From an uncultured Clostridia bacterium (lineage in GTDB: Bacteria > Aerophobota > Aerophobia > Aerophobales > B3-G15), in assembly GCA_964482715.1 (NCBI GenBank), contig CAYZYX010000007.1, positions 1 through 56,371 on the forward strand: a stretch of 56,371 nucleotides of DNA, written 5' to 3'. The position numbers and the translations under genes are program-made. Positions 1 through 56,371 of this stretch are shown here, piece after piece (the stretch's first letter is position 1; every line of letters starts with the position of its first letter). Under the pieces are notes generated by a model. That model saw only the letters and a program-made list of their open reading frames with translations. It did not search any database and had not been told where the DNA came from.

Positions 1-29
1 TTGACAAAAAGGAGGTTATCTGGTATTAA
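1..29 (+). promoter_or_regulatory. sigma70-type promoter of the lacI-ABC operon
   Basis: TTGACA (1-6), 17-nt spacer, TG-n-TATTAA (21-29). Confidence 0.65.
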
Positions 30-30
30 A

Positions 31-60
31 TATACAAACGTTTACGCAATCGTTTGTATA
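31..60. promoter_or_regulatory. Tandem LacI-family operator / palindrome
   Basis: TATACAAACG-N10-CGTTTGTATA perfect inverted repeat containing two CG-centred LacI-type sites (CAAACGTTTAC, GCAATCGTTTG), immediately downstream of the -10 box of a lacI gene. Confidence 0.7.
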
Positions 61-66
61 TAGGCT

Positions 67-1104
67 ATGCAAAAAAAATCCATAACCATTAAGGATGTAG
101 CCAGATATGCCGGGGTTTCTACCAGTACAGTATCTCATGTTATTAACAGGACTCGCTTTGTTAAAGACTCTACCAGACAAAAGGTTCTCAAAGCTATCTC
201 TGACCTTGGTTATCATCCCAATATTCTGGCTCGCAATTTGAGGAGAAGAAAAACAAACACCGTTGGACTTATCATCTGTGACTTGACTAATCCCTTTTTT
301 TCTGAAATACTGCGAGGAATAGAGCAGTGTTTAGGAAAAGAGGGTTACAGTATTATAGTAGCCAACACGGATTACGATATCAAAAAAGAAAGCGACTCAG
401 TGAGGCTATTTTACAGCAAAAGAGTGGACGGATTTATAATTGTCCCTGCCAGCAATGAAGACAGACATGTTAAATTTCTGGTTGACAATAATGTTCCGAT
501 TGTACTTTTAGACCGCAAACTGGATAAGGTTAGAGCTGACAGTGTGATAGTGGACAACTTCGGAGGAACAAAAAAATTGACTGCACATCTTATAAATTCA
601 GGTCACAGAAGAATAGGAATAATAACAGGTTCTACAAATTGCACTCCCGGGAAAGAAAGATTGGCCGGATACTTAGAAGCTTTAAAGATGAGCAGCCTCC
701 CGGTAGATGAAAGTATGATCAAAATTGGCAATTTTAAACAAGAAAGTGGCTATAAATTAGCTTTAGAACTTTTATCTCTTTCGTCTCCACCTACGGCAAT
801 TGTTGCTTGCAATAACTTGATGGGTTTAGGGGTCTTAGATGCATTAAAGGACAGGAAAATCCATATTCCAGAGGAAATAGCTGTGGTAGTATTTGATGAT
901 ATGCCCTGGTTTAGACACATCAATCCTCCTCTTACTGTAGTTGCCCAACCATCTTTTGAGCTGGGTGTCACAGCCGGAAGGCTTCTTTTAGAACAGATAA
1001 AAAAGGAAAGAAGAAAACCCAGGGAAATAGTTTTTAAGGTTGACCTGGTAGTTAGGGATTCAGCAGGTGAAAAAGAAGAAAAGAGAAGTAAGATGTATAT
1101 CTGA
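67..1104 (+). CDS. LacI-family transcriptional regulator
   Basis: N-terminal TIKDVARYAGVSTSTVSHVIN HTH, YHPN hinge, periplasmic-binding-like C-terminal domain. Confidence 0.97.
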   Translation: MQKKSITIKDVARYAGVSTSTVSHVINRTRFVKDSTRQKVLKAISDLGYHPNILARNLRRRKTNTVGLIICDLTNPFFSEILRGIEQCLGKEGYSIIVANTDYDIKKESDSVRLFYSKRVDGFIIVPASNEDRHVKFLVDNNVPIVLLDRKLDKVRADSVIVDNFGGTKKLTAHLINSGHRRIGIITGSTNCTPGKERLAGYLEALKMSSLPVDESMIKIGNFKQESGYKLALELLSLSSPPTAIVACNNLMGLGVLDALKDRKIHIPEEIAVVVFDDMPWFRHINPPLTVVAQPSFELGVTAGRLLLEQIKKERRKPREIVFKVDLVVRDSAGEKEEKRSKMYI

Positions 1105-1185
1105 TACTTTCGGAATGGCTAATTTTCTGAAAAGGAGGTGAGGTTTCTGACAATAAAAAATATTTGAGAAAAAGGAGGGGAGAAG

Positions 1186-2694
1186 ATGCTAAAAAGCAGG
1201 CTATTGGTGTTGGTGATAGGGGTTTTAATGATTATGGCTACGTTCTTATCTACCTCTGTAATGGCACAACCTCGGATCAGGGTTCTTTTTCTTACCTGTC
1301 CTGATGCTCTTAACTTAAGGGATATGGTTCCTGAATTTGAAAAGAAATTTGGAATAAAAGTTGACTGGGAAGATACAGCCTATGCAGATATTCATACCAA
1401 GGAGATAAGCGATTTTGTTGCCCACAGTGGTCGCTACGATGTGATAATGATGGACAACCCCTGGCTTCCAGAATTTGCCGGTGGAGGATATATAGAGAGT
1501 CTGGAACCTTACATTTTAGCCGCAGGTCTTGATTTAAAAAAGGACTATGACAAAAAATGGCCACCTGGAGTTGAACTGTATCCTACCATTTATTTAGAAG
1601 ATGAAATAGTACCGGTGCTTAATTTCTATGGAAACTGGAAGGGAAAATTGTTCTGTATTCCCTATATGCCCGGTGTACAAATGCTTTATTATCGCAAAGA
1701 TATTTTTAATGATCCCAAGGAAAAGGCTGAGTTTTTTGCCAAATATGGATATGAACTTCAGGTTCCGAAAACATGGGCACAATTCCGTGATGTTGCCGAA
1801 TTTTTCACCCGACCACCTAAAATGTATGGCTTTTCCTGGTCTGCTGGAAAAGGAAATATGGCGGTTCAGAACTATTACAATGTTGCCTGGTCCTGGGGAG
1901 CCGATTGTTTCGCCTTTGGTCAGGGTTTTCCTGATGAAAAAGACCCCATTCACAACATGCCCATCTGCAACAGCCCTATTGGAGTCAAGGCTCTTGAATT
2001 TTTTATCTCTCTGAAGCCATTTATGCCTCCCGGAGTAGCTGCTTATGAATGGGCGGAAATCACCGAAGATTATATCAGCGGAAAAGTCCCCATGATGATT
2101 CAATGGTCTGTGTTCACTCCTCAGATTGAAGACCCGGAAAGATCTGTGGCAGCAGGGAAGACGGGTTATGCTGTACTTCCGGGATATCCAGATGCTCCCA
2201 TAAACAATGTCCCGGGTATAATTCCTGGAGAAGGATATTCTTCCCTGGGAGGATGGGGACTGGTGATGAATAAAGATTCTCGACATAAGGAAGCTGCCTG
2301 GAAATTTATTAGCTGGGCTACTGGTTTAACCATGACTGACGAGGAATTCTTCAATTATCTGGAGAAAGGTTTCTCCAACTCCGGACGAATTAAAGCCTAC
2401 ACTATGCCCAATACAAGAGGATACAAAGTTGGACGATATCAAACCGAACTTGAGATGTATAAGGCCCACCTAAGACGAAGACCTGCCATTGCTGAGGAAG
2501 TAGAATATGAACTGATTGTTGGGACCGAGGTTCAGAAAGCTTTTGTGGAAGAGAAGACAGCGAAGCAGGCTCTTGATGACGCTGCAAAATCTCTTTATGA
2601 GCTAATGGTTAGAGGTGGATATATCCCCTCAGATCAGCCACTGGTCTGGCCAAGCAAGTATGTCAATCCGGATGGGACAAAAGTAGTCCAGTAG
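1186..2694 (+). CDS. Sugar ABC transporter substrate-binding protein (CUT1)
   Basis: Signal peptide; YDVIMMD, LYYRKD, PKTWAQF, LGGWGL and AAWKFI motifs; strong RBS. Confidence 0.92.
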   Translation: MLKSRLLVLVIGVLMIMATFLSTSVMAQPRIRVLFLTCPDALNLRDMVPEFEKKFGIKVDWEDTAYADIHTKEISDFVAHSGRYDVIMMDNPWLPEFAGGGYIESLEPYILAAGLDLKKDYDKKWPPGVELYPTIYLEDEIVPVLNFYGNWKGKLFCIPYMPGVQMLYYRKDIFNDPKEKAEFFAKYGYELQVPKTWAQFRDVAEFFTRPPKMYGFSWSAGKGNMAVQNYYNVAWSWGADCFAFGQGFPDEKDPIHNMPICNSPIGVKALEFFISLKPFMPPGVAAYEWAEITEDYISGKVPMMIQWSVFTPQIEDPERSVAAGKTGYAVLPGYPDAPINNVPGIIPGEGYSSLGGWGLVMNKDSRHKEAAWKFISWATGLTMTDEEFFNYLEKGFSNSGRIKAYTMPNTRGYKVGRYQTELEMYKAHLRRRPAIAEEVEYELIVGTEVQKAFVEEKTAKQALDDAAKSLYELMVRGGYIPSDQPLVWPSKYVNPDGTKVVQ

Positions 2695-2722
2695 AAGTCT
2701 TATGTAACTGACAAATTATAAA

Positions 2723-2760
2723 TAAGAGGTTACCCTTTGAAAATAAAGGGTAACCTCTTA
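2723..2760. terminator. Intergenic stem-loop after the binding-protein gene (terminator or mRNA stabiliser)
   Basis: Perfect 16-bp stem TAAGAGGTTACCCTTT / AAAGGGTAACCTCTTA with a 6-nt loop. Confidence 0.75.
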
Positions 2761-2786
2761 CTGAAAAAATCTAAAACCAGAGCAAC

Positions 2787-3677
2787 ATGTGGATAAAAGT
2801 AGAAACTTTCTTACATAAAAAAGCAGGTTATCTTCTGTTAGTTCCCGCTATAGCCGTATTGCTTTTTTTAATAATCTATCCCATGGTTTATTCAATCTGG
2901 CTAAGTCTTCATACCTGGTATTTGTCTAAACCACAGTGGTTCCCTTTTGTAGGCCTGAAGAATTACTACGTTCTTATTTTTGAAGACAAGGTTTTTAGAA
3001 TTGCCCTTTTTAATACTTTTATACTTACAGGTGTATGTGTCCCTGTAGAGTTTGGTCTTGGCTTTCTCCTGGCCATATTGCTGACTCGAGAAGATATTAA
3101 AGGGAGAAAGTTCTTTCGGGCCTGTTTTGTAATGCCTCTTGCCATCACACCCATAGTGGTGGGAGTTCTCTGGAGATTTATTCTTCATCCACGTTATGGA
3201 ATCTTGAATTACGGCCTGGGATTTTTGAGTATTCAACCAATTCAATGGGTTGCTGACCCTCGTTTTGCTCTAATATCTGTTATGATGGTGGACATCTGGG
3301 AATGGACACCTTTTATGGTCCTGGTTCTCTATGCGGGTCTTATTTCTCTCCCCCGGGAGCCGATGGAAGCTGCAAAAATAGACGGGGCGTCCGGATGGCA
3401 GGAGTTTGTCTATATTTCTTTACCTTTGGTGCTACCTATAATTGCAGTTGCAGTTTTAATCCGTGTGATGGACATAATCAAGATGTTTGACATAGTTTAT
3501 GTTCTTACGAGGGGTGGTCCCGGAGATGCCACTGAATTTCTATCACTTTATAATTTCCGCATAGGTCTTAATTACTTCTACATGGGTAAAGCAGCGGCTC
3601 TCTCCTGGATCATTGCTATACTGGTTATAATTTTAGCTCAAATATTCCTGAGAGTAGTAAAACTGGAAAAGGTATGA
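2787..3677 (+). CDS. Sugar ABC transporter permease (MalF/UgpA type)
   Basis: Multiple TM segments, EAAKIDGA EAA loop, FDIVYVLTRGGPG. Confidence 0.95.
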   Translation: MWIKVETFLHKKAGYLLLVPAIAVLLFLIIYPMVYSIWLSLHTWYLSKPQWFPFVGLKNYYVLIFEDKVFRIALFNTFILTGVCVPVEFGLGFLLAILLTREDIKGRKFFRACFVMPLAITPIVVGVLWRFILHPRYGILNYGLGFLSIQPIQWVADPRFALISVMMVDIWEWTPFMVLVLYAGLISLPREPMEAAKIDGASGWQEFVYISLPLVLPIIAVAVLIRVMDIIKMFDIVYVLTRGGPGDATEFLSLYNFRIGLNYFYMGKAAALSWIIAILVIILAQIFLRVVKLEKV

Positions 3678-3684
3678 GGCTACA

Positions 3685-4512
3685 ATGGAGACAAAAAAAG
3701 TAAATTTGGGTTTAGGATTAGCTTATTTTGTTCTGATTATGGCAACTATAATAATACTTTTTCCGCTTTTCTGGCTGTTTTCCTGTGCACTGAAGGAAAG
3801 TAAAGACCTCTGGTCAATTCCTCCTGTCTGGTTTTTTTACCCGACTTTGAAGCATTTTGTCCTTGTTCTGGAAGAAAGGCATTTTGTAAAATATCTGGTG
3901 AACAGTTTAGTGGTTGCTTCTGGAAGTACTGGTATTTCTATTTTCCTGGGAAGCCTTGCAGCTTATGCTCTGGCTCGTTTTTCTATTAAAGGTGGAAAAA
4001 ATATAGCTTTCTGGATTATAAGCTTAAGAATGATGCCCCCTATCGTTGTAATTATACCCCTCTACATTTTCTTCTCCCGCCTTAGACTTATCGATACCCA
4101 TATAGGGTTAATCCTCGCACACATTACACTCAATTTACCATTTGCCGTATGGATGCTAATGGGTTTCCTCCAGGAATTACCAAAGGAACTGGAAGAGGCA
4201 GCTTTAACAGATGGCTGTACCCCGCTTGGAGCTTTATTTAGAATATTGCTCCCGGTTACTCTGCCAGGCCTTGCCGCCACAGGAGTTTTCTGTATGATCT
4301 GGTCCTGGAATGATTTTATATTTGCTTTTTCACTTACCAGCACCGAAGCGGCCACTTTACCGGTTCCTATCTCAGGCTTTCTGGGAGATTACGTATGGGA
4401 GTGGTCGGCATTTTATGCTGGAGGAAGTATAGCCGCAGCACCTATTATTCTGCTTGCTCTCGTAACCCAAAAATACCTTGTGCGAGGTATAACTTTTGGA
4501 GCAGTAAAATAA
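3685..4512 (+). CDS. Sugar ABC transporter permease (MalG/UgpE type)
   Basis: EEAALTDG EAA loop, SWNDF, C-terminal QKYLVRGITFGAVK. Confidence 0.95.
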   Translation: METKKVNLGLGLAYFVLIMATIIILFPLFWLFSCALKESKDLWSIPPVWFFYPTLKHFVLVLEERHFVKYLVNSLVVASGSTGISIFLGSLAAYALARFSIKGGKNIAFWIISLRMMPPIVVIIPLYIFFSRLRLIDTHIGLILAHITLNLPFAVWMLMGFLQELPKELEEAALTDGCTPLGALFRILLPVTLPGLAATGVFCMIWSWNDFIFAFSLTSTEAATLPVPISGFLGDYVWEWSAFYAGGSIAAAPIILLALVTQKYLVRGITFGAVK

Positions 4513-4531
4513 TAAAGACTCAAACCTATAT

Positions 4532-5515
4532 TTAAGGTAAAAGCATTTTTCTCAAAAGAGAAGAAGCCCTGGTAGCATCGTGCTCCTTAATAACCTTTTC
4601 AATCTCCTCCTTTCCCGCTTTATCTATTAACTTAAAAAGACCTTTGATCCACTCTATTCCCTCTATAGCAGCTTTTTTTCCATCCTCCCGATATGGAAAG
4701 ACATCAAGAGAATACCATCCATCATAGCCGGTCTTATCCAGCCAGAAGCAAAGCTCCAGCATTTCAATAGTGTGAACTGATGCTGGAATCATATCATCAT
4801 CCCATAACCGGTAGTTATCGTTAAGGTGAAGATGAAAGAGTTTATTGCCAAATCTTTTCAAAAGGGCAACACTTTCTGCCATGTTTTCGTATCCTTCAAG
4901 AGCATGACCAACGTCCAGAGTAACCCCAACATTGTCCTTACCCACTTCCTGCACAAGCAGAATGACCTTACCCACAGTCCCGATGAAACAGTGGGTCCTT
5001 GGCTCTTTTATCTTGTATTCCACTGAAATTTTAACATCGGGCAGATATTCTGCACACTGGATTAGTCCTTCAACTATCTGGTCCCAGGCCTGCATATAAT
5101 CAGCCTGGAAGGAGTAGTCATATCCATCCTGACCAAACCAGGGGGAGACTATCTCACATCCAATTTCCCTGGCAAGATCCATCGCCCGCTTGACTTCATC
5201 TATGGCATCCTGCCTTATCTTTTTGTCCGGAGCGGCAAAGCTTCCCAGGCCCCATTTAGCTGAGGACCAGAGCTCCGGAATGATAACCGAGACTTTTAAC
5301 CCATAATCTTCAACCTTTTTCACCACCTGCCTGGCATTATCTCTGGTGAGATGCCATCCACCAACAAGTTCCACTCCTTGAAGATCGGGAACTTCCTTTG
5401 CGGCTTTCATCATTTCATCAAAACTTTTCCTGGGAGAATAACCTTCAAGTACATAGCGATCAGCACAGCTTCCAAACACAGCCGCTACCGCCGAAAACCT
5501 TAATTTTCTCTCCAT
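4532..5515 (-). CDS. Xylose-isomerase-like TIM-barrel sugar isomerase
   Basis: W-x-G-Q-D-G-Y-D-Y, EYKIKEPR, DVGH, HLHLND and WDDD metal-binding motifs. Confidence 0.85.
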   Translation of the reverse strand: MERKLRFSAVAAVFGSCADRYVLEGYSPRKSFDEMMKAAKEVPDLQGVELVGGWHLTRDNARQVVKKVEDYGLKVSVIIPELWSSAKWGLGSFAAPDKKIRQDAIDEVKRAMDLAREIGCEIVSPWFGQDGYDYSFQADYMQAWDQIVEGLIQCAEYLPDVKISVEYKIKEPRTHCFIGTVGKVILLVQEVGKDNVGVTLDVGHALEGYENMAESVALLKRFGNKLFHLHLNDNYRLWDDDMIPASVHTIEMLELCFWLDKTGYDGWYSLDVFPYREDGKKAAIEGIEWIKGLFKLIDKAGKEEIEKVIKEHDATRASSLLRKMLLP

Positions 5516-5564
5516 CTTTTCTTACTCCTTCTCCTTTTTGTTTTCGTTGTTTGTAATTATAATA

Positions 5565-5593
5565 AGTATAAATTTATTCTCTTCTGAAGTCAA
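5565..5593 (-). promoter_or_regulatory. sigma70 promoter of the isomerase gene
   Basis: TTGACT-17-TATACT on the minus strand. Confidence 0.6.
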
Positions 5594-5608
5594 ATTGAAG
5601 CTGCGTTT

Positions 5609-6907
5609 TCACTCTTTCGGGGAAAATAGTCTGTCCTGCAGTTTTCTCAGGTTAACAAGAAGGTTATCCTCAAGTTCAACTTGATCTAAGGTTAAACAAT
5701 CACCTTTTCTTACATCAGTTTTAAGGATTGCGCCTTCTGCCAGTCCTAAAGGTAAAAGATTTTCCTTGCGAGCAACCGATGCCTTTTCAATCAAGCCGTA
5801 AATATCAAACCGTCCAATTCCATCAATGGTCATTCCTTTTTTTAAATCCCTTTTGGCAACTGTAATTGTCTCAGCCACTGGATTTTTTAAAGGAACAAGG
5901 GTTGGCTCATTGTAAATAACCGCCCGCGCAATGGAAAGAGGAACCTCTATACTGACAAGGTGGTAAGGACGATAAAGAAGATAGTTCGGTCCTTTTCCCA
6001 TCCCTATGTATTCAAGATCTTGAATCAGTCGCCTGTTTTTCGTTGTTACCACTACAAAAACACCGGGTGCTATTTTTCCAAGAGCGTAGTCCACAACACC
6101 TTCCTGATTTAAGATTCCACCCTGATTCCTTAGAGAGAAAACAGTGGCAATTTCTTCAGGTTCACATTCTGGACCATGCATTCCCCGTACGTCAGGAATA
6201 AGGCCAGTAGCATTAGCCAGAGCTGCCATCTCTATCATTGTCTTGCTTCCATCCACAAACTCGCAGAGCATTTTTGGATTTATTCCTTTTTTTCGGGCAA
6301 TTTCCTTAAGGCTTTCAGGAGTTGCCTCCCTGTTCAGAGGATTGTTTTTTCCTTTTCCAGCAGCCACTACTTTAAATCCTAAGGATGTTGCAAAATCATA
6401 AAGCTCTTTGATAGCTGCCGGTTCATCCCCAGCACCCACTGTGTAAACTACACCAGATCTTCTGGCCAGGTCGGACAGAATGTGTCCCACGGTTACATCG
6501 GTTTCTATATTCATCATAACGATGTGTTTTTTACTTCTTATAGCAGCAAAAGCTACTTCTGCCCCAACTCGTGGGATTCCCGTAGCTTCAACTACAACAT
6601 CCAGTAGAAAAAGCTGGGGGATGACCTCAGCTCTACCTGTAGCAACCCGCATCCCTTTTTCCAGTGCTTTATTACACTCGTCGGGGTCATCAGAATAAAA
6701 AACCTGTCCAGGGGGAATTCCTGTCTCCTTAAATATGTTTAAGGTTCTTCTTTTATCAATGTCACAGGCTGCCACAACCTTCATTCCTTTCATCTGTGAG
6801 ATAATCGTTATTACCCCGGCTCCCATCTGTCCAACACCCACAACTCCAACCTTAATAGGCCTTTTTTCTCGTTCCAGGTTGGCTAATTTCTCGGGTAAAT
6901 TGAGCAT
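5609..6907 (-). CDS. NAD(P)-dependent oxidoreductase, homoserine-dehydrogenase-like with C-terminal SAF domain (COG4091)
   Basis: GVVGVGQMG Rossmann fold, GDEP, GKGKNNP, FVDGSKTMIEM, YRPYHL, SAF-like C-terminus. Confidence 0.85.
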   Translation of the reverse strand: MLNLPEKLANLEREKRPIKVGVVGVGQMGAGVITIISQMKGMKVVAACDIDKRRTLNIFKETGIPPGQVFYSDDPDECNKALEKGMRVATGRAEVIPQLFLLDVVVEATGIPRVGAEVAFAAIRSKKHIVMMNIETDVTVGHILSDLARRSGVVYTVGAGDEPAAIKELYDFATSLGFKVVAAGKGKNNPLNREATPESLKEIARKKGINPKMLCEFVDGSKTMIEMAALANATGLIPDVRGMHGPECEPEEIATVFSLRNQGGILNQEGVVDYALGKIAPGVFVVVTTKNRRLIQDLEYIGMGKGPNYLLYRPYHLVSIEVPLSIARAVIYNEPTLVPLKNPVAETITVAKRDLKKGMTIDGIGRFDIYGLIEKASVARKENLLPLGLAEGAILKTDVRKGDCLTLDQVELEDNLLVNLRKLQDRLFSPKE

Positions 6908-6954
6908 TTAAATTCTTCCGACAAATTTATTTTGTCCCCATCTCGTTCACAAAA

Positions 6955-8046
6955 TCAGATAACAGGATACCTACCATACTTCCAGCCTTCTTCAAGCATA
7001 GTCAGATAATTTTCTACCTTTACATAATTAGTTACACTGTTTCCGCTACCAAGACAATACCCTCCTCCCGGTGCACAATCTCTGATTATACCTCTGACAT
7101 AGTTTCTCACTTCCTCTTGCTCTTTTCTTGCCAGAACATCAACGTCAACTCCACCCAGAATAGCAATCCTATCACCGTATCTCTCTTTAGCCTCCTTCAC
7201 CGGGAGTATTATGTCCTCAAAGGAGTGTTTGGCATCAATACCTACATAATCAATCAGGTCTTCCATTATGGGTTCAAGATTACCACAGGAATGAAGCAGG
7301 AAGGGAAGACCCTTGCTATGAACAGCCTGAGCAATTTTTTTATGCCAGGGTAAAATATAGTTTCTCAAATGAGCAGGAGAAATTAGAGTCCCGGTTTTAT
7401 GTCCCATATCATCACAAAACCAGACAGCCCCTACATTATCTATCTCAACAAGATTCTCGTAAGTATGTAAAAGATGGTTTCCTATTTTATCTACTACACT
7501 TTTTACCAGTCGGGGTTTATCAACCAGAGCATAGGAAAAATTCTCATAACCCATAATCCACATAGTCCATTCAAGGACCCCCGAAGAACGAGGAATTATT
7601 TTCATCCCTTGAGGAAGATTTTTACCAGCGTATTCAATGGGAAAATAATCCACACTTTCAGGTTTTGGCCAGGGGTATTTTTCAAAATCTTCCCAGTCAG
7701 AAATAAGAGTCACCGACTGATTAACCCATTCTCTCTCCCCTCTTGATAAAGTAGCTGTATCAACTGTCTTAGCCCTTTTTCTGATAAGACCTGTATCCAC
7801 CCGCAAAGGGACATAGTCATAGCCCATCTGGTAGTAAAATCGTATGTGTTGATCAACAAACTGGCGATTTTCTTCTTTATTATGGGGCTCAGGTTTAACC
7901 AGAACCCTCTCATCCAATATTTTAGCTATAACCTCAGGGTCCACCATCAATTCAACAAAAGGAACCCTATCGGGCTCCCCTTTTCTGGAAATGGCCTTTT
8001 GAAATCTTGAAAAATCTGGTTGTGGATGGTCAACTGGTGATCTCAT
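6955..8046 (-). CDS. Uroporphyrinogen decarboxylase-family protein (MtaA/CmuA-like methyltransferase fold)
   Basis: PDRVPF, DDMG, LHSCGN, GGVDVD, GSGNS motifs; start placed at ATG 8046 behind a GGAGG RBS (ORF track extends to 8085). Confidence 0.85.
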   Translation of the reverse strand: MRSPVDHPQPDFSRFQKAISRKGEPDRVPFVELMVDPEVIAKILDERVLVKPEPHNKEENRQFVDQHIRFYYQMGYDYVPLRVDTGLIRKRAKTVDTATLSRGEREWVNQSVTLISDWEDFEKYPWPKPESVDYFPIEYAGKNLPQGMKIIPRSSGVLEWTMWIMGYENFSYALVDKPRLVKSVVDKIGNHLLHTYENLVEIDNVGAVWFCDDMGHKTGTLISPAHLRNYILPWHKKIAQAVHSKGLPFLLHSCGNLEPIMEDLIDYVGIDAKHSFEDIILPVKEAKERYGDRIAILGGVDVDVLARKEQEEVRNYVRGIIRDCAPGGGYCLGSGNSVTNYVKVENYLTMLEEGWKYGRYPVI

Positions 8047-8306
8047 TAGTTTATCCTCCCCACTTTTTGGATTAAAATATACCAAAAAACAAAAAGTAAG
8101 TCCACGATGTAAGAACCATTTTCTAAAATTTTTTTTTCAGTAAACCGAAATCAAGTGTATAATAAAAGTTGTGGTAAAAAATGTCATACAAAAAGAAGTT
8201 ATCCTGCTACCAGGAAGGGTTCGATGAACCTTTTGGTTTTTCAAAAGATGAATGGAAAATAACAAAACTTATTAAAATGGATACCCACCGGGGTTAAAAA
8301 GAAGAG

Positions 8307-8714
8307 TTAACTTATCCAGTTAACAGGTACTTCTTCCTCTAATTTTTTAAACTCTGGATCACCGGTTAAGACCAAAGCTTGATTTATCATAGCCAGAGCG
8401 CCAGCAAAGCAATCTCCAAATGCTACAGCATATTTTGCTTTTAGTCTGGCAGCCTGGTAGGTTATCGTTCTATTTACATCTACAACAGTAATCGGAAGCT
8501 GATCTATTATGAGTATACCTCTCTCCGCCTCTTTTTCTCCCTTAGAACGATAAAGGGCATAGTAAACTTCACCCCAATTGACTATACTGAGTAACAAAGG
8601 TGTTCTACTTGATTCTGCTTGATGCAAAAATCTCTCGACTCTATCAGCACCCTTCTCATTCTCAAAATAAGCTATTAAAGCGTAACTATCCAATACTATC
8701 CGTCCCGGGTTCAT
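8307..8714 (-). CDS. vapC: VapC-family PIN-domain toxin
   Basis: VLDSYALIA...EVYY...FGDCF...LTGDPEF PIN acidic residues; overlaps the antitoxin stop (ATGA). Confidence 0.92.
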   Translation of the reverse strand: MNPGRIVLDSYALIAYFENEKGADRVERFLHQAESSRTPLLLSIVNWGEVYYALYRSKGEKEAERGILIIDQLPITVVDVNRTITYQAARLKAKYAVAFGDCFAGALAMINQALVLTGDPEFKKLEEEVPVNWIS

Positions 8715-8941
8715 CTTTCAATATCCTCAGATCTACCTTTAATCAGAGCTTTTAAAGCAGATTTACCTCCTTTGAAAATACCCTTTGCTTCTCTCACAGG
8801 GTCCCTCAAAAGTAGTTGAATCACTATCTCTCCATTTCTATCTATAATTTTCACTCTTGTCCCTTTGGTAATGTGATACTTTTTTCGTAACTCGGCCGGT
8901 ATCACTATCTGACCTTTAACAGTAGTTTTAACAATATACAT
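8711..8941 (-). CDS. AbrB/MazE/SpoVT-family antitoxin
   Basis: KGQIVIPAELRKKY AbrB motif; directly upstream of the PIN toxin. Confidence 0.92.
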   Translation of the reverse strand: MYIVKTTVKGQIVIPAELRKKYHITKGTRVKIIDRNGEIVIQLLLRDPVREAKGIFKGGKSALKALIKGRSEDIER

Positions 8942-8978
8942 GTTATACCTGTTGCTTTTGTTATACTCTCTTGTCTAT

Positions 8979-9006
8979 ATCATAACAAATTTTTAACGTA
9001 TGTCAA
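8979..9006 (-). promoter_or_regulatory. sigma70 promoter of the TA operon
   Basis: TTGACA-16-TATGAT with extended -10 TG; downstream repeats GTATAACA at 8941-8948 and 8959-8966 may be operators. Confidence 0.65.
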
Positions 9007-9017
9007 TGATCTTTGAC

Positions 9018-9243
9018 CTGAGGTTGGGACACTTTTTCAAGTAGGTAAAGGTCCCGGATATCCCAAAGGAAGCCTCTTTTTGGCGAGCACTAAAACTTTT
9101 ACATGGTAGAAACTTTTGCACAGCCAAAAAGCGGAGGCCGAGCTGCACTAAAATTTTAAGTGAGATAAACCTCTTGCGAGGCCGTCTTCCGTGGGATATC
9201 CGGGACCCAGAAAAAAGCTGTGGGACAACTGTCCCAATCTCAG
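9018..9243. mobile_element. MITE, complete copy (226 bp)
   Basis: 14-bp TIRs CTGAGGTTGGGACA / TGTCCCAATCTCAG (1 mismatch); exact 8-bp flanking duplication TCTTTGAC (9010-9017, 9244-9251); no ORF of 60 aa or more; internal 16-bp perfect stem. Confidence 0.85.
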
Positions 9244-9289
9244 TCTTTGACCGGGTTAGCTGAATATGTTAATTATATAGAAAAAAGCC

Positions 9290-10150
9290 ATGTTACCTGA
9301 AGAAATATGCCAGGAAGTAGAAGAAATAAAAACTGATAAAATGCGAGGAGCAAGTTCTCTTGCTCTAAAGGCAGTGGGTGCGATAAAACTTCTGGCAGAG
9401 AAAAGCAAGGCAAAAAAAGAAGAAGATCTTTTAAGAGAATTACAAGAAATTAAGTTAGCACTTATCAGAGCAAGACCTGAGATGACATCGGTAACAAATA
9501 ATGTAGTTCGTGTTATTGATGAGGTCTTACGGGAATATAGAAAGTGGCCAGGGAGTTTAAGAGAACTTATAAAATCAATAACCGAAAGAAGAATCAGAGA
9601 ATATCAGATAGAGTGCATTAAAGCAGCAAAAAAAGCGATAGGAATAATAAAAGATAAAAGTACAGTAATGACCTGTAGCTACAGCTCAGTTATATGTAAT
9701 ACCCTTCGGATGGCTCTGGAACAAAAAAAGAGGATAAATATCCTGATAGCAGAGTCAAAGTTCGGTAATAAGAGTTACGGTAAGATCATATTAGACAGAC
9801 TCAATTTTATGGCAGGTTTTATTCAGCTTATTCCCGATGATGAGATAGAGAAAAATATCATACGGGTAACTACGGTCATAGTAGGAGCAGATTCTGTTCT
9901 TACTGATGGTTCCCTCATAAATGGTGTACCAACCCTCTTGCTGGCTAAGGCTGCAAAGAGAAACTCTGTTCCTTTCTACAGTGTTTGTGAAACCGCTAAG
10001 TTTGATATTCTTGGGAATTTAAGCAAAAATCTCCACCCGGCACCGGGTTTTGACCTTGTCCCACCTCAGTTTATTACTGCTTTTATCACAGAAAAGGGAG
10101 TAATTAAACCCTGGCAAATTGCAAAGGAGATTAAAGGTATAGAAAGATAA
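9290..10150 (+). CDS. eIF-2B alpha/beta/delta-family protein (aIF-2B-delta / R15P-isomerase-like)
   Basis: RGAS, ARPEM, VGADSV..DG..INGVPT, PFYSVCETAKF, FDLVPP..ITEKG. Confidence 0.85.
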   Translation: MLPEEICQEVEEIKTDKMRGASSLALKAVGAIKLLAEKSKAKKEEDLLRELQEIKLALIRARPEMTSVTNNVVRVIDEVLREYRKWPGSLRELIKSITERRIREYQIECIKAAKKAIGIIKDKSTVMTCSYSSVICNTLRMALEQKKRINILIAESKFGNKSYGKIILDRLNFMAGFIQLIPDDEIEKNIIRVTTVIVGADSVLTDGSLINGVPTLLLAKAAKRNSVPFYSVCETAKFDILGNLSKNLHPAPGFDLVPPQFITAFITEKGVIKPWQIAKEIKGIER

Positions 10151-10215
10151 AAAAATAAAATGTTCAGATTAATTAAAAGATATTTTACACAAGAACAAGT
10201 TTTAAACCTGAACTT

Positions 10216-11595
10216 TTATTCATAAGCAATTTTGATCTTGTTTTTTCCCTCTCTTTTAGCTTCATACATCGTTTTATCAGCAGTTCCAATCACGTCTCCA
10301 TTTATTGTTGAATCAGCCACCCCTATACTCAGAGTTATTTTATACTCTGAATATAACTTTCTGTAAACCTCTCTCTGGATTCTCTCAGCCACCTCTTTAG
10401 CTTCCTCCTTAGAGGTGTGAGGAAGAATTATCACAAATTCTTCACCTCCGTATCGATAAGCAGAATCAAGTTTTCGCAAACTGGAAATCAAAATCTCACC
10501 AAGAATTCTTAAGACCTTATCACCCTCAGCGTGGCCATAAATGTCGTTACACGATTTAAAATCGTCTATATCAAGATAGATTACCGAATAAACTTCATTA
10601 TACCTTTTTGCTCTCATTTTTTGCTCTTCCAGCTTTTCTTGAAGAGTCCTATAATTGTAAAGACCGGTGACTGGATCTCTCTGGGCCAGAAAACGCAGTT
10701 TCTCCTCCGCCTTAATTTTACCAATACCGGAAGCTATCTGGTCGGATAGGATTGTAAGGAGATCTCTATCCTCCCGGGAAAGTTTCTTTCCTTCTTTTAC
10801 AATAACCTCCAAAACTCCATAGAGATTGTCTTTACTTACAAGAGGCACAGCAAAAATTTGATGCAAATTATACTTCTTACAGAGATCAAGAGCATATTGG
10901 GTTAAGGGATGATTTTTTACATCTTCTACAAAAACGGGCTTCTTTTGAAAGGCAGCAAAAGCCCCTACCTTCCTCTCACCTTTCAGTACTTTCTGCTCTT
11001 TAATAGTCACACTTTCAAGTTCTGGAGGATAATTTATCTGTGCCGATGGAAATAGAACGTTTTTATCTGGATCATATACCAGGATATTTGCCAGGTCATA
11101 ATCTATCACTTTGGCTAAAGCTTCCAAAATTCTCCGGGAAAATTCGCTTATTCTCTTCGATAAATTAACCGCTTTTCCCAATTCAAAGTAAAAAATTCTG
11201 GTTCTTCTGAGCTCCTCCTCAAGTTTTTTCCTTTCTGTAATATCCACCACATTGCCGAGAATAGCTGTTTTCCCTCTGTACTGAACAAGGGTGGGGATAT
11301 TTTCCACCCACAATGTAGCGCCATTTTTTCTGATAACTTTAAGTTCATATCTTGAAGGAAGAGTGGAAACATCACCTTTCAATGCCTGCCGGGTCATTTG
11401 CTCCAACTTGTCTCGAAATTCAGGGGTAACAAGTTCAAGATAGTTCTTAGCAAGAAGTTCTTCCCGGGTGTAGCCTGACATTCTCTCCATAGTCCTGTTG
11501 ACAAATACAAACCTCCCATCCTGAAATATATAAATGCCACTTGTTGTATTTTCAATGAAAATCATATTTTCTTCTTTTACTTTATTTACCTCCAT
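10216..11595 (-). CDS. PAS-GAF-GGDEF diguanylate cyclase
   Basis: PAS ending in DITERK, GAF, DPVTGLYN, DIDDFK, RKLD I-site and GGEEF. Confidence 0.93.
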   Translation of the reverse strand: MEVNKVKEENMIFIENTTSGIYIFQDGRFVFVNRTMERMSGYTREELLAKNYLELVTPEFRDKLEQMTRQALKGDVSTLPSRYELKVIRKNGATLWVENIPTLVQYRGKTAILGNVVDITERKKLEEELRRTRIFYFELGKAVNLSKRISEFSRRILEALAKVIDYDLANILVYDPDKNVLFPSAQINYPPELESVTIKEQKVLKGERKVGAFAAFQKKPVFVEDVKNHPLTQYALDLCKKYNLHQIFAVPLVSKDNLYGVLEVIVKEGKKLSREDRDLLTILSDQIASGIGKIKAEEKLRFLAQRDPVTGLYNYRTLQEKLEEQKMRAKRYNEVYSVIYLDIDDFKSCNDIYGHAEGDKVLRILGEILISSLRKLDSAYRYGGEEFVIILPHTSKEEAKEVAERIQREVYRKLYSEYKITLSIGVADSTINGDVIGTADKTMYEAKREGKNKIKIAYE

Positions 11596-11616
11596 TTTCT
11601 TACTACCTTACCTAAT

Positions 11617-12528
11617 CTAAATTTTAACTCTCATAAAATCTTCGGCTATTTGCCAGTTAGGATAAGCTCTGATCTTTTCTTTTAACCTTTCGGTATCCCT
11701 GTATCTTCTGGAAATATGAGTTAAAATGACTTTTTTTGCCTTTATTTCATCGGCTGCGTCTATAATCTCTTTAATGGAGGCATGTTCATAATCATCAAAT
11801 TCTCCATTGTCAAAATAGGTACAGTCCTGAATAAGTAAATCCGCATCTCTGGCTAAATTCAAGAGATTCTGGCATATTTTTGTATCTCCGGAGTAAACAA
11901 CTTTTTTCCCTTTTGTTACCATACAAACTTCCTCTATAGTAATTTTTTTGCCTTCAAAAACCACTTCACCCTTCTCCTTTAGTTCTGCGTAGATTTTTCC
12001 CTGCACTGGCAGACCCAGTTTTTTTGCCTTTTCCTTATCTATCCGAAATTTCTCCTTTTCGACAAGACCATAGGCAACAGAAGGTAGGCCATGTTTAACA
12101 GGAGTAGAAACTATCTTAAACTCTTCGTTTTCCATCAGATCCTGTATTCTGTTTTCTTCTACTGGAACTTCTCTCATTATAACTTCAAATGACCTTTCAA
12201 TACCATTAAAATCAAGAATCTTTTTTAATTTTTTTACCTCAGGGGCAAAAATCTTCAGGGGCTTTGTTCTTCCTTCAAAACTCATGGAATCTACCAGACC
12301 GGGAAGTCCAAGAAAATGATCTCCATGCCAGTGAGTAATGAAGATATACTGAATCTTCATTAAATTCAAATTGGCAATAAGCATCTGTCTCTGGGTTCCT
12401 TCCCCGCAGTCAAATAGAAAACAAAACTCCTTTTCCCCTCGAAAGGCAATATGTATTGCTGGATGAGCTCTCTCTCTCGTTGGAATTCCAGCAGTAGTGC
12501 CTAAGAAGACAATCTCAATTTCAGCCAT
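11617..12528 (-). CDS. rnz: Ribonuclease Z
   Basis: FLGT, DCGEGTQ, THWHGDH, YSGDT, LTHISRRY. Confidence 0.93.
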   Translation of the reverse strand: MAEIEIVFLGTTAGIPTRERAHPAIHIAFRGEKEFCFLFDCGEGTQRQMLIANLNLMKIQYIFITHWHGDHFLGLPGLVDSMSFEGRTKPLKIFAPEVKKLKKILDFNGIERSFEVIMREVPVEENRIQDLMENEEFKIVSTPVKHGLPSVAYGLVEKEKFRIDKEKAKKLGLPVQGKIYAELKEKGEVVFEGKKITIEEVCMVTKGKKVVYSGDTKICQNLLNLARDADLLIQDCTYFDNGEFDDYEHASIKEIIDAADEIKAKKVILTHISRRYRDTERLKEKIRAYPNWQIAEDFMRVKI

Positions 12529-12551
12529 TAAAAATTTGCCTCACACAAACT

Positions 12552-12860
12552 TTAGTCATCTGGCTCCAATCTGTGGTATCTTTTTAGACGAATCAGGACC
12601 TCTTCCACCTCTTCTTTCTTATCTTGCTTTTTTAGAGGCTTAATCATTGCCAGAATCATATTTTCAACCATTTCTTGAACAAATCTGTTGAGAAATAACT
12701 TTTCTCCATTAACCTGTATTTCAAGTTCTGTTTTTCTTTCTTCTTGCATAAGTTTCTCCACAAAATTTACTATTTTGTTCACTTCATCCTATCTAAATAC
12801 CATTTCACGGGTCTTTATGTTCAGATCACATATTCCTGTAAGTTCCAGAATAAAAGGCTT
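12552..12860 (-). pseudogene. MobB-like remnant (C-terminal domain; expressible ORF 12552-12782)
   Basis: 76-aa ORF with VNGEKLFLNRFVQEM resembles the MobB C-terminal domain; in-frame upstream KPFILELTG..VFR is interrupted by TAG (12789-12791); no P-loop; follows mobA. Confidence 0.45.
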
Positions 12861-13459
12861 TTTTCTTTTGCTACCAGTTTTCGAGCTTTTTTCAGATCAT
12901 CAGGTGTGTTTACATTAAAGAATAAAAGCCAGGGAGGGGAAAACCTTTTAATTTCCTTTTCTTCTACGAATTTAACCTTTAGATAGGAAAAAATGCCCTG
13001 AATTTTGTTTTCTCCCCGCTCAAGTCTTTCCCTTATCACCGGCAAACAGTATTTCGAGTAAATGGCGTGGAGAGGTTCTATTCCCCGGGTGTGAGAAGGA
13101 AGTAAAACATGATAGTGAGGAGTAATACGGCGCATATAATCGATAAATTCCCCCTGTAAAAAAGGCATATCACAACCAAGAACAAAATTAAATTCCTCAT
13201 TGGAAAAGAAAAGACCAGAGTAAATTCCACCCAGAGGACCTCTTCCGGAAAAGACATCCTCCACCCATTCTACTTTCCCGCTTAACCTTTTATCAAGGGA
13301 AGGCTTTTTTCCAACCAGGATAATTCTCTCTCCCTTTCTTCTCGCCTTATCCACCTGCAAAATTACTCTTTCTAAAAGACAGTGCCTGCCAATTTTAAGA
13401 CCCGCCTTATCCCCACCAATTCTCCTGTTTTCTCCCCCAGTTAATATGAGAAAATTCAT
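12821..13459 (-). CDS. mobA: Molybdenum cofactor guanylyltransferase
   Basis: ILTGG..R.G.DK, GPLGG, GCDMPF, EPLHAIY, FNVNTPDD. Confidence 0.92.
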   Translation of the reverse strand: MNFLILTGGENRRIGGDKAGLKIGRHCLLERVILQVDKARRKGERIILVGKKPSLDKRLSGKVEWVEDVFSGRGPLGGIYSGLFFSNEEFNFVLGCDMPFLQGEFIDYMRRITPHYHVLLPSHTRGIEPLHAIYSKYCLPVIRERLERGENKIQGIFSYLKVKFVEEKEIKRFSPPWLLFFNVNTPDDLKKARKLVAKEKSLLFWNLQEYVI

Positions 13460-16149
13460 GGGTTAACTTTTTCCACCCTCACGGCACAGACTTTTAACTC
13501 AGGAATTTTAGCTATCGGATCAAGCGCATCAATAGTTAATATATTGCAGGCAGCTTCTCTAAAGTGAAAGGTCATAAACACCACACCTGGAGGAGACTTG
13601 TCAGTAACTTTTACCTTAGCTGTAACAGATCCCCTTCGGGAGAGGACTCTGGCTAAATCTCCCTGAGAAAGATCAAGAGATGAGGCATCCTGGGGATTAA
13701 TCTCCACCACCGCCTCCGGGTAAATCTCATTTATTCCTTTAACTCTACGGGTCATGGTTCCAGTGTGAAAATGAAATAAAACCCTACCCGTAGAGAGAAT
13801 AAAGGGGTAATCTCTGTCAGGGGTTTCTGCAGGTGGTTTGAAAGAAACAGGATGAAATCTTCCCTTACCTCTGGTGAATTTTTCTTTATGCAGATATAAA
13901 GTTCCCGGATGAGATTGATCAGGACAGGGCCATTGAAGGCCTTCTTTTTGCAGTCGGGAATACACGATTCCTCCGTAAATAGGAGTTAAAGATGCTATCT
14001 CATCCATAATTTCGGCGGGATGCTGGTAAGACATCGGGTACCCCATTTTTTCCGCAAGACAGCATATTATCTCCCAGTCAGCTTTAGCTTCTCCAGGTGG
14101 ATTTAGAGCTTTTCTTACCCGTTGAACGCGCCGCTCAGTATTGGTAAAGGTCCCTTCCTTTTCGGCAAAGCATGTAGCAGGAAGAACAAGATGGGCAAGC
14201 TGGGCTGTCTCAGAGAGAAAAATATCCTGAACTACAAGAAAATCGAGTTTCTGGAGAGCTCTTCTTGTTCTGAGAGAATTGGGGTCAGAAAGAACAGAAT
14301 TTTCTCCTACTATGTACATTCCCCTGATCTTTCCTTCCTCAATAGCATGGATCATTTCCACTACCGTAAGTCCCGGTTTATCCGGTAAGGACCTACCCCA
14401 GGCTTTTTCAAATTTTCTCCTTATAGTATAATTCTCAACACTCTGATAACCAGGAAATAGATTGGGAAGAGCACCCATATCGCAAGCACCCTGGACATTA
14501 TTCTGACCCCTGAGAGGATTCACCCCACTCGCCTCTTTTCCAACATTCCCACAAAGCATGGCCAGATTAGCAAGAGAGAGGACATTATCAGTTCCTGTTG
14601 TGTGCTGAGTTATTCCCATAGCATAAACTATGGAAGCTTTCTCTGCCCTGGCATAGATCTTTGCAGCTTCTATAATCTTTGAAGCTGGAACCCCGGTGAT
14701 TTTTTCTACTTTCTCGGGAGGATAATCTTTGAGAACCTTCCTTACAGACTCAAAACCCTCTGTACGTTTCTCAATAAATTCTCTGTCTTCAAGCCCTTTG
14801 TTAAGTATTACCCACATCATTCCATTAAAAAGGGCCACATCAGTGCCCGGTTTCTGTCTGAGCCAGATATGGGCAAAATCAGTAAGTTCTATTTTCCTGG
14901 GATCTGCCACAATGAGTTTTGCTCCCTTCCTGACAGCTTCTTTTATCTTCAGGGCAACAATGGGGTGGGTCTCCGAGGTATTAGAACCTGTAACCAGAAT
15001 ACATTCAGCCTGAGAAAGTTCAGCAATGGAATTTGTCATGGCTCCTGAACCAAAAGCTCTGGCAAGACCAGCCACAGTGGAAGCGTGACAGAGACGCGCA
15101 CAATGATCCACGTTATTGGTGCCAATAACTGCTCTCATGAATTTTTGAAAGAGATAGTTTTCCTCATTGGTACACTTAGCTGAGGAAAGTCCAGCCAGTG
15201 AATCTGGACCGTATTTTTCTTTAATGGCAAGTAAGTTGGAAGCTGCAAAATCAAGTGCTTCTTCCCAGGAAACTTCCTTGAATTTTTCCCCTTTTTTAAT
15301 CAGGGGACGGGCAAGTCTATCGGGTGAATTTATAAATTCAAAGCCAAATCTCCCCTTGGCACAAAGCCAACCCGAGTTAACTGGAGCATTCTCGGGTGAG
15401 GTAACCTTAACCACTTTATTATCTCTGGTATGCAAAATGATCTGACAGCCACATCCACAATAAGGACAGATGGTAACAGTTTTCTTCAATTCCCATTCTC
15501 TACCCTTGCCTTTTCTCTCTTTCTCCATTAAAGCTCCTACAGGACACACCGAAAGGCAATTTCCACAGAAAACGCAGGCTGTTTCAGTCATCGGCTTATC
15601 AAAACCTGTGCTTATTAAAGTCTTAAATCCTCGCCGGGCAAAGTCTAAAACCTCACACTGCTGAATGTTGCTACATACATTAACACAGCGACCACAGAGA
15701 ATGCACTTCCGGTTATCACGCTCAATAAAAGGATTATCGCTGATCAAGGGATAATTTATTTTCTCTCCCTCAAAACGAGATGAAGAAACGCCAAGTTCGT
15801 ATGCGTATTTTTCAAGCAAACAATCTCCACTCTTCTCACAGGTCATACAATCAAGGGGATGGTTAGAAATAAGAAGTTCCATAATTACTCTTCGCGCCCT
15901 CTTAACTCTTTCCGTATTGGTTTTAACCTCCATCCCATCTTTTACCGGATAGGAGCAGGAGGCAACGAGATTTTCTACTCCCTTAACTTCAACAAGACAT
16001 AGTCTGCAGGAGGCAAGAGGAGCAAGTCTTTCCTCATAACAAAGATGAGGAATTTCTATTCCTATCTTTTGAGCGGCCTCCAGTATGGTCATACCCTCTT
16101 CAACTGTAACTTTTTTCCCATCAATCCATATAGACACTTCTGCCATCAC
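13456..16149 (-). CDS. fdhF: Formate dehydrogenase alpha subunit (Mo/W-bisPGD, Cys-type) with NuoG-like N-terminal FeS domains
   Basis: 2Fe-2S, HPLDCMTC..C, 2x4Fe-4S, CPYCGCGC, active-site CARLCHAS, LRGQNNVQG. Confidence 0.95.
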   Translation of the reverse strand: MMAEVSIWIDGKKVTVEEGMTILEAAQKIGIEIPHLCYEERLAPLASCRLCLVEVKGVENLVASCSYPVKDGMEVKTNTERVKRARRVIMELLISNHPLDCMTCEKSGDCLLEKYAYELGVSSSRFEGEKINYPLISDNPFIERDNRKCILCGRCVNVCSNIQQCEVLDFARRGFKTLISTGFDKPMTETACVFCGNCLSVCPVGALMEKERKGKGREWELKKTVTICPYCGCGCQIILHTRDNKVVKVTSPENAPVNSGWLCAKGRFGFEFINSPDRLARPLIKKGEKFKEVSWEEALDFAASNLLAIKEKYGPDSLAGLSSAKCTNEENYLFQKFMRAVIGTNNVDHCARLCHASTVAGLARAFGSGAMTNSIAELSQAECILVTGSNTSETHPIVALKIKEAVRKGAKLIVADPRKIELTDFAHIWLRQKPGTDVALFNGMMWVILNKGLEDREFIEKRTEGFESVRKVLKDYPPEKVEKITGVPASKIIEAAKIYARAEKASIVYAMGITQHTTGTDNVLSLANLAMLCGNVGKEASGVNPLRGQNNVQGACDMGALPNLFPGYQSVENYTIRRKFEKAWGRSLPDKPGLTVVEMIHAIEEGKIRGMYIVGENSVLSDPNSLRTRRALQKLDFLVVQDIFLSETAQLAHLVLPATCFAEKEGTFTNTERRVQRVRKALNPPGEAKADWEIICCLAEKMGYPMSYQHPAEIMDEIASLTPIYGGIVYSRLQKEGLQWPCPDQSHPGTLYLHKEKFTRGKGRFHPVSFKPPAETPDRDYPFILSTGRVLFHFHTGTMTRRVKGINEIYPEAVVEINPQDASSLDLSQGDLARVLSRRGSVTAKVKVTDKSPPGVVFMTFHFREAACNILTIDALDPIAKIPELKVCAVRVEKVNP

Positions 16150-19100
16150 TTATTCCTCACTTTTTCAATATCACAGCGGAGGCACCTTCTGGCCTCCCTG
16201 ACAGCCTCATCTTCGTCTAATCCCAGCTCAACTTCCTTAAACCCCTTTATCCTTTCCGGCACAGATAGAGAAGGCATCTTGATTCTTTTCTCCGGAGAAG
16301 GCTCGATCTCAAAAAATTCTAAAAGCTCAAAATCCTTTTTTCTAATTTTAGGAGAAAGATACAGGGGTTTTCCCTTCAGGTACAAATCAATACTGATAGC
16401 AGCCTTTTCACCGGAGGCTATAGCATCAATAACTGTCACTGGACCCATAACTACATCTCCTCCGGCAAATACTCTTTCCTCACTTGTGGCTAAAGTTTTC
16501 GGATTAACCCAAATAGTATTCCATTCAGTTCTTCTTATGGAAGCGGGTAAGAAAGAAAGATCGGCTTTCTGACCTATAGCTGAGATTACGCTATCAGCCA
16601 GAACAAAAAATTCTGATCCAGTAACAGGAACAGGTCTTCTTCGACCACTCGCATCATACTCACCCAGTCTCATTCTGATACATTCAATACCCTTTAATTT
16701 CCCGTTAGATGATATCACCTGCACAGGGGCAGCAAGATAGTGAAATTTCACACCTTCCTTTTCAGCAGCTTGAATTTCTGTTTCTATGGCGGGCATTTCC
16801 TGGCGTGATCTTCTATACAGGATGGTCACCTCTTCTGCCTTCAATCTCAAAGCAGATCTTGCTGCATCTATAGCTACGTTACCTCCACCTATTACCACAA
16901 CCTTTTTACCCAGATCAAAGTTCTTCCCCATATTAAGTTCTCTTAGAAAACTCAGCCCATCTAAAACTCCATCAGTGTTTTCTCCCGGTATTCCAAGTTT
17001 TCGGGATACATGACATCCTGTAGCTACGAATATGCAACTGTAGCCTTTTTTAAAAATATCTTCAAAAGTCAGGTCTTTACCAATTTGTATTCCTGTCTGG
17101 ATAGAAACTCCTATACTCTCAACAGCGGAAAAAATTTCCTCTTTTAAGATGTCCTTAGGTAACCTATAATCAGGAATACCTACTCTGAGCATCCCTCCAA
17201 CAACAGGAAGTGCCTCAAAAATGGTAACCGGATATCCCCATTTTGCCAGATAATGGGCACAGGTAAGACCTGCTGGTCCAGAACCAATTATGGCAATTTT
17301 TTTGTTTTTAGAAGAGGAATGGAGGTATACTTTTTTCTTATCTGTTCCCTTTTTCCTACTATAGTCACTGACAAATCTCTTAAGAGCATTTATTGCAACA
17401 GGCTCATCAATCTCTCCTCTACGACACTTTAGTTCACAGGGATGATGACAAACTCTTCCACATATTGATGGAAAGGGGTTCCTCTTTTTAATCACATTCA
17501 GGGCTTCAGAAAAATTTTTCTGAGCAATTAATCCAATATACTCCGGGATGTCAATTCCCACCGGACATGCATTTTGACAGGGAGAGATGAAAAGTTCCTC
17601 ACAACTCGATGCGGGACAGAATTTTTCCTCAATATGAGCTTTATATTCCTCCTTAAAGTAATTCAAAGTGGAGAGTACAGGATTGGGAGCGGTCTGTCCA
17701 AGGCCACACAGAGATCCATCTTTCACCACTCGAGCAAGCTCCTCCAGAAGTTCTATATCTTCAGGCTTTCCCTCCCCCCGAGTTATCCGTTCCAGAATCT
17801 CCAGCATGCGTTTAGTCCCCACCCTACAGGGAACACACTTCCCACAGGACTCATCCTGAACAAACTGCAGGAAAAAACGAGCCACATCTACCATACAGGT
17901 ACTATCATCCATCACCACCATTCCACCAGAACCCATTATGGCACCAACTTTTTTTAAAGAATCGTAATCAATAGGAAGATCAAGATATCTTTCGGGAATA
18001 CATCCTCCTGAAGGTCCTCCAATTTGTACAGCTTTAAACTTCCTGCCTTCAGGAGGACCACCTCCAATATCAAAAATAACCTTTCTCAGGGTAACCCCTA
18101 TAGGGACCTCTACAAGACCTGTATTTTTCACCTTTCCCGCCAGGGCAAATATCTTTGTTCCTTTACTTCTGGGAGTTCCAATTCTGGCAAAATTATCTGC
18201 CCCCTTCTGGATAATGTAGGAGATATTAGCCAGAGTCTCAACGTTATTTATACAGGTAGGTTTTCCCCAGAGGCCTGACTGTGCTGGAAAAGGGGGTCTT
18301 GGTCTTGGCATACCTCTTCTTCCTTCAACCGAAGCTATGAGTGCCGTCTCTTCTCCACAGACAAATGCTCCTGCTCCCTGTTTAATCTCAATATCAAAAG
18401 AAAAATCTGTGCCTAAGATATTTTTACCCAGTATTCCATATTCTCTTGCCTTTTGAAGGGCAATTTTTAAGTGTTCAACGGCTATAGGATACTCTGCTCT
18501 AACATATACGTACCCCTTTTCCGCTCCAATAGCATAACCTGCTATAAGCATTCCCTCAATGACCAGGTGAGGATCACCCTCAAGTATTGCCCTGTCCATA
18601 AAAGCTCCAGGGTCACCTTCATCAGCGTTGCAGATAATATACTTGGGAGTTCCTTTACTTTTACGGGTAAATTGCCATTTAAGTCCGGTGGGAAAACCTG
18701 CTCCTCCTCTTCCTCTAAGTCCAGATTTTTTCACCTGATCTATAATCTGTTCAGGCGGAATTCTCTCTTTAAATATCTTCTCCAGACCTGCATAACCTTC
18801 ATTGATAAGGAAATCATCAATACTGGTGGGGTCAATTCTTCCACAGTTACGTAAAACAATTTTTGTCTGTTCCTTGTAAAAAGGAACATCTCTTGTGTGA
18901 ACGAAAACTTTACCAGAATCAGGATCTTGATACAAAAGCCGCTCTATTATCTTTCCTTTAACGAGGGTTTCAGATACTATCTCCTTTACATCCGATAAAT
19001 TAATTTGCTGATAAAAAATATCATCCGGATCAATCACCATTACCGGAGCGCGGGCACAGAATCCCTGACAGCCTGTGGCAACAACTTCTACTTTTTTATC

Positions 19101-19268
19101 TAACCCAGCTGCTTCCACTTCCTCTTTTAACTTTTCCATTATCTCTTTTGCACCATAGGCCCGGCATCCAGTCATACATATTCTAACCCTCTTCTTTTGA
19201 GGGTCTTTTTTTTCTATAAGCTCCTGTCGATAAAGGCTTAGTTCTTCCAATCTGGTGAAAAAAGGCAT
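16146..19268 (-). CDS. NuoF/HydB-like flavoprotein fused to a GltD/NfnB-like FAD/NADPH oxidoreductase module
   Basis: Thioredoxin-like 2Fe-2S, GRGGAGFP, CNADEGDPGAFMDR, GGPSGG, ESCGKCVPC; then PCQNACP, CGRVCHHPC, GSGPAG, GGGNVA, YRR, RRCLRC. Confidence 0.92.
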   Translation of the reverse strand: MPFFTRLEELSLYRQELIEKKDPQKKRVRICMTGCRAYGAKEIMEKLKEEVEAAGLDKKVEVVATGCQGFCARAPVMVIDPDDIFYQQINLSDVKEIVSETLVKGKIIERLLYQDPDSGKVFVHTRDVPFYKEQTKIVLRNCGRIDPTSIDDFLINEGYAGLEKIFKERIPPEQIIDQVKKSGLRGRGGAGFPTGLKWQFTRKSKGTPKYIICNADEGDPGAFMDRAILEGDPHLVIEGMLIAGYAIGAEKGYVYVRAEYPIAVEHLKIALQKAREYGILGKNILGTDFSFDIEIKQGAGAFVCGEETALIASVEGRRGMPRPRPPFPAQSGLWGKPTCINNVETLANISYIIQKGADNFARIGTPRSKGTKIFALAGKVKNTGLVEVPIGVTLRKVIFDIGGGPPEGRKFKAVQIGGPSGGCIPERYLDLPIDYDSLKKVGAIMGSGGMVVMDDSTCMVDVARFFLQFVQDESCGKCVPCRVGTKRMLEILERITRGEGKPEDIELLEELARVVKDGSLCGLGQTAPNPVLSTLNYFKEEYKAHIEEKFCPASSCEELFISPCQNACPVGIDIPEYIGLIAQKNFSEALNVIKKRNPFPSICGRVCHHPCELKCRRGEIDEPVAINALKRFVSDYSRKKGTDKKKVYLHSSSKNKKIAIIGSGPAGLTCAHYLAKWGYPVTIFEALPVVGGMLRVGIPDYRLPKDILKEEIFSAVESIGVSIQTGIQIGKDLTFEDIFKKGYSCIFVATGCHVSRKLGIPGENTDGVLDGLSFLRELNMGKNFDLGKKVVVIGGGNVAIDAARSALRLKAEEVTILYRRSRQEMPAIETEIQAAEKEGVKFHYLAAPVQVISSNGKLKGIECIRMRLGEYDASGRRRPVPVTGSEFFVLADSVISAIGQKADLSFLPASIRRTEWNTIWVNPKTLATSEERVFAGGDVVMGPVTVIDAIASGEKAAISIDLYLKGKPLYLSPKIRKKDFELLEFFEIEPSPEKRIKMPSLSVPERIKGFKEVELGLDEDEAVREARRCLRCDIEKVRNK

Positions 19269-19281
19269 TAGCTTATCCTCC

Positions 19282-19743
19282 TTAGTATTGAGCCAAAACC
19301 TGTTCCACTCTACCTGGAGTCATCTTACCAAAATAATCTGAATTTATCATCATCACCGGGGCTAAGAAACAGGTTCCCAAACAGCGAACTGTTTCCAGAC
19401 TGAATTTAAGATCTGGAGTGGTTTCACCTGGATTTATCCCCAGTACCTCCTGTAATTTACTCAAAATTCTACTTGCTCCTCTCACATGACAGGCAGTTCC
19501 CAGACAAACACGAATGGTGTTTTTACCTCGCGGTTCAAGATAAAACTGGGAGTAGAAAGTAACAATTCCCCAAACCCGGCTCTCTGAAACTTTCAACCTT
19601 TTGCAAATATAGGAAAGAGCTTCCCTGGGCAGGTAGCCGAATATACCCTGAACTTCCTGCAGCACCGAGATGAGGGGACCAGGGTCACTCTCATATTTTT
19701 TCAGCACTTTTTCTATCTTTTCTCGGTCCTCCGGAGAAAGCAT
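19282..19743 (-). CDS. nuoE: NuoE/HydC-like 2Fe-2S subunit
   Basis: VCLGTACH and CLGTC 2Fe-2S ligands, TFYSQF. Confidence 0.92.
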   Translation of the reverse strand: MLSPEDREKIEKVLKKYESDPGPLISVLQEVQGIFGYLPREALSYICKRLKVSESRVWGIVTFYSQFYLEPRGKNTIRVCLGTACHVRGASRILSKLQEVLGINPGETTPDLKFSLETVRCLGTCFLAPVMMINSDYFGKMTPGRVEQVLAQY

Positions 19744-19785
19744 TTTAAAAATCTCCTCTCTCAGGTATGATTTAAATTGAGAGTT

Positions 19786-19814
19786 ATTTTAAGGAAATAA
19801 AGGAAAATTGTCAA
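19786..19814 (-). promoter_or_regulatory. sigma70 promoter of the nuoE-nuoF/gltD-fdhF-mobA operon
   Basis: TTGACA-17-TAAAAT on the minus strand. Confidence 0.7.
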
Positions 19815-19825
19815 GAAACCGCATT

Positions 19826-20562
19826 CTGAATGTCAATTAAATTTTCTGTAAATTACCTCCAGGATAAAGGAAGATATACCTGAGACGAAATGTTAAACAA
19901 ATTCTCCTCCTCACCTTTGCTCTTTCAAAAAAACCAGGGGGTAAATAAGCTAAATTCCCTTATTGTTCTTAATTCTAAGAGATTAATCTGAGGCTCACAT
20001 AGGACTTTTCAGTTCTCAACTGAAGGAAATTTTGCTCTCAAGATCAAAAGAAATCCCTTATATAAGCCTTAGTTGCAGGAAAAGAAAAACAGGCAAGAGT
20101 ATCCTCCAGTTTCTGGGTGAATTTAGGATAGACGCTCTCGTACTTTTCCATAATTTCTTTTGTCCTCATCAAGGCAAAGTATCTTGCAAAAAGCTGTGTC
20201 CGGAATCTACCTTCTCTGTCCTGGGGAACAAGAAGTCCTAAGGTCCCCCCTCTTCTTTTTAACTTCCTCGGTTTGCAGCTGTTACGGTAGTCACACCTTT
20301 TCATCTTGTCTCTGATACTTACTGCATAGAGAAACTGAGTTATCTCCACATCTTTAAGCTTTTGGTAGAAGCTTTCAACCTGTCTTTTTAGAAAATCCTT
20401 ATCGTTTAACACCTGCCTCTTGCACTTCATTGAGTTTTGAGCTATTCTTATCTTGGGCCATAAGCTTTTCCTTTTTGATAAGGTTTTACCAATTTTCCTT
20501 ATCCTGGAGAAAGTAGCCCTTTGTCAAGGGAAAGTCTTTTACAGAAATTATAGAACATAATC
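19826..20562 (-). mobile_element. Internally deleted IS256-family element
   Basis: Degenerate TIRs (TGTCAATTAAATTTTCTGTAAA / TTTACAGAAATTATAGAACAT); transposase fragments inside; a homologous end occurs at 56212 onward. Confidence 0.75.
20044..20430 (-). pseudogene. IS256 transposase remnant
   Basis: LLVPQDREGRFRTQLFARY (IS256 VPRDR-G-F motif) joined directly to the C-terminal YPK...LACFSFP; DDE core deleted. Confidence 0.75.
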
Positions 20563-20626
20563 ACCCGGCACAAAAATATCTTATAATTAATAAAAAAGAA
20601 AAAAGTTATCTTTAAGATGCTAATTC

Positions 20627-21433
20627 ATGGAAGAGAAACTCGAGCATCTGAAAAAAATTTTGATGGAGATGGAAAGTGTTCTAATTGCCTATTCAGGTGG
20701 TGTGGATAGTACTTTTCTCTTAAAGGTGGCCAGAGATATTCTTGAAGATAAGGTCATAGCTGTAACAGCTTTATCACCAATCTATCCAGAAGAAGAGGCT
20801 GAGGAAGCAAAAAAGATCGCCAGAAATTTAGGAGTAAAACATTTGTTGCTGGAGACTCGAGAGCTGGAAGATCCAGACTTCACCAGCAACCCGCCCGAGC
20901 GTTGCTATTACTGCAAAAAAGAGCTTTTCTCCCGGTTAAAAAATCTGGCTACAGAAAACAAAATAAAATGGGTAGCTGATGGGTCAAATCAGGACGATAC
21001 AAATGATTTCAGACCGGGAATGCAGGCTGCCAGAGAGCTTGGAATAAGATCACCTCTTAAGGAGGCGAAGTTAACCAAGGATGAAATTCGTGAGTGGTCC
21101 AGAAAGATGGGTCTGCCCACCTGGAGAAAACCATCTTTTGCCTGTCTTGCCTCACGTTTCCCCTATGGTGTAAGTATAAACAAGAGGGACCTTGAAAGAA
21201 TAAATCAGGCAGAAAGATTCCTGAAAAACCTCGGCATACATCAGGTAAGAGTGAGGCACCATCAGAATATAGCTCGAATTGAAGTGGAAGTTGATGACCT
21301 GCCAAAACTTTTAGACAAGCACCATCGGTATGAAATTGTAAAAAAAATCAAAGAACTTGGCTATACTTACGTAACGGTTGATCTTGAAGGGTACAGGAGC
21401 GGAAGTATGAACGAAATTTTAAACAAAAAATGA
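20627..21433 (+). CDS. larE: ATP-dependent sulfur transferase LarE
   Basis: AYSGGVDS PP-loop, RCYYCK, D.RPG, PSFACLASRFP, VRVRHH, GYRSGSMN. Confidence 0.93.
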   Translation: MEEKLEHLKKILMEMESVLIAYSGGVDSTFLLKVARDILEDKVIAVTALSPIYPEEEAEEAKKIARNLGVKHLLLETRELEDPDFTSNPPERCYYCKKELFSRLKNLATENKIKWVADGSNQDDTNDFRPGMQAARELGIRSPLKEAKLTKDEIREWSRKMGLPTWRKPSFACLASRFPYGVSINKRDLERINQAERFLKNLGIHQVRVRHHQNIARIEVEVDDLPKLLDKHHRYEIVKKIKELGYTYVTVDLEGYRSGSMNEILNKK

Positions 21434-22224
21434 ACGATAGTATCAATGATGCTCAGGAAATTGAAATTTTTCGTCTTACTTCAGGAAAAAAAATAAAGGT
21501 CAAAGATAAAGTAATAAAAGAAATACCTCTTACCATTTTTGTCAATAACATCAAAATTGGGACACTTCTTTGCACTCCTTCTAAACTGAAATACCTTGCC
21601 CTGGGATTTCTTCTCTCTCAGGGAATAATAGGATTTAATCAAAAAGATAAGGTTAAGGACATTTATCTTAACCCGGATAAAAATTTTGTTAAGATAAAAC
21701 TGGACCTTCCCGAGGAAAAAATCAAAACCTCACATCTTGAACCCCACGAACTTTCTTCCTGTGGTGCGTGCACCTTTTACGACAATTTTAAAACAAGATT
21801 TTTGATGGTACCCGATTCGGGGTTTCAAATTGACAGAAAAACGCTTTTTTCCCAAATGGAGGAATTTGAAAAAAAATCAGCCCTGTTTAAGATTACCGGG
21901 GGAAATCACAGCTGCGCTCTGTGCAACAAAAATGGGATTGAGATATTAACTGAAGACATCGGACGGCACAATGCACTGGATAAACTACTTGGCTGGTGTT
22001 TTCTGGAAAAAAAAGATGTAAAAGATGGATTTATACTTTTAAGTGGAAGAATATCCTGGGAGATTGTGGACAAAGCTTCTTTAGCCTCAGTTCCTCTTAT
22101 TGCCTCTCCTTCAGCTCCAACAGATCTTGCTATTTCTCTGGCCAACAAATTAAATCTAACTCTGGTTGGCTTTCTCCGTGAGAAAAGGATGAATATCTAT
22201 ACTCATCCCCGAAGAGTAACCTAA
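21430..22224 (+). CDS. fdhD: Formate dehydrogenase accessory sulfurtransferase FdhD
   Basis: [30 protein letters not shown]. Confidence 0.93.
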
Positions 22225-25094
22225 TTTGATTGTTTCAAAACTTCCCTTAAAATCTGTCCCGTATAGCTTTTTTCATTCTTTGCTATCTCTTCGGGTGGAC
22301 CACAGGCAACTATCTCTCCACCTTCATCCCCTCCTTCGGGTCCTAAATCTATTACATAATCGGCAACTTTGATCACATCGGGATTGTGTTCAATTACCAG
22401 TACCGTGTTTCCTTTATCCACGAGTCTGTTCAAAACATTCAGCAGTTTTTCAATATCGGCAAAATGAAGTCCTGTTGTAGGCTCATCCAGGATGTAAAGG
22501 GTTTTACCGGTTCCAATTTTTGAAAGTTCTCTTGCCAGTTTAACTCTCTGAGCCTCTCCGCCTGAAAGAGTGGTGGCTGGTTGACCAAGCTTTATATATC
22601 CAAGTCCAACATCATAAAGAGTCTTCAGTTTTCTTTTAACCTGTGGAATATTACCAAAAAACTGGAGCGCTTCTTCAACCGTCATCTCAAGAACATCAGC
22701 TATATTTTTACCCTTGTATTTGATCTGGAGAGTTTCCCGGTTATACCTTTTTCCTTTACAACTGTCACAGGGAACATAAACGTCAGGCAGAAATTGCATC
22801 TCTATTTTTATCATTCCCTCACCTTTACACTCCTGACATCTTCCCTTCCGAACGTTAAAACTAAATCTTCCCTGAGAGTAGCCCCTCATTCTGGCTTCTT
22901 CCACCCGGGCAAAAATCTGACGAATAGGAGTAAAAAGACCGGTATAGGTGGCTGGATTAGAACGAGGAGTCCGACCGATGGGCGATTGATCAATAACTAC
23001 AACCTTATCTATGTACTCCAGACCCTCAATCCTGTCATGTTTTCCAGCTTTGTCCTTGCTCTTATAGAAATACTGAGCCAGAGCCTTATAAAGAATATCC
23101 TCCACCAAGGTGCTTTTGCCAGAACCCGAAACTCCCGTTATACAGACAAACATCCCCAGCGGGATGTTTACGGTTATATTTTTTAAATTATGTTCCCTTG
23201 CTCCAATAATCCTCAGGAACTTATTATCTGTGGGGGTCCTTCGAGAAGAGGGAAGAGGAATTTTGAGTTCTCCTTTAAGGTATTTACCGGTTAGACTGCG
23301 AGGACAGTTCTTTATGTCAGCAACAGTTCCCTGAGCAACAATTTCGCCTCCATGTTTGCCAGCACCCGGACCAAGGTCAATAACGTGGTCGGCAGCCTCT
23401 ATGGTAGCCCTATCATGCTCTACTACAACTATTGTATTTCCCAGATCACGCAGCTCTTTCAAGGTATCAAGAAGATGCCCTGTATCTCGAGGATGCAGAC
23501 CAATTGTTGGTTCATCGAGTATATAAATGACACCTACAAGTCCGGAGCCTATCTGAGTGGCCAGACGAATTCTTTCGGCTTCACCTCCGGATAGAGTTCC
23601 TATTCGGCGATCCAGAGTGAGATAACCAAGCCCCACATTGACCATAAAACCGAGACGCTTCTGGATTTCCTTTAAAATTTCTCCAGCAATAAGTTTTTCC
23701 CTGGAGGTAAGTTTAAGGGAGGAGAAAAATTTCTGGCATTCCTTAATGCTCATTCTCACCACGTCATAGATGTTTTTCCCCTGTATTTTTACGGCCAGAC
23801 TCTCAGGACGTAAGCGTGCTCCTTTGCAAACAGGGCAGGGAGTTTCTCTTATGTATTTTTGTATTTCCTCTTTTACGTAATCTGAATCACTTTCTCTATA
23901 CCTTCTTTCAAGATTAGGAATCACTCCTTCAAAGGGAGCCCAGTAAGTGTAATAGTCGTTACCTCGATATTCGGTAAATTCAATTTCCTCAGAATCAGAA
24001 CCATAGAGAATTATCCGTTGAATATGAGAAGGAAGATCTTTAAAAGGAGTATCCAGCGAGAACTTATAGTGCCTGGCCAGGGAGGCAAGCTGGCGGAAAT
24101 AGTAACGTGAGGCTGTTCTTGCCCAGCGATAAAATCCAACTCCCTCTTCCCAGGGAGCAATAGCTCCCTGTCTTAAGGACTTTTCAGGATCTGGGACTAC
24201 AAGCTCCGGATCTACGGTTTGCTGAGTTCCCAGTCCGTTACAGGCTGGACAGGCTCCATAGGGTGAATTAAAGGAGAACATGCGGGGAGAGATTTCTTCG
24301 TAACTTATCTCGCAGTAGGGACAGGCAAAGTGACGGGAAAAGGGGTACTCTTTTTCTTTACCGTTCGTCTTGAGGGTTACAAGAATTAGTCCGTTTCCAC
24401 GTTCGCTGGCAAGCTCCAGTGAGTCAGCAACTCTTGACTCAATTCCCTCTTTAACTTTTAACCTGTCTATTACCACTTCAATACGGTGCTTTTTGTTCTT
24501 GTCAAGAAATATATCCTCTTCCAGAGACCTTATCTCCCCATCTATTCTGACTCTAAGATAACCTTCCTTTTTAATCTCCTGGAGAAGATCCCGGTATTCT
24601 CCCTTTCTTCCTCTCACTACAGGAGCAAGTATTTGAATTGCCGTCCCGGACGGAAATTTCATGATTTGTTTGGTAATGTCTTCAATTGTCTGGGAGGAAA
24701 TTCTTCTTCCACATTTGTAACAGTAAGGTTTTCCTATGTGGGCAAAAAGTAGACGAAAATAATCATATATCTCTGTTAAAGTTGCTACTGTCGATCGAGG
24801 ATTACTTGAAGCCTTTCTTTGTTCAATCGAGATAGCCGGTGAAAGACCCTCTATATAGTCCACCTTGGGCTTGGACATCTGTTCCAGGAATTGGCGAGCA
24901 TAATTAGATAGAGACTCTACATATCTTCTCTGTCCTTCAGCATAGAGGGTGTCAAAAGCAAGAGAAGACTTACCTGATCCTGATAAACCGGTGATTACAA
25001 CAAGTTTGTTACGGGGAATCTCGACATCAATATTTTTTAGATTATGTTCCTGGGCTCCTTTAATTATTATCCTGTCCTTCCCCATAGCCACCAA
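22221..25094 (-). CDS. uvrA: Excinuclease ABC subunit A
   Basis: Two ABC ATPase domains ([16 protein letters not shown]), Zn fingers, LSGGE signatures; true start possibly ATG 25085. Confidence 0.98.
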
Positions 25095-25104
25095 CTGGTT
25101 ATTA

Positions 25105-25132
25105 ATTTTAACCTATTTGCCTGGCAAGTCAA
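25105..25132 (-). promoter_or_regulatory. uvrA promoter
   Basis: TTGACT-16-TAAAAT; a TTGCC-N-GGCAA palindrome covers the spacer. Confidence 0.55.
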
Positions 25133-25384
25133 TTTGGCTCAAAAGTTTTTATGTCCCGACCCCAATTTAAACTTAAAACGGAGGCTTTGCCTGGCAGAAT
25201 AAAACTGCTGCCAGCCAAAATCACAAAAAATAATCTTTTTCTTCCTTTACTTGAGATCTTGAAAAAAGTCTTTTGTTCTGGTTGGAAAATTCGGTTAAAG
25301 CTTAATTTCAAACCCCGGTTTGATAGTTTTAAGGGGGAGGTTCCCGCATCCCCCGTGAATAATCAAAAGTAAAAAAGGCTTTTC

Positions 25385-27898
25385 TCAATCTAATTTTATT
25401 AAAACAACGGGTTTTTGTGTAGTCCTTGATACTTCTTCCATAAAGTCTTTATAATCTGGATAACTGGATACGGAAATTTCACTTATCTTTCTTCCAAATA
25501 TTCCCTCATATAAAATAGCTCCATCAGTTAAATCATAACTTGAGCTAAAATAAAAATCTTCGGATTGTAAGCTGACATTCTCAGGAAGATGACTCACTTT
25601 GAATGTAGAGGGAACATAAATCTTTGCTTTATCTACCGATAAAGAGGTAGTAAAAAAAGTAAGAGAATAGATTCTTTTTTCTTTCCCCACTATGCCGGCT
25701 TCTATTTGGATACCGGGAATATTAAAAAGCCATACATCTCCTGCTTTCTTCAGGTAATCGGGAGCCGAAAAATTAATTTCCAGACTTACCGGAATATCAA
25801 GATTATCCAGATCACTAAAGCTGTAACTTATTAATTTTGCTCCTGGAGCAAGTGTATTTATCCAGTTTTCGATTAACTGCTTTCTTCTTGCCGGTTTTAC
25901 ATACTTTAAAGTTCTAAACTCCATATCGTTTACCCCGGATGTGAGAATCTTCATTCTGGCTTCAATACTGGCATCAGGCTTTATCCAGATTTCCATTCGG
26001 GTTTCTATTTTATTTTTTTCCGCCTCCACCAGAGGAACTCTTAGAAACTCTGCCTTTTCCGGGAAAAAGACAAGGGCAAGTTTTTCCTGATCAGCTCCGG
26101 GAATTTCACCAAAAGAAGCAGTCTCAGCTGTGGGATCCAGCCAGACCAGATTTCCGTCAATTTCGGCAACACAAATTGCATGATTAAACTGAGACATGGG
26201 TATTTCTTTTTCCAGTTTTCCCATCTCCCGTGTTCCAATAAGAGCGTAATAGGCAGGTATTTTTGCTGATTTAAACATAGCAATAAGAAGAGTGGTCTTG
26301 TCCTTACAGTCACCGTATTTGTTGTTAAAAACTTCCCCGGCAGAATGGGGCTTAAACCCGGCTATGCCAAATTCTAACCCCACATATCTTATATTAGAAA
26401 CCACCCAGTTGTAGATAGCTCTTGCCTTCTCCTCCTGAGTCATCTTACCCTCAATAAGTTCCTGTACCTTTTTTTCAATTTCGGGAGTAGGTTCAGCCTG
26501 ACCCTGACTTAAATTCCGCCACCATCTGGAAAATTCCTCCCAGCTTTTGAATGAAGAAACCATTATAAAAGGGGAAATATCAGCCCAGGGAGGCATATTG
26601 GGTTCAGCTATAATCTCGGGAACATTTTCTATTTTCCACTCGTAGATTAATAAATTGGAACTCTCACTAATTTCAGGCTTTACTTCTTTAAGTCTAACAT
26701 AGTGTATGTTTACCTTTCTTTCTCTGGGAATGACCAATTTAAGCTTGTGACGAAGGCATGGTTCAAAATACTGAATTCCATAGCGAAATTGAAAATCATC
26801 CTCATTTATCAGTTTACTGGTAAATATAGATGCTTTATACTCAATTATAGAATCCTCCACCACCTCGGGCATAGATATTATTTTCACCTTTGCATTGCTA
26901 TAAAGGGGAAATTCAGCCCATCGATCCACATCCTTTATATCCTTTTTACCCACCTTTACTATGGTACCATCAGGTTTTATGGTTCTGGCATAATCAATTT
27001 CGACCCTCTGATAGGTAGAATCGTAATCAATCTGGATTTCTCCGTATTTTTCTCTTCCTCTAACGTTAAATATCTTTATTATCCGGTGGATTTTTTCCAT
27101 CATGGTGTTATCTTCTTTTACAATATATTCGTGCTCATTTAAAAGTATTGCCGCCCCTGCCTCCGGATATTCCTCAGCACTCGGAGAGTTTAAAATTATC
27201 TCTCTTACCTCAGGATCTTCAATTTCTGCTACGGTAAGTCCTTTCCTTTCCTGTTTAATGTTCTCTATTCTTTTTTGAGCAATTTGAGTAAGTTTTTGAG
27301 AAGGGTACATTGATACAATTTTCTCGTAGGATTCAAGTGCTTCCGGAAAAAGTTTTTTCTCCTCGTATATTCTGCCAAGGTAAAAAAGAACTTCTGCATC
27401 CCGGGGATTTAAAGAATTGGCCTTTTCCAGATTTTCCAGAGCCTGAGTTAGCTGGCCCGATTTAAAATAGGCAAGACCCAGAAGTTTCATCACCTCAAAT
27501 TCTTTCTTCTCTTTTTTTAACCTGGAAAGTATATCAATAGTCTCTTCAAAATCACCTCTGGTAAGTAAAAGCTTTGCTAATTTCTGTTCAGCCAGGTAGC
27601 TTGTCTTTTCGTCTTTTGTAGCTTTACGGTACTCCTCAATTGCTTTTTGCAGAAAGATTTCTGCTTTTTTCTGGTAAAGCTGGCCTAAAAGAAGATGAGC
27701 CTCACCCAGATCGGGATTTACAGAGAGGATTTCTTTTAGTTCGGTAATGGCCTCTTCGATTTTTCCCTGCTGAATACAGTTTTTCACCTCTTCAAGAGAA
27801 ACCTCTGCCTGAGCCTGACAGGTCACAAAAATAGCCACAATTAAAAAGAAAAGAATAAACACTTCTTTCAATTTTGCTACCATTTGTTCACACTTCAC
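25385..27898 (-). CDS. Exported TPR + DUF3857 + transglutaminase-like protein
   Basis: Signal peptide, several TPRs, DUF3857-like region, GDCKD / FNH / WLD catalytic triad. Confidence 0.85.
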   Translation of the reverse strand: MKCEQMVAKLKEVFILFFLIVAIFVTCQAQAEVSLEEVKNCIQQGKIEEAITELKEILSVNPDLGEAHLLLGQLYQKKAEIFLQKAIEEYRKATKDEKTSYLAEQKLAKLLLTRGDFEETIDILSRLKKEKKEFEVMKLLGLAYFKSGQLTQALENLEKANSLNPRDAEVLFYLGRIYEEKKLFPEALESYEKIVSMYPSQKLTQIAQKRIENIKQERKGLTVAEIEDPEVREIILNSPSAEEYPEAGAAILLNEHEYIVKEDNTMMEKIHRIIKIFNVRGREKYGEIQIDYDSTYQRVEIDYARTIKPDGTIVKVGKKDIKDVDRWAEFPLYSNAKVKIISMPEVVEDSIIEYKASIFTSKLINEDDFQFRYGIQYFEPCLRHKLKLVIPRERKVNIHYVRLKEVKPEISESSNLLIYEWKIENVPEIIAEPNMPPWADISPFIMVSSFKSWEEFSRWWRNLSQGQAEPTPEIEKKVQELIEGKMTQEEKARAIYNWVVSNIRYVGLEFGIAGFKPHSAGEVFNNKYGDCKDKTTLLIAMFKSAKIPAYYALIGTREMGKLEKEIPMSQFNHAICVAEIDGNLVWLDPTAETASFGEIPGADQEKLALVFFPEKAEFLRVPLVEAEKNKIETRMEIWIKPDASIEARMKILTSGVNDMEFRTLKYVKPARRKQLIENWINTLAPGAKLISYSFSDLDNLDIPVSLEINFSAPDYLKKAGDVWLFNIPGIQIEAGIVGKEKRIYSLTFFTTSLSVDKAKIYVPSTFKVSHLPENVSLQSEDFYFSSSYDLTDGAILYEGIFGRKISEISVSSYPDYKDFMEEVSRTTQKPVVLIKLD

Positions 27899-27984
27899 CG
27901 ATTTTTCTTTAACTTTATCCTGCTTCCAGAACAGATGCCTGGCACAACTTCTTGAACAAGACCCTGTTTAAACAAGGATGCAGG

Positions 27985-28596
27985 TTAGATTTTTGAATAT
28001 TTTACCAGTTCAATCTGGCTTTGCAGCTTATTTTCCTCAAAGACTCTACTTCTAAGGGGCATAGCCAGGTCTGGATCAATGACCCACTCAACCAGAAGTT
28101 TATCCTCCTGAAAAAGCTGACACACGAATCCTTCTCTACCTCCCACCTTTTCCTTCGCTATTACTTTTACTGTTCCAGCACCGTAAAAATTCATCTTTTC
28201 TCCTATTTTTAAATCCATTTGAGTAAAAAAGAAAGAGTAGGCTGGATTCAACATCAGTATATTAAGCGAAATCCCATAAAGACTCCAGAATCCGAAAAAT
28301 GCCCCAGACTCAAGTTGCTCTCTGCTCAATGTTCCTTTGTTAATATAGGTAACCTCAAAAATATCCTCACCTTCCCCGGTTTTCTGATCGGTCTTCTTTA
28401 ATTCAAGCGCATAAATAGCCTCTTTTTTTTCTCCATTCTGCTTCCAGGTAACTTTATATTCGTATCTCTCATCTCCTCTAAACTGGTAAGGCTGCCACTT
28501 TTCAGCAAAGGAGAGGTTCCCAAATGCATAAAGACATATTCCGATTATCAACATACTTATCATAATTATCATAAGTTTTCTCTTTAAAACTCTCAT
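27985..28596 (-). CDS. Exported hypothetical protein
   Basis: Long ORF with signal-peptide-like N-terminus; ATG 28596 follows GGAGG (the ORF-track TTG at 28653 coincides with the -35 box). Confidence 0.75.
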   Translation of the reverse strand: MRVLKRKLMIIMISMLIIGICLYAFGNLSFAEKWQPYQFRGDERYEYKVTWKQNGEKKEAIYALELKKTDQKTGEGEDIFEVTYINKGTLSREQLESGAFFGFWSLYGISLNILMLNPAYSFFFTQMDLKIGEKMNFYGAGTVKVIAKEKVGGREGFVCQLFQEDKLLVEWVIDPDLAMPLRSRVFEENKLQSQIELVKYSKI

Positions 28597-28624
28597 TTTT
28601 TCCTCCATCATATATTTTGAGTAT

Positions 28625-28686
28625 AAAATAAGAGAAATTATAGTATTTGTCAATTAATTGACTGAAGAAAAATTTTTTAATAATAT
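28625..28686. promoter_or_regulatory. Back-to-back sigma70 promoters
   Basis: Minus strand TTGACA-17-TATTTT; plus strand TTGACT-17-TAATAT. Confidence 0.5.
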
Positions 28687-28710
28687 TAATTCCTTATACT
28701 GAAAAGGAGG

Positions 28711-29547
28711 ATGGAAATGCTGACAAAAAAATTCCCCATTCTGGAAAAAGAAAAACTTGCTCCTGGTATCACCTATTTTCAAATCAAAGCTCCATTGGTA
28801 GCAAGAAAGTGTCAGCCAGGGCAATTTATAATTTTGAGATTAGATGAAAAGGGTGAAAGAATACCTCTTACCATGACCGAGTATGATAGAGAAAAGGGAA
28901 CCATAAGTATAGTGGTTCAGGATGTGGGAAGAACCACCCACCAACTTTCTTTAATGAATATCGGGGATGTTGTAGAGGACGTTCTTGGCCCTCTGGGTGT
29001 CCCGACTCCAATTGAAAAAGTGGGAACAGTGCTGTGTGTTGGAGGTGGAGTTGGGGTAGCCCTTCTTTATCCGGAAGCAAAGGCTTACAAAGAGAAGGGA
29101 AACCGGGTAATTTCACTTATAGGAGCAAGAAGTAAGGACTATCTTTTCTTTCAGGATAAAATTGAAGCGGTATCAGATGAAGTGAAATACAGCACCGATG
29201 ATGGAACTTTCGGACATCACGGTTTTGTAACTGATCTGGTGAAAGAGATTTTGGAAGGTGGTGAAACAATCAATGAAGTGATAGCTATAGGTCCCCTTCC
29301 CATGATGAAAAGAGTTGCTGAAATTACCCGACCTTACAAAATAAAAACCATTGTAAGTTTAAATCCCATCATGCTTGATGGTACCGGAATGTGCGGAGGA
29401 TGCCGAGTAAGGGTAGGTGGCGTGGTTAAATTTGCCTGTGTTGAGGGGCCCGATTTTGATGCCCACGAGGTAGATTTTGATGACCTTATGAAAAGACAAA
29501 AAAGATTCCAGGAGGAAGAAAAAATCGCTCTTGAGAAAAAAAATTAA
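28711..29547 (+). CDS. nfnA: NfnA/SudB-type ferredoxin-NADP reductase small subunit (FAD, 2Fe-2S)
   Basis: PGQF, GERIPLT, GPLG, GGGVG, DGTGMCGGCRV, CVEGPDFD. Confidence 0.88.
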   Translation: MEMLTKKFPILEKEKLAPGITYFQIKAPLVARKCQPGQFIILRLDEKGERIPLTMTEYDREKGTISIVVQDVGRTTHQLSLMNIGDVVEDVLGPLGVPTPIEKVGTVLCVGGGVGVALLYPEAKAYKEKGNRVISLIGARSKDYLFFQDKIEAVSDEVKYSTDDGTFGHHGFVTDLVKEILEGGETINEVIAIGPLPMMKRVAEITRPYKIKTIVSLNPIMLDGTGMCGGCRVRVGGVVKFACVEGPDFDAHEVDFDDLMKRQKRFQEEEKIALEKKN

Positions 29548-30401
29548 AGATTTCTTTCCAGAATCAGGGAAGCATACCCCACAACAGCACTGTAATCACC
29601 GGTAATATTTCCCGAAGTGGCGTATTTTAAAAGTTTTGCTTTGCCAAGACCAGAAGAACAGATAGCCTCCATGACTACCATTACAGGGCCAGGACCACAC
29701 ATGGAAAAATCATAGGCCATAAGAAGTTTATTGAGATTTCGTGGATTACCGGAAAGAATAGCTTCAATAATTTTTCTGTCTTCTTTTTCCGCAATGTGCT
29801 GAGGTTGATAATGAGTCAGGTCGGTGCTGGCTACAAGGATAAGATTGGGGTTTTCCTTTAAAAGCTCAAGTATTGCCCTGCCAATTTGAGTACTGGTAGT
29901 ATAGGTCTGCTCAGCCATACAGAGGGGAACGATTTTAAAATCTGACCCATATCCATATTGAAGAAAGGGAAGCTGAACCTCTAACGAATGTTCTCTTTCA
30001 TGAGCTTTGGCGTCATCTTCAAGAATAGAGGGAAGACTGTCTAAGAGCTGGCTGGCAACTTTAGTGTTTATCTGAACCTCACCCAGAGGAGTTTTCCAGG
30101 CACCTTCACTCATAATGGCTAAAGGAGAACCAAAACCACGGTGATTAGGTCCAAGAATTATTACCGTGTTCGGTTTTTCTCTCTTAATAAGCTCTCCAAA
30201 ACCCCAGGCTGCTACAGCACCCGAATACATATATCCGGCATGAGGATTTATCAGGCCCACAATTTTTCTTTCTCCCTGTGCTGCGGTCTCGGGCACAGTC
30301 CCCGGACCAAGTGGATGCCTGAAACACTCCTCAATCTGTCTTAAAAGAGAATCCCTGTTGCCGGCATAAAAAGTTCCGGCAACAGCCGGCTTTCTAACCA
30401 T
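29544..30401 (-). CDS. amrB: AmmeMemoRadiSam system protein B (MEMO1 family)
   Basis: RKPAVAGTFY, PHAGYMYSG, GPNH, EHSLEVQLPFLQ, STDLTHY, MCG, VVGY. Confidence 0.93.
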   Translation of the reverse strand: MVRKPAVAGTFYAGNRDSLLRQIEECFRHPLGPGTVPETAAQGERKIVGLINPHAGYMYSGAVAAWGFGELIKREKPNTVIILGPNHRGFGSPLAIMSEGAWKTPLGEVQINTKVASQLLDSLPSILEDDAKAHEREHSLEVQLPFLQYGYGSDFKIVPLCMAEQTYTTSTQIGRAILELLKENPNLILVASTDLTHYQPQHIAEKEDRKIIEAILSGNPRNLNKLLMAYDFSMCGPGPVMVVMEAICSSGLGKAKLLKYATSGNITGDYSAVVGYASLILERNL

Positions 30402-30422
30402 CGTTTATTACCCCCTTTTGTT

Positions 30423-32432
30423 CTAAAGATGTATAGCTATGAAAAGGGGTGCTAAGACAAGAGCGATTACAGACATTAACTTAATCAAAATATTAATTGA
30501 AGGACCAACTGTGTCTTTGAGTGGATCACCAACTGTGTCTCCAACGACTCCTGCTTTATGAGCATCAGAACCTTTACCCCCGAAATGTCCCTCTTCAATG
30601 TACTTCTTGGCATTATCCAGTGCCGCCCCTGTGTTAGCAGTCTGAATACCAAGTTGTAGTCCCACCACCAGAGCACCCACCAGAAATCCAGCCAAAGCCA
30701 CCGGCCCCAGGATCACTCCCACAACAATGGGAATAACTATAGCCAGCACACCAGGTAACATCATGCTTTTTAGAGCTCCTCGAGCGGCAATATCCACACA
30801 TTTAGTAGAATCAGGGTCAGCTTTTCCTTCCATTAATCCGACAATTTCTTTAAATTGTCTTCTTACCTCCCTGACAACTTCAAAGGCAATATTTCCAACT
30901 CCTCTGGCCAGCATAGAACCATAAAGATAGGGAATCATACCTCCAATAAGAAGCCCGGCAATAAGATGAGGATCAGCAAGGGAGAGAGATACTCCTGTGG
31001 TAGCCATGTAGGCGGTTATAAGTCCCAGAGCAGCGAAAGCTGCCGATCCAATAGCAAATCCCTTACCTATTGCAGCAGTGGTGTTTCCGACAGCATCCAG
31101 TTTATCAGTAATTTCTCTGACTTCTGGAGGAAGATGAGTCATCTCGGCAATTCCTCCCGCATTGTCAGCTATGGGTCCATAAGAGTCAACTGCCAGAGTT
31201 ATTCCCAGGATAGAGAGCATCCCCAGGGCTGCCATAGCTACTCCATACATCCCTGCTGTAATAAAACCAATTAAGGTTGCTCCAGCAATGACCAGCACAG
31301 GTATCATGGTAGAAAGCATACCCAGAGCAAGTCCATTAACAACTGTTACTGCTGGACCGCTCTGACAGGACCTGGCAAGTTCTCTAACGGGACGATACTT
31401 ACTGGAAGTATAGTACTCGCTGACTTTTCCTATAATCAGTCCTGCCAGCACCCCTGCAATAATAGCCCAGAAAGGTCCAAGAATTGAATAACCTTCATAG
31501 GGGGCCCCAAGGCTTCTAATTATAAAAAAAGAACCTATTATCATGGAAACTGCAGCTATATAGGTTCCTCCATTTAGAGCTGATTGAGGATCACGAGAAG
31601 AAGCTATTTTGACCCAGAACACCCCAAAAAGAGACGAGATTATCCCCCAGGAAGCAAGATAAAAGGGAAGATAAGAAAGTGTGAGCATGGCAAGTCCTGA
31701 AGCTATGGCTAAGGTGGCAATTATTGATTCAACATAAGATTCCAGCAGGTCAGCCCCAAGACCGGCAACATCTCCTACATTGTCACCCACATTGTCGGCA
31801 ATTACAGCCGGATTTCTGGGATCATCTTCAGGTATTCCAGCCTCTACTTTACCAACTAAATCCGCCCCCATATCTGCTCCTTTGGTATATATACCACCAC
31901 CAGCACGAGCGAAAAGAGCCATCAGAGAAGCCCCCATAGCATATCCGTTAATAATAATGGGTTTCCCCTTAAAAAGGAAATACACCAACACCAAACCCAA
32001 AAAAGCAACAGAAACTATACATAAACCTGTTACCGCTCCTCCAGAAAAAGAAACATTCAATGCGGCTTTCAGATCTTTTGTTGCTGCCTGCGCGGTTCTA
32101 CTGTTAGCTCTTGTTGCAATACTCATTCCTATCCATCCAGCAAGTGCAGAGCAGATAACTCCAATAACAAAAGCAACAGCGGTCATCCAGTTAACCTCTA
32201 TCCCTTTACCCAGATAGGGAGCCACAGAGATAAAAGCTGCCACCAGTATCACTACAACAGCCACAGTTTTATATTCTCTGATCAGGAAAGCTTTGGCACC
32301 TTCCTGAATCCTGCGAGAGATCTCCTGCATTAATTTATTACCAGGATCGGCCTTTAAAATCCCTCTTACCAAGAAGGCAACGGTAATTAACCCAGCTATG
32401 GAAACCACTGTAGAGATCACAAGAAACATCAT
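30423..32432 (-). CDS. hppA: Membrane-bound cation-translocating pyrophosphatase, K+-dependent type
   Basis: [32 protein letters not shown] (Ala indicates K+-dependent), [10 protein letters not shown]. Confidence 0.96.
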
Positions 32433-32441
32433 TAACCCCCT

Positions 32442-32999
32442 TTAGTTGTACTGGCTCATGGCTTTTTCTATTCCCTGTAAAATAATTGCTTCAACTGCTT
32501 TTGTTGCCGTTAAAATAACAGATTTTATTACTTCCCACTCTTCTTGAGTAAATTCCTGAAGAACATATTCTCTCAACTCAATCTCCGGAGGAGGACGGTC
32601 AATTCCTATCCTGAGACGGGGAAACTGATCACTTTTTAAAGCTTCCATCACCGATCTTACCCCCAAATGCCCTGCGTCTCCTCCACTTCGGACAATTTTT
32701 ATCCTTCCCAATTTAAGGTCTGCATCGTCATTTATCACCAGAAAATTCCGGGGGTCAAGTTTAAACTTATCCTGAATCTCCCTGACAGCCATTCCGGAAA
32801 GATTCATAAAAGTAAGAGGCTTTACCAGCAGGACCTCTTCATTTCCAATCTTTATTTTTCCCGTCAAAGATCGACACTCATAGGTGTTAATCTCTCGTCC
32901 ATATTTTTTTGCCAGAGCATCTGCAACCAGGTAGCCCACATTATGACGGGTTCGGACAAACCTTTCTCCTGGATTGCCCAGAGCAAACACAATCTTCAT
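32442..32999 (-). CDS. pth: Peptidyl-tRNA hydrolase
   Basis: LGNPG, TRHNVG, KPLTFMNLSG, RLRIGI. Confidence 0.96.
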   Translation of the reverse strand: MKIVFALGNPGERFVRTRHNVGYLVADALAKKYGREINTYECRSLTGKIKIGNEEVLLVKPLTFMNLSGMAVREIQDKFKLDPRNFLVINDDADLKLGRIKIVRSGGDAGHLGVRSVMEALKSDQFPRLRIGIDRPPPEIELREYVLQEFTQEEWEVIKSVILTATKAVEAIILQGIEKAMSQYN

Positions 33000-33697
33000 C
33001 CTTCCTTCTTTTTCTCTGAGGCCTCTTCCCTTTTCTCCTCTACTTCCTCTTTCTTCTCCTTCTTAACCACCTCCACTTCTTCGCTAACAACACCTTTTTC
33101 CTCTTCCAGTTTCTCCAGTTCTTCTTCGGATACAGGAGAAAGTATTGTTACTATAACTTCTTCAGGGTGGGTAAGAACTTTAATACCGGGCGGGAGTTTT
33201 AAATCCTTCACATGGAGGGAATCTCCAATATCAAGTTCTCTTAGATCCACATCTATATGGGGAGGAATATTCTCTGGTAAACACTCTATTTCAATTTCTC
33301 TCACCATCTGTTCAACTATCCCACCCTTCTTTGCTCCTGGCGCTTCACCTACAAGACGTAAAGGAACCTCGGTAGAAATCTTCTCTCCTCTCTTAATCTC
33401 ATAAAAATCAACATGCAGAAGTTCCCCCTTCAACCAGCTAAATTGAGAGTCTTTAATTATGGCTTCCTTTTCATTATCCTTCTCTTTATTTAAAAACTTA
33501 AGAGTAATGATCCGCTCACCTTCAGCAAGAGTTGAAAGAAGTTCTCTCAACTTAGAAACTTCTATCTCAAGTGGAATTCCTCCTTTTAAGTGCGAACCGT
33601 AAAGTACAGCCGGAATAAAACCTTTTCTTCTCAGTTTTTTTGCATATCCCTTTCCAGTTTTATTTCTAATTTTGACTGGTAATTCAGGTCTTGCCAT
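32996..33697 (-). CDS. rplY: 50S ribosomal protein L25/Ctc
   Basis: LRRKGFIPAVLYG, HVDF, acidic tail; prs-rplY-pth synteny. Confidence 0.95.
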   Translation of the reverse strand: MARPELPVKIRNKTGKGYAKKLRRKGFIPAVLYGSHLKGGIPLEIEVSKLRELLSTLAEGERIITLKFLNKEKDNEKEAIIKDSQFSWLKGELLHVDFYEIKRGEKISTEVPLRLVGEAPGAKKGGIVEQMVREIEIECLPENIPPHIDVDLRELDIGDSLHVKDLKLPPGIKVLTHPEEVIVTILSPVSEEELEKLEEEKGVVSEEVEVVKKEKKEEVEEKREEASEKKKEG

Positions 33698-33710
33698 TTT
33701 TTCCCCCTTG

Positions 33711-34658
33711 TTATGGTAAAAAGAGTGAGCTGACAGATCTATTCTGGTGAATACGTTTTATGGCCTCACCTAAAAGAGAGGCAACTGATAGAACCTTAAT
33801 TTTATTACGAGGTCCCTTAAAGTCAAGAGGGATGGTATCAGTAACAACCAGCTCCTCAATTGGTGAATTTTCAATTCTTTCACATGTGTTTCCTGATAAA
33901 ACCGGGTGAGTGCAGGCAGCATATATTTTTCTGGCACCTTTTTCTACCAAAATTTCGGCTGCTGCCATTAAAGTCCCCCCTGTATCAACCATATCGTCAA
34001 CAATGAGTACCTCTTTTCCTTCTACTTCACCAACAATATGAGTAACCTCAGCTTCTCCTGCAATTGATCTTCTCTTGTCAACTATGGCGAGAGGAGCCTT
34101 AAGCCTCTTCGCATAGGCTCTTGCCCTTCTTAAGCCACCAACGTCGGGAGAGAGAACCACAAGGTTCCTGATCCTTTTCTTCATAAAATACTCTATGATC
34201 ACCGGTGCAGCAAAAAGGTGATCGACCTTTATATCAAAAAATCCCTGTATCTGATCCACATGCAAATCCAGAGTTAATACCCGGTCAGCTCCAGCTGTAG
34301 TTATCAAATTGGCAACAAGCTTTGCTGTAATAGGAACTCGCGGTTGATCTTTTCGGTCCTGACGTGCATAGCCGTAATAGGGTATAACTGCGGTTATCCT
34401 TTGTGCTGATGCTCTCTGACAGGCATCTATCATTATTAAAAGTTCCATAAGATTCTCATTAGCTGGAGGACTTGTGGGCTGGACGAGGAAAACATCCCGA
34501 CCTCTTACATTTTCGTTGATCTTGACATAAGTCTCCCCATCACTAAAAGACTTTATTTCCATTTTTCCCAGTGATATTCCAAGGTGCTCGGCAATTCTGT
34601 TGGCTAACTGAGGATTGGCTCGACCGGTAAAGACTTTTAATTGCTCATCCAGACTCAT
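33711..34658 (-). CDS. prs: Ribose-phosphate pyrophosphokinase
   Basis: FSDGE, PYYGYARQDRK, DLH, VDDMVDTGGT. Confidence 0.97.
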   Translation of the reverse strand: MSLDEQLKVFTGRANPQLANRIAEHLGISLGKMEIKSFSDGETYVKINENVRGRDVFLVQPTSPPANENLMELLIMIDACQRASAQRITAVIPYYGYARQDRKDQPRVPITAKLVANLITTAGADRVLTLDLHVDQIQGFFDIKVDHLFAAPVIIEYFMKKRIRNLVVLSPDVGGLRRARAYAKRLKAPLAIVDKRRSIAGEAEVTHIVGEVEGKEVLIVDDMVDTGGTLMAAAEILVEKGARKIYAACTHPVLSGNTCERIENSPIEELVVTDTIPLDFKGPRNKIKVLSVASLLGEAIKRIHQNRSVSSLFLP

Positions 34659-34675
34659 TTTTGACCTCCTGAAAT

Positions 34676-34703
34676 ATTATAGAATGGAGCAACCAAATGT
34701 CAA
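34676..34703 (-). promoter_or_regulatory. sigma70 promoter of the prs operon
   Basis: TTGACA-16-TATAAT. Confidence 0.7.
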
Positions 34704-34817
34704 ACAAAAAGAGAAAAGATAAAATCTCTTTATGTAGCAATAAGATCGCAAAGCAAAATCTCGTGAAAAAACAAAATTTAGAGACATCAGGATAAAAAGA
34801 TTGACTTCATCTTCATT

Positions 34818-36695
34818 TTACCCAAATCTGGCTGGGGGGATATAATCTCCGTATTTATGTTGAGCTTTCTTAAGTCTTTCTCGTTGCTCTTCCAGTACTT
34901 CAAACAGTATATCCGGTGTCCCTGAAATTTCTGTATAAATATCCACTATTCTCTGAATTTTATCCAGATTTTCAGGCACTCTCAGGGTAAACTGTTTAAT
35001 ATAATCGTTCTCTTTGTATTCCCTGTTAAGCACTTTTTCAAACAGTATCTTAAGATCTTCGTATCTTGGCACAAATCCAGTTGGCGTCTTGATTGCCTCA
35101 ACTTCATCATTTACACGAAGCTCCATCCATTTAAGCCAAACTCTCTTATCGGCTATATCGTTAAGATAACTTCCCTGAGAATCTTTTAAAAAGTAATTTA
35201 CAGAAAAAATCCGAGGAGGTCTGGTTAAAGAAGCACCAAATCTTAGATTATTCTCAATATATTTATCTATGGGAATGGAAAGAAAATCAATGTTAGACAT
35301 AGGGTTAAATTTTCTTATACCCTCCTTACCCAGAGTTGCTGGTGTTGTCTCAGACTCTAAGGAAGCACCTTTGGTAACTATACCATGAATCCAATCAAAG
35401 GCTTCTTCTACGGGGACCCAGGTATCAGAATCTCTTCCTCCGTAAATTATTCCACTTAAAACCACACCTTCGGGATCGTCAAGTCTGGGGTCCACATTAT
35501 CCAGAATTTTTAGCTCCAAGGTAAAACGTGCATTGGGATGGGATGGTGGTATTTCCCTTCCGTCAGAATCTTTTTTCCCGGGCCACCATTCACCTGAATG
35601 ATTATATCCTCTGGTAGGCACATTTTGATCTTTCCCAATCCAGTAAACATCACCCTTTTCAGTGACAAGGACATTAGAAAATATAATTTCACCAGGTGAA
35701 GTTAAAGCTTTCCACAATATGGGATCATCCTTAGAATTTATTCCCTGGATAATACCAAATATACCCTTCTCAACATTAACAGCTCTTATTTTTCCATCTT
35801 TTTTTCTTAAATAGGCTATATCGTCCCCCACAATGGTTTCACCCGGAATCATGGAAGTAGAGGTTTTCCCACACAAAGACGGGAATGCACCAGCAAAATA
35901 ACTTACCCTACCTTTTGGGCCATGCACCCCCATTATAAACATGTGTTCGGTAAGCCAACCTTCGCTGGAAGCAAGATTAATGGCAAGCCGCATGGCCAGT
36001 TTCTTAAGTCCAATAGTATTCCCTCCATACTGTGTGTTGGCACTATAAACAGTGTTATCCTGCGTGTCTATGTAGACTCTCCGTTTATCGATATTTTTAC
36101 TGGTGTTTTTATCATCAAGTTCTCCCTGAGAATGAACGAATTTGAAAAATCTGTCAGAATCTCCCAATCTTATAAATTCCTCGTATCCCTGCCGATAAAG
36201 CAGGTTCTCAGAATGAGCCACATATGCAGAATCGGTAAGCTGAACACAGGGAATGGAAAATTCAGAATTTTTCGGTCCCAGACAGAAAAAAAGAACATAA
36301 AGTGTATGACCTTTCATAATGTCCTTTAAAATGGCGTGAATCTCTCTTAGTCCCCTTTCTCTTTCCATGACATTTATCCCGGGCCCAAGATTTACACCTT
36401 CAGGGAAGAGAATTTTTGTGTTTTCCCTGTCTCTTGCCTGATCATAATATCCATCAAAATGTGCTGTATGACCCGGTATAGCAAGCTCTCTTTCCTCTCC
36501 CGTTTTCTTGGCCATTTCTCTTATATAATTTAGATCCTCATAAGACCCTGTAGAAACGAAAACTCTGTCTGGATTACAAAGTTGCACGTATTTGTAAATA
36601 AATTGGTGAAGTTTAGGGTTGGGTATTTTTTTTAATCTCTGGTAACCTTCTTTTACAAATTTCCACTTCAGGTTCTCTTCTACTTTTATGTCCAT
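34818..36695 (-). CDS. pckG: Phosphoenolpyruvate carboxykinase (GTP), archaeal-like
   Basis: YGGNTIGLKK, WLTEHM, AFPSLCGKT, VGDDIA, HPNARF, YGGRD. Confidence 0.93.
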   Translation of the reverse strand: MDIKVEENLKWKFVKEGYQRLKKIPNPKLHQFIYKYVQLCNPDRVFVSTGSYEDLNYIREMAKKTGEERELAIPGHTAHFDGYYDQARDRENTKILFPEGVNLGPGINVMERERGLREIHAILKDIMKGHTLYVLFFCLGPKNSEFSIPCVQLTDSAYVAHSENLLYRQGYEEFIRLGDSDRFFKFVHSQGELDDKNTSKNIDKRRVYIDTQDNTVYSANTQYGGNTIGLKKLAMRLAINLASSEGWLTEHMFIMGVHGPKGRVSYFAGAFPSLCGKTSTSMIPGETIVGDDIAYLRKKDGKIRAVNVEKGIFGIIQGINSKDDPILWKALTSPGEIIFSNVLVTEKGDVYWIGKDQNVPTRGYNHSGEWWPGKKDSDGREIPPSHPNARFTLELKILDNVDPRLDDPEGVVLSGIIYGGRDSDTWVPVEEAFDWIHGIVTKGASLESETTPATLGKEGIRKFNPMSNIDFLSIPIDKYIENNLRFGASLTRPPRIFSVNYFLKDSQGSYLNDIADKRVWLKWMELRVNDEVEAIKTPTGFVPRYEDLKILFEKVLNREYKENDYIKQFTLRVPENLDKIQRIVDIYTEISGTPDILFEVLEEQRERLKKAQHKYGDYIPPARFG

Positions 36696-36742
36696 ACTTC
36701 TCTCCCTTTTTATCTTATTTCTTATTGTCCCTGTGCTTGGTT

Positions 36743-36770
36743 ATTATAAAGATTATTCACTATCTGTCAA
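36743..36770 (-). promoter_or_regulatory. sigma70 promoter of pckG
   Basis: TTGACA-16-TATAAT. Confidence 0.7.
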
Positions 36771-36781
36771 AATGGATGGTC

Positions 36782-36845
36782 CTGGCAATTAGGACAGTTT
36801 TTACCTATACCTTTCTCTTCATGAGAAAAACTGTCCTAATTTCAT
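36782..36845. mobile_element. Mini copy of the MITE family
   Basis: Perfect inverted repeat AATTAGGACAGTTTTT / AAAAACTGTCCTAATT; the first ~37 nt match the reverse complement of the 54175-54212 end. Confidence 0.65.
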
Positions 36846-36853
36846 GAAACGGT

Positions 36854-36912
36854 CTGGAGTTGGATAGTTTTACTCAATATAATAAAGACCCTCGGAAGGA
36901 ATAGATTCTGAG
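36854..36912. repeat. Degenerate left end of the MITE family
   Basis: CTGGAGTTGGATAGTTTTACTCAATATAATAAAGACCCTCGG resembles 9018-9058; CTCGGAA/TTCTGAG stem retained. Confidence 0.4.
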
Positions 36913-36928
36913 AAATTTTTAATTCAGG

Positions 36929-37294
36929 TTAGAAAGTAGCTTCAAAGGCGTTTTTTATAATCTGAATATCTTCTATTTTCTCCCCGTCCATCTTAATACT
37001 TACTACATCGAAGCGAGAGGGAAAATTTTGAAGATTGCGAATGGAAAGGTAAAAAAGGGCTAATCTGGTAAGACGTTTCTTTTTAAAATAATCCAGAGAT
37101 TCTTCAGGGCTACCAAAGTCCAGACTTTGACGGGTTTTAACCTCTACAAACACAATTTCTCCGTGATCCTCAGCTACTATATCTATCTCTCCTAACCGAC
37201 AGCGGAAATTCCTGTCCCTGATACGGTATCCCTTCTTTTTCAAAAAAATACAGGCTGCTTCCTCACCCTTTTGACCTAAAACTTTTGACTCCAT
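36929..37294 (-). CDS. yraN: YraN-family (UPF0102) protein
   Basis: G..GE..A..FL, GEIDIVA, VFVEVKTR, RFDVV. Confidence 0.95.
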   Translation of the reverse strand: MESKVLGQKGEEAACIFLKKKGYRIRDRNFRCRLGEIDIVAEDHGEIVFVEVKTRQSLDFGSPEESLDYFKKKRLTRLALFYLSIRNLQNFPSRFDVVSIKMDGEKIEDIQIIKNAFEATF

Positions 37295-37869
37295 AACAAG
37301 ACTTGCTCTTCAACAAATTTTACCACAGGCCTTTTCAGAATTCTTATCCGCCATGGGGGCCAGTAAATCAAGAACGCCCTTCCCACTATGTTTTTCTCTG
37401 GAACATAGCCCCAGTATCTGCTATCCTCACTTGAATCTCTGTTATCTCCCAGAACAAAAAGGGAATTGGGTGGAACCTTAACCGGTCCATACTCATCACG
37501 AGGAAAACCGATATCCCAGTTGTCTCTATGAACAACGTAGGGTTCTACGAGTTTTTTCCCGTTAATATAAACTTTCTTGTCGATTATCTCTACGGTATCT
37601 CCAGGAAGACCAATAACTCTTTTGATAAAATCCTTTTTGGGGTTAAGGGGAAATTTAAAAACAATAATATCCCCTCTTTGCACATGATTCAATCCATAAA
37701 AAATCTTGTAGGCCATTATTCTATCACCTACAAGAAGAGTTGGTTCCATAGAGCCCGAGGGAATATAAAAAGTTTGAACAATAAATGTTCTGATTAAAAA
37801 AGCAAGCACCAGCGCAACAGCAACCGTTTCAACAAGTTCCCGAATCCAGTTGAGGGTTTTCTTTTTCAT
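37276..37869 (-). CDS. lepB: Signal peptidase I
   Basis: [30 protein letters not shown]. Confidence 0.96.
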
Positions 37870-38186
37870 TTACCTGTTCGATTCCTCAGATACGACAGGT
37901 AGGCCCTCCTCGCTTTCCCTTTCTTTAAGACCTCTATTTTCTTTATTAAAGGAGAGTGAAGAGGAAAAGTCCTTTCTACACCAATTCCAAAAGACACTTT
38001 TCTAACCGTGAAAGTTTCTCTGATTCCACCACCCCTTCTTCTTATAACCACACCTTCAAAAACCTGAATTCTTTCCCTTTCACCTTCCTTAATAATAAAA
38101 TGAACCGCTACCACATCTCCCGGATCAAAATCCGGAATATCTTTTCTTAAAAATTTTTGTTCTATACTCTTTATTTCATTGCGCAT
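37866..38186 (-). CDS. rplS: 50S ribosomal protein L19
   Basis: [28 protein letters not shown]. Confidence 0.98.
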
Positions 38187-38206
38187 GGATTTATCCTCTC
38201 CTCACA

Positions 38207-38947
38207 CTATTTTTGAATTTGCCTTTTTATTTCTTCCAGAAGTTTTCTCTCCTCTGAGGTGAGTTTGGTTTTCTCCAGAAGGTCGGGACGTCTGAGGAGT
38301 GTTTTTTCAAGCATTTTTCTTTTTCTCCACTCCCGAATCTTCTGGTGATTGCCGGATCGTAAAACCTCTGGCACTTCCCAGTTTAAAAATTTAGCAGGAC
38401 GGGTGTACTGAGGATAATCGAGAAGACCTCTATAAAAAGAGTTCTCCCTAATAGATCGCTCATCACCTACCGCCCCTGGAAGGAGCCTAACCACTGCATC
38501 AACTATTACCATTGCTGCTATTTCTCCTCCACTTAAGACATAATCCCCAATAGATATTTCCTCATCCACAAGGTATTCTCGAACCCTTTCATCAACTCCT
38601 TCGTAACGCCCACAGATTAAGATCAGGTTTTTCTCTTTTACAAGCTGGAAAGCCAGCTTTTGGGAAAAAGTTTTTCCCTGAGGTGAAAGAAGGATTACCC
38701 TGGCTTTCTCTCCCACCTCAGCTTTTATATGGGAAATAGCTTTATAGATTGGCTCCACCTTCATAACCATTCCAGCTCCTCCTCCGAAAGGGACATCATC
38801 TACCGTTCTGTGACGGTCAGTAGTGAAGTCTCTCAGATTATGAAGGTGGATCTCAATAAGTCCATTTTGTTGAGCCCTTTTGATTATGGTTTCTTCAAAA
38901 GGGCTCTTAAACATAGAGGGGAACAGGGTAATGATGTCAACCCGCAT
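38207..38947 (-). CDS. trmD: tRNA (guanine37-N1)-methyltransferase
   Basis: [39 protein letters not shown]. Confidence 0.98.
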
Positions 38948-38948
38948 A

Positions 38949-39182
38949 TTATTCTTCTAAAATCTCTACCATTACCCTTTTTCTCATTTTGGCGGCTGCT
39001 GCTCCTACTATTGTTCTTAAAGCATTAGCAACCCTTCCACCCTTTCCTATGACTTTACCCATGTCTTCTTTAGCCACAGAGATTTCCAGAAGTATCACCT
39101 TTTCCGCCTTTATCTCCTGAACCTCTACCTCGTCCGGGTTGTCCACGATCTGCTTAATGATATACTCCACTAACTCACGCAT
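38949..39182 (-). CDS. khpA: KH-domain RNA-binding protein KhpA
   Basis: [11 protein letters not shown]; lies between rpsP and trmD. Confidence 0.93.
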
Positions 39183-39236
39183 ACTCTTACCTCCTTTATT
39201 GAACCGAAATTGAACATGAATTGACCTTTATCCCCT

Positions 39237-39494
39237 CTATAATTCGGATAACTCCTTTTTTGAAAATATAGAATAGTTAACCAACAGTTTTTCCACAGAA
39301 TCAGATAACTTGGCACCCTTTTTTATCCACTCAACAATTTTGTTTTTGTCTGCTTGAACTTTTTTTGCCCGTGGATCATACCATCCAACACTTTCTATAA
39401 ACTTCCCCTTTACCGGTGAACGGGAATCAGCTACCACAATTCTATAAAAAGGAAGCTTATTTGCTCCCATTCTCCTCAAACGGATGCGAACCAC
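39237..39494 (-). CDS. rpsP: 30S ribosomal protein S16
   Basis: VRIRLRRMG, PFYRIVVADSR, GWYDP; GTG start at 39494 after AGGAGG. Confidence 0.96.
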   Translation of the reverse strand: MVRIRLRRMGANKLPFYRIVVADSRSPVKGKFIESVGWYDPRAKKVQADKNKIVEWIKKGAKLSDSVEKLLVNYSIFSKKELSEL

Positions 39495-40176
39495 CTGTAT
39501 CCTCCTTTCTACCTTCAATTTTGCTCTTAAGATTGATAATCGCCTTCCGAGGATCGGTATTCCCGAATATTGAGGTTCCCATTATTAAGATACTGGCACC
39601 TTTTTCTATCACCTGAAAAGCTGTATTTTCGTTTATCCCTCCATCCACAGCGATGTCTAAGTTTAAATTTTTTTTCTCAATTATGGCATGCATGGTCTGG
39701 ATTTTAGGTAAGACTTCTGGAATAAAGCTTTGAGCACCAAAACCTGGATTTACAGTCATCAGCAGAACAGTATCCAGCTTAGAAAGAACATAATCGAGAA
39801 AACAAACCGGAGTAGCTGGATTTAAAGCAACTCCTGATTTCATCCCGTTTGATTTGATAAGACCGACCACTCTATCCAGGTGAACTGCCGCTTCCACATG
39901 AATGGTGAGAGATTCACATCCAATTTCTCTGAAAGGCTCAATCCACCTTTCCGGGTATTCCACCATGAGATGGACATCAAAAGGTAGATGTACCTCCTTT
40001 TTCAATAATCTAAGAACCTCTGGCCCAAAAGTGATATTGGGTACAAAGTGTCCATCCATTATATCAATATGGAGAAGATCCGCCTCTTCCTCTATCTTTT
40101 TTATCTCCTCCAGCAGACAGCTAAAATCTGCAGCAAGTATAGAAGGAGCGATTTTTATTTTACCCATACCCTGCAT
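39457..40176 (-). CDS. rpe: Ribulose-phosphate 3-epimerase
   Basis: APSILAADF, HIDIMDGHFVPN, MTVNPGFG, VDGG. Confidence 0.97.
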   Translation of the reverse strand: MQGMGKIKIAPSILAADFSCLLEEIKKIEEEADLLHIDIMDGHFVPNITFGPEVLRLLKKEVHLPFDVHLMVEYPERWIEPFREIGCESLTIHVEAAVHLDRVVGLIKSNGMKSGVALNPATPVCFLDYVLSKLDTVLLMTVNPGFGAQSFIPEVLPKIQTMHAIIEKKNLNLDIAVDGGINENTAFQVIEKGASILIMGTSIFGNTDPRKAIINLKSKIEGRKEDTGGSHPFEENGSK

Positions 40177-41141
40177 TACTGCACCTTCTTTAACTTAATC
40201 AGCTCATCATCCACGTATATCCTCATTTCCCCCTTCCCCATAACCTCTGAGGAAATCCAGACTCTTTCTCCTGGTAAATGCATTCCGTAGTCTACAATTT
40301 TTTTTCCTTCTTCATCCAGAACCACCAGATAGACCCTTTTTTCTTCAAATCCAGGGGGAATTTCCACAGAGGTAATGACCCATTTCTGCTGAGGTAAGAG
40401 TATTTCCTCCTTTCTGCTGGGACTAACACTCACCATCAATTCAATTTCACTATTTTCTTCCACCCTGCTTCCAGGGGGTGGCAACTGTGATAAAACTTCT
40501 CCTTCCTCTTTCTCCGAAGGTTCTTCTTTAATCTTGGCTATATTTAAGGGCACCCCCTCAAGCCATTTGATAACTTCTTCCACATTTTTCCCCCTGAAAT
40601 CAGGAAGAAAAAAGTACATTTTTGGAGGACCCAAGCTGACCAGGAGATTTACGCCATCTTCCCGGTTTATCTGAGTTTCTTCAGGTGGATCCTGCGCAAT
40701 AACCTCATCCCGATTAAATTTAGGGGAATACACATAACTTACATTTTTGATTTCAACCCCGATCTGAGACAGACTTATCCTGGCCTCCCTTAGTTTCATT
40801 CCTCTCACAGACGGACAGGTAACCAGTCTTGCTCCTTCACTAACCACAACTTCCACTATTCTATTTTTCCGCACCCTGGTTCCAGGTGGGGGAATCTGGG
40901 AAAGAATCACTCCAGCCGGAATCTCCTGGGAAAACTTCTTACCCACTATTTTGATCCCGAGTCCACTTTTGCTCAAACTGATAACTGCTTCTTCCAGCGT
41001 TTTTCCCACTACCTCGGGAGTATCGGTATTCTCCTCTGGAACTAATATAATTAACACCAGATAAGTAACCACCCCACCTATAGCAACCAATGAAAAAAAA
41101 ATACCTATAACTTTAAGGAACGATTTTAACCATTCTGGCAA
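40176..41141 (-). CDS. Membrane-anchored PASTA-domain protein (3 PASTA repeats, no kinase domain)
   Basis: N-terminal TM helix; three P-xx-G...Q-P-G...VS PASTA repeats. Confidence 0.88.
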   Translation of the reverse strand: MPEWLKSFLKVIGIFFSLVAIGGVVTYLVLIILVPEENTDTPEVVGKTLEEAVISLSKSGLGIKIVGKKFSQEIPAGVILSQIPPPGTRVRKNRIVEVVVSEGARLVTCPSVRGMKLREARISLSQIGVEIKNVSYVYSPKFNRDEVIAQDPPEETQINREDGVNLLVSLGPPKMYFFLPDFRGKNVEEVIKWLEGVPLNIAKIKEEPSEKEEGEVLSQLPPPGSRVEENSEIELMVSVSPSRKEEILLPQQKWVITSVEIPPGFEEKRVYLVVLDEEGKKIVDYGMHLPGERVWISSEVMGKGEMRIYVDDELIKLKKVQ

Positions 41142-41143
41142 GT

Positions 41144-41503
41144 TTACTCCCTTATATTCTTTTTAGCCACCTCCACCAGTTGGGAAAAATCTTCAGGACT
41201 TCTAACAGCAAGCTCGGCCAGAACCTTTCTATTTAAATTAATATCAGCTTCTCTCAGACCCTTCATAAAACGACTGTAAGACAAACCTTCTCTTCTTACA
41301 GCTGCATTTATCCGAACAATCCACAGTCTTCGGAACTCTCTCTTTTTTCTCTTTCTACCTATATAGCTGTGATAAAGAGACTTTTTCACAGCTTCTTTGG
41401 CCTGCGTGTAAAGTTTGCTCCGTCCACCCCTGAATCCTTTAGCCAAACGGAGAATCTTTTTCCTCTTTTTAGTGTGGATAGGTCCTCTTTTTACTCTACT
41501 CAT
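41144..41503 (-). CDS. rplT: 50S ribosomal protein L20
   Basis: MSRVKRG, FRRLWIVRINAA, LNRKVLAELA. Confidence 0.98.
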   Translation of the reverse strand: MSRVKRGPIHTKKRKKILRLAKGFRGGRSKLYTQAKEAVKKSLYHSYIGRKRKKREFRRLWIVRINAAVRREGLSYSRFMKGLREADINLNRKVLAELAVRSPEDFSQLVEVAKKNIRE

Positions 41504-41526
41504 TTATTTTCCTCTATTATTTTCTT

Positions 41527-41724
41527 TTATATTCCCGGCAAAAGCTTCTTTATTTTTTTTGCATCCCCTTTATGCAAAATTTCAGCTCTTCTGGACTGCC
41601 TTTTCTTCTTTGCTGTTTTTTTAACCTTAAGATGAGAGGCAAAAGCCTTTGAACGCCTTATTTTTCCTCCAGCAGTAACTTTAAATCTTTTTTTTGCTCC
41701 CCTATGGGTTTTAAGTTTGGGCAT
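41527..41724 (-). CDS. rpmI: 50S ribosomal protein L35
   Basis: MPKLKTHRGAKKRF. Confidence 0.98.
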   Translation of the reverse strand: MPKLKTHRGAKKRFKVTAGGKIRRSKAFASHLKVKKTAKKKRQSRRAEILHKGDAKKIKKLLPGI

Positions 41725-41751
41725 TTTCTTCTCCAGACTATCTTTAATGAT

Positions 41752-42264
41752 TTACTTTGGAATTAAGAATTGCTCAATTTTTCGATCACCAATTGAAGGA
41801 CGTGTCTCCACTCTACCTATCTCTTTCAGTTCCTTAGCAATCCTTTCCAGCATCTTTCGTCCTTCTTCTTTGTATATATTCTCTCTCCCTCTAAATCTTA
41901 TTGATAACTTCACTCGATGGCCTTCTCTCAAAAATTCTTCTATTTTTTTTACCTTTATTTTAAGATCATGCTCCCCGATCTTGTAGGAGAGTCTTATCTC
42001 TTTCAAACTATCAGAGGACTGTTTTTTTCTGTTTTTTTTACGCTTTTTTTCCATCTGGTATTTGAATTTTCCGTAGTCGAGAAGTCTACACACCGGAGGA
42101 TTAGCCTGTGGAGCAACTTCTACCAGATCTAACCCTTCTCTGCGAGCAATTTCCAGAGCTTCGTCTCGTGAAATAACACCTACCTGTTTTCCCTGTTGGT
42201 CAATAAGACGAACTTTTGGCGACCTTATTTCCTCATTAACCGCCATACGGGTGTTTCTGTTAAT
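41752..42264 (-). CDS. infC: Translation initiation factor IF-3 (ATT start)
   Basis: NEEIR, LDLVEV, PPVC, DYGKFKY, FRGRE; AGGAGG-5nt-ATT in frame, 18 nt upstream of the ORF-track ATG. Confidence 0.96.
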   Translation of the reverse strand: MNRNTRMAVNEEIRSPKVRLIDQQGKQVGVISRDEALEIARREGLDLVEVAPQANPPVCRLLDYGKFKYQMEKKRKKNRKKQSSDSLKEIRLSYKIGEHDLKIKVKKIEEFLREGHRVKLSIRFRGRENIYKEEGRKMLERIAKELKEIGRVETRPSIGDRKIEQFLIPK

Positions 42265-42279
42265 AACAACCTCCTTAAT

Positions 42280-44016
42280 TTATTCTTTCTTTTTTATTTT
42301 TTCTTTTATCATTTGAATAAAATTTTCCGGACAAATATCTCTCAAATTTTCCCCGTCTCTTTTACGCACCGTTAAAAGGCCACTTTCCACCTCCTTTTTT
42401 CCGACAATTACCATATAAGGAATTTTTTCCAGTTGAGCCTGACGTACTTTGTACCCCAGAAGTTCGTTTCGTGAGTCAAGCTCTACTCTGATACCTTCAG
42501 AGCTCATTTTTTCATATAGCTCCCGGGCAAAAGGAACTTCTTTGCAGGTTATGGTAAGTATTTTAACCTGCACAGGAGCAAGCCAGACAGGAAATTTCCC
42601 CTCCAGATGTTCGATGAGTATTCCAACAAATCTATCAATTGCTCCCAGAACAACTCTATGAATCATAACCACCTTTTTCTTCTCACCATCAGAATCTACA
42701 TAAGTCAGATCAAATCGCTCTGGAAGGTTAAAATCAACCTGAATGGTTGGTCCCTGCCACAGTCTCCCCAACGCATCTTCGATTTGCACATCTATCTTGG
42801 GTCCATAAAATGCACCCTCTCCCGGAGCTATTTCAAAATCAAGGTCTTCCTTCCTCAAGGCCTCTTCCAAAGCTTTTATCGAAGTTTCCCAGATTTTTGG
42901 TGAACCTATGTACTTTGCCGGACGGGTGGAAAGAGTGATCTTATAGCCAAGATGAAAAATGTCCATCATAAAAAATATAAATTTTAAAATTTCTCTTACC
43001 TCGTCTACCAGTTGTGAAGGAAGGCAGAAGATATGGGCGTCATCCTGGGTGAAACCTCTTAATCTCAGAAGTCCATGAAGCATCCCGGAACCTTCCCTTC
43101 GATACACCGTCCCCAGCTCAAAAAATCTCAAAGGTAAATCTCTGTAACTTCTCTGTTTACTTTTGTATACCATTATGTGAGCAGGACAGTTCATGGGCTT
43201 TAAGACATAATCCTGCCCTTCCACACTAAAAACATACATATTTTCCCGATAAAAGTCAAGATGCCCCGATATTTTCCAGAGTTCTGCCCGAGAGATATGA
43301 GGAGTTCTAACCAGCTTGTATCCTCTCTTTAAATGTTCTTGGGTTTCAAAATTCTCAATAATCTCCCTTAATAAGGAACCCCTGGGATGATAAACAGCAA
43401 GCCCCGGGCCCAGTTCAGGATAAATTTCAAAAATATCTAATTCACGTCCAATTTTGCGATGATCACGCCTTTTAGCCTCTTCTAACCACTTTAAATGTTC
43501 TTCAAGCTCTTTTTTAGTAAAAAAGGCTGTCCCATAAACTCTGGAAAGCATGGGATTTCCCTCTCTACCTTTCCAGTAGGCTCCGGCAATTGAAAGGAGA
43601 GCAAAAAACTTAACCTCTCCGGTGCTCTTAACATGAGGTCCACGACAAAGATCAACAAATTCCCCCTGCTTATAGAGGGTAACCATGGTATCTTCAATCT
43701 CTTGAATTAACTCCAGTTTATAGGGTTCATCTCTTTGGGTAAAAATCTTTTTTGCTTCTTCTTTGGTTACGACTTCTCTCTCAAAGGGAAGGTCCTCTTT
43801 TACTATTTTCTCCATTTCCTCCTTAACACGCTCAAGGTTTCTGGAAAGAAGTTCCCCATCAATATCAAAATCATAGTAAAAACCATTTTTAATTGGCGGT
43901 CCTATTCCCAATTTTGCCTGAGGAAAAATCCTTTTTACTGCCTGAGCAAGAATGTGAGAGGCGCTGTGCCTCAGAATTTCCAGATCTTTCACTTTTTCTT
44001 CTGATTTTTTCTCCAT
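42280..44016 (-). CDS. thrS: Threonine--tRNA ligase (short form lacking the N-terminal TGS domain)
   Basis: RHSASH, DLCRGPH, RDHRK, KPMNCP, FTQDDAH, AFYGPKID. Confidence 0.98.
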   Translation of the reverse strand: MEKKSEEKVKDLEILRHSASHILAQAVKRIFPQAKLGIGPPIKNGFYYDFDIDGELLSRNLERVKEEMEKIVKEDLPFEREVVTKEEAKKIFTQRDEPYKLELIQEIEDTMVTLYKQGEFVDLCRGPHVKSTGEVKFFALLSIAGAYWKGREGNPMLSRVYGTAFFTKKELEEHLKWLEEAKRRDHRKIGRELDIFEIYPELGPGLAVYHPRGSLLREIIENFETQEHLKRGYKLVRTPHISRAELWKISGHLDFYRENMYVFSVEGQDYVLKPMNCPAHIMVYKSKQRSYRDLPLRFFELGTVYRREGSGMLHGLLRLRGFTQDDAHIFCLPSQLVDEVREILKFIFFMMDIFHLGYKITLSTRPAKYIGSPKIWETSIKALEEALRKEDLDFEIAPGEGAFYGPKIDVQIEDALGRLWQGPTIQVDFNLPERFDLTYVDSDGEKKKVVMIHRVVLGAIDRFVGILIEHLEGKFPVWLAPVQVKILTITCKEVPFARELYEKMSSEGIRVELDSRNELLGYKVRQAQLEKIPYMVIVGKKEVESGLLTVRKRDGENLRDICPENFIQMIKEKIKKKE

Positions 44017-44034
44017 CTCGGATTTATATTAATT

Positions 44035-44077
44035 AAAAAAGAGTTAAACCGAAAAATCGGCTTAACTTCAGTTTTTT
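44035..44077. terminator. Intrinsic terminator downstream of the tRNAs
   Basis: GAGTTAAACCGA/TCGGCTTAACTT stem flanked by A and T tracts. Confidence 0.55.
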
Positions 44078-44098
44078 AATAACCAGAATTTTCATCGC

Positions 44099-44174
44099 TG
44101 GTGCCCGGTGCTGGATTCGAACCAGCGACCTCTTGCATGTCAAGCAAGCACTCTAACCACTGAGCTAACCGGGC
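44099..44174 (-). tRNA. tRNA-Val(GAC)
   Basis: GCCCGGT acceptor stem, anticodon arm CTTGC-TTGACAT-GCAAG, GTTCGAAT T-loop, encoded CCA. Confidence 0.96.
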
Positions 44175-44178
44175 AGTA

Positions 44179-44251
44179 AGGCGGCGCCCGGATTCGAACC
44201 GGGGAATAGAGGATTTGCAATCCTCCGCCTTAACCACTTGGCTACGCCGCC
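44179..44251 (-). tRNA. tRNA-Cys(GCA)
   Basis: GGCGGCG acceptor stem, GAGGA-TTGCAAA-TCCTC anticodon arm, U73 discriminator, CCA not encoded. Confidence 0.96.
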
Positions 44252-44268
44252 ATGGCAACAAAATTTTT

Positions 44269-44676
44269 TTATTCTGTCTCTTTATCTATTTTAGCAATTT
44301 CTTCTTCTATTTCCACCCTGTGGGTAGAAGGGCTCATTCTGCATTCTCCGTTAAAAAAAGCACCCTCAGCAATGGTCAAATCAGAGGCCTTCACCTTTCC
44401 TTCCAGACTACCGGTAGGGTAAATCTCTACTTTACCCTCACAATCAATATCTCCTTTTACTTTACCCGAGATAATTACTGTCGCTGCTTTAATGTTAGCA
44501 TTTACAATAGCATCTTCACCAATTATAAGACTTCCACCTGTTTCAATCTCCCCCTCAAACTTGCCATCTATCCTTACCCCTTCTCTATCCTTTAAGGTTC
44601 CTTTGAACTCTGTCCCTGGACCTATTAAACTATTGGTCTTTCCCTCCACTTTTTTACTTTTTTTTCTTTTTAACAT
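44269..44676 (-). CDS. Bactofilin (polymer-forming cytoskeletal protein)
   Basis: IG.GT.F.G, RIDG.FEG, I.EGAFFNGEC.M beta-helix repeats. Confidence 0.93.
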   Translation of the reverse strand: MLKRKKSKKVEGKTNSLIGPGTEFKGTLKDREGVRIDGKFEGEIETGGSLIIGEDAIVNANIKAATVIISGKVKGDIDCEGKVEIYPTGSLEGKVKASDLTIAEGAFFNGECRMSPSTHRVEIEEEIAKIDKETE

Positions 44677-44689
44677 AAACTTATTCCTT

Positions 44690-45670
44690 TCAGGATAAAT
44701 CCAGGGGTTCTACCATTAATTCTAAAGGATTAACACTTTTTCCTCTGCGCCAAACCTCAAAATGAAGATGGGGACCCGTACTTCTCCCGCTACTTCCCAG
44801 TCTACCTATCACTTCTCCTTTTTCTACATTTTTACCTTTTTTCACCAGTATTCGTGAAAGATGGGCATATCGGGTGGTATAACCGTAACTGTTCTTTATC
44901 TCAACAACCAATCCGTAAAAATCTTTCCACCCGGCATAGGTTACTTTTCCCTGACAGGCAGCTTTTACCTCCGTTCCCCAGGGAGCCACTATATCAATAG
45001 CTCGATGGAATTCTCTTTTTCCAGTGAAAGGATTTATCCTCCATCCATATCCTGCAGAAATCCACCCTTCAACGGGAAAAATATTAGGAGTTGAAGCAAA
45101 AAGCTGCTTTTTTTCTTCTATTAACTCCTCAACCCTGGATAAAGCTTTCTCCTGCTTTGAAGCTCTAAATTCAAGAGAGCTTACCTTATCTTCTATTTTA
45201 CTTATTATTTTTAAAGAGTCCACCCCTTCTTCAATTAATTCTTGTGGTGCCAGGGAACTTTTAAAGGGGGTGTATGTATCAGGTCCTCCTTCTCCCCAGT
45301 TTTCATCTCCACCTTGACCACCACCTCCTGCTCCTGCCAGACTTCTAAGTTTTGCCTCCATCTCTTCAATTCTACTCATGGTGGCATCAAATTCTTTCAC
45401 CTTTTCAGCCAGGGACAGTATCTTCTCCTGCTGCATTTTAGCAAGTTCTTCCAGATCCTCCAGGTACCTCACCTTCTCCTTTATTATCTTATACTCATTT
45501 ATAAAATAAAAAAGGGTGAAAAAACCAATTACTATGCCTGTTATACAAACTGAAATGATAAAACGCGGGATGACAACTCTACGTATCTTTCCTCCCGATG
45601 CGGGAATCAACATTAAGGTAAATGGACCCCGAGCTTTTCTCATTGGTCTCTCCTCAAGTTCTTTCTCCAT
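44690..45670 (-). CDS. M23-family metallopeptidase
   Basis: TM and coiled coil, HRAID, YAHL, STGPHLHFEV. Confidence 0.94.
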   Translation of the reverse strand: MEKELEERPMRKARGPFTLMLIPASGGKIRRVVIPRFIISVCITGIVIGFFTLFYFINEYKIIKEKVRYLEDLEELAKMQQEKILSLAEKVKEFDATMSRIEEMEAKLRSLAGAGGGGQGGDENWGEGGPDTYTPFKSSLAPQELIEEGVDSLKIISKIEDKVSSLEFRASKQEKALSRVEELIEEKKQLFASTPNIFPVEGWISAGYGWRINPFTGKREFHRAIDIVAPWGTEVKAACQGKVTYAGWKDFYGLVVEIKNSYGYTTRYAHLSRILVKKGKNVEKGEVIGRLGSSGRSTGPHLHFEVWRRGKSVNPLELMVEPLDLS

Positions 45671-45697
45671 CCAGATACGAATGCCCCTTGTTTCTTT

Positions 45698-45796
45698 AAG
45701 ATACCATTTATATAAAACTTGTCAATATGAGGCTTCCCCGGCATTGGGACATTTATTTTGTCTTCTCTTTTACAAGAAGATTTAATGTGCTATAAT
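45698..45796. promoter_or_regulatory. Divergent promoters (M23 operon / polA) with a solo MITE-family TIR between them
   Basis: Minus TTGACA(45720-45725)-16-TATCTT; plus TTTACA-16-TATAAT; CCGGCATTGGGACA at 45738-45751. Confidence 0.55.
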
Positions 45797-45813
45797 TTGA
45801 AAAGAGGGGAAAA

Positions 45814-48402
45814 TTGATGTCAATTAAAAAAGGAAAAATAGTCTTAATAGATGGAAATAGCCTTCTTTACCGTTCTTTTTACGCTCTTCCTCCGTTGGCT
45901 ACGAAAGAAGGAATTCCTACCGGGGGCTTATATGGTTTTACACGAATTCTCCTGAAACTCTTAAGAGAGGAAAATCCTGATTTTCTCGGCTGTGCCTTTG
46001 ATAAAGGAAAAAAAACTTTCCGCCATAAAAAATGGGAGGATTATAAAGCCACACGACCAGAAACCCCTTCAGAGCTTTCAAAGCAAATCATCTTAATAAA
46101 AGATATTCTCCAGGGTTTCAGAATTCCCTTTTTTGAGGATGAAGAATACGAAGCTGATGATATTTTAGCCACTTTAGCCAGGAAAGCTGAAAAAGCTGGA
46201 TTGGATGTCGAAATATTTACCGGCGACAAAGATATTCTTCAAATACTATCTCCCTCCATCAAGGTGGTAAGGTTTAAAAAGGGAATATCTCAGAAAGATG
46301 TGTTTGATCCCCAAAAAGTAAAAGAGGAGTTTGGAGTAACACCCGAACAGATACCAGATTATCTTGCCCTTGTAGGTGATACATCAGATAATATTCCTGG
46401 TGTTCCAGGAATAGGTCCCGTAACGGCTGTAAAATTGATTCAGCAATACGGTAGTCTGGAAAAGATCCTGGATAATCTGGAAAAACTGCCCCCCAAAATT
46501 GCAGGTAAAATAAGAGAAAATACGAAAAAGGCAAAGTTAAGTAAGAGATTGTCAACGGTAATTTGTCAGGTCCCTGTGGAATTAAACCTGGAAAAGCTAA
46601 AGGTAAAAGCTCCCGATAAAGAGAAGTTGCTTGATATCTTTAAAAAGCTGGAGTTCAAGGAACTCATTGAGAAACTTGGTCTTTCTGACTGTCAAAGTAG
46701 TGAAAAACTACCTGGAAGTAAAGAAATTGAAAAGACTAACCATAAAATTGAAGTCAAGCTAAGACAGGAGCCGCTTTTTTTATGGTGGGAAAATGAAGGT
46801 AACAGGAGACGGCTTTTTATTTCTTCTTCCAGAGGAAAATCTTTTGTTTTTTCTCTGGATGAAGATTCCTTCGACAAAGCGACTTTCTCCCAGCTTAAAA
46901 ACTTACTGGAATCCGGGAAATATCTAAAGATAGGTCATGATCTAAAAAATTTGCTCGTTAAACTAAAAATTTTGGGAATAGGGATCAATTCAATAAAATT
47001 CGATACCGCAGTTGCCGCTTATCTCATCAATCCCTCCTCTGGCAATTATTCTCTTGAGAACCTTTCTCGCTATTATTTAGGAGAAAACATAAGCTCGACA
47101 GGGGAAAACGGCAGTATCAAAATTAAGTTTATCAAGAAACTTTACCCTGTTCTGGAAACTCAGCTCCAGGATAAAGGGATGAAAAAACTCTTCTATGAAA
47201 TAGAACTGCCATTAATAGAAGTACTGGCCGAGATGGAGCTGCGAGGAATAAAGGTAGACCCTACAGTTCTTAAAAGTCTCTGTCAACAGATTAGAAAGAT
47301 GCGTAAAAAGACAGAAGAGGAAATATATACGGAAGTGGGAGAAAGATTTAACCTCAATTCCCCCCAGCAACTTGGCAAAATACTTTTTGAGAAACTTAAT
47401 CTACCCCTGATAAAAAAGAGCAAAACAGGTTACTCGACCAGCGAAAGAACTCTTCAGACTTTATCTCCTCTCTGTGAAACTCTAAACAAAATTCTTGATT
47501 ACAGACACCTATTTAAATTAGAAACTTCCTACATTCAACCTTTATCCTCTATGATTAACCCTTCTACAGGGAGAATCCACACCTGTTTCAACCAGCTGGG
47601 AACCAACACCGGCAGACTTTCCTCCTCTAACCCGAATCTTCAGAATATTCCTGTTCGAGGACATCTGGGAGATTTAATAAGAAAAGCTTTTATAGCGGAA
47701 GAGGGATGTTTATTTATTTCTGCTGACTATTCACAGATCGAGCTTCGGATTTTAGCCCATCTGTCCGGGGATTCAAATCTTATCTCGGCTTTTTTACAGG
47801 GAGAAGATATACACAGGGAAACTGCCGTTGAAATATTTAATTGTTTACCTCTGCAGGTTAACTCCCGGATGAGAAGAATTGCAAAAATGGTTAATTTTGG
47901 CATCATCTATGGAATAAGTCCCTTTGGGCTGGCTCGTGACCTTGGAATTTCCGAAAAGGAAGCTCAGGAGTATATTGAGCGGTATTTCTCACGTTATTCG
48001 GGAGTTAAAAGATACATAGAAAAAACATTAGAGCAGGCACATAAAAAAGGCTACGTAACCACTTTACTGGGAAGGAGGAGGTATCTTCCCGAAATTAATT
48101 CCAAAAATAAAAGAAGGAGAAAATTTGCCGAACGAATGGCTATAAATTCTCCAATTCAGGGTTCAGCAGCCGATCTGATTAAGATAGCCATGCTGAATAT
48201 CTACCGAAGACTGAAAGAGGAAAACCTCCCGGCCTGGTTGATTCTCCAGATCCATGATGAGCTCATCCTGGAGGTAACAGAAAATCAGATAAACAGAGTC
48301 AGAAAAATTGTTAAAGAAGAAATGGAAAATGCCCTGAAACTTTCCGTTCCTCTGGTGGTAGATACTAAAGTTGGTAAAAACTGGGCAGAAATAAGTCATT
48401 GA
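45814..48402 (+). CDS. polA: DNA polymerase I
   Basis: 5'-3' exonuclease (DGNS, EADD, GDTSDN), GRLSSSNPNLQNIP, ADYSQIELR, KMVNFGIIYG, QIHDEL. Confidence 0.98.
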   Translation: MMSIKKGKIVLIDGNSLLYRSFYALPPLATKEGIPTGGLYGFTRILLKLLREENPDFLGCAFDKGKKTFRHKKWEDYKATRPETPSELSKQIILIKDILQGFRIPFFEDEEYEADDILATLARKAEKAGLDVEIFTGDKDILQILSPSIKVVRFKKGISQKDVFDPQKVKEEFGVTPEQIPDYLALVGDTSDNIPGVPGIGPVTAVKLIQQYGSLEKILDNLEKLPPKIAGKIRENTKKAKLSKRLSTVICQVPVELNLEKLKVKAPDKEKLLDIFKKLEFKELIEKLGLSDCQSSEKLPGSKEIEKTNHKIEVKLRQEPLFLWWENEGNRRRLFISSSRGKSFVFSLDEDSFDKATFSQLKNLLESGKYLKIGHDLKNLLVKLKILGIGINSIKFDTAVAAYLINPSSGNYSLENLSRYYLGENISSTGENGSIKIKFIKKLYPVLETQLQDKGMKKLFYEIELPLIEVLAEMELRGIKVDPTVLKSLCQQIRKMRKKTEEEIYTEVGERFNLNSPQQLGKILFEKLNLPLIKKSKTGYSTSERTLQTLSPLCETLNKILDYRHLFKLETSYIQPLSSMINPSTGRIHTCFNQLGTNTGRLSSSNPNLQNIPVRGHLGDLIRKAFIAEEGCLFISADYSQIELRILAHLSGDSNLISAFLQGEDIHRETAVEIFNCLPLQVNSRMRRIAKMVNFGIIYGISPFGLARDLGISEKEAQEYIERYFSRYSGVKRYIEKTLEQAHKKGYVTTLLGRRRYLPEINSKNKRRRKFAERMAINSPIQGSAADLIKIAMLNIYRRLKEENLPAWLILQIHDELILEVTENQINRVRKIVKEEMENALKLSVPLVVDTKVGKNWAEISH

Positions 48403-49433
48403 AAAACTTCAGGATTGACACAATTTTCAGGAATTTCACCTTGAAGGTATTTGCTAATTCCGCGAGCTAACATCTCAATCCCATGGGACGCTGTTTCTCG
48501 AGATGCTCCTGCCAGGTGAGGAGTTAAAACTACATTGGACAAGCTTAAAAGAGGACATTTAGTGGAGGGGGGTTCGGGATCGAAAGTGTCAAGAGCTGCC
48601 CCTTTCAATTTACCTTCCTTCAAGGCTTTATAGAGTGCCTCATAATCTACAAGTCCTCCTCTTGCCGTGTTGATAAGATAAGCTCCGGGACGCATCATTG
48701 ATATTTCCCTTTCTCCAATTAATTTATAGGTTTCGGGAGTAAGACGGGCATGGAGACTGATAATATGAGATTCCCTTAGAAGTTTCTCCAATTCAACCAA
48801 TCGAGCGCCAAAAAGCTCCACTTCTTTTTTCTCCACATAAGGATCAAACACCAGAACCTCGACATTAAAAGGTGAAAGTAACTGACAAACTCTTTTCCCT
48901 ATAAGCCCAAAACCAATAAGCCCCACTTTCTTCCCTGCCAGTTCTTCTGCACATTTGTCGTATTCGTAGAAATCCCCTCTCCAGATACCTTTTTTAAGAG
49001 CTTGATGGGCAGGAATAATTGGTTTTAAAAGACACAAAATCATGGCCAGGGTAAACTCAGCAGCTGCCTGCTTATTTCTACCTGGAGTGTTTAAAACAGG
49101 AATTTTCCTCTGGGTTGCTGCTTTGATATTGACGTTCACCACACCTCCCCGACAACAGGCTATTATCTTTAATTTAGGACAACCCCAAATTACCCGACGG
49201 GTGACAGGGGCAAGGTGAGTTATTAAAATCTCAGCGTCCCTTGCCACTGTCAAAACTTCCTTTTCATTGCCAATGTATTCTTTTACTTCACCGTCAGAGA
49301 TAAGGGGCTGACGAGGCCAGTTTAACTTTAGTCCCGTAAGTTTAATATCCTCCCCATCTCCTAAATATCTGATTAATATTTTTTCTATTAACTCATTTTT
49401 CAAAAACAAATCTCCAATTATGGCCACTCTCAT
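48396..49433 (-). CDS. D-isomer-specific 2-hydroxyacid dehydrogenase
   Basis: GLIGFGLIG, SLHARL, INTARG, LDTFDPEP, TPHLAG. Confidence 0.92.
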   Translation of the reverse strand: MRVAIIGDLFLKNELIEKILIRYLGDGEDIKLTGLKLNWPRQPLISDGEVKEYIGNEKEVLTVARDAEILITHLAPVTRRVIWGCPKLKIIACCRGGVVNVNIKAATQRKIPVLNTPGRNKQAAAEFTLAMILCLLKPIIPAHQALKKGIWRGDFYEYDKCAEELAGKKVGLIGFGLIGKRVCQLLSPFNVEVLVFDPYVEKKEVELFGARLVELEKLLRESHIISLHARLTPETYKLIGEREISMMRPGAYLINTARGGLVDYEALYKALKEGKLKGAALDTFDPEPPSTKCPLLSLSNVVLTPHLAGASRETASHGIEMLARGISKYLQGEIPENCVNPEVFQ

Positions 49434-49446
49434 TCCTTCTCACCTC

Positions 49447-50226
49447 TTAATCCATCAGTAATCCACCATTCACTTCAATGGTTTCGCCTGTAATGTAGTC
49501 TGCTCTGGAAGAGGCAAGGAAAACCACCACATTGGCCACATCCTGAGGAGTTCCTAATCTTCCAAGAGGAGTATCACTTAACCAGCGATCTTTCTCCTTA
49601 GCATAAAAGGGTTCTGTCATATCAGTCCTGACTCTACCTGGATCAACACAGTTCACACATATCCCGTAGAGAGCTACTTCCCGGGCTAAGGAGCGGGTAA
49701 AAGCATGTACTCCTGCTTTGGAGGCGGCATAAGCTGCATGACCTCTTGATCCTCTCTTTCCCACAAAGGAAGCTATGTTTATTATTTTCCCTGTTTTTCT
49801 TTTTATCATATGGGAAATCGTGGCTTTACAGCAGTTAAAAACACCTTTCAGGTTCACACTCATAAGATAGTCCCATTCTTCCTCACTGGTGTTAACCACT
49901 TCCTTTTCCAGATAGACACCAGCATTGTTTACCAGAATATCTATTCTACCGAAAAAATCCACAATTTTATTAATCATTCTTTCCACATCTCTCAAAGAAG
50001 AAACGTCAGCCTGAATTGGAAAACCCTTCCTTCCTCGTTTTTTAACTAAATTCACCACCTCCAGGGCAGCCTCCTCATGGTGAGCAAAATTTACCACCAC
50101 ATCTGCTCCCTCCTCAGCCATAGATAGACATATGGCTTTACCTATCCCTCTGCTTCCTCCAGTTACCAGAGCTATTTTTCCCTTCAGCAACATATTCTGC
50201 TTTTCAACCCCTTTAAAATCTTTCAA
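49447..50226 (-). CDS. Short-chain dehydrogenase/reductase (FabG-like)
   Basis: TGGSRGIG, NNAG, YAASK, VNGG; start may be at MLLKGK (50193). Confidence 0.92.
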   Translation of the reverse strand: MKDFKGVEKQNMLLKGKIALVTGGSRGIGKAICLSMAEEGADVVVNFAHHEEAALEVVNLVKKRGRKGFPIQADVSSLRDVERMINKIVDFFGRIDILVNNAGVYLEKEVVNTSEEEWDYLMSVNLKGVFNCCKATISHMIKRKTGKIINIASFVGKRGSRGHAAYAASKAGVHAFTRSLAREVALYGICVNCVDPGRVRTDMTEPFYAKEKDRWLSDTPLGRLGTPQDVANVVVFLASSRADYITGETIEVNGGLLMD

Positions 50227-51440
50227 AAGAAGTCCTTAAGCCACTCCTTTATTTTAACACCTAATTTTTCCTTTAAAGCAAGCTCTTCACGTCTTTTTAT
50301 TCCGTACAAAAGTAAACCCACAGCTGTAGCATATGTGGGACTTAAGAGTTTGGAAGGAGACTTTATTCTGGGATAGCCAATTCTGGCTGGCAAACCTAAC
50401 TTTTCCTCTGCCGTCTCTTTTATCCCGGGAAGTAAGGAGCACCCTCCTGTTAAAACCGCACCAGCGCTGATGAGTCCCTTATAACCACTTACTCTAAGTT
50501 CAAGATCTACAAGCTCAAATAATTCTTCTATTCTAAACTGGATAATCCGGGCAAGGATTGATCTTTTCACCTTAGATTTTCCTCTACCGGCGATTCGCTC
50601 CACTTCTAAATTTTCATCTTTATCCAGATAATCAACCGCAGCTATTCCGTGATTTATCTTGATTTTTTCAGCTTCTTCTCTACTGATGTGAAGTCCAACG
50701 GCAATGTCATTAGTTAAATGATTTCCTCCTACGGCAATTACTTTGGTAAATCTCAGTCCTTCTTTTAAAAAAATAGCGAGGTCCGTGGTTCCGCCTCCTA
50801 TATCAAGGAGAACCACTCCCATATCCTCCTCCTGGGGGAGTAAAGTAGAAAGCCCGGAAGCCAGAGGTTGCAGTACAAATCCTTCCAGCTCATAACCTGC
50901 TCCAACAACACTATCCTCTATGTTCCTGCAACAACCTGAAGAAGCCGTAATTAGATGAACCTTAACCTGAAGCTGGACTCCTCTCATTCCCAGAGGATTT
51001 TTAATCTCACCCTGACCGTCAATGATGTAGTCCTGGGGAAGAACGTGGATGATCTCTCTTTCTGGAGGGAGAACAATAGAAGATGCCTGTTTCAGGGCTT
51101 CCTCTATATCTCTGGTTTCGATTATCTTTTCAGGATCTGCTATTCTCACAAAACCACTATTGTCTCTTCCTTCTATATGAGAACCAGCAATACTAACCCA
51201 CAGCTTTTTAATTCTCTTTCCCGCATCCAGTTCGGCTATCCTTATCACCTCTTTGATCCGGGAAGAGAGCTCGCGTACATCGGTCACCACACCTTTAGTC
51301 ACTCCTTCTGAAGAAACCGTTCCTGAACCCAGAATGTTGAGTTTCCCATCTTTAACCGTTCCCAGCACGGCACATATTTTGCTGGTTCCAATGTCCAGAC
51401 CCACTATTAAATCCTGTTTCCTGACTTTTAGCTTCTTCAT
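50223..51440 (-). CDS. ftsA: Cell division protein FtsA
   Basis: GLDIGTSK, DIGGGTT, AEKIK, LTGG, C-terminal amphipathic helix KEWLKDFF. Confidence 0.96.
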   Translation of the reverse strand: MKKLKVRKQDLIVGLDIGTSKICAVLGTVKDGKLNILGSGTVSSEGVTKGVVTDVRELSSRIKEVIRIAELDAGKRIKKLWVSIAGSHIEGRDNSGFVRIADPEKIIETRDIEEALKQASSIVLPPEREIIHVLPQDYIIDGQGEIKNPLGMRGVQLQVKVHLITASSGCCRNIEDSVVGAGYELEGFVLQPLASGLSTLLPQEEDMGVVLLDIGGGTTDLAIFLKEGLRFTKVIAVGGNHLTNDIAVGLHISREEAEKIKINHGIAAVDYLDKDENLEVERIAGRGKSKVKRSILARIIQFRIEELFELVDLELRVSGYKGLISAGAVLTGGCSLLPGIKETAEEKLGLPARIGYPRIKSPSKLLSPTYATAVGLLLYGIKRREELALKEKLGVKIKEWLKDFF

Positions 51441-52174
51441 TTATTATATGAAACAACGATCTGTTTTTCAAATCTAAGATCTATACGGTTAATTTTTTCT
51501 TTCCTCTTTTTTGTGTCTTCCAGAATCTCAGGAACATAGACAAGATGGCTGTAATCAGGAGAAATACCCAAAATAAGCTGGATGCCATTATCAAGCAAGA
51601 TAATCATTCCACGATTTGATTCTTCCAGTTTTATTCTTTTTACCTGCAGGTTTAATTTTTGACACACCAATAAAGCATTTAAAGCCTTGATGATTTTTTC
51701 TTTCCTTTTCAGCACATCTACCCCTTCAATAAGAGGTAATCCAGGTTTTCCCTCTGCTTCCCTCAAAATAACACCCTCTTTGTCCACTTCCCAGACTTTT
51801 TGACCATCTGCCACACAGGCATAAGGTTTTCTCTCAGTTATACTTATTATTAAGGTAGAAGGCAACCTCTTCTCAATTACAACTTTTTTCACCAGGCCAT
51901 GAGCAAGAATTTTTTCTTTTATCCGGTTAACATCAAGTTTAAATATGGAAGTTTCAGGAGGGATAAGGTTTGGCTGAAGAATTTCAGAACTTGTTAATCT
52001 TTCAAGTCCTTTTACTTCAACATTCTTTACATAAAAGTAAGGTAAAGATAGTACTGATAGAGCAGTATAAAGGATCAACCCTACCAGAACTGCCAGAAAA
52101 ACAAAAACATCCCTTTTTCTCTTTTTCTTCCTGGACAAATAAGAAAAAGATACATACCCTGCAAACCTGGCCAT
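51437..52174 (-). CDS. ftsQ: Cell division protein FtsQ/DivIB
   Basis: Basic N-terminus, TM helix, POTRA domain, C-terminal IDLRF; lies between ddl and ftsA. Confidence 0.88.
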   Translation of the reverse strand: MARFAGYVSFSYLSRKKKRKRDVFVFLAVLVGLILYTALSVLSLPYFYVKNVEVKGLERLTSSEILQPNLIPPETSIFKLDVNRIKEKILAHGLVKKVVIEKRLPSTLIISITERKPYACVADGQKVWEVDKEGVILREAEGKPGLPLIEGVDVLKRKEKIIKALNALLVCQKLNLQVKRIKLEESNRGMIILLDNGIQLILGISPDYSHLVYVPEILEDTKKRKEKINRIDLRFEKQIVVSYNK

Positions 52175-52175
52175 C

Positions 52176-53105
52176 TCAATTTCGCTTTCTCCTGAGAGCC
52201 CTCTGAATTATTTTATCCACCAGCTGGTGAAACTGTATCCCCTCTGCCCTGGCTGCCTTAGGAAAAAGGCTGATCTTCGTCATTCCCGGAATGGTATTGA
52301 TTTCCAGAAGATAGACCTCACCTTCCCTCCAGATCATGTCTACACGAGCAAAATCTCTACATCCAAGACTTTTGTAAGCCTTTAAGGCTACATTTTGAAT
52401 TTTACCATAATCTTCAGGAGCAAAATGCGCTGGAACAATGTACTGACTTTTTCCTTGTGTATATTTGGTCTCATAATCGTAAAACTCATGCTCCGGGATA
52501 ATCTCTATTACAGGAAGTGCCCTTGGCTCAGGGTCGTCCAGAATTCCCACCGTCACCTCTCTACCCTGAATATACTCTTCAATTAAAACGTATTTCTTAT
52601 CATAGGAAAATGCTTTTTGTAAAGCAGGGAAAAGCTCTTTTTTCTCTTTTACCAGACTTACGCCCAGGGTAGACCCGCTTCGTCCAGGTTTCACTATAAA
52701 AGGAAAACGGAGAAAAGAAAAATCCTCAGAGCGAAATTCCACTTCATTATCAATAACCAAATATTCAGGTTGCCCGAGACCTTCAGCTTTCCATATCTTT
52801 CTACTGCTCTTTTTATCTATGGCAAGTGCACTGGCTAAAACTCCGGAACCTGTATAAGGAATATTTAAAGTTTCCAGCCACCCCTGAATGGTTCCATCCT
52901 CTCCACCGGGACCATGTAAGGCAATGAATACAGCATCTACCCTTTCTTTTAGAAGTGAAAATAGCCTTTGATCTTCAGCAGGGTCTATACTTAACGTGCG
53001 ATATCCTGCTTTCCAAAGGGCTTCTTCTATTGCCTCCCCACTTTTTAAGGATATATCCCTTTCAGGAGATTTACCTCCTTTCAATACACATATCTTCTCT
53101 TTCAT
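52176..53105 (-). CDS. ddl: D-alanine--D-alanine ligase
   Basis: GG.SPERDISL.SG, LHGPGGEDG, YDYETKY, EINTIPGMT. Confidence 0.97.
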   Translation of the reverse strand: MKEKICVLKGGKSPERDISLKSGEAIEEALWKAGYRTLSIDPAEDQRLFSLLKERVDAVFIALHGPGGEDGTIQGWLETLNIPYTGSGVLASALAIDKKSSRKIWKAEGLGQPEYLVIDNEVEFRSEDFSFLRFPFIVKPGRSGSTLGVSLVKEKKELFPALQKAFSYDKKYVLIEEYIQGREVTVGILDDPEPRALPVIEIIPEHEFYDYETKYTQGKSQYIVPAHFAPEDYGKIQNVALKAYKSLGCRDFARVDMIWREGEVYLLEINTIPGMTKISLFPKAARAEGIQFHQLVDKIIQRALRRKRN

Positions 53106-53109
53106 TATG

Positions 53110-54018
53110 TCAAATTATCTCTACTTCCGGCTCAAGAAGTATGTTAAATTTCTCCTTAACCTTCTCTCTTACCTTCTCTATAAGCTCTATTATATCTCGA
53201 GCTGTAGCCTTACCTTTGTTAATTATAAAATTCCCGTGCTGGAAAGATATCTGCGCATCACCTACACGCATACCCAAACATCCCGTATTTTGAATGAGAT
53301 AACCTGCTGAATAAAAAGGAGGATTCTTAAATATACAACCCGCTGAAGGAAAGGAGAGAGGTTGGGTCTGGATTTTTCTCTCTGTTGCTTTCTGGATACG
53401 TGAAATTATTTTTTCTTTTTTATCGGGGAAAAGTTTCAGTTTAACCTTGGTAAGCACCAGGCTTTTATCTTCCATAAAAATACTACTTCGATAACCAAAT
53501 TTTATCTTATCTCGAGACAGAACAAATTCCCTGTTATTTATAAAGTTATTTGTAGCTATAACTTTTGCCCATATAATCCTCTCTGAAAGAGCTTCACCAA
53601 AAGCACTGGCATTTCTAACCACAGCACCACCTATGGTTCCAGGAATACCAGCCAGAGATTCCAACCCACTCAATCCTTCCTTTGCCGCAAAATCAATCAA
53701 AACCGGTAAATCCACCCCTGCTCCAGCCAGAACCTCATCTCCATCTCTTTCTATCTTCTTAAATTCCCCTCCAAGTTTAATTATTACTCCCCGAAATCCT
53801 TCATCGCGAAAAAGAAGCTTGCTCCCATTACCTATCACAAGGAAAAGAAGCTTTCTCCGAAAGCAAAAATCAATAACGGTCCTGAGATCATCACAATCTT
53901 CAGGCACCACAAAAAAATCTGCTTTCCCCCCGGTCTTCATAGAAGTAAGTTCTCTAAGTGACTGCCCTCTAATTACCTTTCCCTTGATACTCAATCTTCG
54001 CTGTTCCGTTATCTGCAT
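53110..54018 (-). CDS. murB: UDP-N-acetylmuramate dehydrogenase
   Basis: GG.A, GNGS, GIPGTIGG, FGYRSS, SAGCIFKNP, HGNFIIN, LEPEV. Confidence 0.96.
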   Translation of the reverse strand: MQITEQRRLSIKGKVIRGQSLRELTSMKTGGKADFFVVPEDCDDLRTVIDFCFRRKLLFLVIGNGSKLLFRDEGFRGVIIKLGGEFKKIERDGDEVLAGAGVDLPVLIDFAAKEGLSGLESLAGIPGTIGGAVVRNASAFGEALSERIIWAKVIATNNFINNREFVLSRDKIKFGYRSSIFMEDKSLVLTKVKLKLFPDKKEKIISRIQKATERKIQTQPLSFPSAGCIFKNPPFYSAGYLIQNTGCLGMRVGDAQISFQHGNFIINKGKATARDIIELIEKVREKVKEKFNILLEPEVEII

Positions 54019-54052
54019 ATCAATCCTCTCTCTTTCAATTTGAAGTTGGTTT

Positions 54053-54081
54053 ATTGTAGCCTAACTGAAAAAAGTAGTCAA
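54053..54081 (-). promoter_or_regulatory. sigma70 promoter of murB-ddl-ftsQ-ftsA
   Basis: TTGACT-17-TACAAT. Confidence 0.65.
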
Positions 54082-54093
54082 GAGCAACCTTCA

Positions 54094-54212
54094 CTGAAAT
54101 TAGAATATTCTTATTATAGATAAAAGCTCCCGGGGAAAGATTTTCCCTTAATTTACCCTGAGATACCCGGGAGCCTACGGAGAAAGTATAAGTAAAACTG
54201 TCCCAATGTCAG
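54094..54212. mobile_element. MITE family copy (119 bp, degenerate left end)
   Basis: Right end AACTGTCCCAATGTCAG (16/17 identical to 9227-9243); left end CTGAAATTAGAATA; internal GCTCCCGGG/CCCGGGAGC stem; CCTTCA on both flanks. Confidence 0.7.
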
Positions 54213-54222
54213 CCCTTCAAAT

Positions 54223-54250
54223 TTGACATTCTTGTGACTATTTATAACAT
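54223..54250 (+). promoter_or_regulatory. sigma70 promoter of the diguanylate cyclase
   Basis: TTGACA-16-TAACAT. Confidence 0.55.
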
Positions 54251-54277
54251 ATATTTTTAAAATAAAAGGGGGAAGAT

Positions 54278-56026
54278 TTGTCTGAAGAAATAATAGAGGG
54301 AGTAAAAGCCCGGAATTTATGGGATATTGCTGGCTGTATTTTTGTCCTCATTGATAAAAATAAAAAGGTTGTCTTTATAAACAAAAGAGGGTGTGAAATT
54401 TTGGGTTACTCAAAAGATGAAATTATTGGGAAGAACTGGTTTGAAAATTTTCTTCCCTCAGAATTTAAGGAAAAGGTGGAAGATGTGTTTAAGAGGTTAG
54501 TGAAAGGAGAAATCAAGGAATCTGAATATTTTGAGAATCCTGTTTTAACCAAAAATGGGGAAAAAAGATCTATATTATGGCATAATACAGTGCTAAAAAA
54601 CAAAAATGGGGAAATATCTGCCACTTTGAGCTCTGGAATTGATATAACAGGCAGGAAAGAGCTGGAAAAAAGTCTCCGGGATGCCTTGCAAAAAGTTGAG
54701 ATATTTGCCAATGCAATAAGAGATGCCATTGTTGTTGTAAATGATAAAGGTGAGGTTGATTTCTGGAATGATGCAGCAGAGAAGATATTTGGCTATAAGA
54801 AAGAGGAGGCAATTGGGAAAGGACTTCATAAATTGATAATTCCCTCCCGCTATCTTGAATCTTATCAAAGAGCAATCCGCAAATTTAAATTCACCGGGAA
54901 AGGACAAGCTATCGGTAAGATAATGGAACTTTCTGCTTTAACAAAAGGTAAAACCGAAATTCCCATAGAGCTTTCTCTTTCTTCCTTTCAGATTGAAGAA
55001 AAATGGTATGCTATTGGAATTGCAAGAGACATTAGTGAAAGAAAAAAAATGGGAGAAAAGTTAAAAAATTATCAGAAAAAGTTAAAGGAACTTCATCAGA
55101 CAGTTCATCTACTCCAAAAGTGCAAATCCGAGAAAGAGATAGCTCAAAATGCGATCCAGCAGGTGGAGAAAATTTTGGGTTTTAATTTTTGTGTTCTTTA
55201 TCTTGTGAAAGAGAATTTCTTTTACCCTGTTGCCTTTTCTCCTGCTATTACTTTTTACCTTAAATTAAAACCTCTCTCACTTAACAAAGGTATTCTCGGG
55301 AAAACTCTGGAAAAAGAACAGACATTCTGGGGAAGAACAAAAACTCACATTAATAGCGGTATTAAAAAAGCCATTTTCAAATCTTTTATCAGCACGCCTG
55401 TGGATAAAGTAGGAGTGCTTCAGGTATATTTGATAGATTTATCTTCCTTCAATGAAGAAGATGTAGAACTTTTAGAAATATTAGCTGAACATCTGGCAGA
55501 GGAAATAAAGGAGAAAAGATTAGAAGAAAGGCTGAAATATTTGGCCCTTCACGATCCACTTACCGGCACATACAACCGTTACTATTCCAGGGAAATACTG
55601 GAAAGAGAGATAAAGCGGGCTAAAAGATGTGGCTCTCCGCTTGGTTTTTTGATGATCGATATAAATAGATTTAAGGAGATTAATGATCGTTACTCACACT
55701 TAACAGGTGACAGAATACTCCAGGAAGTAGCACGCCTTATTATGAAAAGTATCAGAAATACCGATATTGTGATCCGTTTCGGAGGAGACGAATTTCTCGT
55801 TCTTTTACCTGAGACTGGAAGAGAAACTGATGAGATAAAAAAAAGAATAAGAGAAAAAATTGAAAACTGGAACAGGAACTCTACTCCTCTTGATTTTCCT
55901 CTTACTCTGGCTATAGGTGCAGCTTTTTGGGATCCAGCAATGAAAAAAGAAGTAAAGGATGTACTTAAAGAAGCCGATTTAAAAATGTATCTGGAAAAGA
56001 GATTAAATTCTGGAAAAACTCATTAA
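54278..56026 (+). CDS. PAS-PAS-GAF-GGDEF diguanylate cyclase
   Basis: Two PAS/PAC domains (DITGRK, DISERK), GAF-like region, HDPLTG, RNTD I-site, GGDEF; TTG start after GGGGA. Confidence 0.93.
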   Translation: MSEEIIEGVKARNLWDIAGCIFVLIDKNKKVVFINKRGCEILGYSKDEIIGKNWFENFLPSEFKEKVEDVFKRLVKGEIKESEYFENPVLTKNGEKRSILWHNTVLKNKNGEISATLSSGIDITGRKELEKSLRDALQKVEIFANAIRDAIVVVNDKGEVDFWNDAAEKIFGYKKEEAIGKGLHKLIIPSRYLESYQRAIRKFKFTGKGQAIGKIMELSALTKGKTEIPIELSLSSFQIEEKWYAIGIARDISERKKMGEKLKNYQKKLKELHQTVHLLQKCKSEKEIAQNAIQQVEKILGFNFCVLYLVKENFFYPVAFSPAITFYLKLKPLSLNKGILGKTLEKEQTFWGRTKTHINSGIKKAIFKSFISTPVDKVGVLQVYLIDLSSFNEEDVELLEILAEHLAEEIKEKRLEERLKYLALHDPLTGTYNRYYSREILEREIKRAKRCGSPLGFLMIDINRFKEINDRYSHLTGDRILQEVARLIMKSIRNTDIVIRFGGDEFLVLLPETGRETDEIKKRIREKIENWNRNSTPLDFPLTLAIGAAFWDPAMKKEVKDVLKEADLKMYLEKRLNSGKTH

Positions 56027-56041
56027 TTTTACCTTGCCCAA

Positions 56042-56211
56042 CTATCTTTTCCATTCCATGCGTCTTGCATATTCTCTGGAGATGACGAGAAAATGCCTGT
56101 ATATTTCCTCTACAGGATCCTGAGGAAAAACTTCAAAACAGGGAATAGCTACAACTTCAGGAGCAAGAGTCTCCATGATATATCTGTATTCCTCAAGTAC
56201 ATGCTGGGGAG
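56042..56211 (-). pseudogene. C-terminal fragment of an unidentified gene cut off by the IS256 end
   Basis: Open frame SPQHVLEEYRY...YRHFLVISREYARRMEWKR* on the minus strand; its 5' side abuts the IS terminal repeat. Confidence 0.45.
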
Positions 56212-56371
56212 AAGTATGTCAAGTCCAAAGTTTTCTGTAAATTTCCTCCAGGATAAGGAAAATATAACTGAGGAGAAAATGCTAAACAAACTCTCCTCAC
56301 CACCTTTGCTCTTTCAAAAAACCTTTTAGCTGCAACTCTACCCTTACACTAAAATACCCCTCTATGAGCCT
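56212..56371 (-). mobile_element. IS256-family element right end (runs off the window)
   Basis: 56231-56323 is clearly homologous to 19842-19935 (TTTTCTGTAAAT.CCTCCAGGATAA...CACCTTTGCTCTTTCAAAAA); TGTCAA-containing TIR. Confidence 0.7.

Follow-up and report, generated by a model that had tools for sequence, protein, structure and literature searches.

The window, by which we mean the whole stretch of 56,371 nucleotides analysed here, carries ends of one MITE family at four sites, each adjacent to one or two promoters (Table 1). The family, hereafter family 1, has the TIR consensus CTGAMATTGGGACASTTTTT. Pfam profiles identify the products of the downstream genes as a PIN and MazE-type pair (vapBC), PEPCK_GTP, Peptidase_M23, MurB and a GGDEF protein. 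The original prediction placed the TIR tips 10-12 nt from a TTGACA or TTGACT at these four sites, each followed by a properly spaced -10. Read directly from the sequence, all distances are as described, and a -10 was found at all five promoters, with spacers of 16-17 nt. In an independent consensus scan, the window promoters rank among the best promoter-like sites of positions 36500-54400. For the TIR motif originally proposed, the window gives three occurrences (0.03 expected) and the whole genome 28.

Table 1. Family-1 elements and neighbouring promoters in the window
Feature	Position	Strand	Description
vapBC promoter	8979..9006	-	-35 TTGACA (9006-9001), 16-nt spacer, -10 TATGAT (8984-8979); TGTCAA at 9001-9006 lies 3 nt past the TSD and 11 nt from the TIR tip (TIR from 9018)
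TSD of full-length MITE, left copy	9010..9017		8 bp, TCTTTGAC; 8/8 identical to right copy
Full-length family-1 MITE	9018..9243		226 bp, TIRs CTGAGGTTGGGACA... / ...TGTCCCAATCTCAG, long hairpin
TSD of full-length MITE, right copy	9244..9251		8 bp, TCTTTGAC
pckG promoter	36743..36770	-	TTGACA-16-TATAAT; TGTCAA at 36765-36770, 11 nt from TIR tip
Internally deleted family-1 element	36782..36846		65 bp, TIR-TIR hairpin
M23 peptidase promoter	45698..45725	-	TTGACA-16-TATCTT; TGTCAA at 45720-45725, 12 nt from TIR tip
Solo degenerate family-1 TIR	45738..45757	+	4 mismatches in 20
murB promoter	54053..54081	-	TTGACT-17-TACAAT; AGTCAA at 54076-54081, 12 nt from left tip (54094)
Family-1 element	54094..54212		119 bp; degenerate left TIR, good right TIR (1 mismatch); promoters on both sides
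Diguanylate cyclase promoter	54223..54250	+	TTGACA (54223-54228)-16-TAACAT, 10 nt from right tip (54212)

The full-length copy folds into a hairpin of -50.3 kcal/mol (z = -7.3) and matched no Rfam family. The right end of the pckG element was corrected to about 36846, because its right TIR has one extra base; a possible decayed TSD (GGATGGTC / AAACGGTC, 5/8 matching by eye) flanks it. The window also holds an IS256-like relic with a TGTCAA within its conserved terminus.

Next, we examined family 1 over the whole genome (G000), which is streamlined (1.6 Mb). The TIR, about 20 nt long and beginning with CTGA/CTGAC (terminal C), has 83 matches at up to three mismatches. They include 18 inverted pairs, which delimit copies of 48-294 bp. 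The 8-bp TSD is perfect in four pairs (C5, C7, C22, C51) and preserved at 7/8 bases in one more, a clear TSD being absent or decayed in the other 13. Family 1 is a true MITE, a hairpin of about 226 bp (225-235 bp), and its paired TIRs and 8-bp TSDs support the original reading of a MITE family. Its copies share internal sequence, into which nearly all solo motifs extend. At least one end is found in each of about 55 intergenic regions, and all good copies are intergenic. The copies break assemblies as repeats do, and one of them (L104) bridges two contig ends. A 713-bp variant contains no transposase ORF.

Comparison of TIR tips with promoter positions, the genome-wide check proposed together with the original prediction, revealed a fixed distance. 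A TTGAC starts 9-14 nt past the tip in 42 of the 83 ends (17 at 10 nt, 16 at 11 nt, 5 at 12 nt), so that 38 of the 42 fall at 10-12 nt with the peak at 10-11 nt, and only two other TTGAC occur within 40 nt of any of the 83 tips. For a random intergenic position the corresponding frequency is 0.0107 (binomial P ~1e-57). Stricter TIR sets behave alike (22/41 ends at up to one mismatch, 38/65 at up to two). Even four-mismatch matches are enriched: where chance predicts about 0.8, 13 of the 71 have TTGAC at 10-13 nt, which suggests that most such matches are real relics. A TANNNT follows the -35 by 15-19 nt in 38 of the 42 cases, and the next gene, according to a crude ORF map made for this analysis, is co-oriented in 40, with a median tip-to-start-codon distance of 78 nt. 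In 14 of the 55 element-bearing regions, a count that excludes nine regions kept only for promoter-adjacent four-mismatch matches, no TTGAC lies 9-14 nt from any end.

The promoters themselves belong to the host. In the TSD-bearing copies the -35 is found on a single side of the element, 3 nt outside the TSD. G001, G002 and G006, genomes from related genera, share a conserved pckG promoter and have no family-1 element there; the murB promoter is nearly identical in six relatives' loci and the M23 promoter is conserved in seven, none of which has a family-1 TIR core upstream. Orthologous promoters keep their distance to the start codon in relatives lacking the element. Evidently, the targets existed as host promoters before insertion. 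Within the species no empty site came to light, as the contigs of four runs end at the MITE, with none linking its two flanks; the available empty sites are accordingly those between genera. The spacing is replicated in another genus, with TTGAC at this distance in 8 of 14 ends in G004 (and 1 of 1 in G002). In the contigs of one public MAG, possibly the same genome as G004, 12 of 23 ends are promoter-adjacent. Insertion at a fixed distance upstream of sigma70 -35 boxes, as originally predicted, is thus borne out by the genome-wide peak, by its recurrence in a second genus and by the element-free promoters of related genera.

We consider it highly probable (about 85%) that these sequences, as copies or as relics, stem from a non-autonomous, cut-and-paste (DDE-type) MITE inserted at a fixed distance upstream of host -35 boxes. 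A transposase acting in trans would integrate family 1 by an 8-bp staggered cut 2-4 nt upstream of the -35 hexamer, which would leave the tip 10-12 nt from the -35 with the promoter pointing away. It is the -35, rather than the -10, that fixes this distance. Insertion would proceed in either orientation with one end favoured. Both orientations indeed occur, and A-type ends are promoter-adjacent in 18/25 cases against 5/19 for B-type ends (Fisher P = 0.0055; 39 of the 83 ends are unclassified). Copies would then decay by internal or distal deletions and leave promoter-proximal solo TIRs, because deletions reaching the promoter would be selected against. If each promoter of a divergent pair had received a copy, the two might collapse into short TIR-TIR hairpins devoid of TSDs. 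All the mini elements with promoters on both sides lie in divergent intergenic regions and have no TSDs, which fits independent targeting of each promoter.

What the transposase recognises is a finer question. We lean slightly towards the -35 region as held by RNA polymerase and its sigma factor, a reading that the DNA sequence by itself does not distinguish from one of direct hexamer recognition. The latter, in which a transposase reads bare TTGACA, perhaps through its resemblance to the TIR core TTGGGACA, is a serious competitor of somewhat lower probability. No correlation was seen between spacer length and the distance from the -35 (rho = 0.03), which fits direct reading as well as a sigma-bound -35. 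The occupied hexamers (TTGACA 29, TTGACT 10, TTGACG 2, TTGACC 1) have a spectrum like that of unoccupied promoters, and the flanking TGTCAA forms an imperfect inverted pair with the core TTGGGACA. Against bare-hexamer reading, intergenic TTGAC without a -10 is rarely occupied, 7/229 sites compared with 35/246 of those with a -10 (Fisher P = 7e-5, computed with hand counts of 34 and 8). Judged by eye, degenerate -35s (TTGCGT, TTGGCA, TTGCCA) followed by good -10s likewise have ends at the expected spacing. The 10 nt upstream of occupied hexamers show no further sequence preference. Moreover, a second TIR family with a different core, described below, targets the same place, so that TIR mimicry cannot account for both.

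Three other explanations fare far worse. The 20-nt motif could be a transcription-factor or UP-like site evolved beside the promoters of a regulon, as the many solo motifs with 0-2 mismatches at one fixed -35 position might suggest. This is very improbable and largely refuted by the paired inverted copies with perfect TSDs. The continuation of solo motifs into MITE-internal sequence, the orthologous promoters of pckG, murB and M23 lacking the motif, the functionally unrelated genes downstream and the repeat-like breaking of assemblies speak against it as well. Equally improbable is random intergenic insertion followed by selective removal of copies harmful to genes or promoters. It would explain why all good copies are intergenic, insertions at the 2239 coding TTGAC sites of the genome being lost anyway. 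A survival filter, however, cannot produce a peak three nucleotides wide, and the distance histogram refutes it, the chance rate being 1% and the same peak appearing in another genus. Finally, some IS elements carry outward-facing -35s, and the IS256-like relic mentioned above has its TGTCAA inside the terminus; that family 1 created its promoters in this way is the least credible reading of all, refuted for the three window promoters compared between genera, considering that the -35 lies outside the TSD on one side only, that the sequence of 10-12 nt separating tip from -35 varies among copies, and that these three promoters keep the same start-codon distance in element-free relatives.

Promoter-adjacent insertion is not confined to family 1. 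A second TIR family, CTCCAGTTTCGGRAAAAA, with the core TTTCGG, has 19 of its 34 ends 7-11 nt upstream of -35 boxes, the same promoter position. The TIRs of the two families have 9/20 bases in common (by eye), and 51 of the 246 consensus-like intergenic promoters carry an element of one or the other. In this lineage just one autonomous element was found next to a promoter, a copy of this second family; its product is a divergent IS4/IS701-like DDE transposase. The enzyme matches PF01609 (E = 1.4e-8) and carries the motif YEARWSIEVMFEYLK at residue 347. Its best NCBIfam matches are IS4 and IS701, below the cut-off (64 bits against 152). The clade of IS4/IS701-like YREK transposases to which it belongs is rare, with nine clusters among 5.8 billion proteins.

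A search for the cognate transposase of family 1, likewise proposed at the outset, yielded none in this genome or in element-bearing relatives. No autonomous family-1 copy was found in G000, G002, G004 and G010, nor in TIR-bearing contigs of public genomes and metagenomes. In the same four genomes, which are incomplete MAGs, PF06782 gave no match, NF033572 and NF033529 gave nothing above their cut-offs, and PF00872 matched nothing but an IS256-like fragment, whose TIRs are different. None of the PF01609 genes found is flanked by family-1 TIRs; theirs are family-2, IS1182-like and IS1380-like ones. The leading, still tentative candidate is a relative of the second family's IS4/IS701-like enzyme. 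IS10 and IS50 ends begin with CTGA/CTGAC, as the family-1 TIR does. An ISL3-like enzyme is a less likely candidate. ISL3 elements make 8-bp TSDs, a length with which that of family 1 agrees. The right end of an ISL3-like element in G010, CTGAAACTTGGCCAAATTTTT, differs from the family-1 TIR by five mismatches, which is chance level for that amount of DNA, and a weak ISL3 C-terminal match beside a TIR in C34 is below cut-off and wrongly oriented. A Mutator-like enzyme appears a little less likely still.

The geometry was compared with that of known promoter-targeting elements, as far as the available part of their description reaches (PMC3942029). TnGBS and ISLre2 (p-MULT3) and the ISKra4 group are there said to target positions 15-17 bp upstream of the -35. 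These elements have IRs of 18-39 bp with terminal C and direct repeats of 8 or 9 bp, and an orientation bias tied to unequal IRs is reported for TnGBS and ISLre2. Judged against that part, family 1 resembles TnGBS ICEs and ISLre2 in its fixed distance upstream of sigmaA/sigma70 -35s, in leaving the promoter intact and facing away, and in its orientation bias. It also has their IR and DR profile (terminal C, about 20 nt, 8-bp TSD), features that are not family-specific. The spacing differs, 10-12 nt (peak 10-11, range 9-14) against 15-17 in the same source, which means the same kind of target in another geometry. Family 1 is moreover a gene-less MITE, G000, G002, G004 and G010 contain no ISLre2/UPF0236-type transposase, and the host comes from an uncultured lineage, its public relatives being labelled Candidatus Aerophobetes and not Firmicutes. 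Of the original prediction, then, promoter-targeted MITE insertion holds, and the link to ISLre2/TnGBS Mutator-like transposases is not supported, none having been found and the spacing being other than theirs. With the ISKra4 group (p-MULT 4), as portrayed in the same part, family 1 shares promoter targeting, near-perfect IRs and promoters on either side, family 1 itself inserting in both orientations. In this order, ISKra4-family transposases were found only in one other genome (G022), with IRs unlike the family-1 TIR.

The IS4/IS701-like type (PF01609, YREK) is represented by the enzyme of the co-resident second family; for family 1 we only infer such a tie, and a literature search on the IS4 and IS701 families turned up no promoter targeting. 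Like Correia, ERIC, RUP and BOX sequences, family 1 is a small, multicopy, intergenic, TIR-bounded and gene-less hairpin. In the accessible portion of a review of MITE insertion sites (PMC10969869) intergenic location is given and a fixed promoter distance is not. Yeast Ty3 and Ty1 also aim integration at promoters via the transcription machinery. They are eukaryotic retroelements at Pol III promoters, so the likeness is mechanistic only; the TnGBS authors draw the same analogy in the part seen of PMC3942029.

Promoter-targeted insertion is well supported in family 1. Aimed insertion of this kind is rare. To our knowledge, Mutator-like transposases (TnGBS, ISLre2, ISKra4) were so far the sole enzymes credited with it just upstream of bacterial promoters, and how they achieve it is unsolved. 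In the present case the host belongs to a candidate phylum, the element is a MITE and the spacing is different. The same targeting in a second family with an IS4/IS701-like transposase offers independent systems to compare. It is conceivable, if rather doubtful, that promoter-aimed integration arose outside the Mutator superfamily, in an IS4/IS701-like YREK clade whose enzyme would dock on the sigma70-held -35 and cut 2-4 nt upstream, and that this clade or a relative also moves family 1, the two families together sitting on about one-fifth of consensus-type promoters. If so, the cut would fall 5-7 bp closer to the -35 than that of TnGBS. Should two unrelated enzymes prove to read one and the same feature of promoters, the likely guide would be a host factor such as sigma region 4 or the alpha C-terminal domain. 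The elements account for many contig breaks in these MAGs, and through them 61 promoters of an unculturable organism are tagged naturally. A transposase of such safe-harbour precision could serve as a tool.

At four sites of the window, the original prediction placed ends of a MITE family (here family 1) 10-12 nt upstream of -35 boxes, and direct reading of the sequence reproduced all of these distances exactly (see the table). A properly spaced -10, likewise claimed for each hexamer, is present in every case, at 16-17 nt. In an independent consensus scan, the window promoters were among the best of 36500-54400. The genes beside these sites, according to Pfam, encode a PIN/MazE-type pair, GTP-PEPCK, an M23 peptidase, polA, murB and a PAS-GAF-GGDEF protein. 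On the minus strand at 54185-54212, the TIR tip CTGACA followed by 16 nt and TATACT scores as promoter-like and reads into the element, a feature that is not family-wide.

Positions of family-1, family-2 and IS256-like sequences (window coordinates unless a contig is named; C-numbers are contigs of G000, the genome holding the window, unless prefixed by another genome)
Feature	Location	Details
Family-1 TIR CTGAGGTTGGGACA	from 9018	gap of 11 nt to TGTCAA 9001-9006
Family-1 TIR	from 36782	gap of 11 nt to hexamer
Degenerate solo family-1 TIR	from 45738	gap of 12 nt to hexamer
Family-1 copy	54094-54212	12 nt from AGTCAA (54076-54081); 10 nt from TTGACA (54223-54228)
IS256-like relic	19839-20550 and 56228-56371	Transposase_mut fragment 20044-20430, minus strand; end of second copy (56228-56371) runs off contig
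Family 2 in G000	C2, C5, C6, C8, C11, C12, C13, C17, C24, C28, C32, C33, C36, C38, C49	none within window
Autonomous family-2 copy	G004:C191 (locus L179:4-1716)	TIRs 4-25 and 1695-1716; one 444-aa ORF
Decayed family-2 transposase gene pieces in G000	C33:5056-5307, C38:3261-3377	adjoin family-2 TIRs

The window is contig C7 of a genome of 1.565 Mb (54 contigs, GC 39.9%). A 20-nt family-1 TIR consensus, CTGAMATTGGGACASTTTTT, was derived and all genomic matches with at most four mismatches were listed, 154 in number (16, 25, 24, 18 and 71 with 0, 1, 2, 3 and 4 mismatches). Among the 83 with at most three mismatches, 42 have a TTGAC starting 9-14 nt past the tip (1, 17, 16, 5, 1 and 2 ends at 9, 10, 11, 12, 13 and 14 nt), only two other TTGAC occur within 40 nt of all these ends, and about a dozen of the 41 matches devoid of TTGAC are false ones within long ORFs. 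The chance of TTGAC at that distance from a random intergenic position is 0.0107 (binomial P ~1e-57). Plotting genomic copies against shuffled intergenic positions was the check proposed along with the prediction, and the sharp peak confirms the observation, which is much stronger genome-wide than within the window.

TANNNT is found 15-19 nt downstream in 38 of the 42 promoter-adjacent ends. By a crude home-made ORF map (1490 ORFs, 91% coding), the first gene in the promoter direction is co-oriented in 40 of them, and the median tip-to-start-codon distance is 78 nt. Counted by intergenic region, at least one promoter-adjacent end exists in 41 of the 55 regions containing a match with up to three mismatches; the full list holds 64 regions, 50 of them positive, nine of which were set aside as kept solely through a promoter-adjacent four-mismatch match. 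The 64 listed regions comprise 27 divergent, 26 tandem, 8 contig-end and 3 convergent ones. Four-mismatch matches have TTGAC at 10-13 nt in 13 of 71 cases, evidence that the degenerate solo TIR at 45738 is a true relic. We regard promoter-targeted insertion of family 1 as well supported, with a probability of roughly 0.85.

The family-1 element is a genuine MITE. An alternative, that the motif is a transcription-factor site without paired TIRs and TSDs, is contradicted by 18 inverted TIR pairs in the genome (48 to 294 bp), four of which have perfect 8-bp TSDs: TTCCTGCC, TCTTTGAC (window copy), GAATCTAT and TTCAAGAG. One further TSD matches at 7/8 and the remainder are decayed. Copies share internal sequence (76-91%), and the full window copy, 9018-9243, folds as a single long hairpin (-50.3 kcal/mol, z = -7.3) and matched no Rfam family, with nothing above noise. 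In a public metagenome contig, one copy connects C18, at its end, with the start of C30; the many contig-end TIRs therefore represent assembly breaks at the repeat, not hidden IS copies. Two unusual copies were seen. One is a 713-bp variant (L116:1307-2019) with family-1 TIRs at its ends and an unrelated AT-rich interior; parts of this element also lie on two contigs of the related genome G002. The other (G000:C35:5210-5640) is a MITE between two 96%-identical 74-bp repeats resembling tandem tRNA genes, its tip 11 nt from TTGCGT-17-TAAAAT.

In the TSD-bearing copies, the -35 lies 3 nt past the TSD and on one side only, and it therefore lies outside the element. Tip distance shows no correlation with spacer length (rho = 0.03), so the -35 is its reference point. 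The target shows a mild excess of A 2-4 nt before the hexamer and no other sequence preference was seen. Both orientations occur, the promoter-side end being A-type in the C49 copy and B-type in the window copy and at locus L104, with a bias towards A-type (18/25 vs 5/19 for B-type, Fisher P = 0.0055; 39 of 83 ends unclassifiable). Six short elements, on C6, C11, C19, C23, C24 and at 54094-54212 of the window, have a promoter at both tips, and all of them sit between divergent genes. No TSD was found at the first five (flanks of C23 and C24 inspected by eye) and the window copy has at most a decayed one, 6/7 by eye. These elements may have arisen by two independent hits followed by deletion of intervening DNA. 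Roughly one promoter in six is occupied, and the number of double hits is about what independence predicts.

Orthologous loci from other genomes of the same family were compared at three window promoters. Clear counterparts of the pckG promoter (TTGACAGATAGTGAATAATCTTTATAAT at -75) lie at -77, -79 and -113 in G001, G002 and G006, all without an upstream TIR core; G003 has none (the G007 contig is too short). The murB promoter (TTGACTACTTTTT.CAGTTA.GYTACAAT) is almost identical in 6/6 relatives' loci and the M23 promoter (TTGACAA.TTT....G.AAATG.TAT.TT) is present in 7/7; no family-1 TIR core was found upstream in the relatives' murB or M23 loci, within the up to 260 nt available. The relatives' loci are empty orthologous sites at the genus level, and the promoters are owned by the host. 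Within the species, no empty allele was found: contigs of four runs (X3, X4, X6, X13; window 2000-21900) end at the MITE and no contig joint in these runs skips 9018-9243, the ending contigs permitting no inference either way.

The same placement recurs in another genus of the family. The exact family-1 TIR occurs 14 times in G000, 23 times in G004 (the genome of that genus) and once each in G002 and G010, and is absent from 57 other genomes searched. TTGAC lies at 10-12 nt from 8 of 14 G004 ends and from the single G002 end, and likewise from 12 of 23 ends on contigs of a public MAG titled Candidatus Aerophobetes, which may be the G004 genome and is counted with it as one replicate. Insertion sites in G004 differ from those in G000. 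Neither the murB nor the M23 promoter of G004 has a copy beside it, a finding that speaks against a conserved regulon. Orthologous genes at G000:C19:16116 and at loci L114/L140 (74% nucleotide identity) are each preceded, at about 95-105 nt, by a family-1 TIR. The sequence behind the TIR differs between the two lineages, and this suggests that the same promoter was hit independently. The G004 murB locus (L160) contains, some 40-190 nt upstream of murB, two copies of a different repeat that is about 38 nt long and ends in ...GCCCCCTCAATTAGCTTGA; the second copy directly adjoins the murB -35. Elsewhere in G004, 11 nt of this repeat, CCTCAATTAGC, separate a family-1 tip from TTGACT.

Several family-1 copies border at their distal ends on another TIR, CTCCAGTTTCGGRAAAAATT. 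This TIR defines family 2, which includes a 1.7-kb IS as well as MITEs of 86-260 bp. In G000, TTGAC lies 7-11 nt past the tip in 19 of 34 intergenic family-2 matches (1, 2, 9, 6 and 1 at 7, 8, 9, 10 and 11 nt) and nowhere else within 30 nt (chance rate 0.0085, P ~7e-31); a -10 is present at 17 of these 19 ends. Placement is the same at 11 of 20 distinct ends across G002, G004, G007, G010 and G013. The autonomous copy in G004 has its right tip 9 nt from TTGACA-16-TACAAT of a GntR-like gene. Its protein matches PF01609 (E = 1.4e-8) and is nearest to the IS4 and IS701 NCBIfam models, below every cut-off (64 bits vs 152). At residue 347 it contains YEARWSIEVMFEYLK, which we take to be the IS4-type YREK signature. 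Only nine clusters of relatives, all unnamed, exist among 5.8 billion proteins, and homologues of about 52% identity are present in three other genomes of the order. Among nine family-2 pairs, a putative TSD matches at 6/6 in one case and at 7/8 in another. C5 reads promoter, 3 nt, TSD, family-1 MITE, TSD, family-2 MITE, with the second family-1 TSD extending over the outermost two bases of the family-2 tip; family 2 therefore reached this promoter first (9 nt) and family 1 followed (11 nt). The two families mark 61 distinct -35 sites and together occupy 51 (35 + 16) of the 246 intergenic TTGAC-N16-18-TANNNT sites.

As to mechanism, the data show a cut-and-paste element with an 8-bp staggered target, located 2-4 nt upstream of the -35 in promoters that are real and were there beforehand. 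For target recognition we lean modestly towards a reading of the -35 region while RNA polymerase/sigma is bound to it. Among intergenic TTGAC sites, occupancy is far higher when a -10 is present than when it is absent (35/246 vs 7/229; Fisher P = 7e-5, computed from a hand count of 34 and 8), and degenerate -35s with good -10s also have family-1 ends at the right distance (by eye). Moreover, two families whose TIR cores differ target the same place, and the same RNA polymerase-guided model has been proposed for TnGBS (excerpts of PMC3942029). Direct reading of the hexamer by the transposase is a less likely but plausible alternative.

The original prediction also tied family 1 to Mutator-like elements, and this tie found no support in the search for a cognate transposase. 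Profiles PF06782, PF00872, NF033572, NF033529, PF01609, PF01610 and PF00665 recovered no family-1 transposase from G000 and its relatives. No UPF0236/ISLre2 or ISKra4 type was found in G000, G002, G004 or G010; the sole Mutator-type sequence, an IS256-like relic, does not share the family-1 ends. Searching G000 with seven transposase proteins (tblastn) returned family-2 and IS256-like relics only. Eight long intergenic regions with TIRs hold 52 open frames of at least 45 aa; a Pfam scan of 48 of these returned nothing beyond pieces of host genes and one sub-threshold ISL3 match. TIR scans of public genome and metagenome collections (44 and 70 stretches) yielded no autonomous family-1 copy, all stretches being MITE copies, solo ends or single chance matches in unrelated taxa. 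Several candidates were rejected: the 713-bp variant has no transposase ORF, loci L133 and L082 have host genes behind solo TIRs, the IS256-like relic of the window and G004:C260 both differ in their termini, and the ISKra4-like elements of G022 have IRs unlike the family-1 TIR. An ISL3-like parent is a weak lead, suggested by the 8-bp TSD, the sub-threshold match and an ISL3-like element of G010 whose right end resembles the family-1 TIR at a chance-expected level. The -35-like hexamer in the conserved left terminus of the IS256-like relic, TGTCAAGTCCAAA, faces outward and is IS-borne, not a targeted promoter.

According to excerpts of PMC3942029, p-MULT 3 (TnGBS, ISLre2) and ISKra4 group elements are inserted at 15-17 bp upstream of sigmaA -35 boxes; their IRs terminate in C, their DRs measure 8-9 bp, and their unequal IRs determine orientation. 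Family 1 shares with them the terminal C, the 8-bp TSD and an orientation bias, but differs in its spacing of 10-12 nt, its MITE form and the lack of any Mutator-like enzyme found. Among open-access papers we found no MITE and no non-Mutator IS with promoter-upstream specificity; the excerpts available of a 2024 MITE review (PMC10969869), where it treats insertion-site preferences, and of PMC11602168 mention none. Promoter-targeted insertion as a kind is established, and the family-1 spacing and MITE form set it apart. With family 2 and its IS4/IS701-like transposase, the finding is of more interest than the original prediction suggested.
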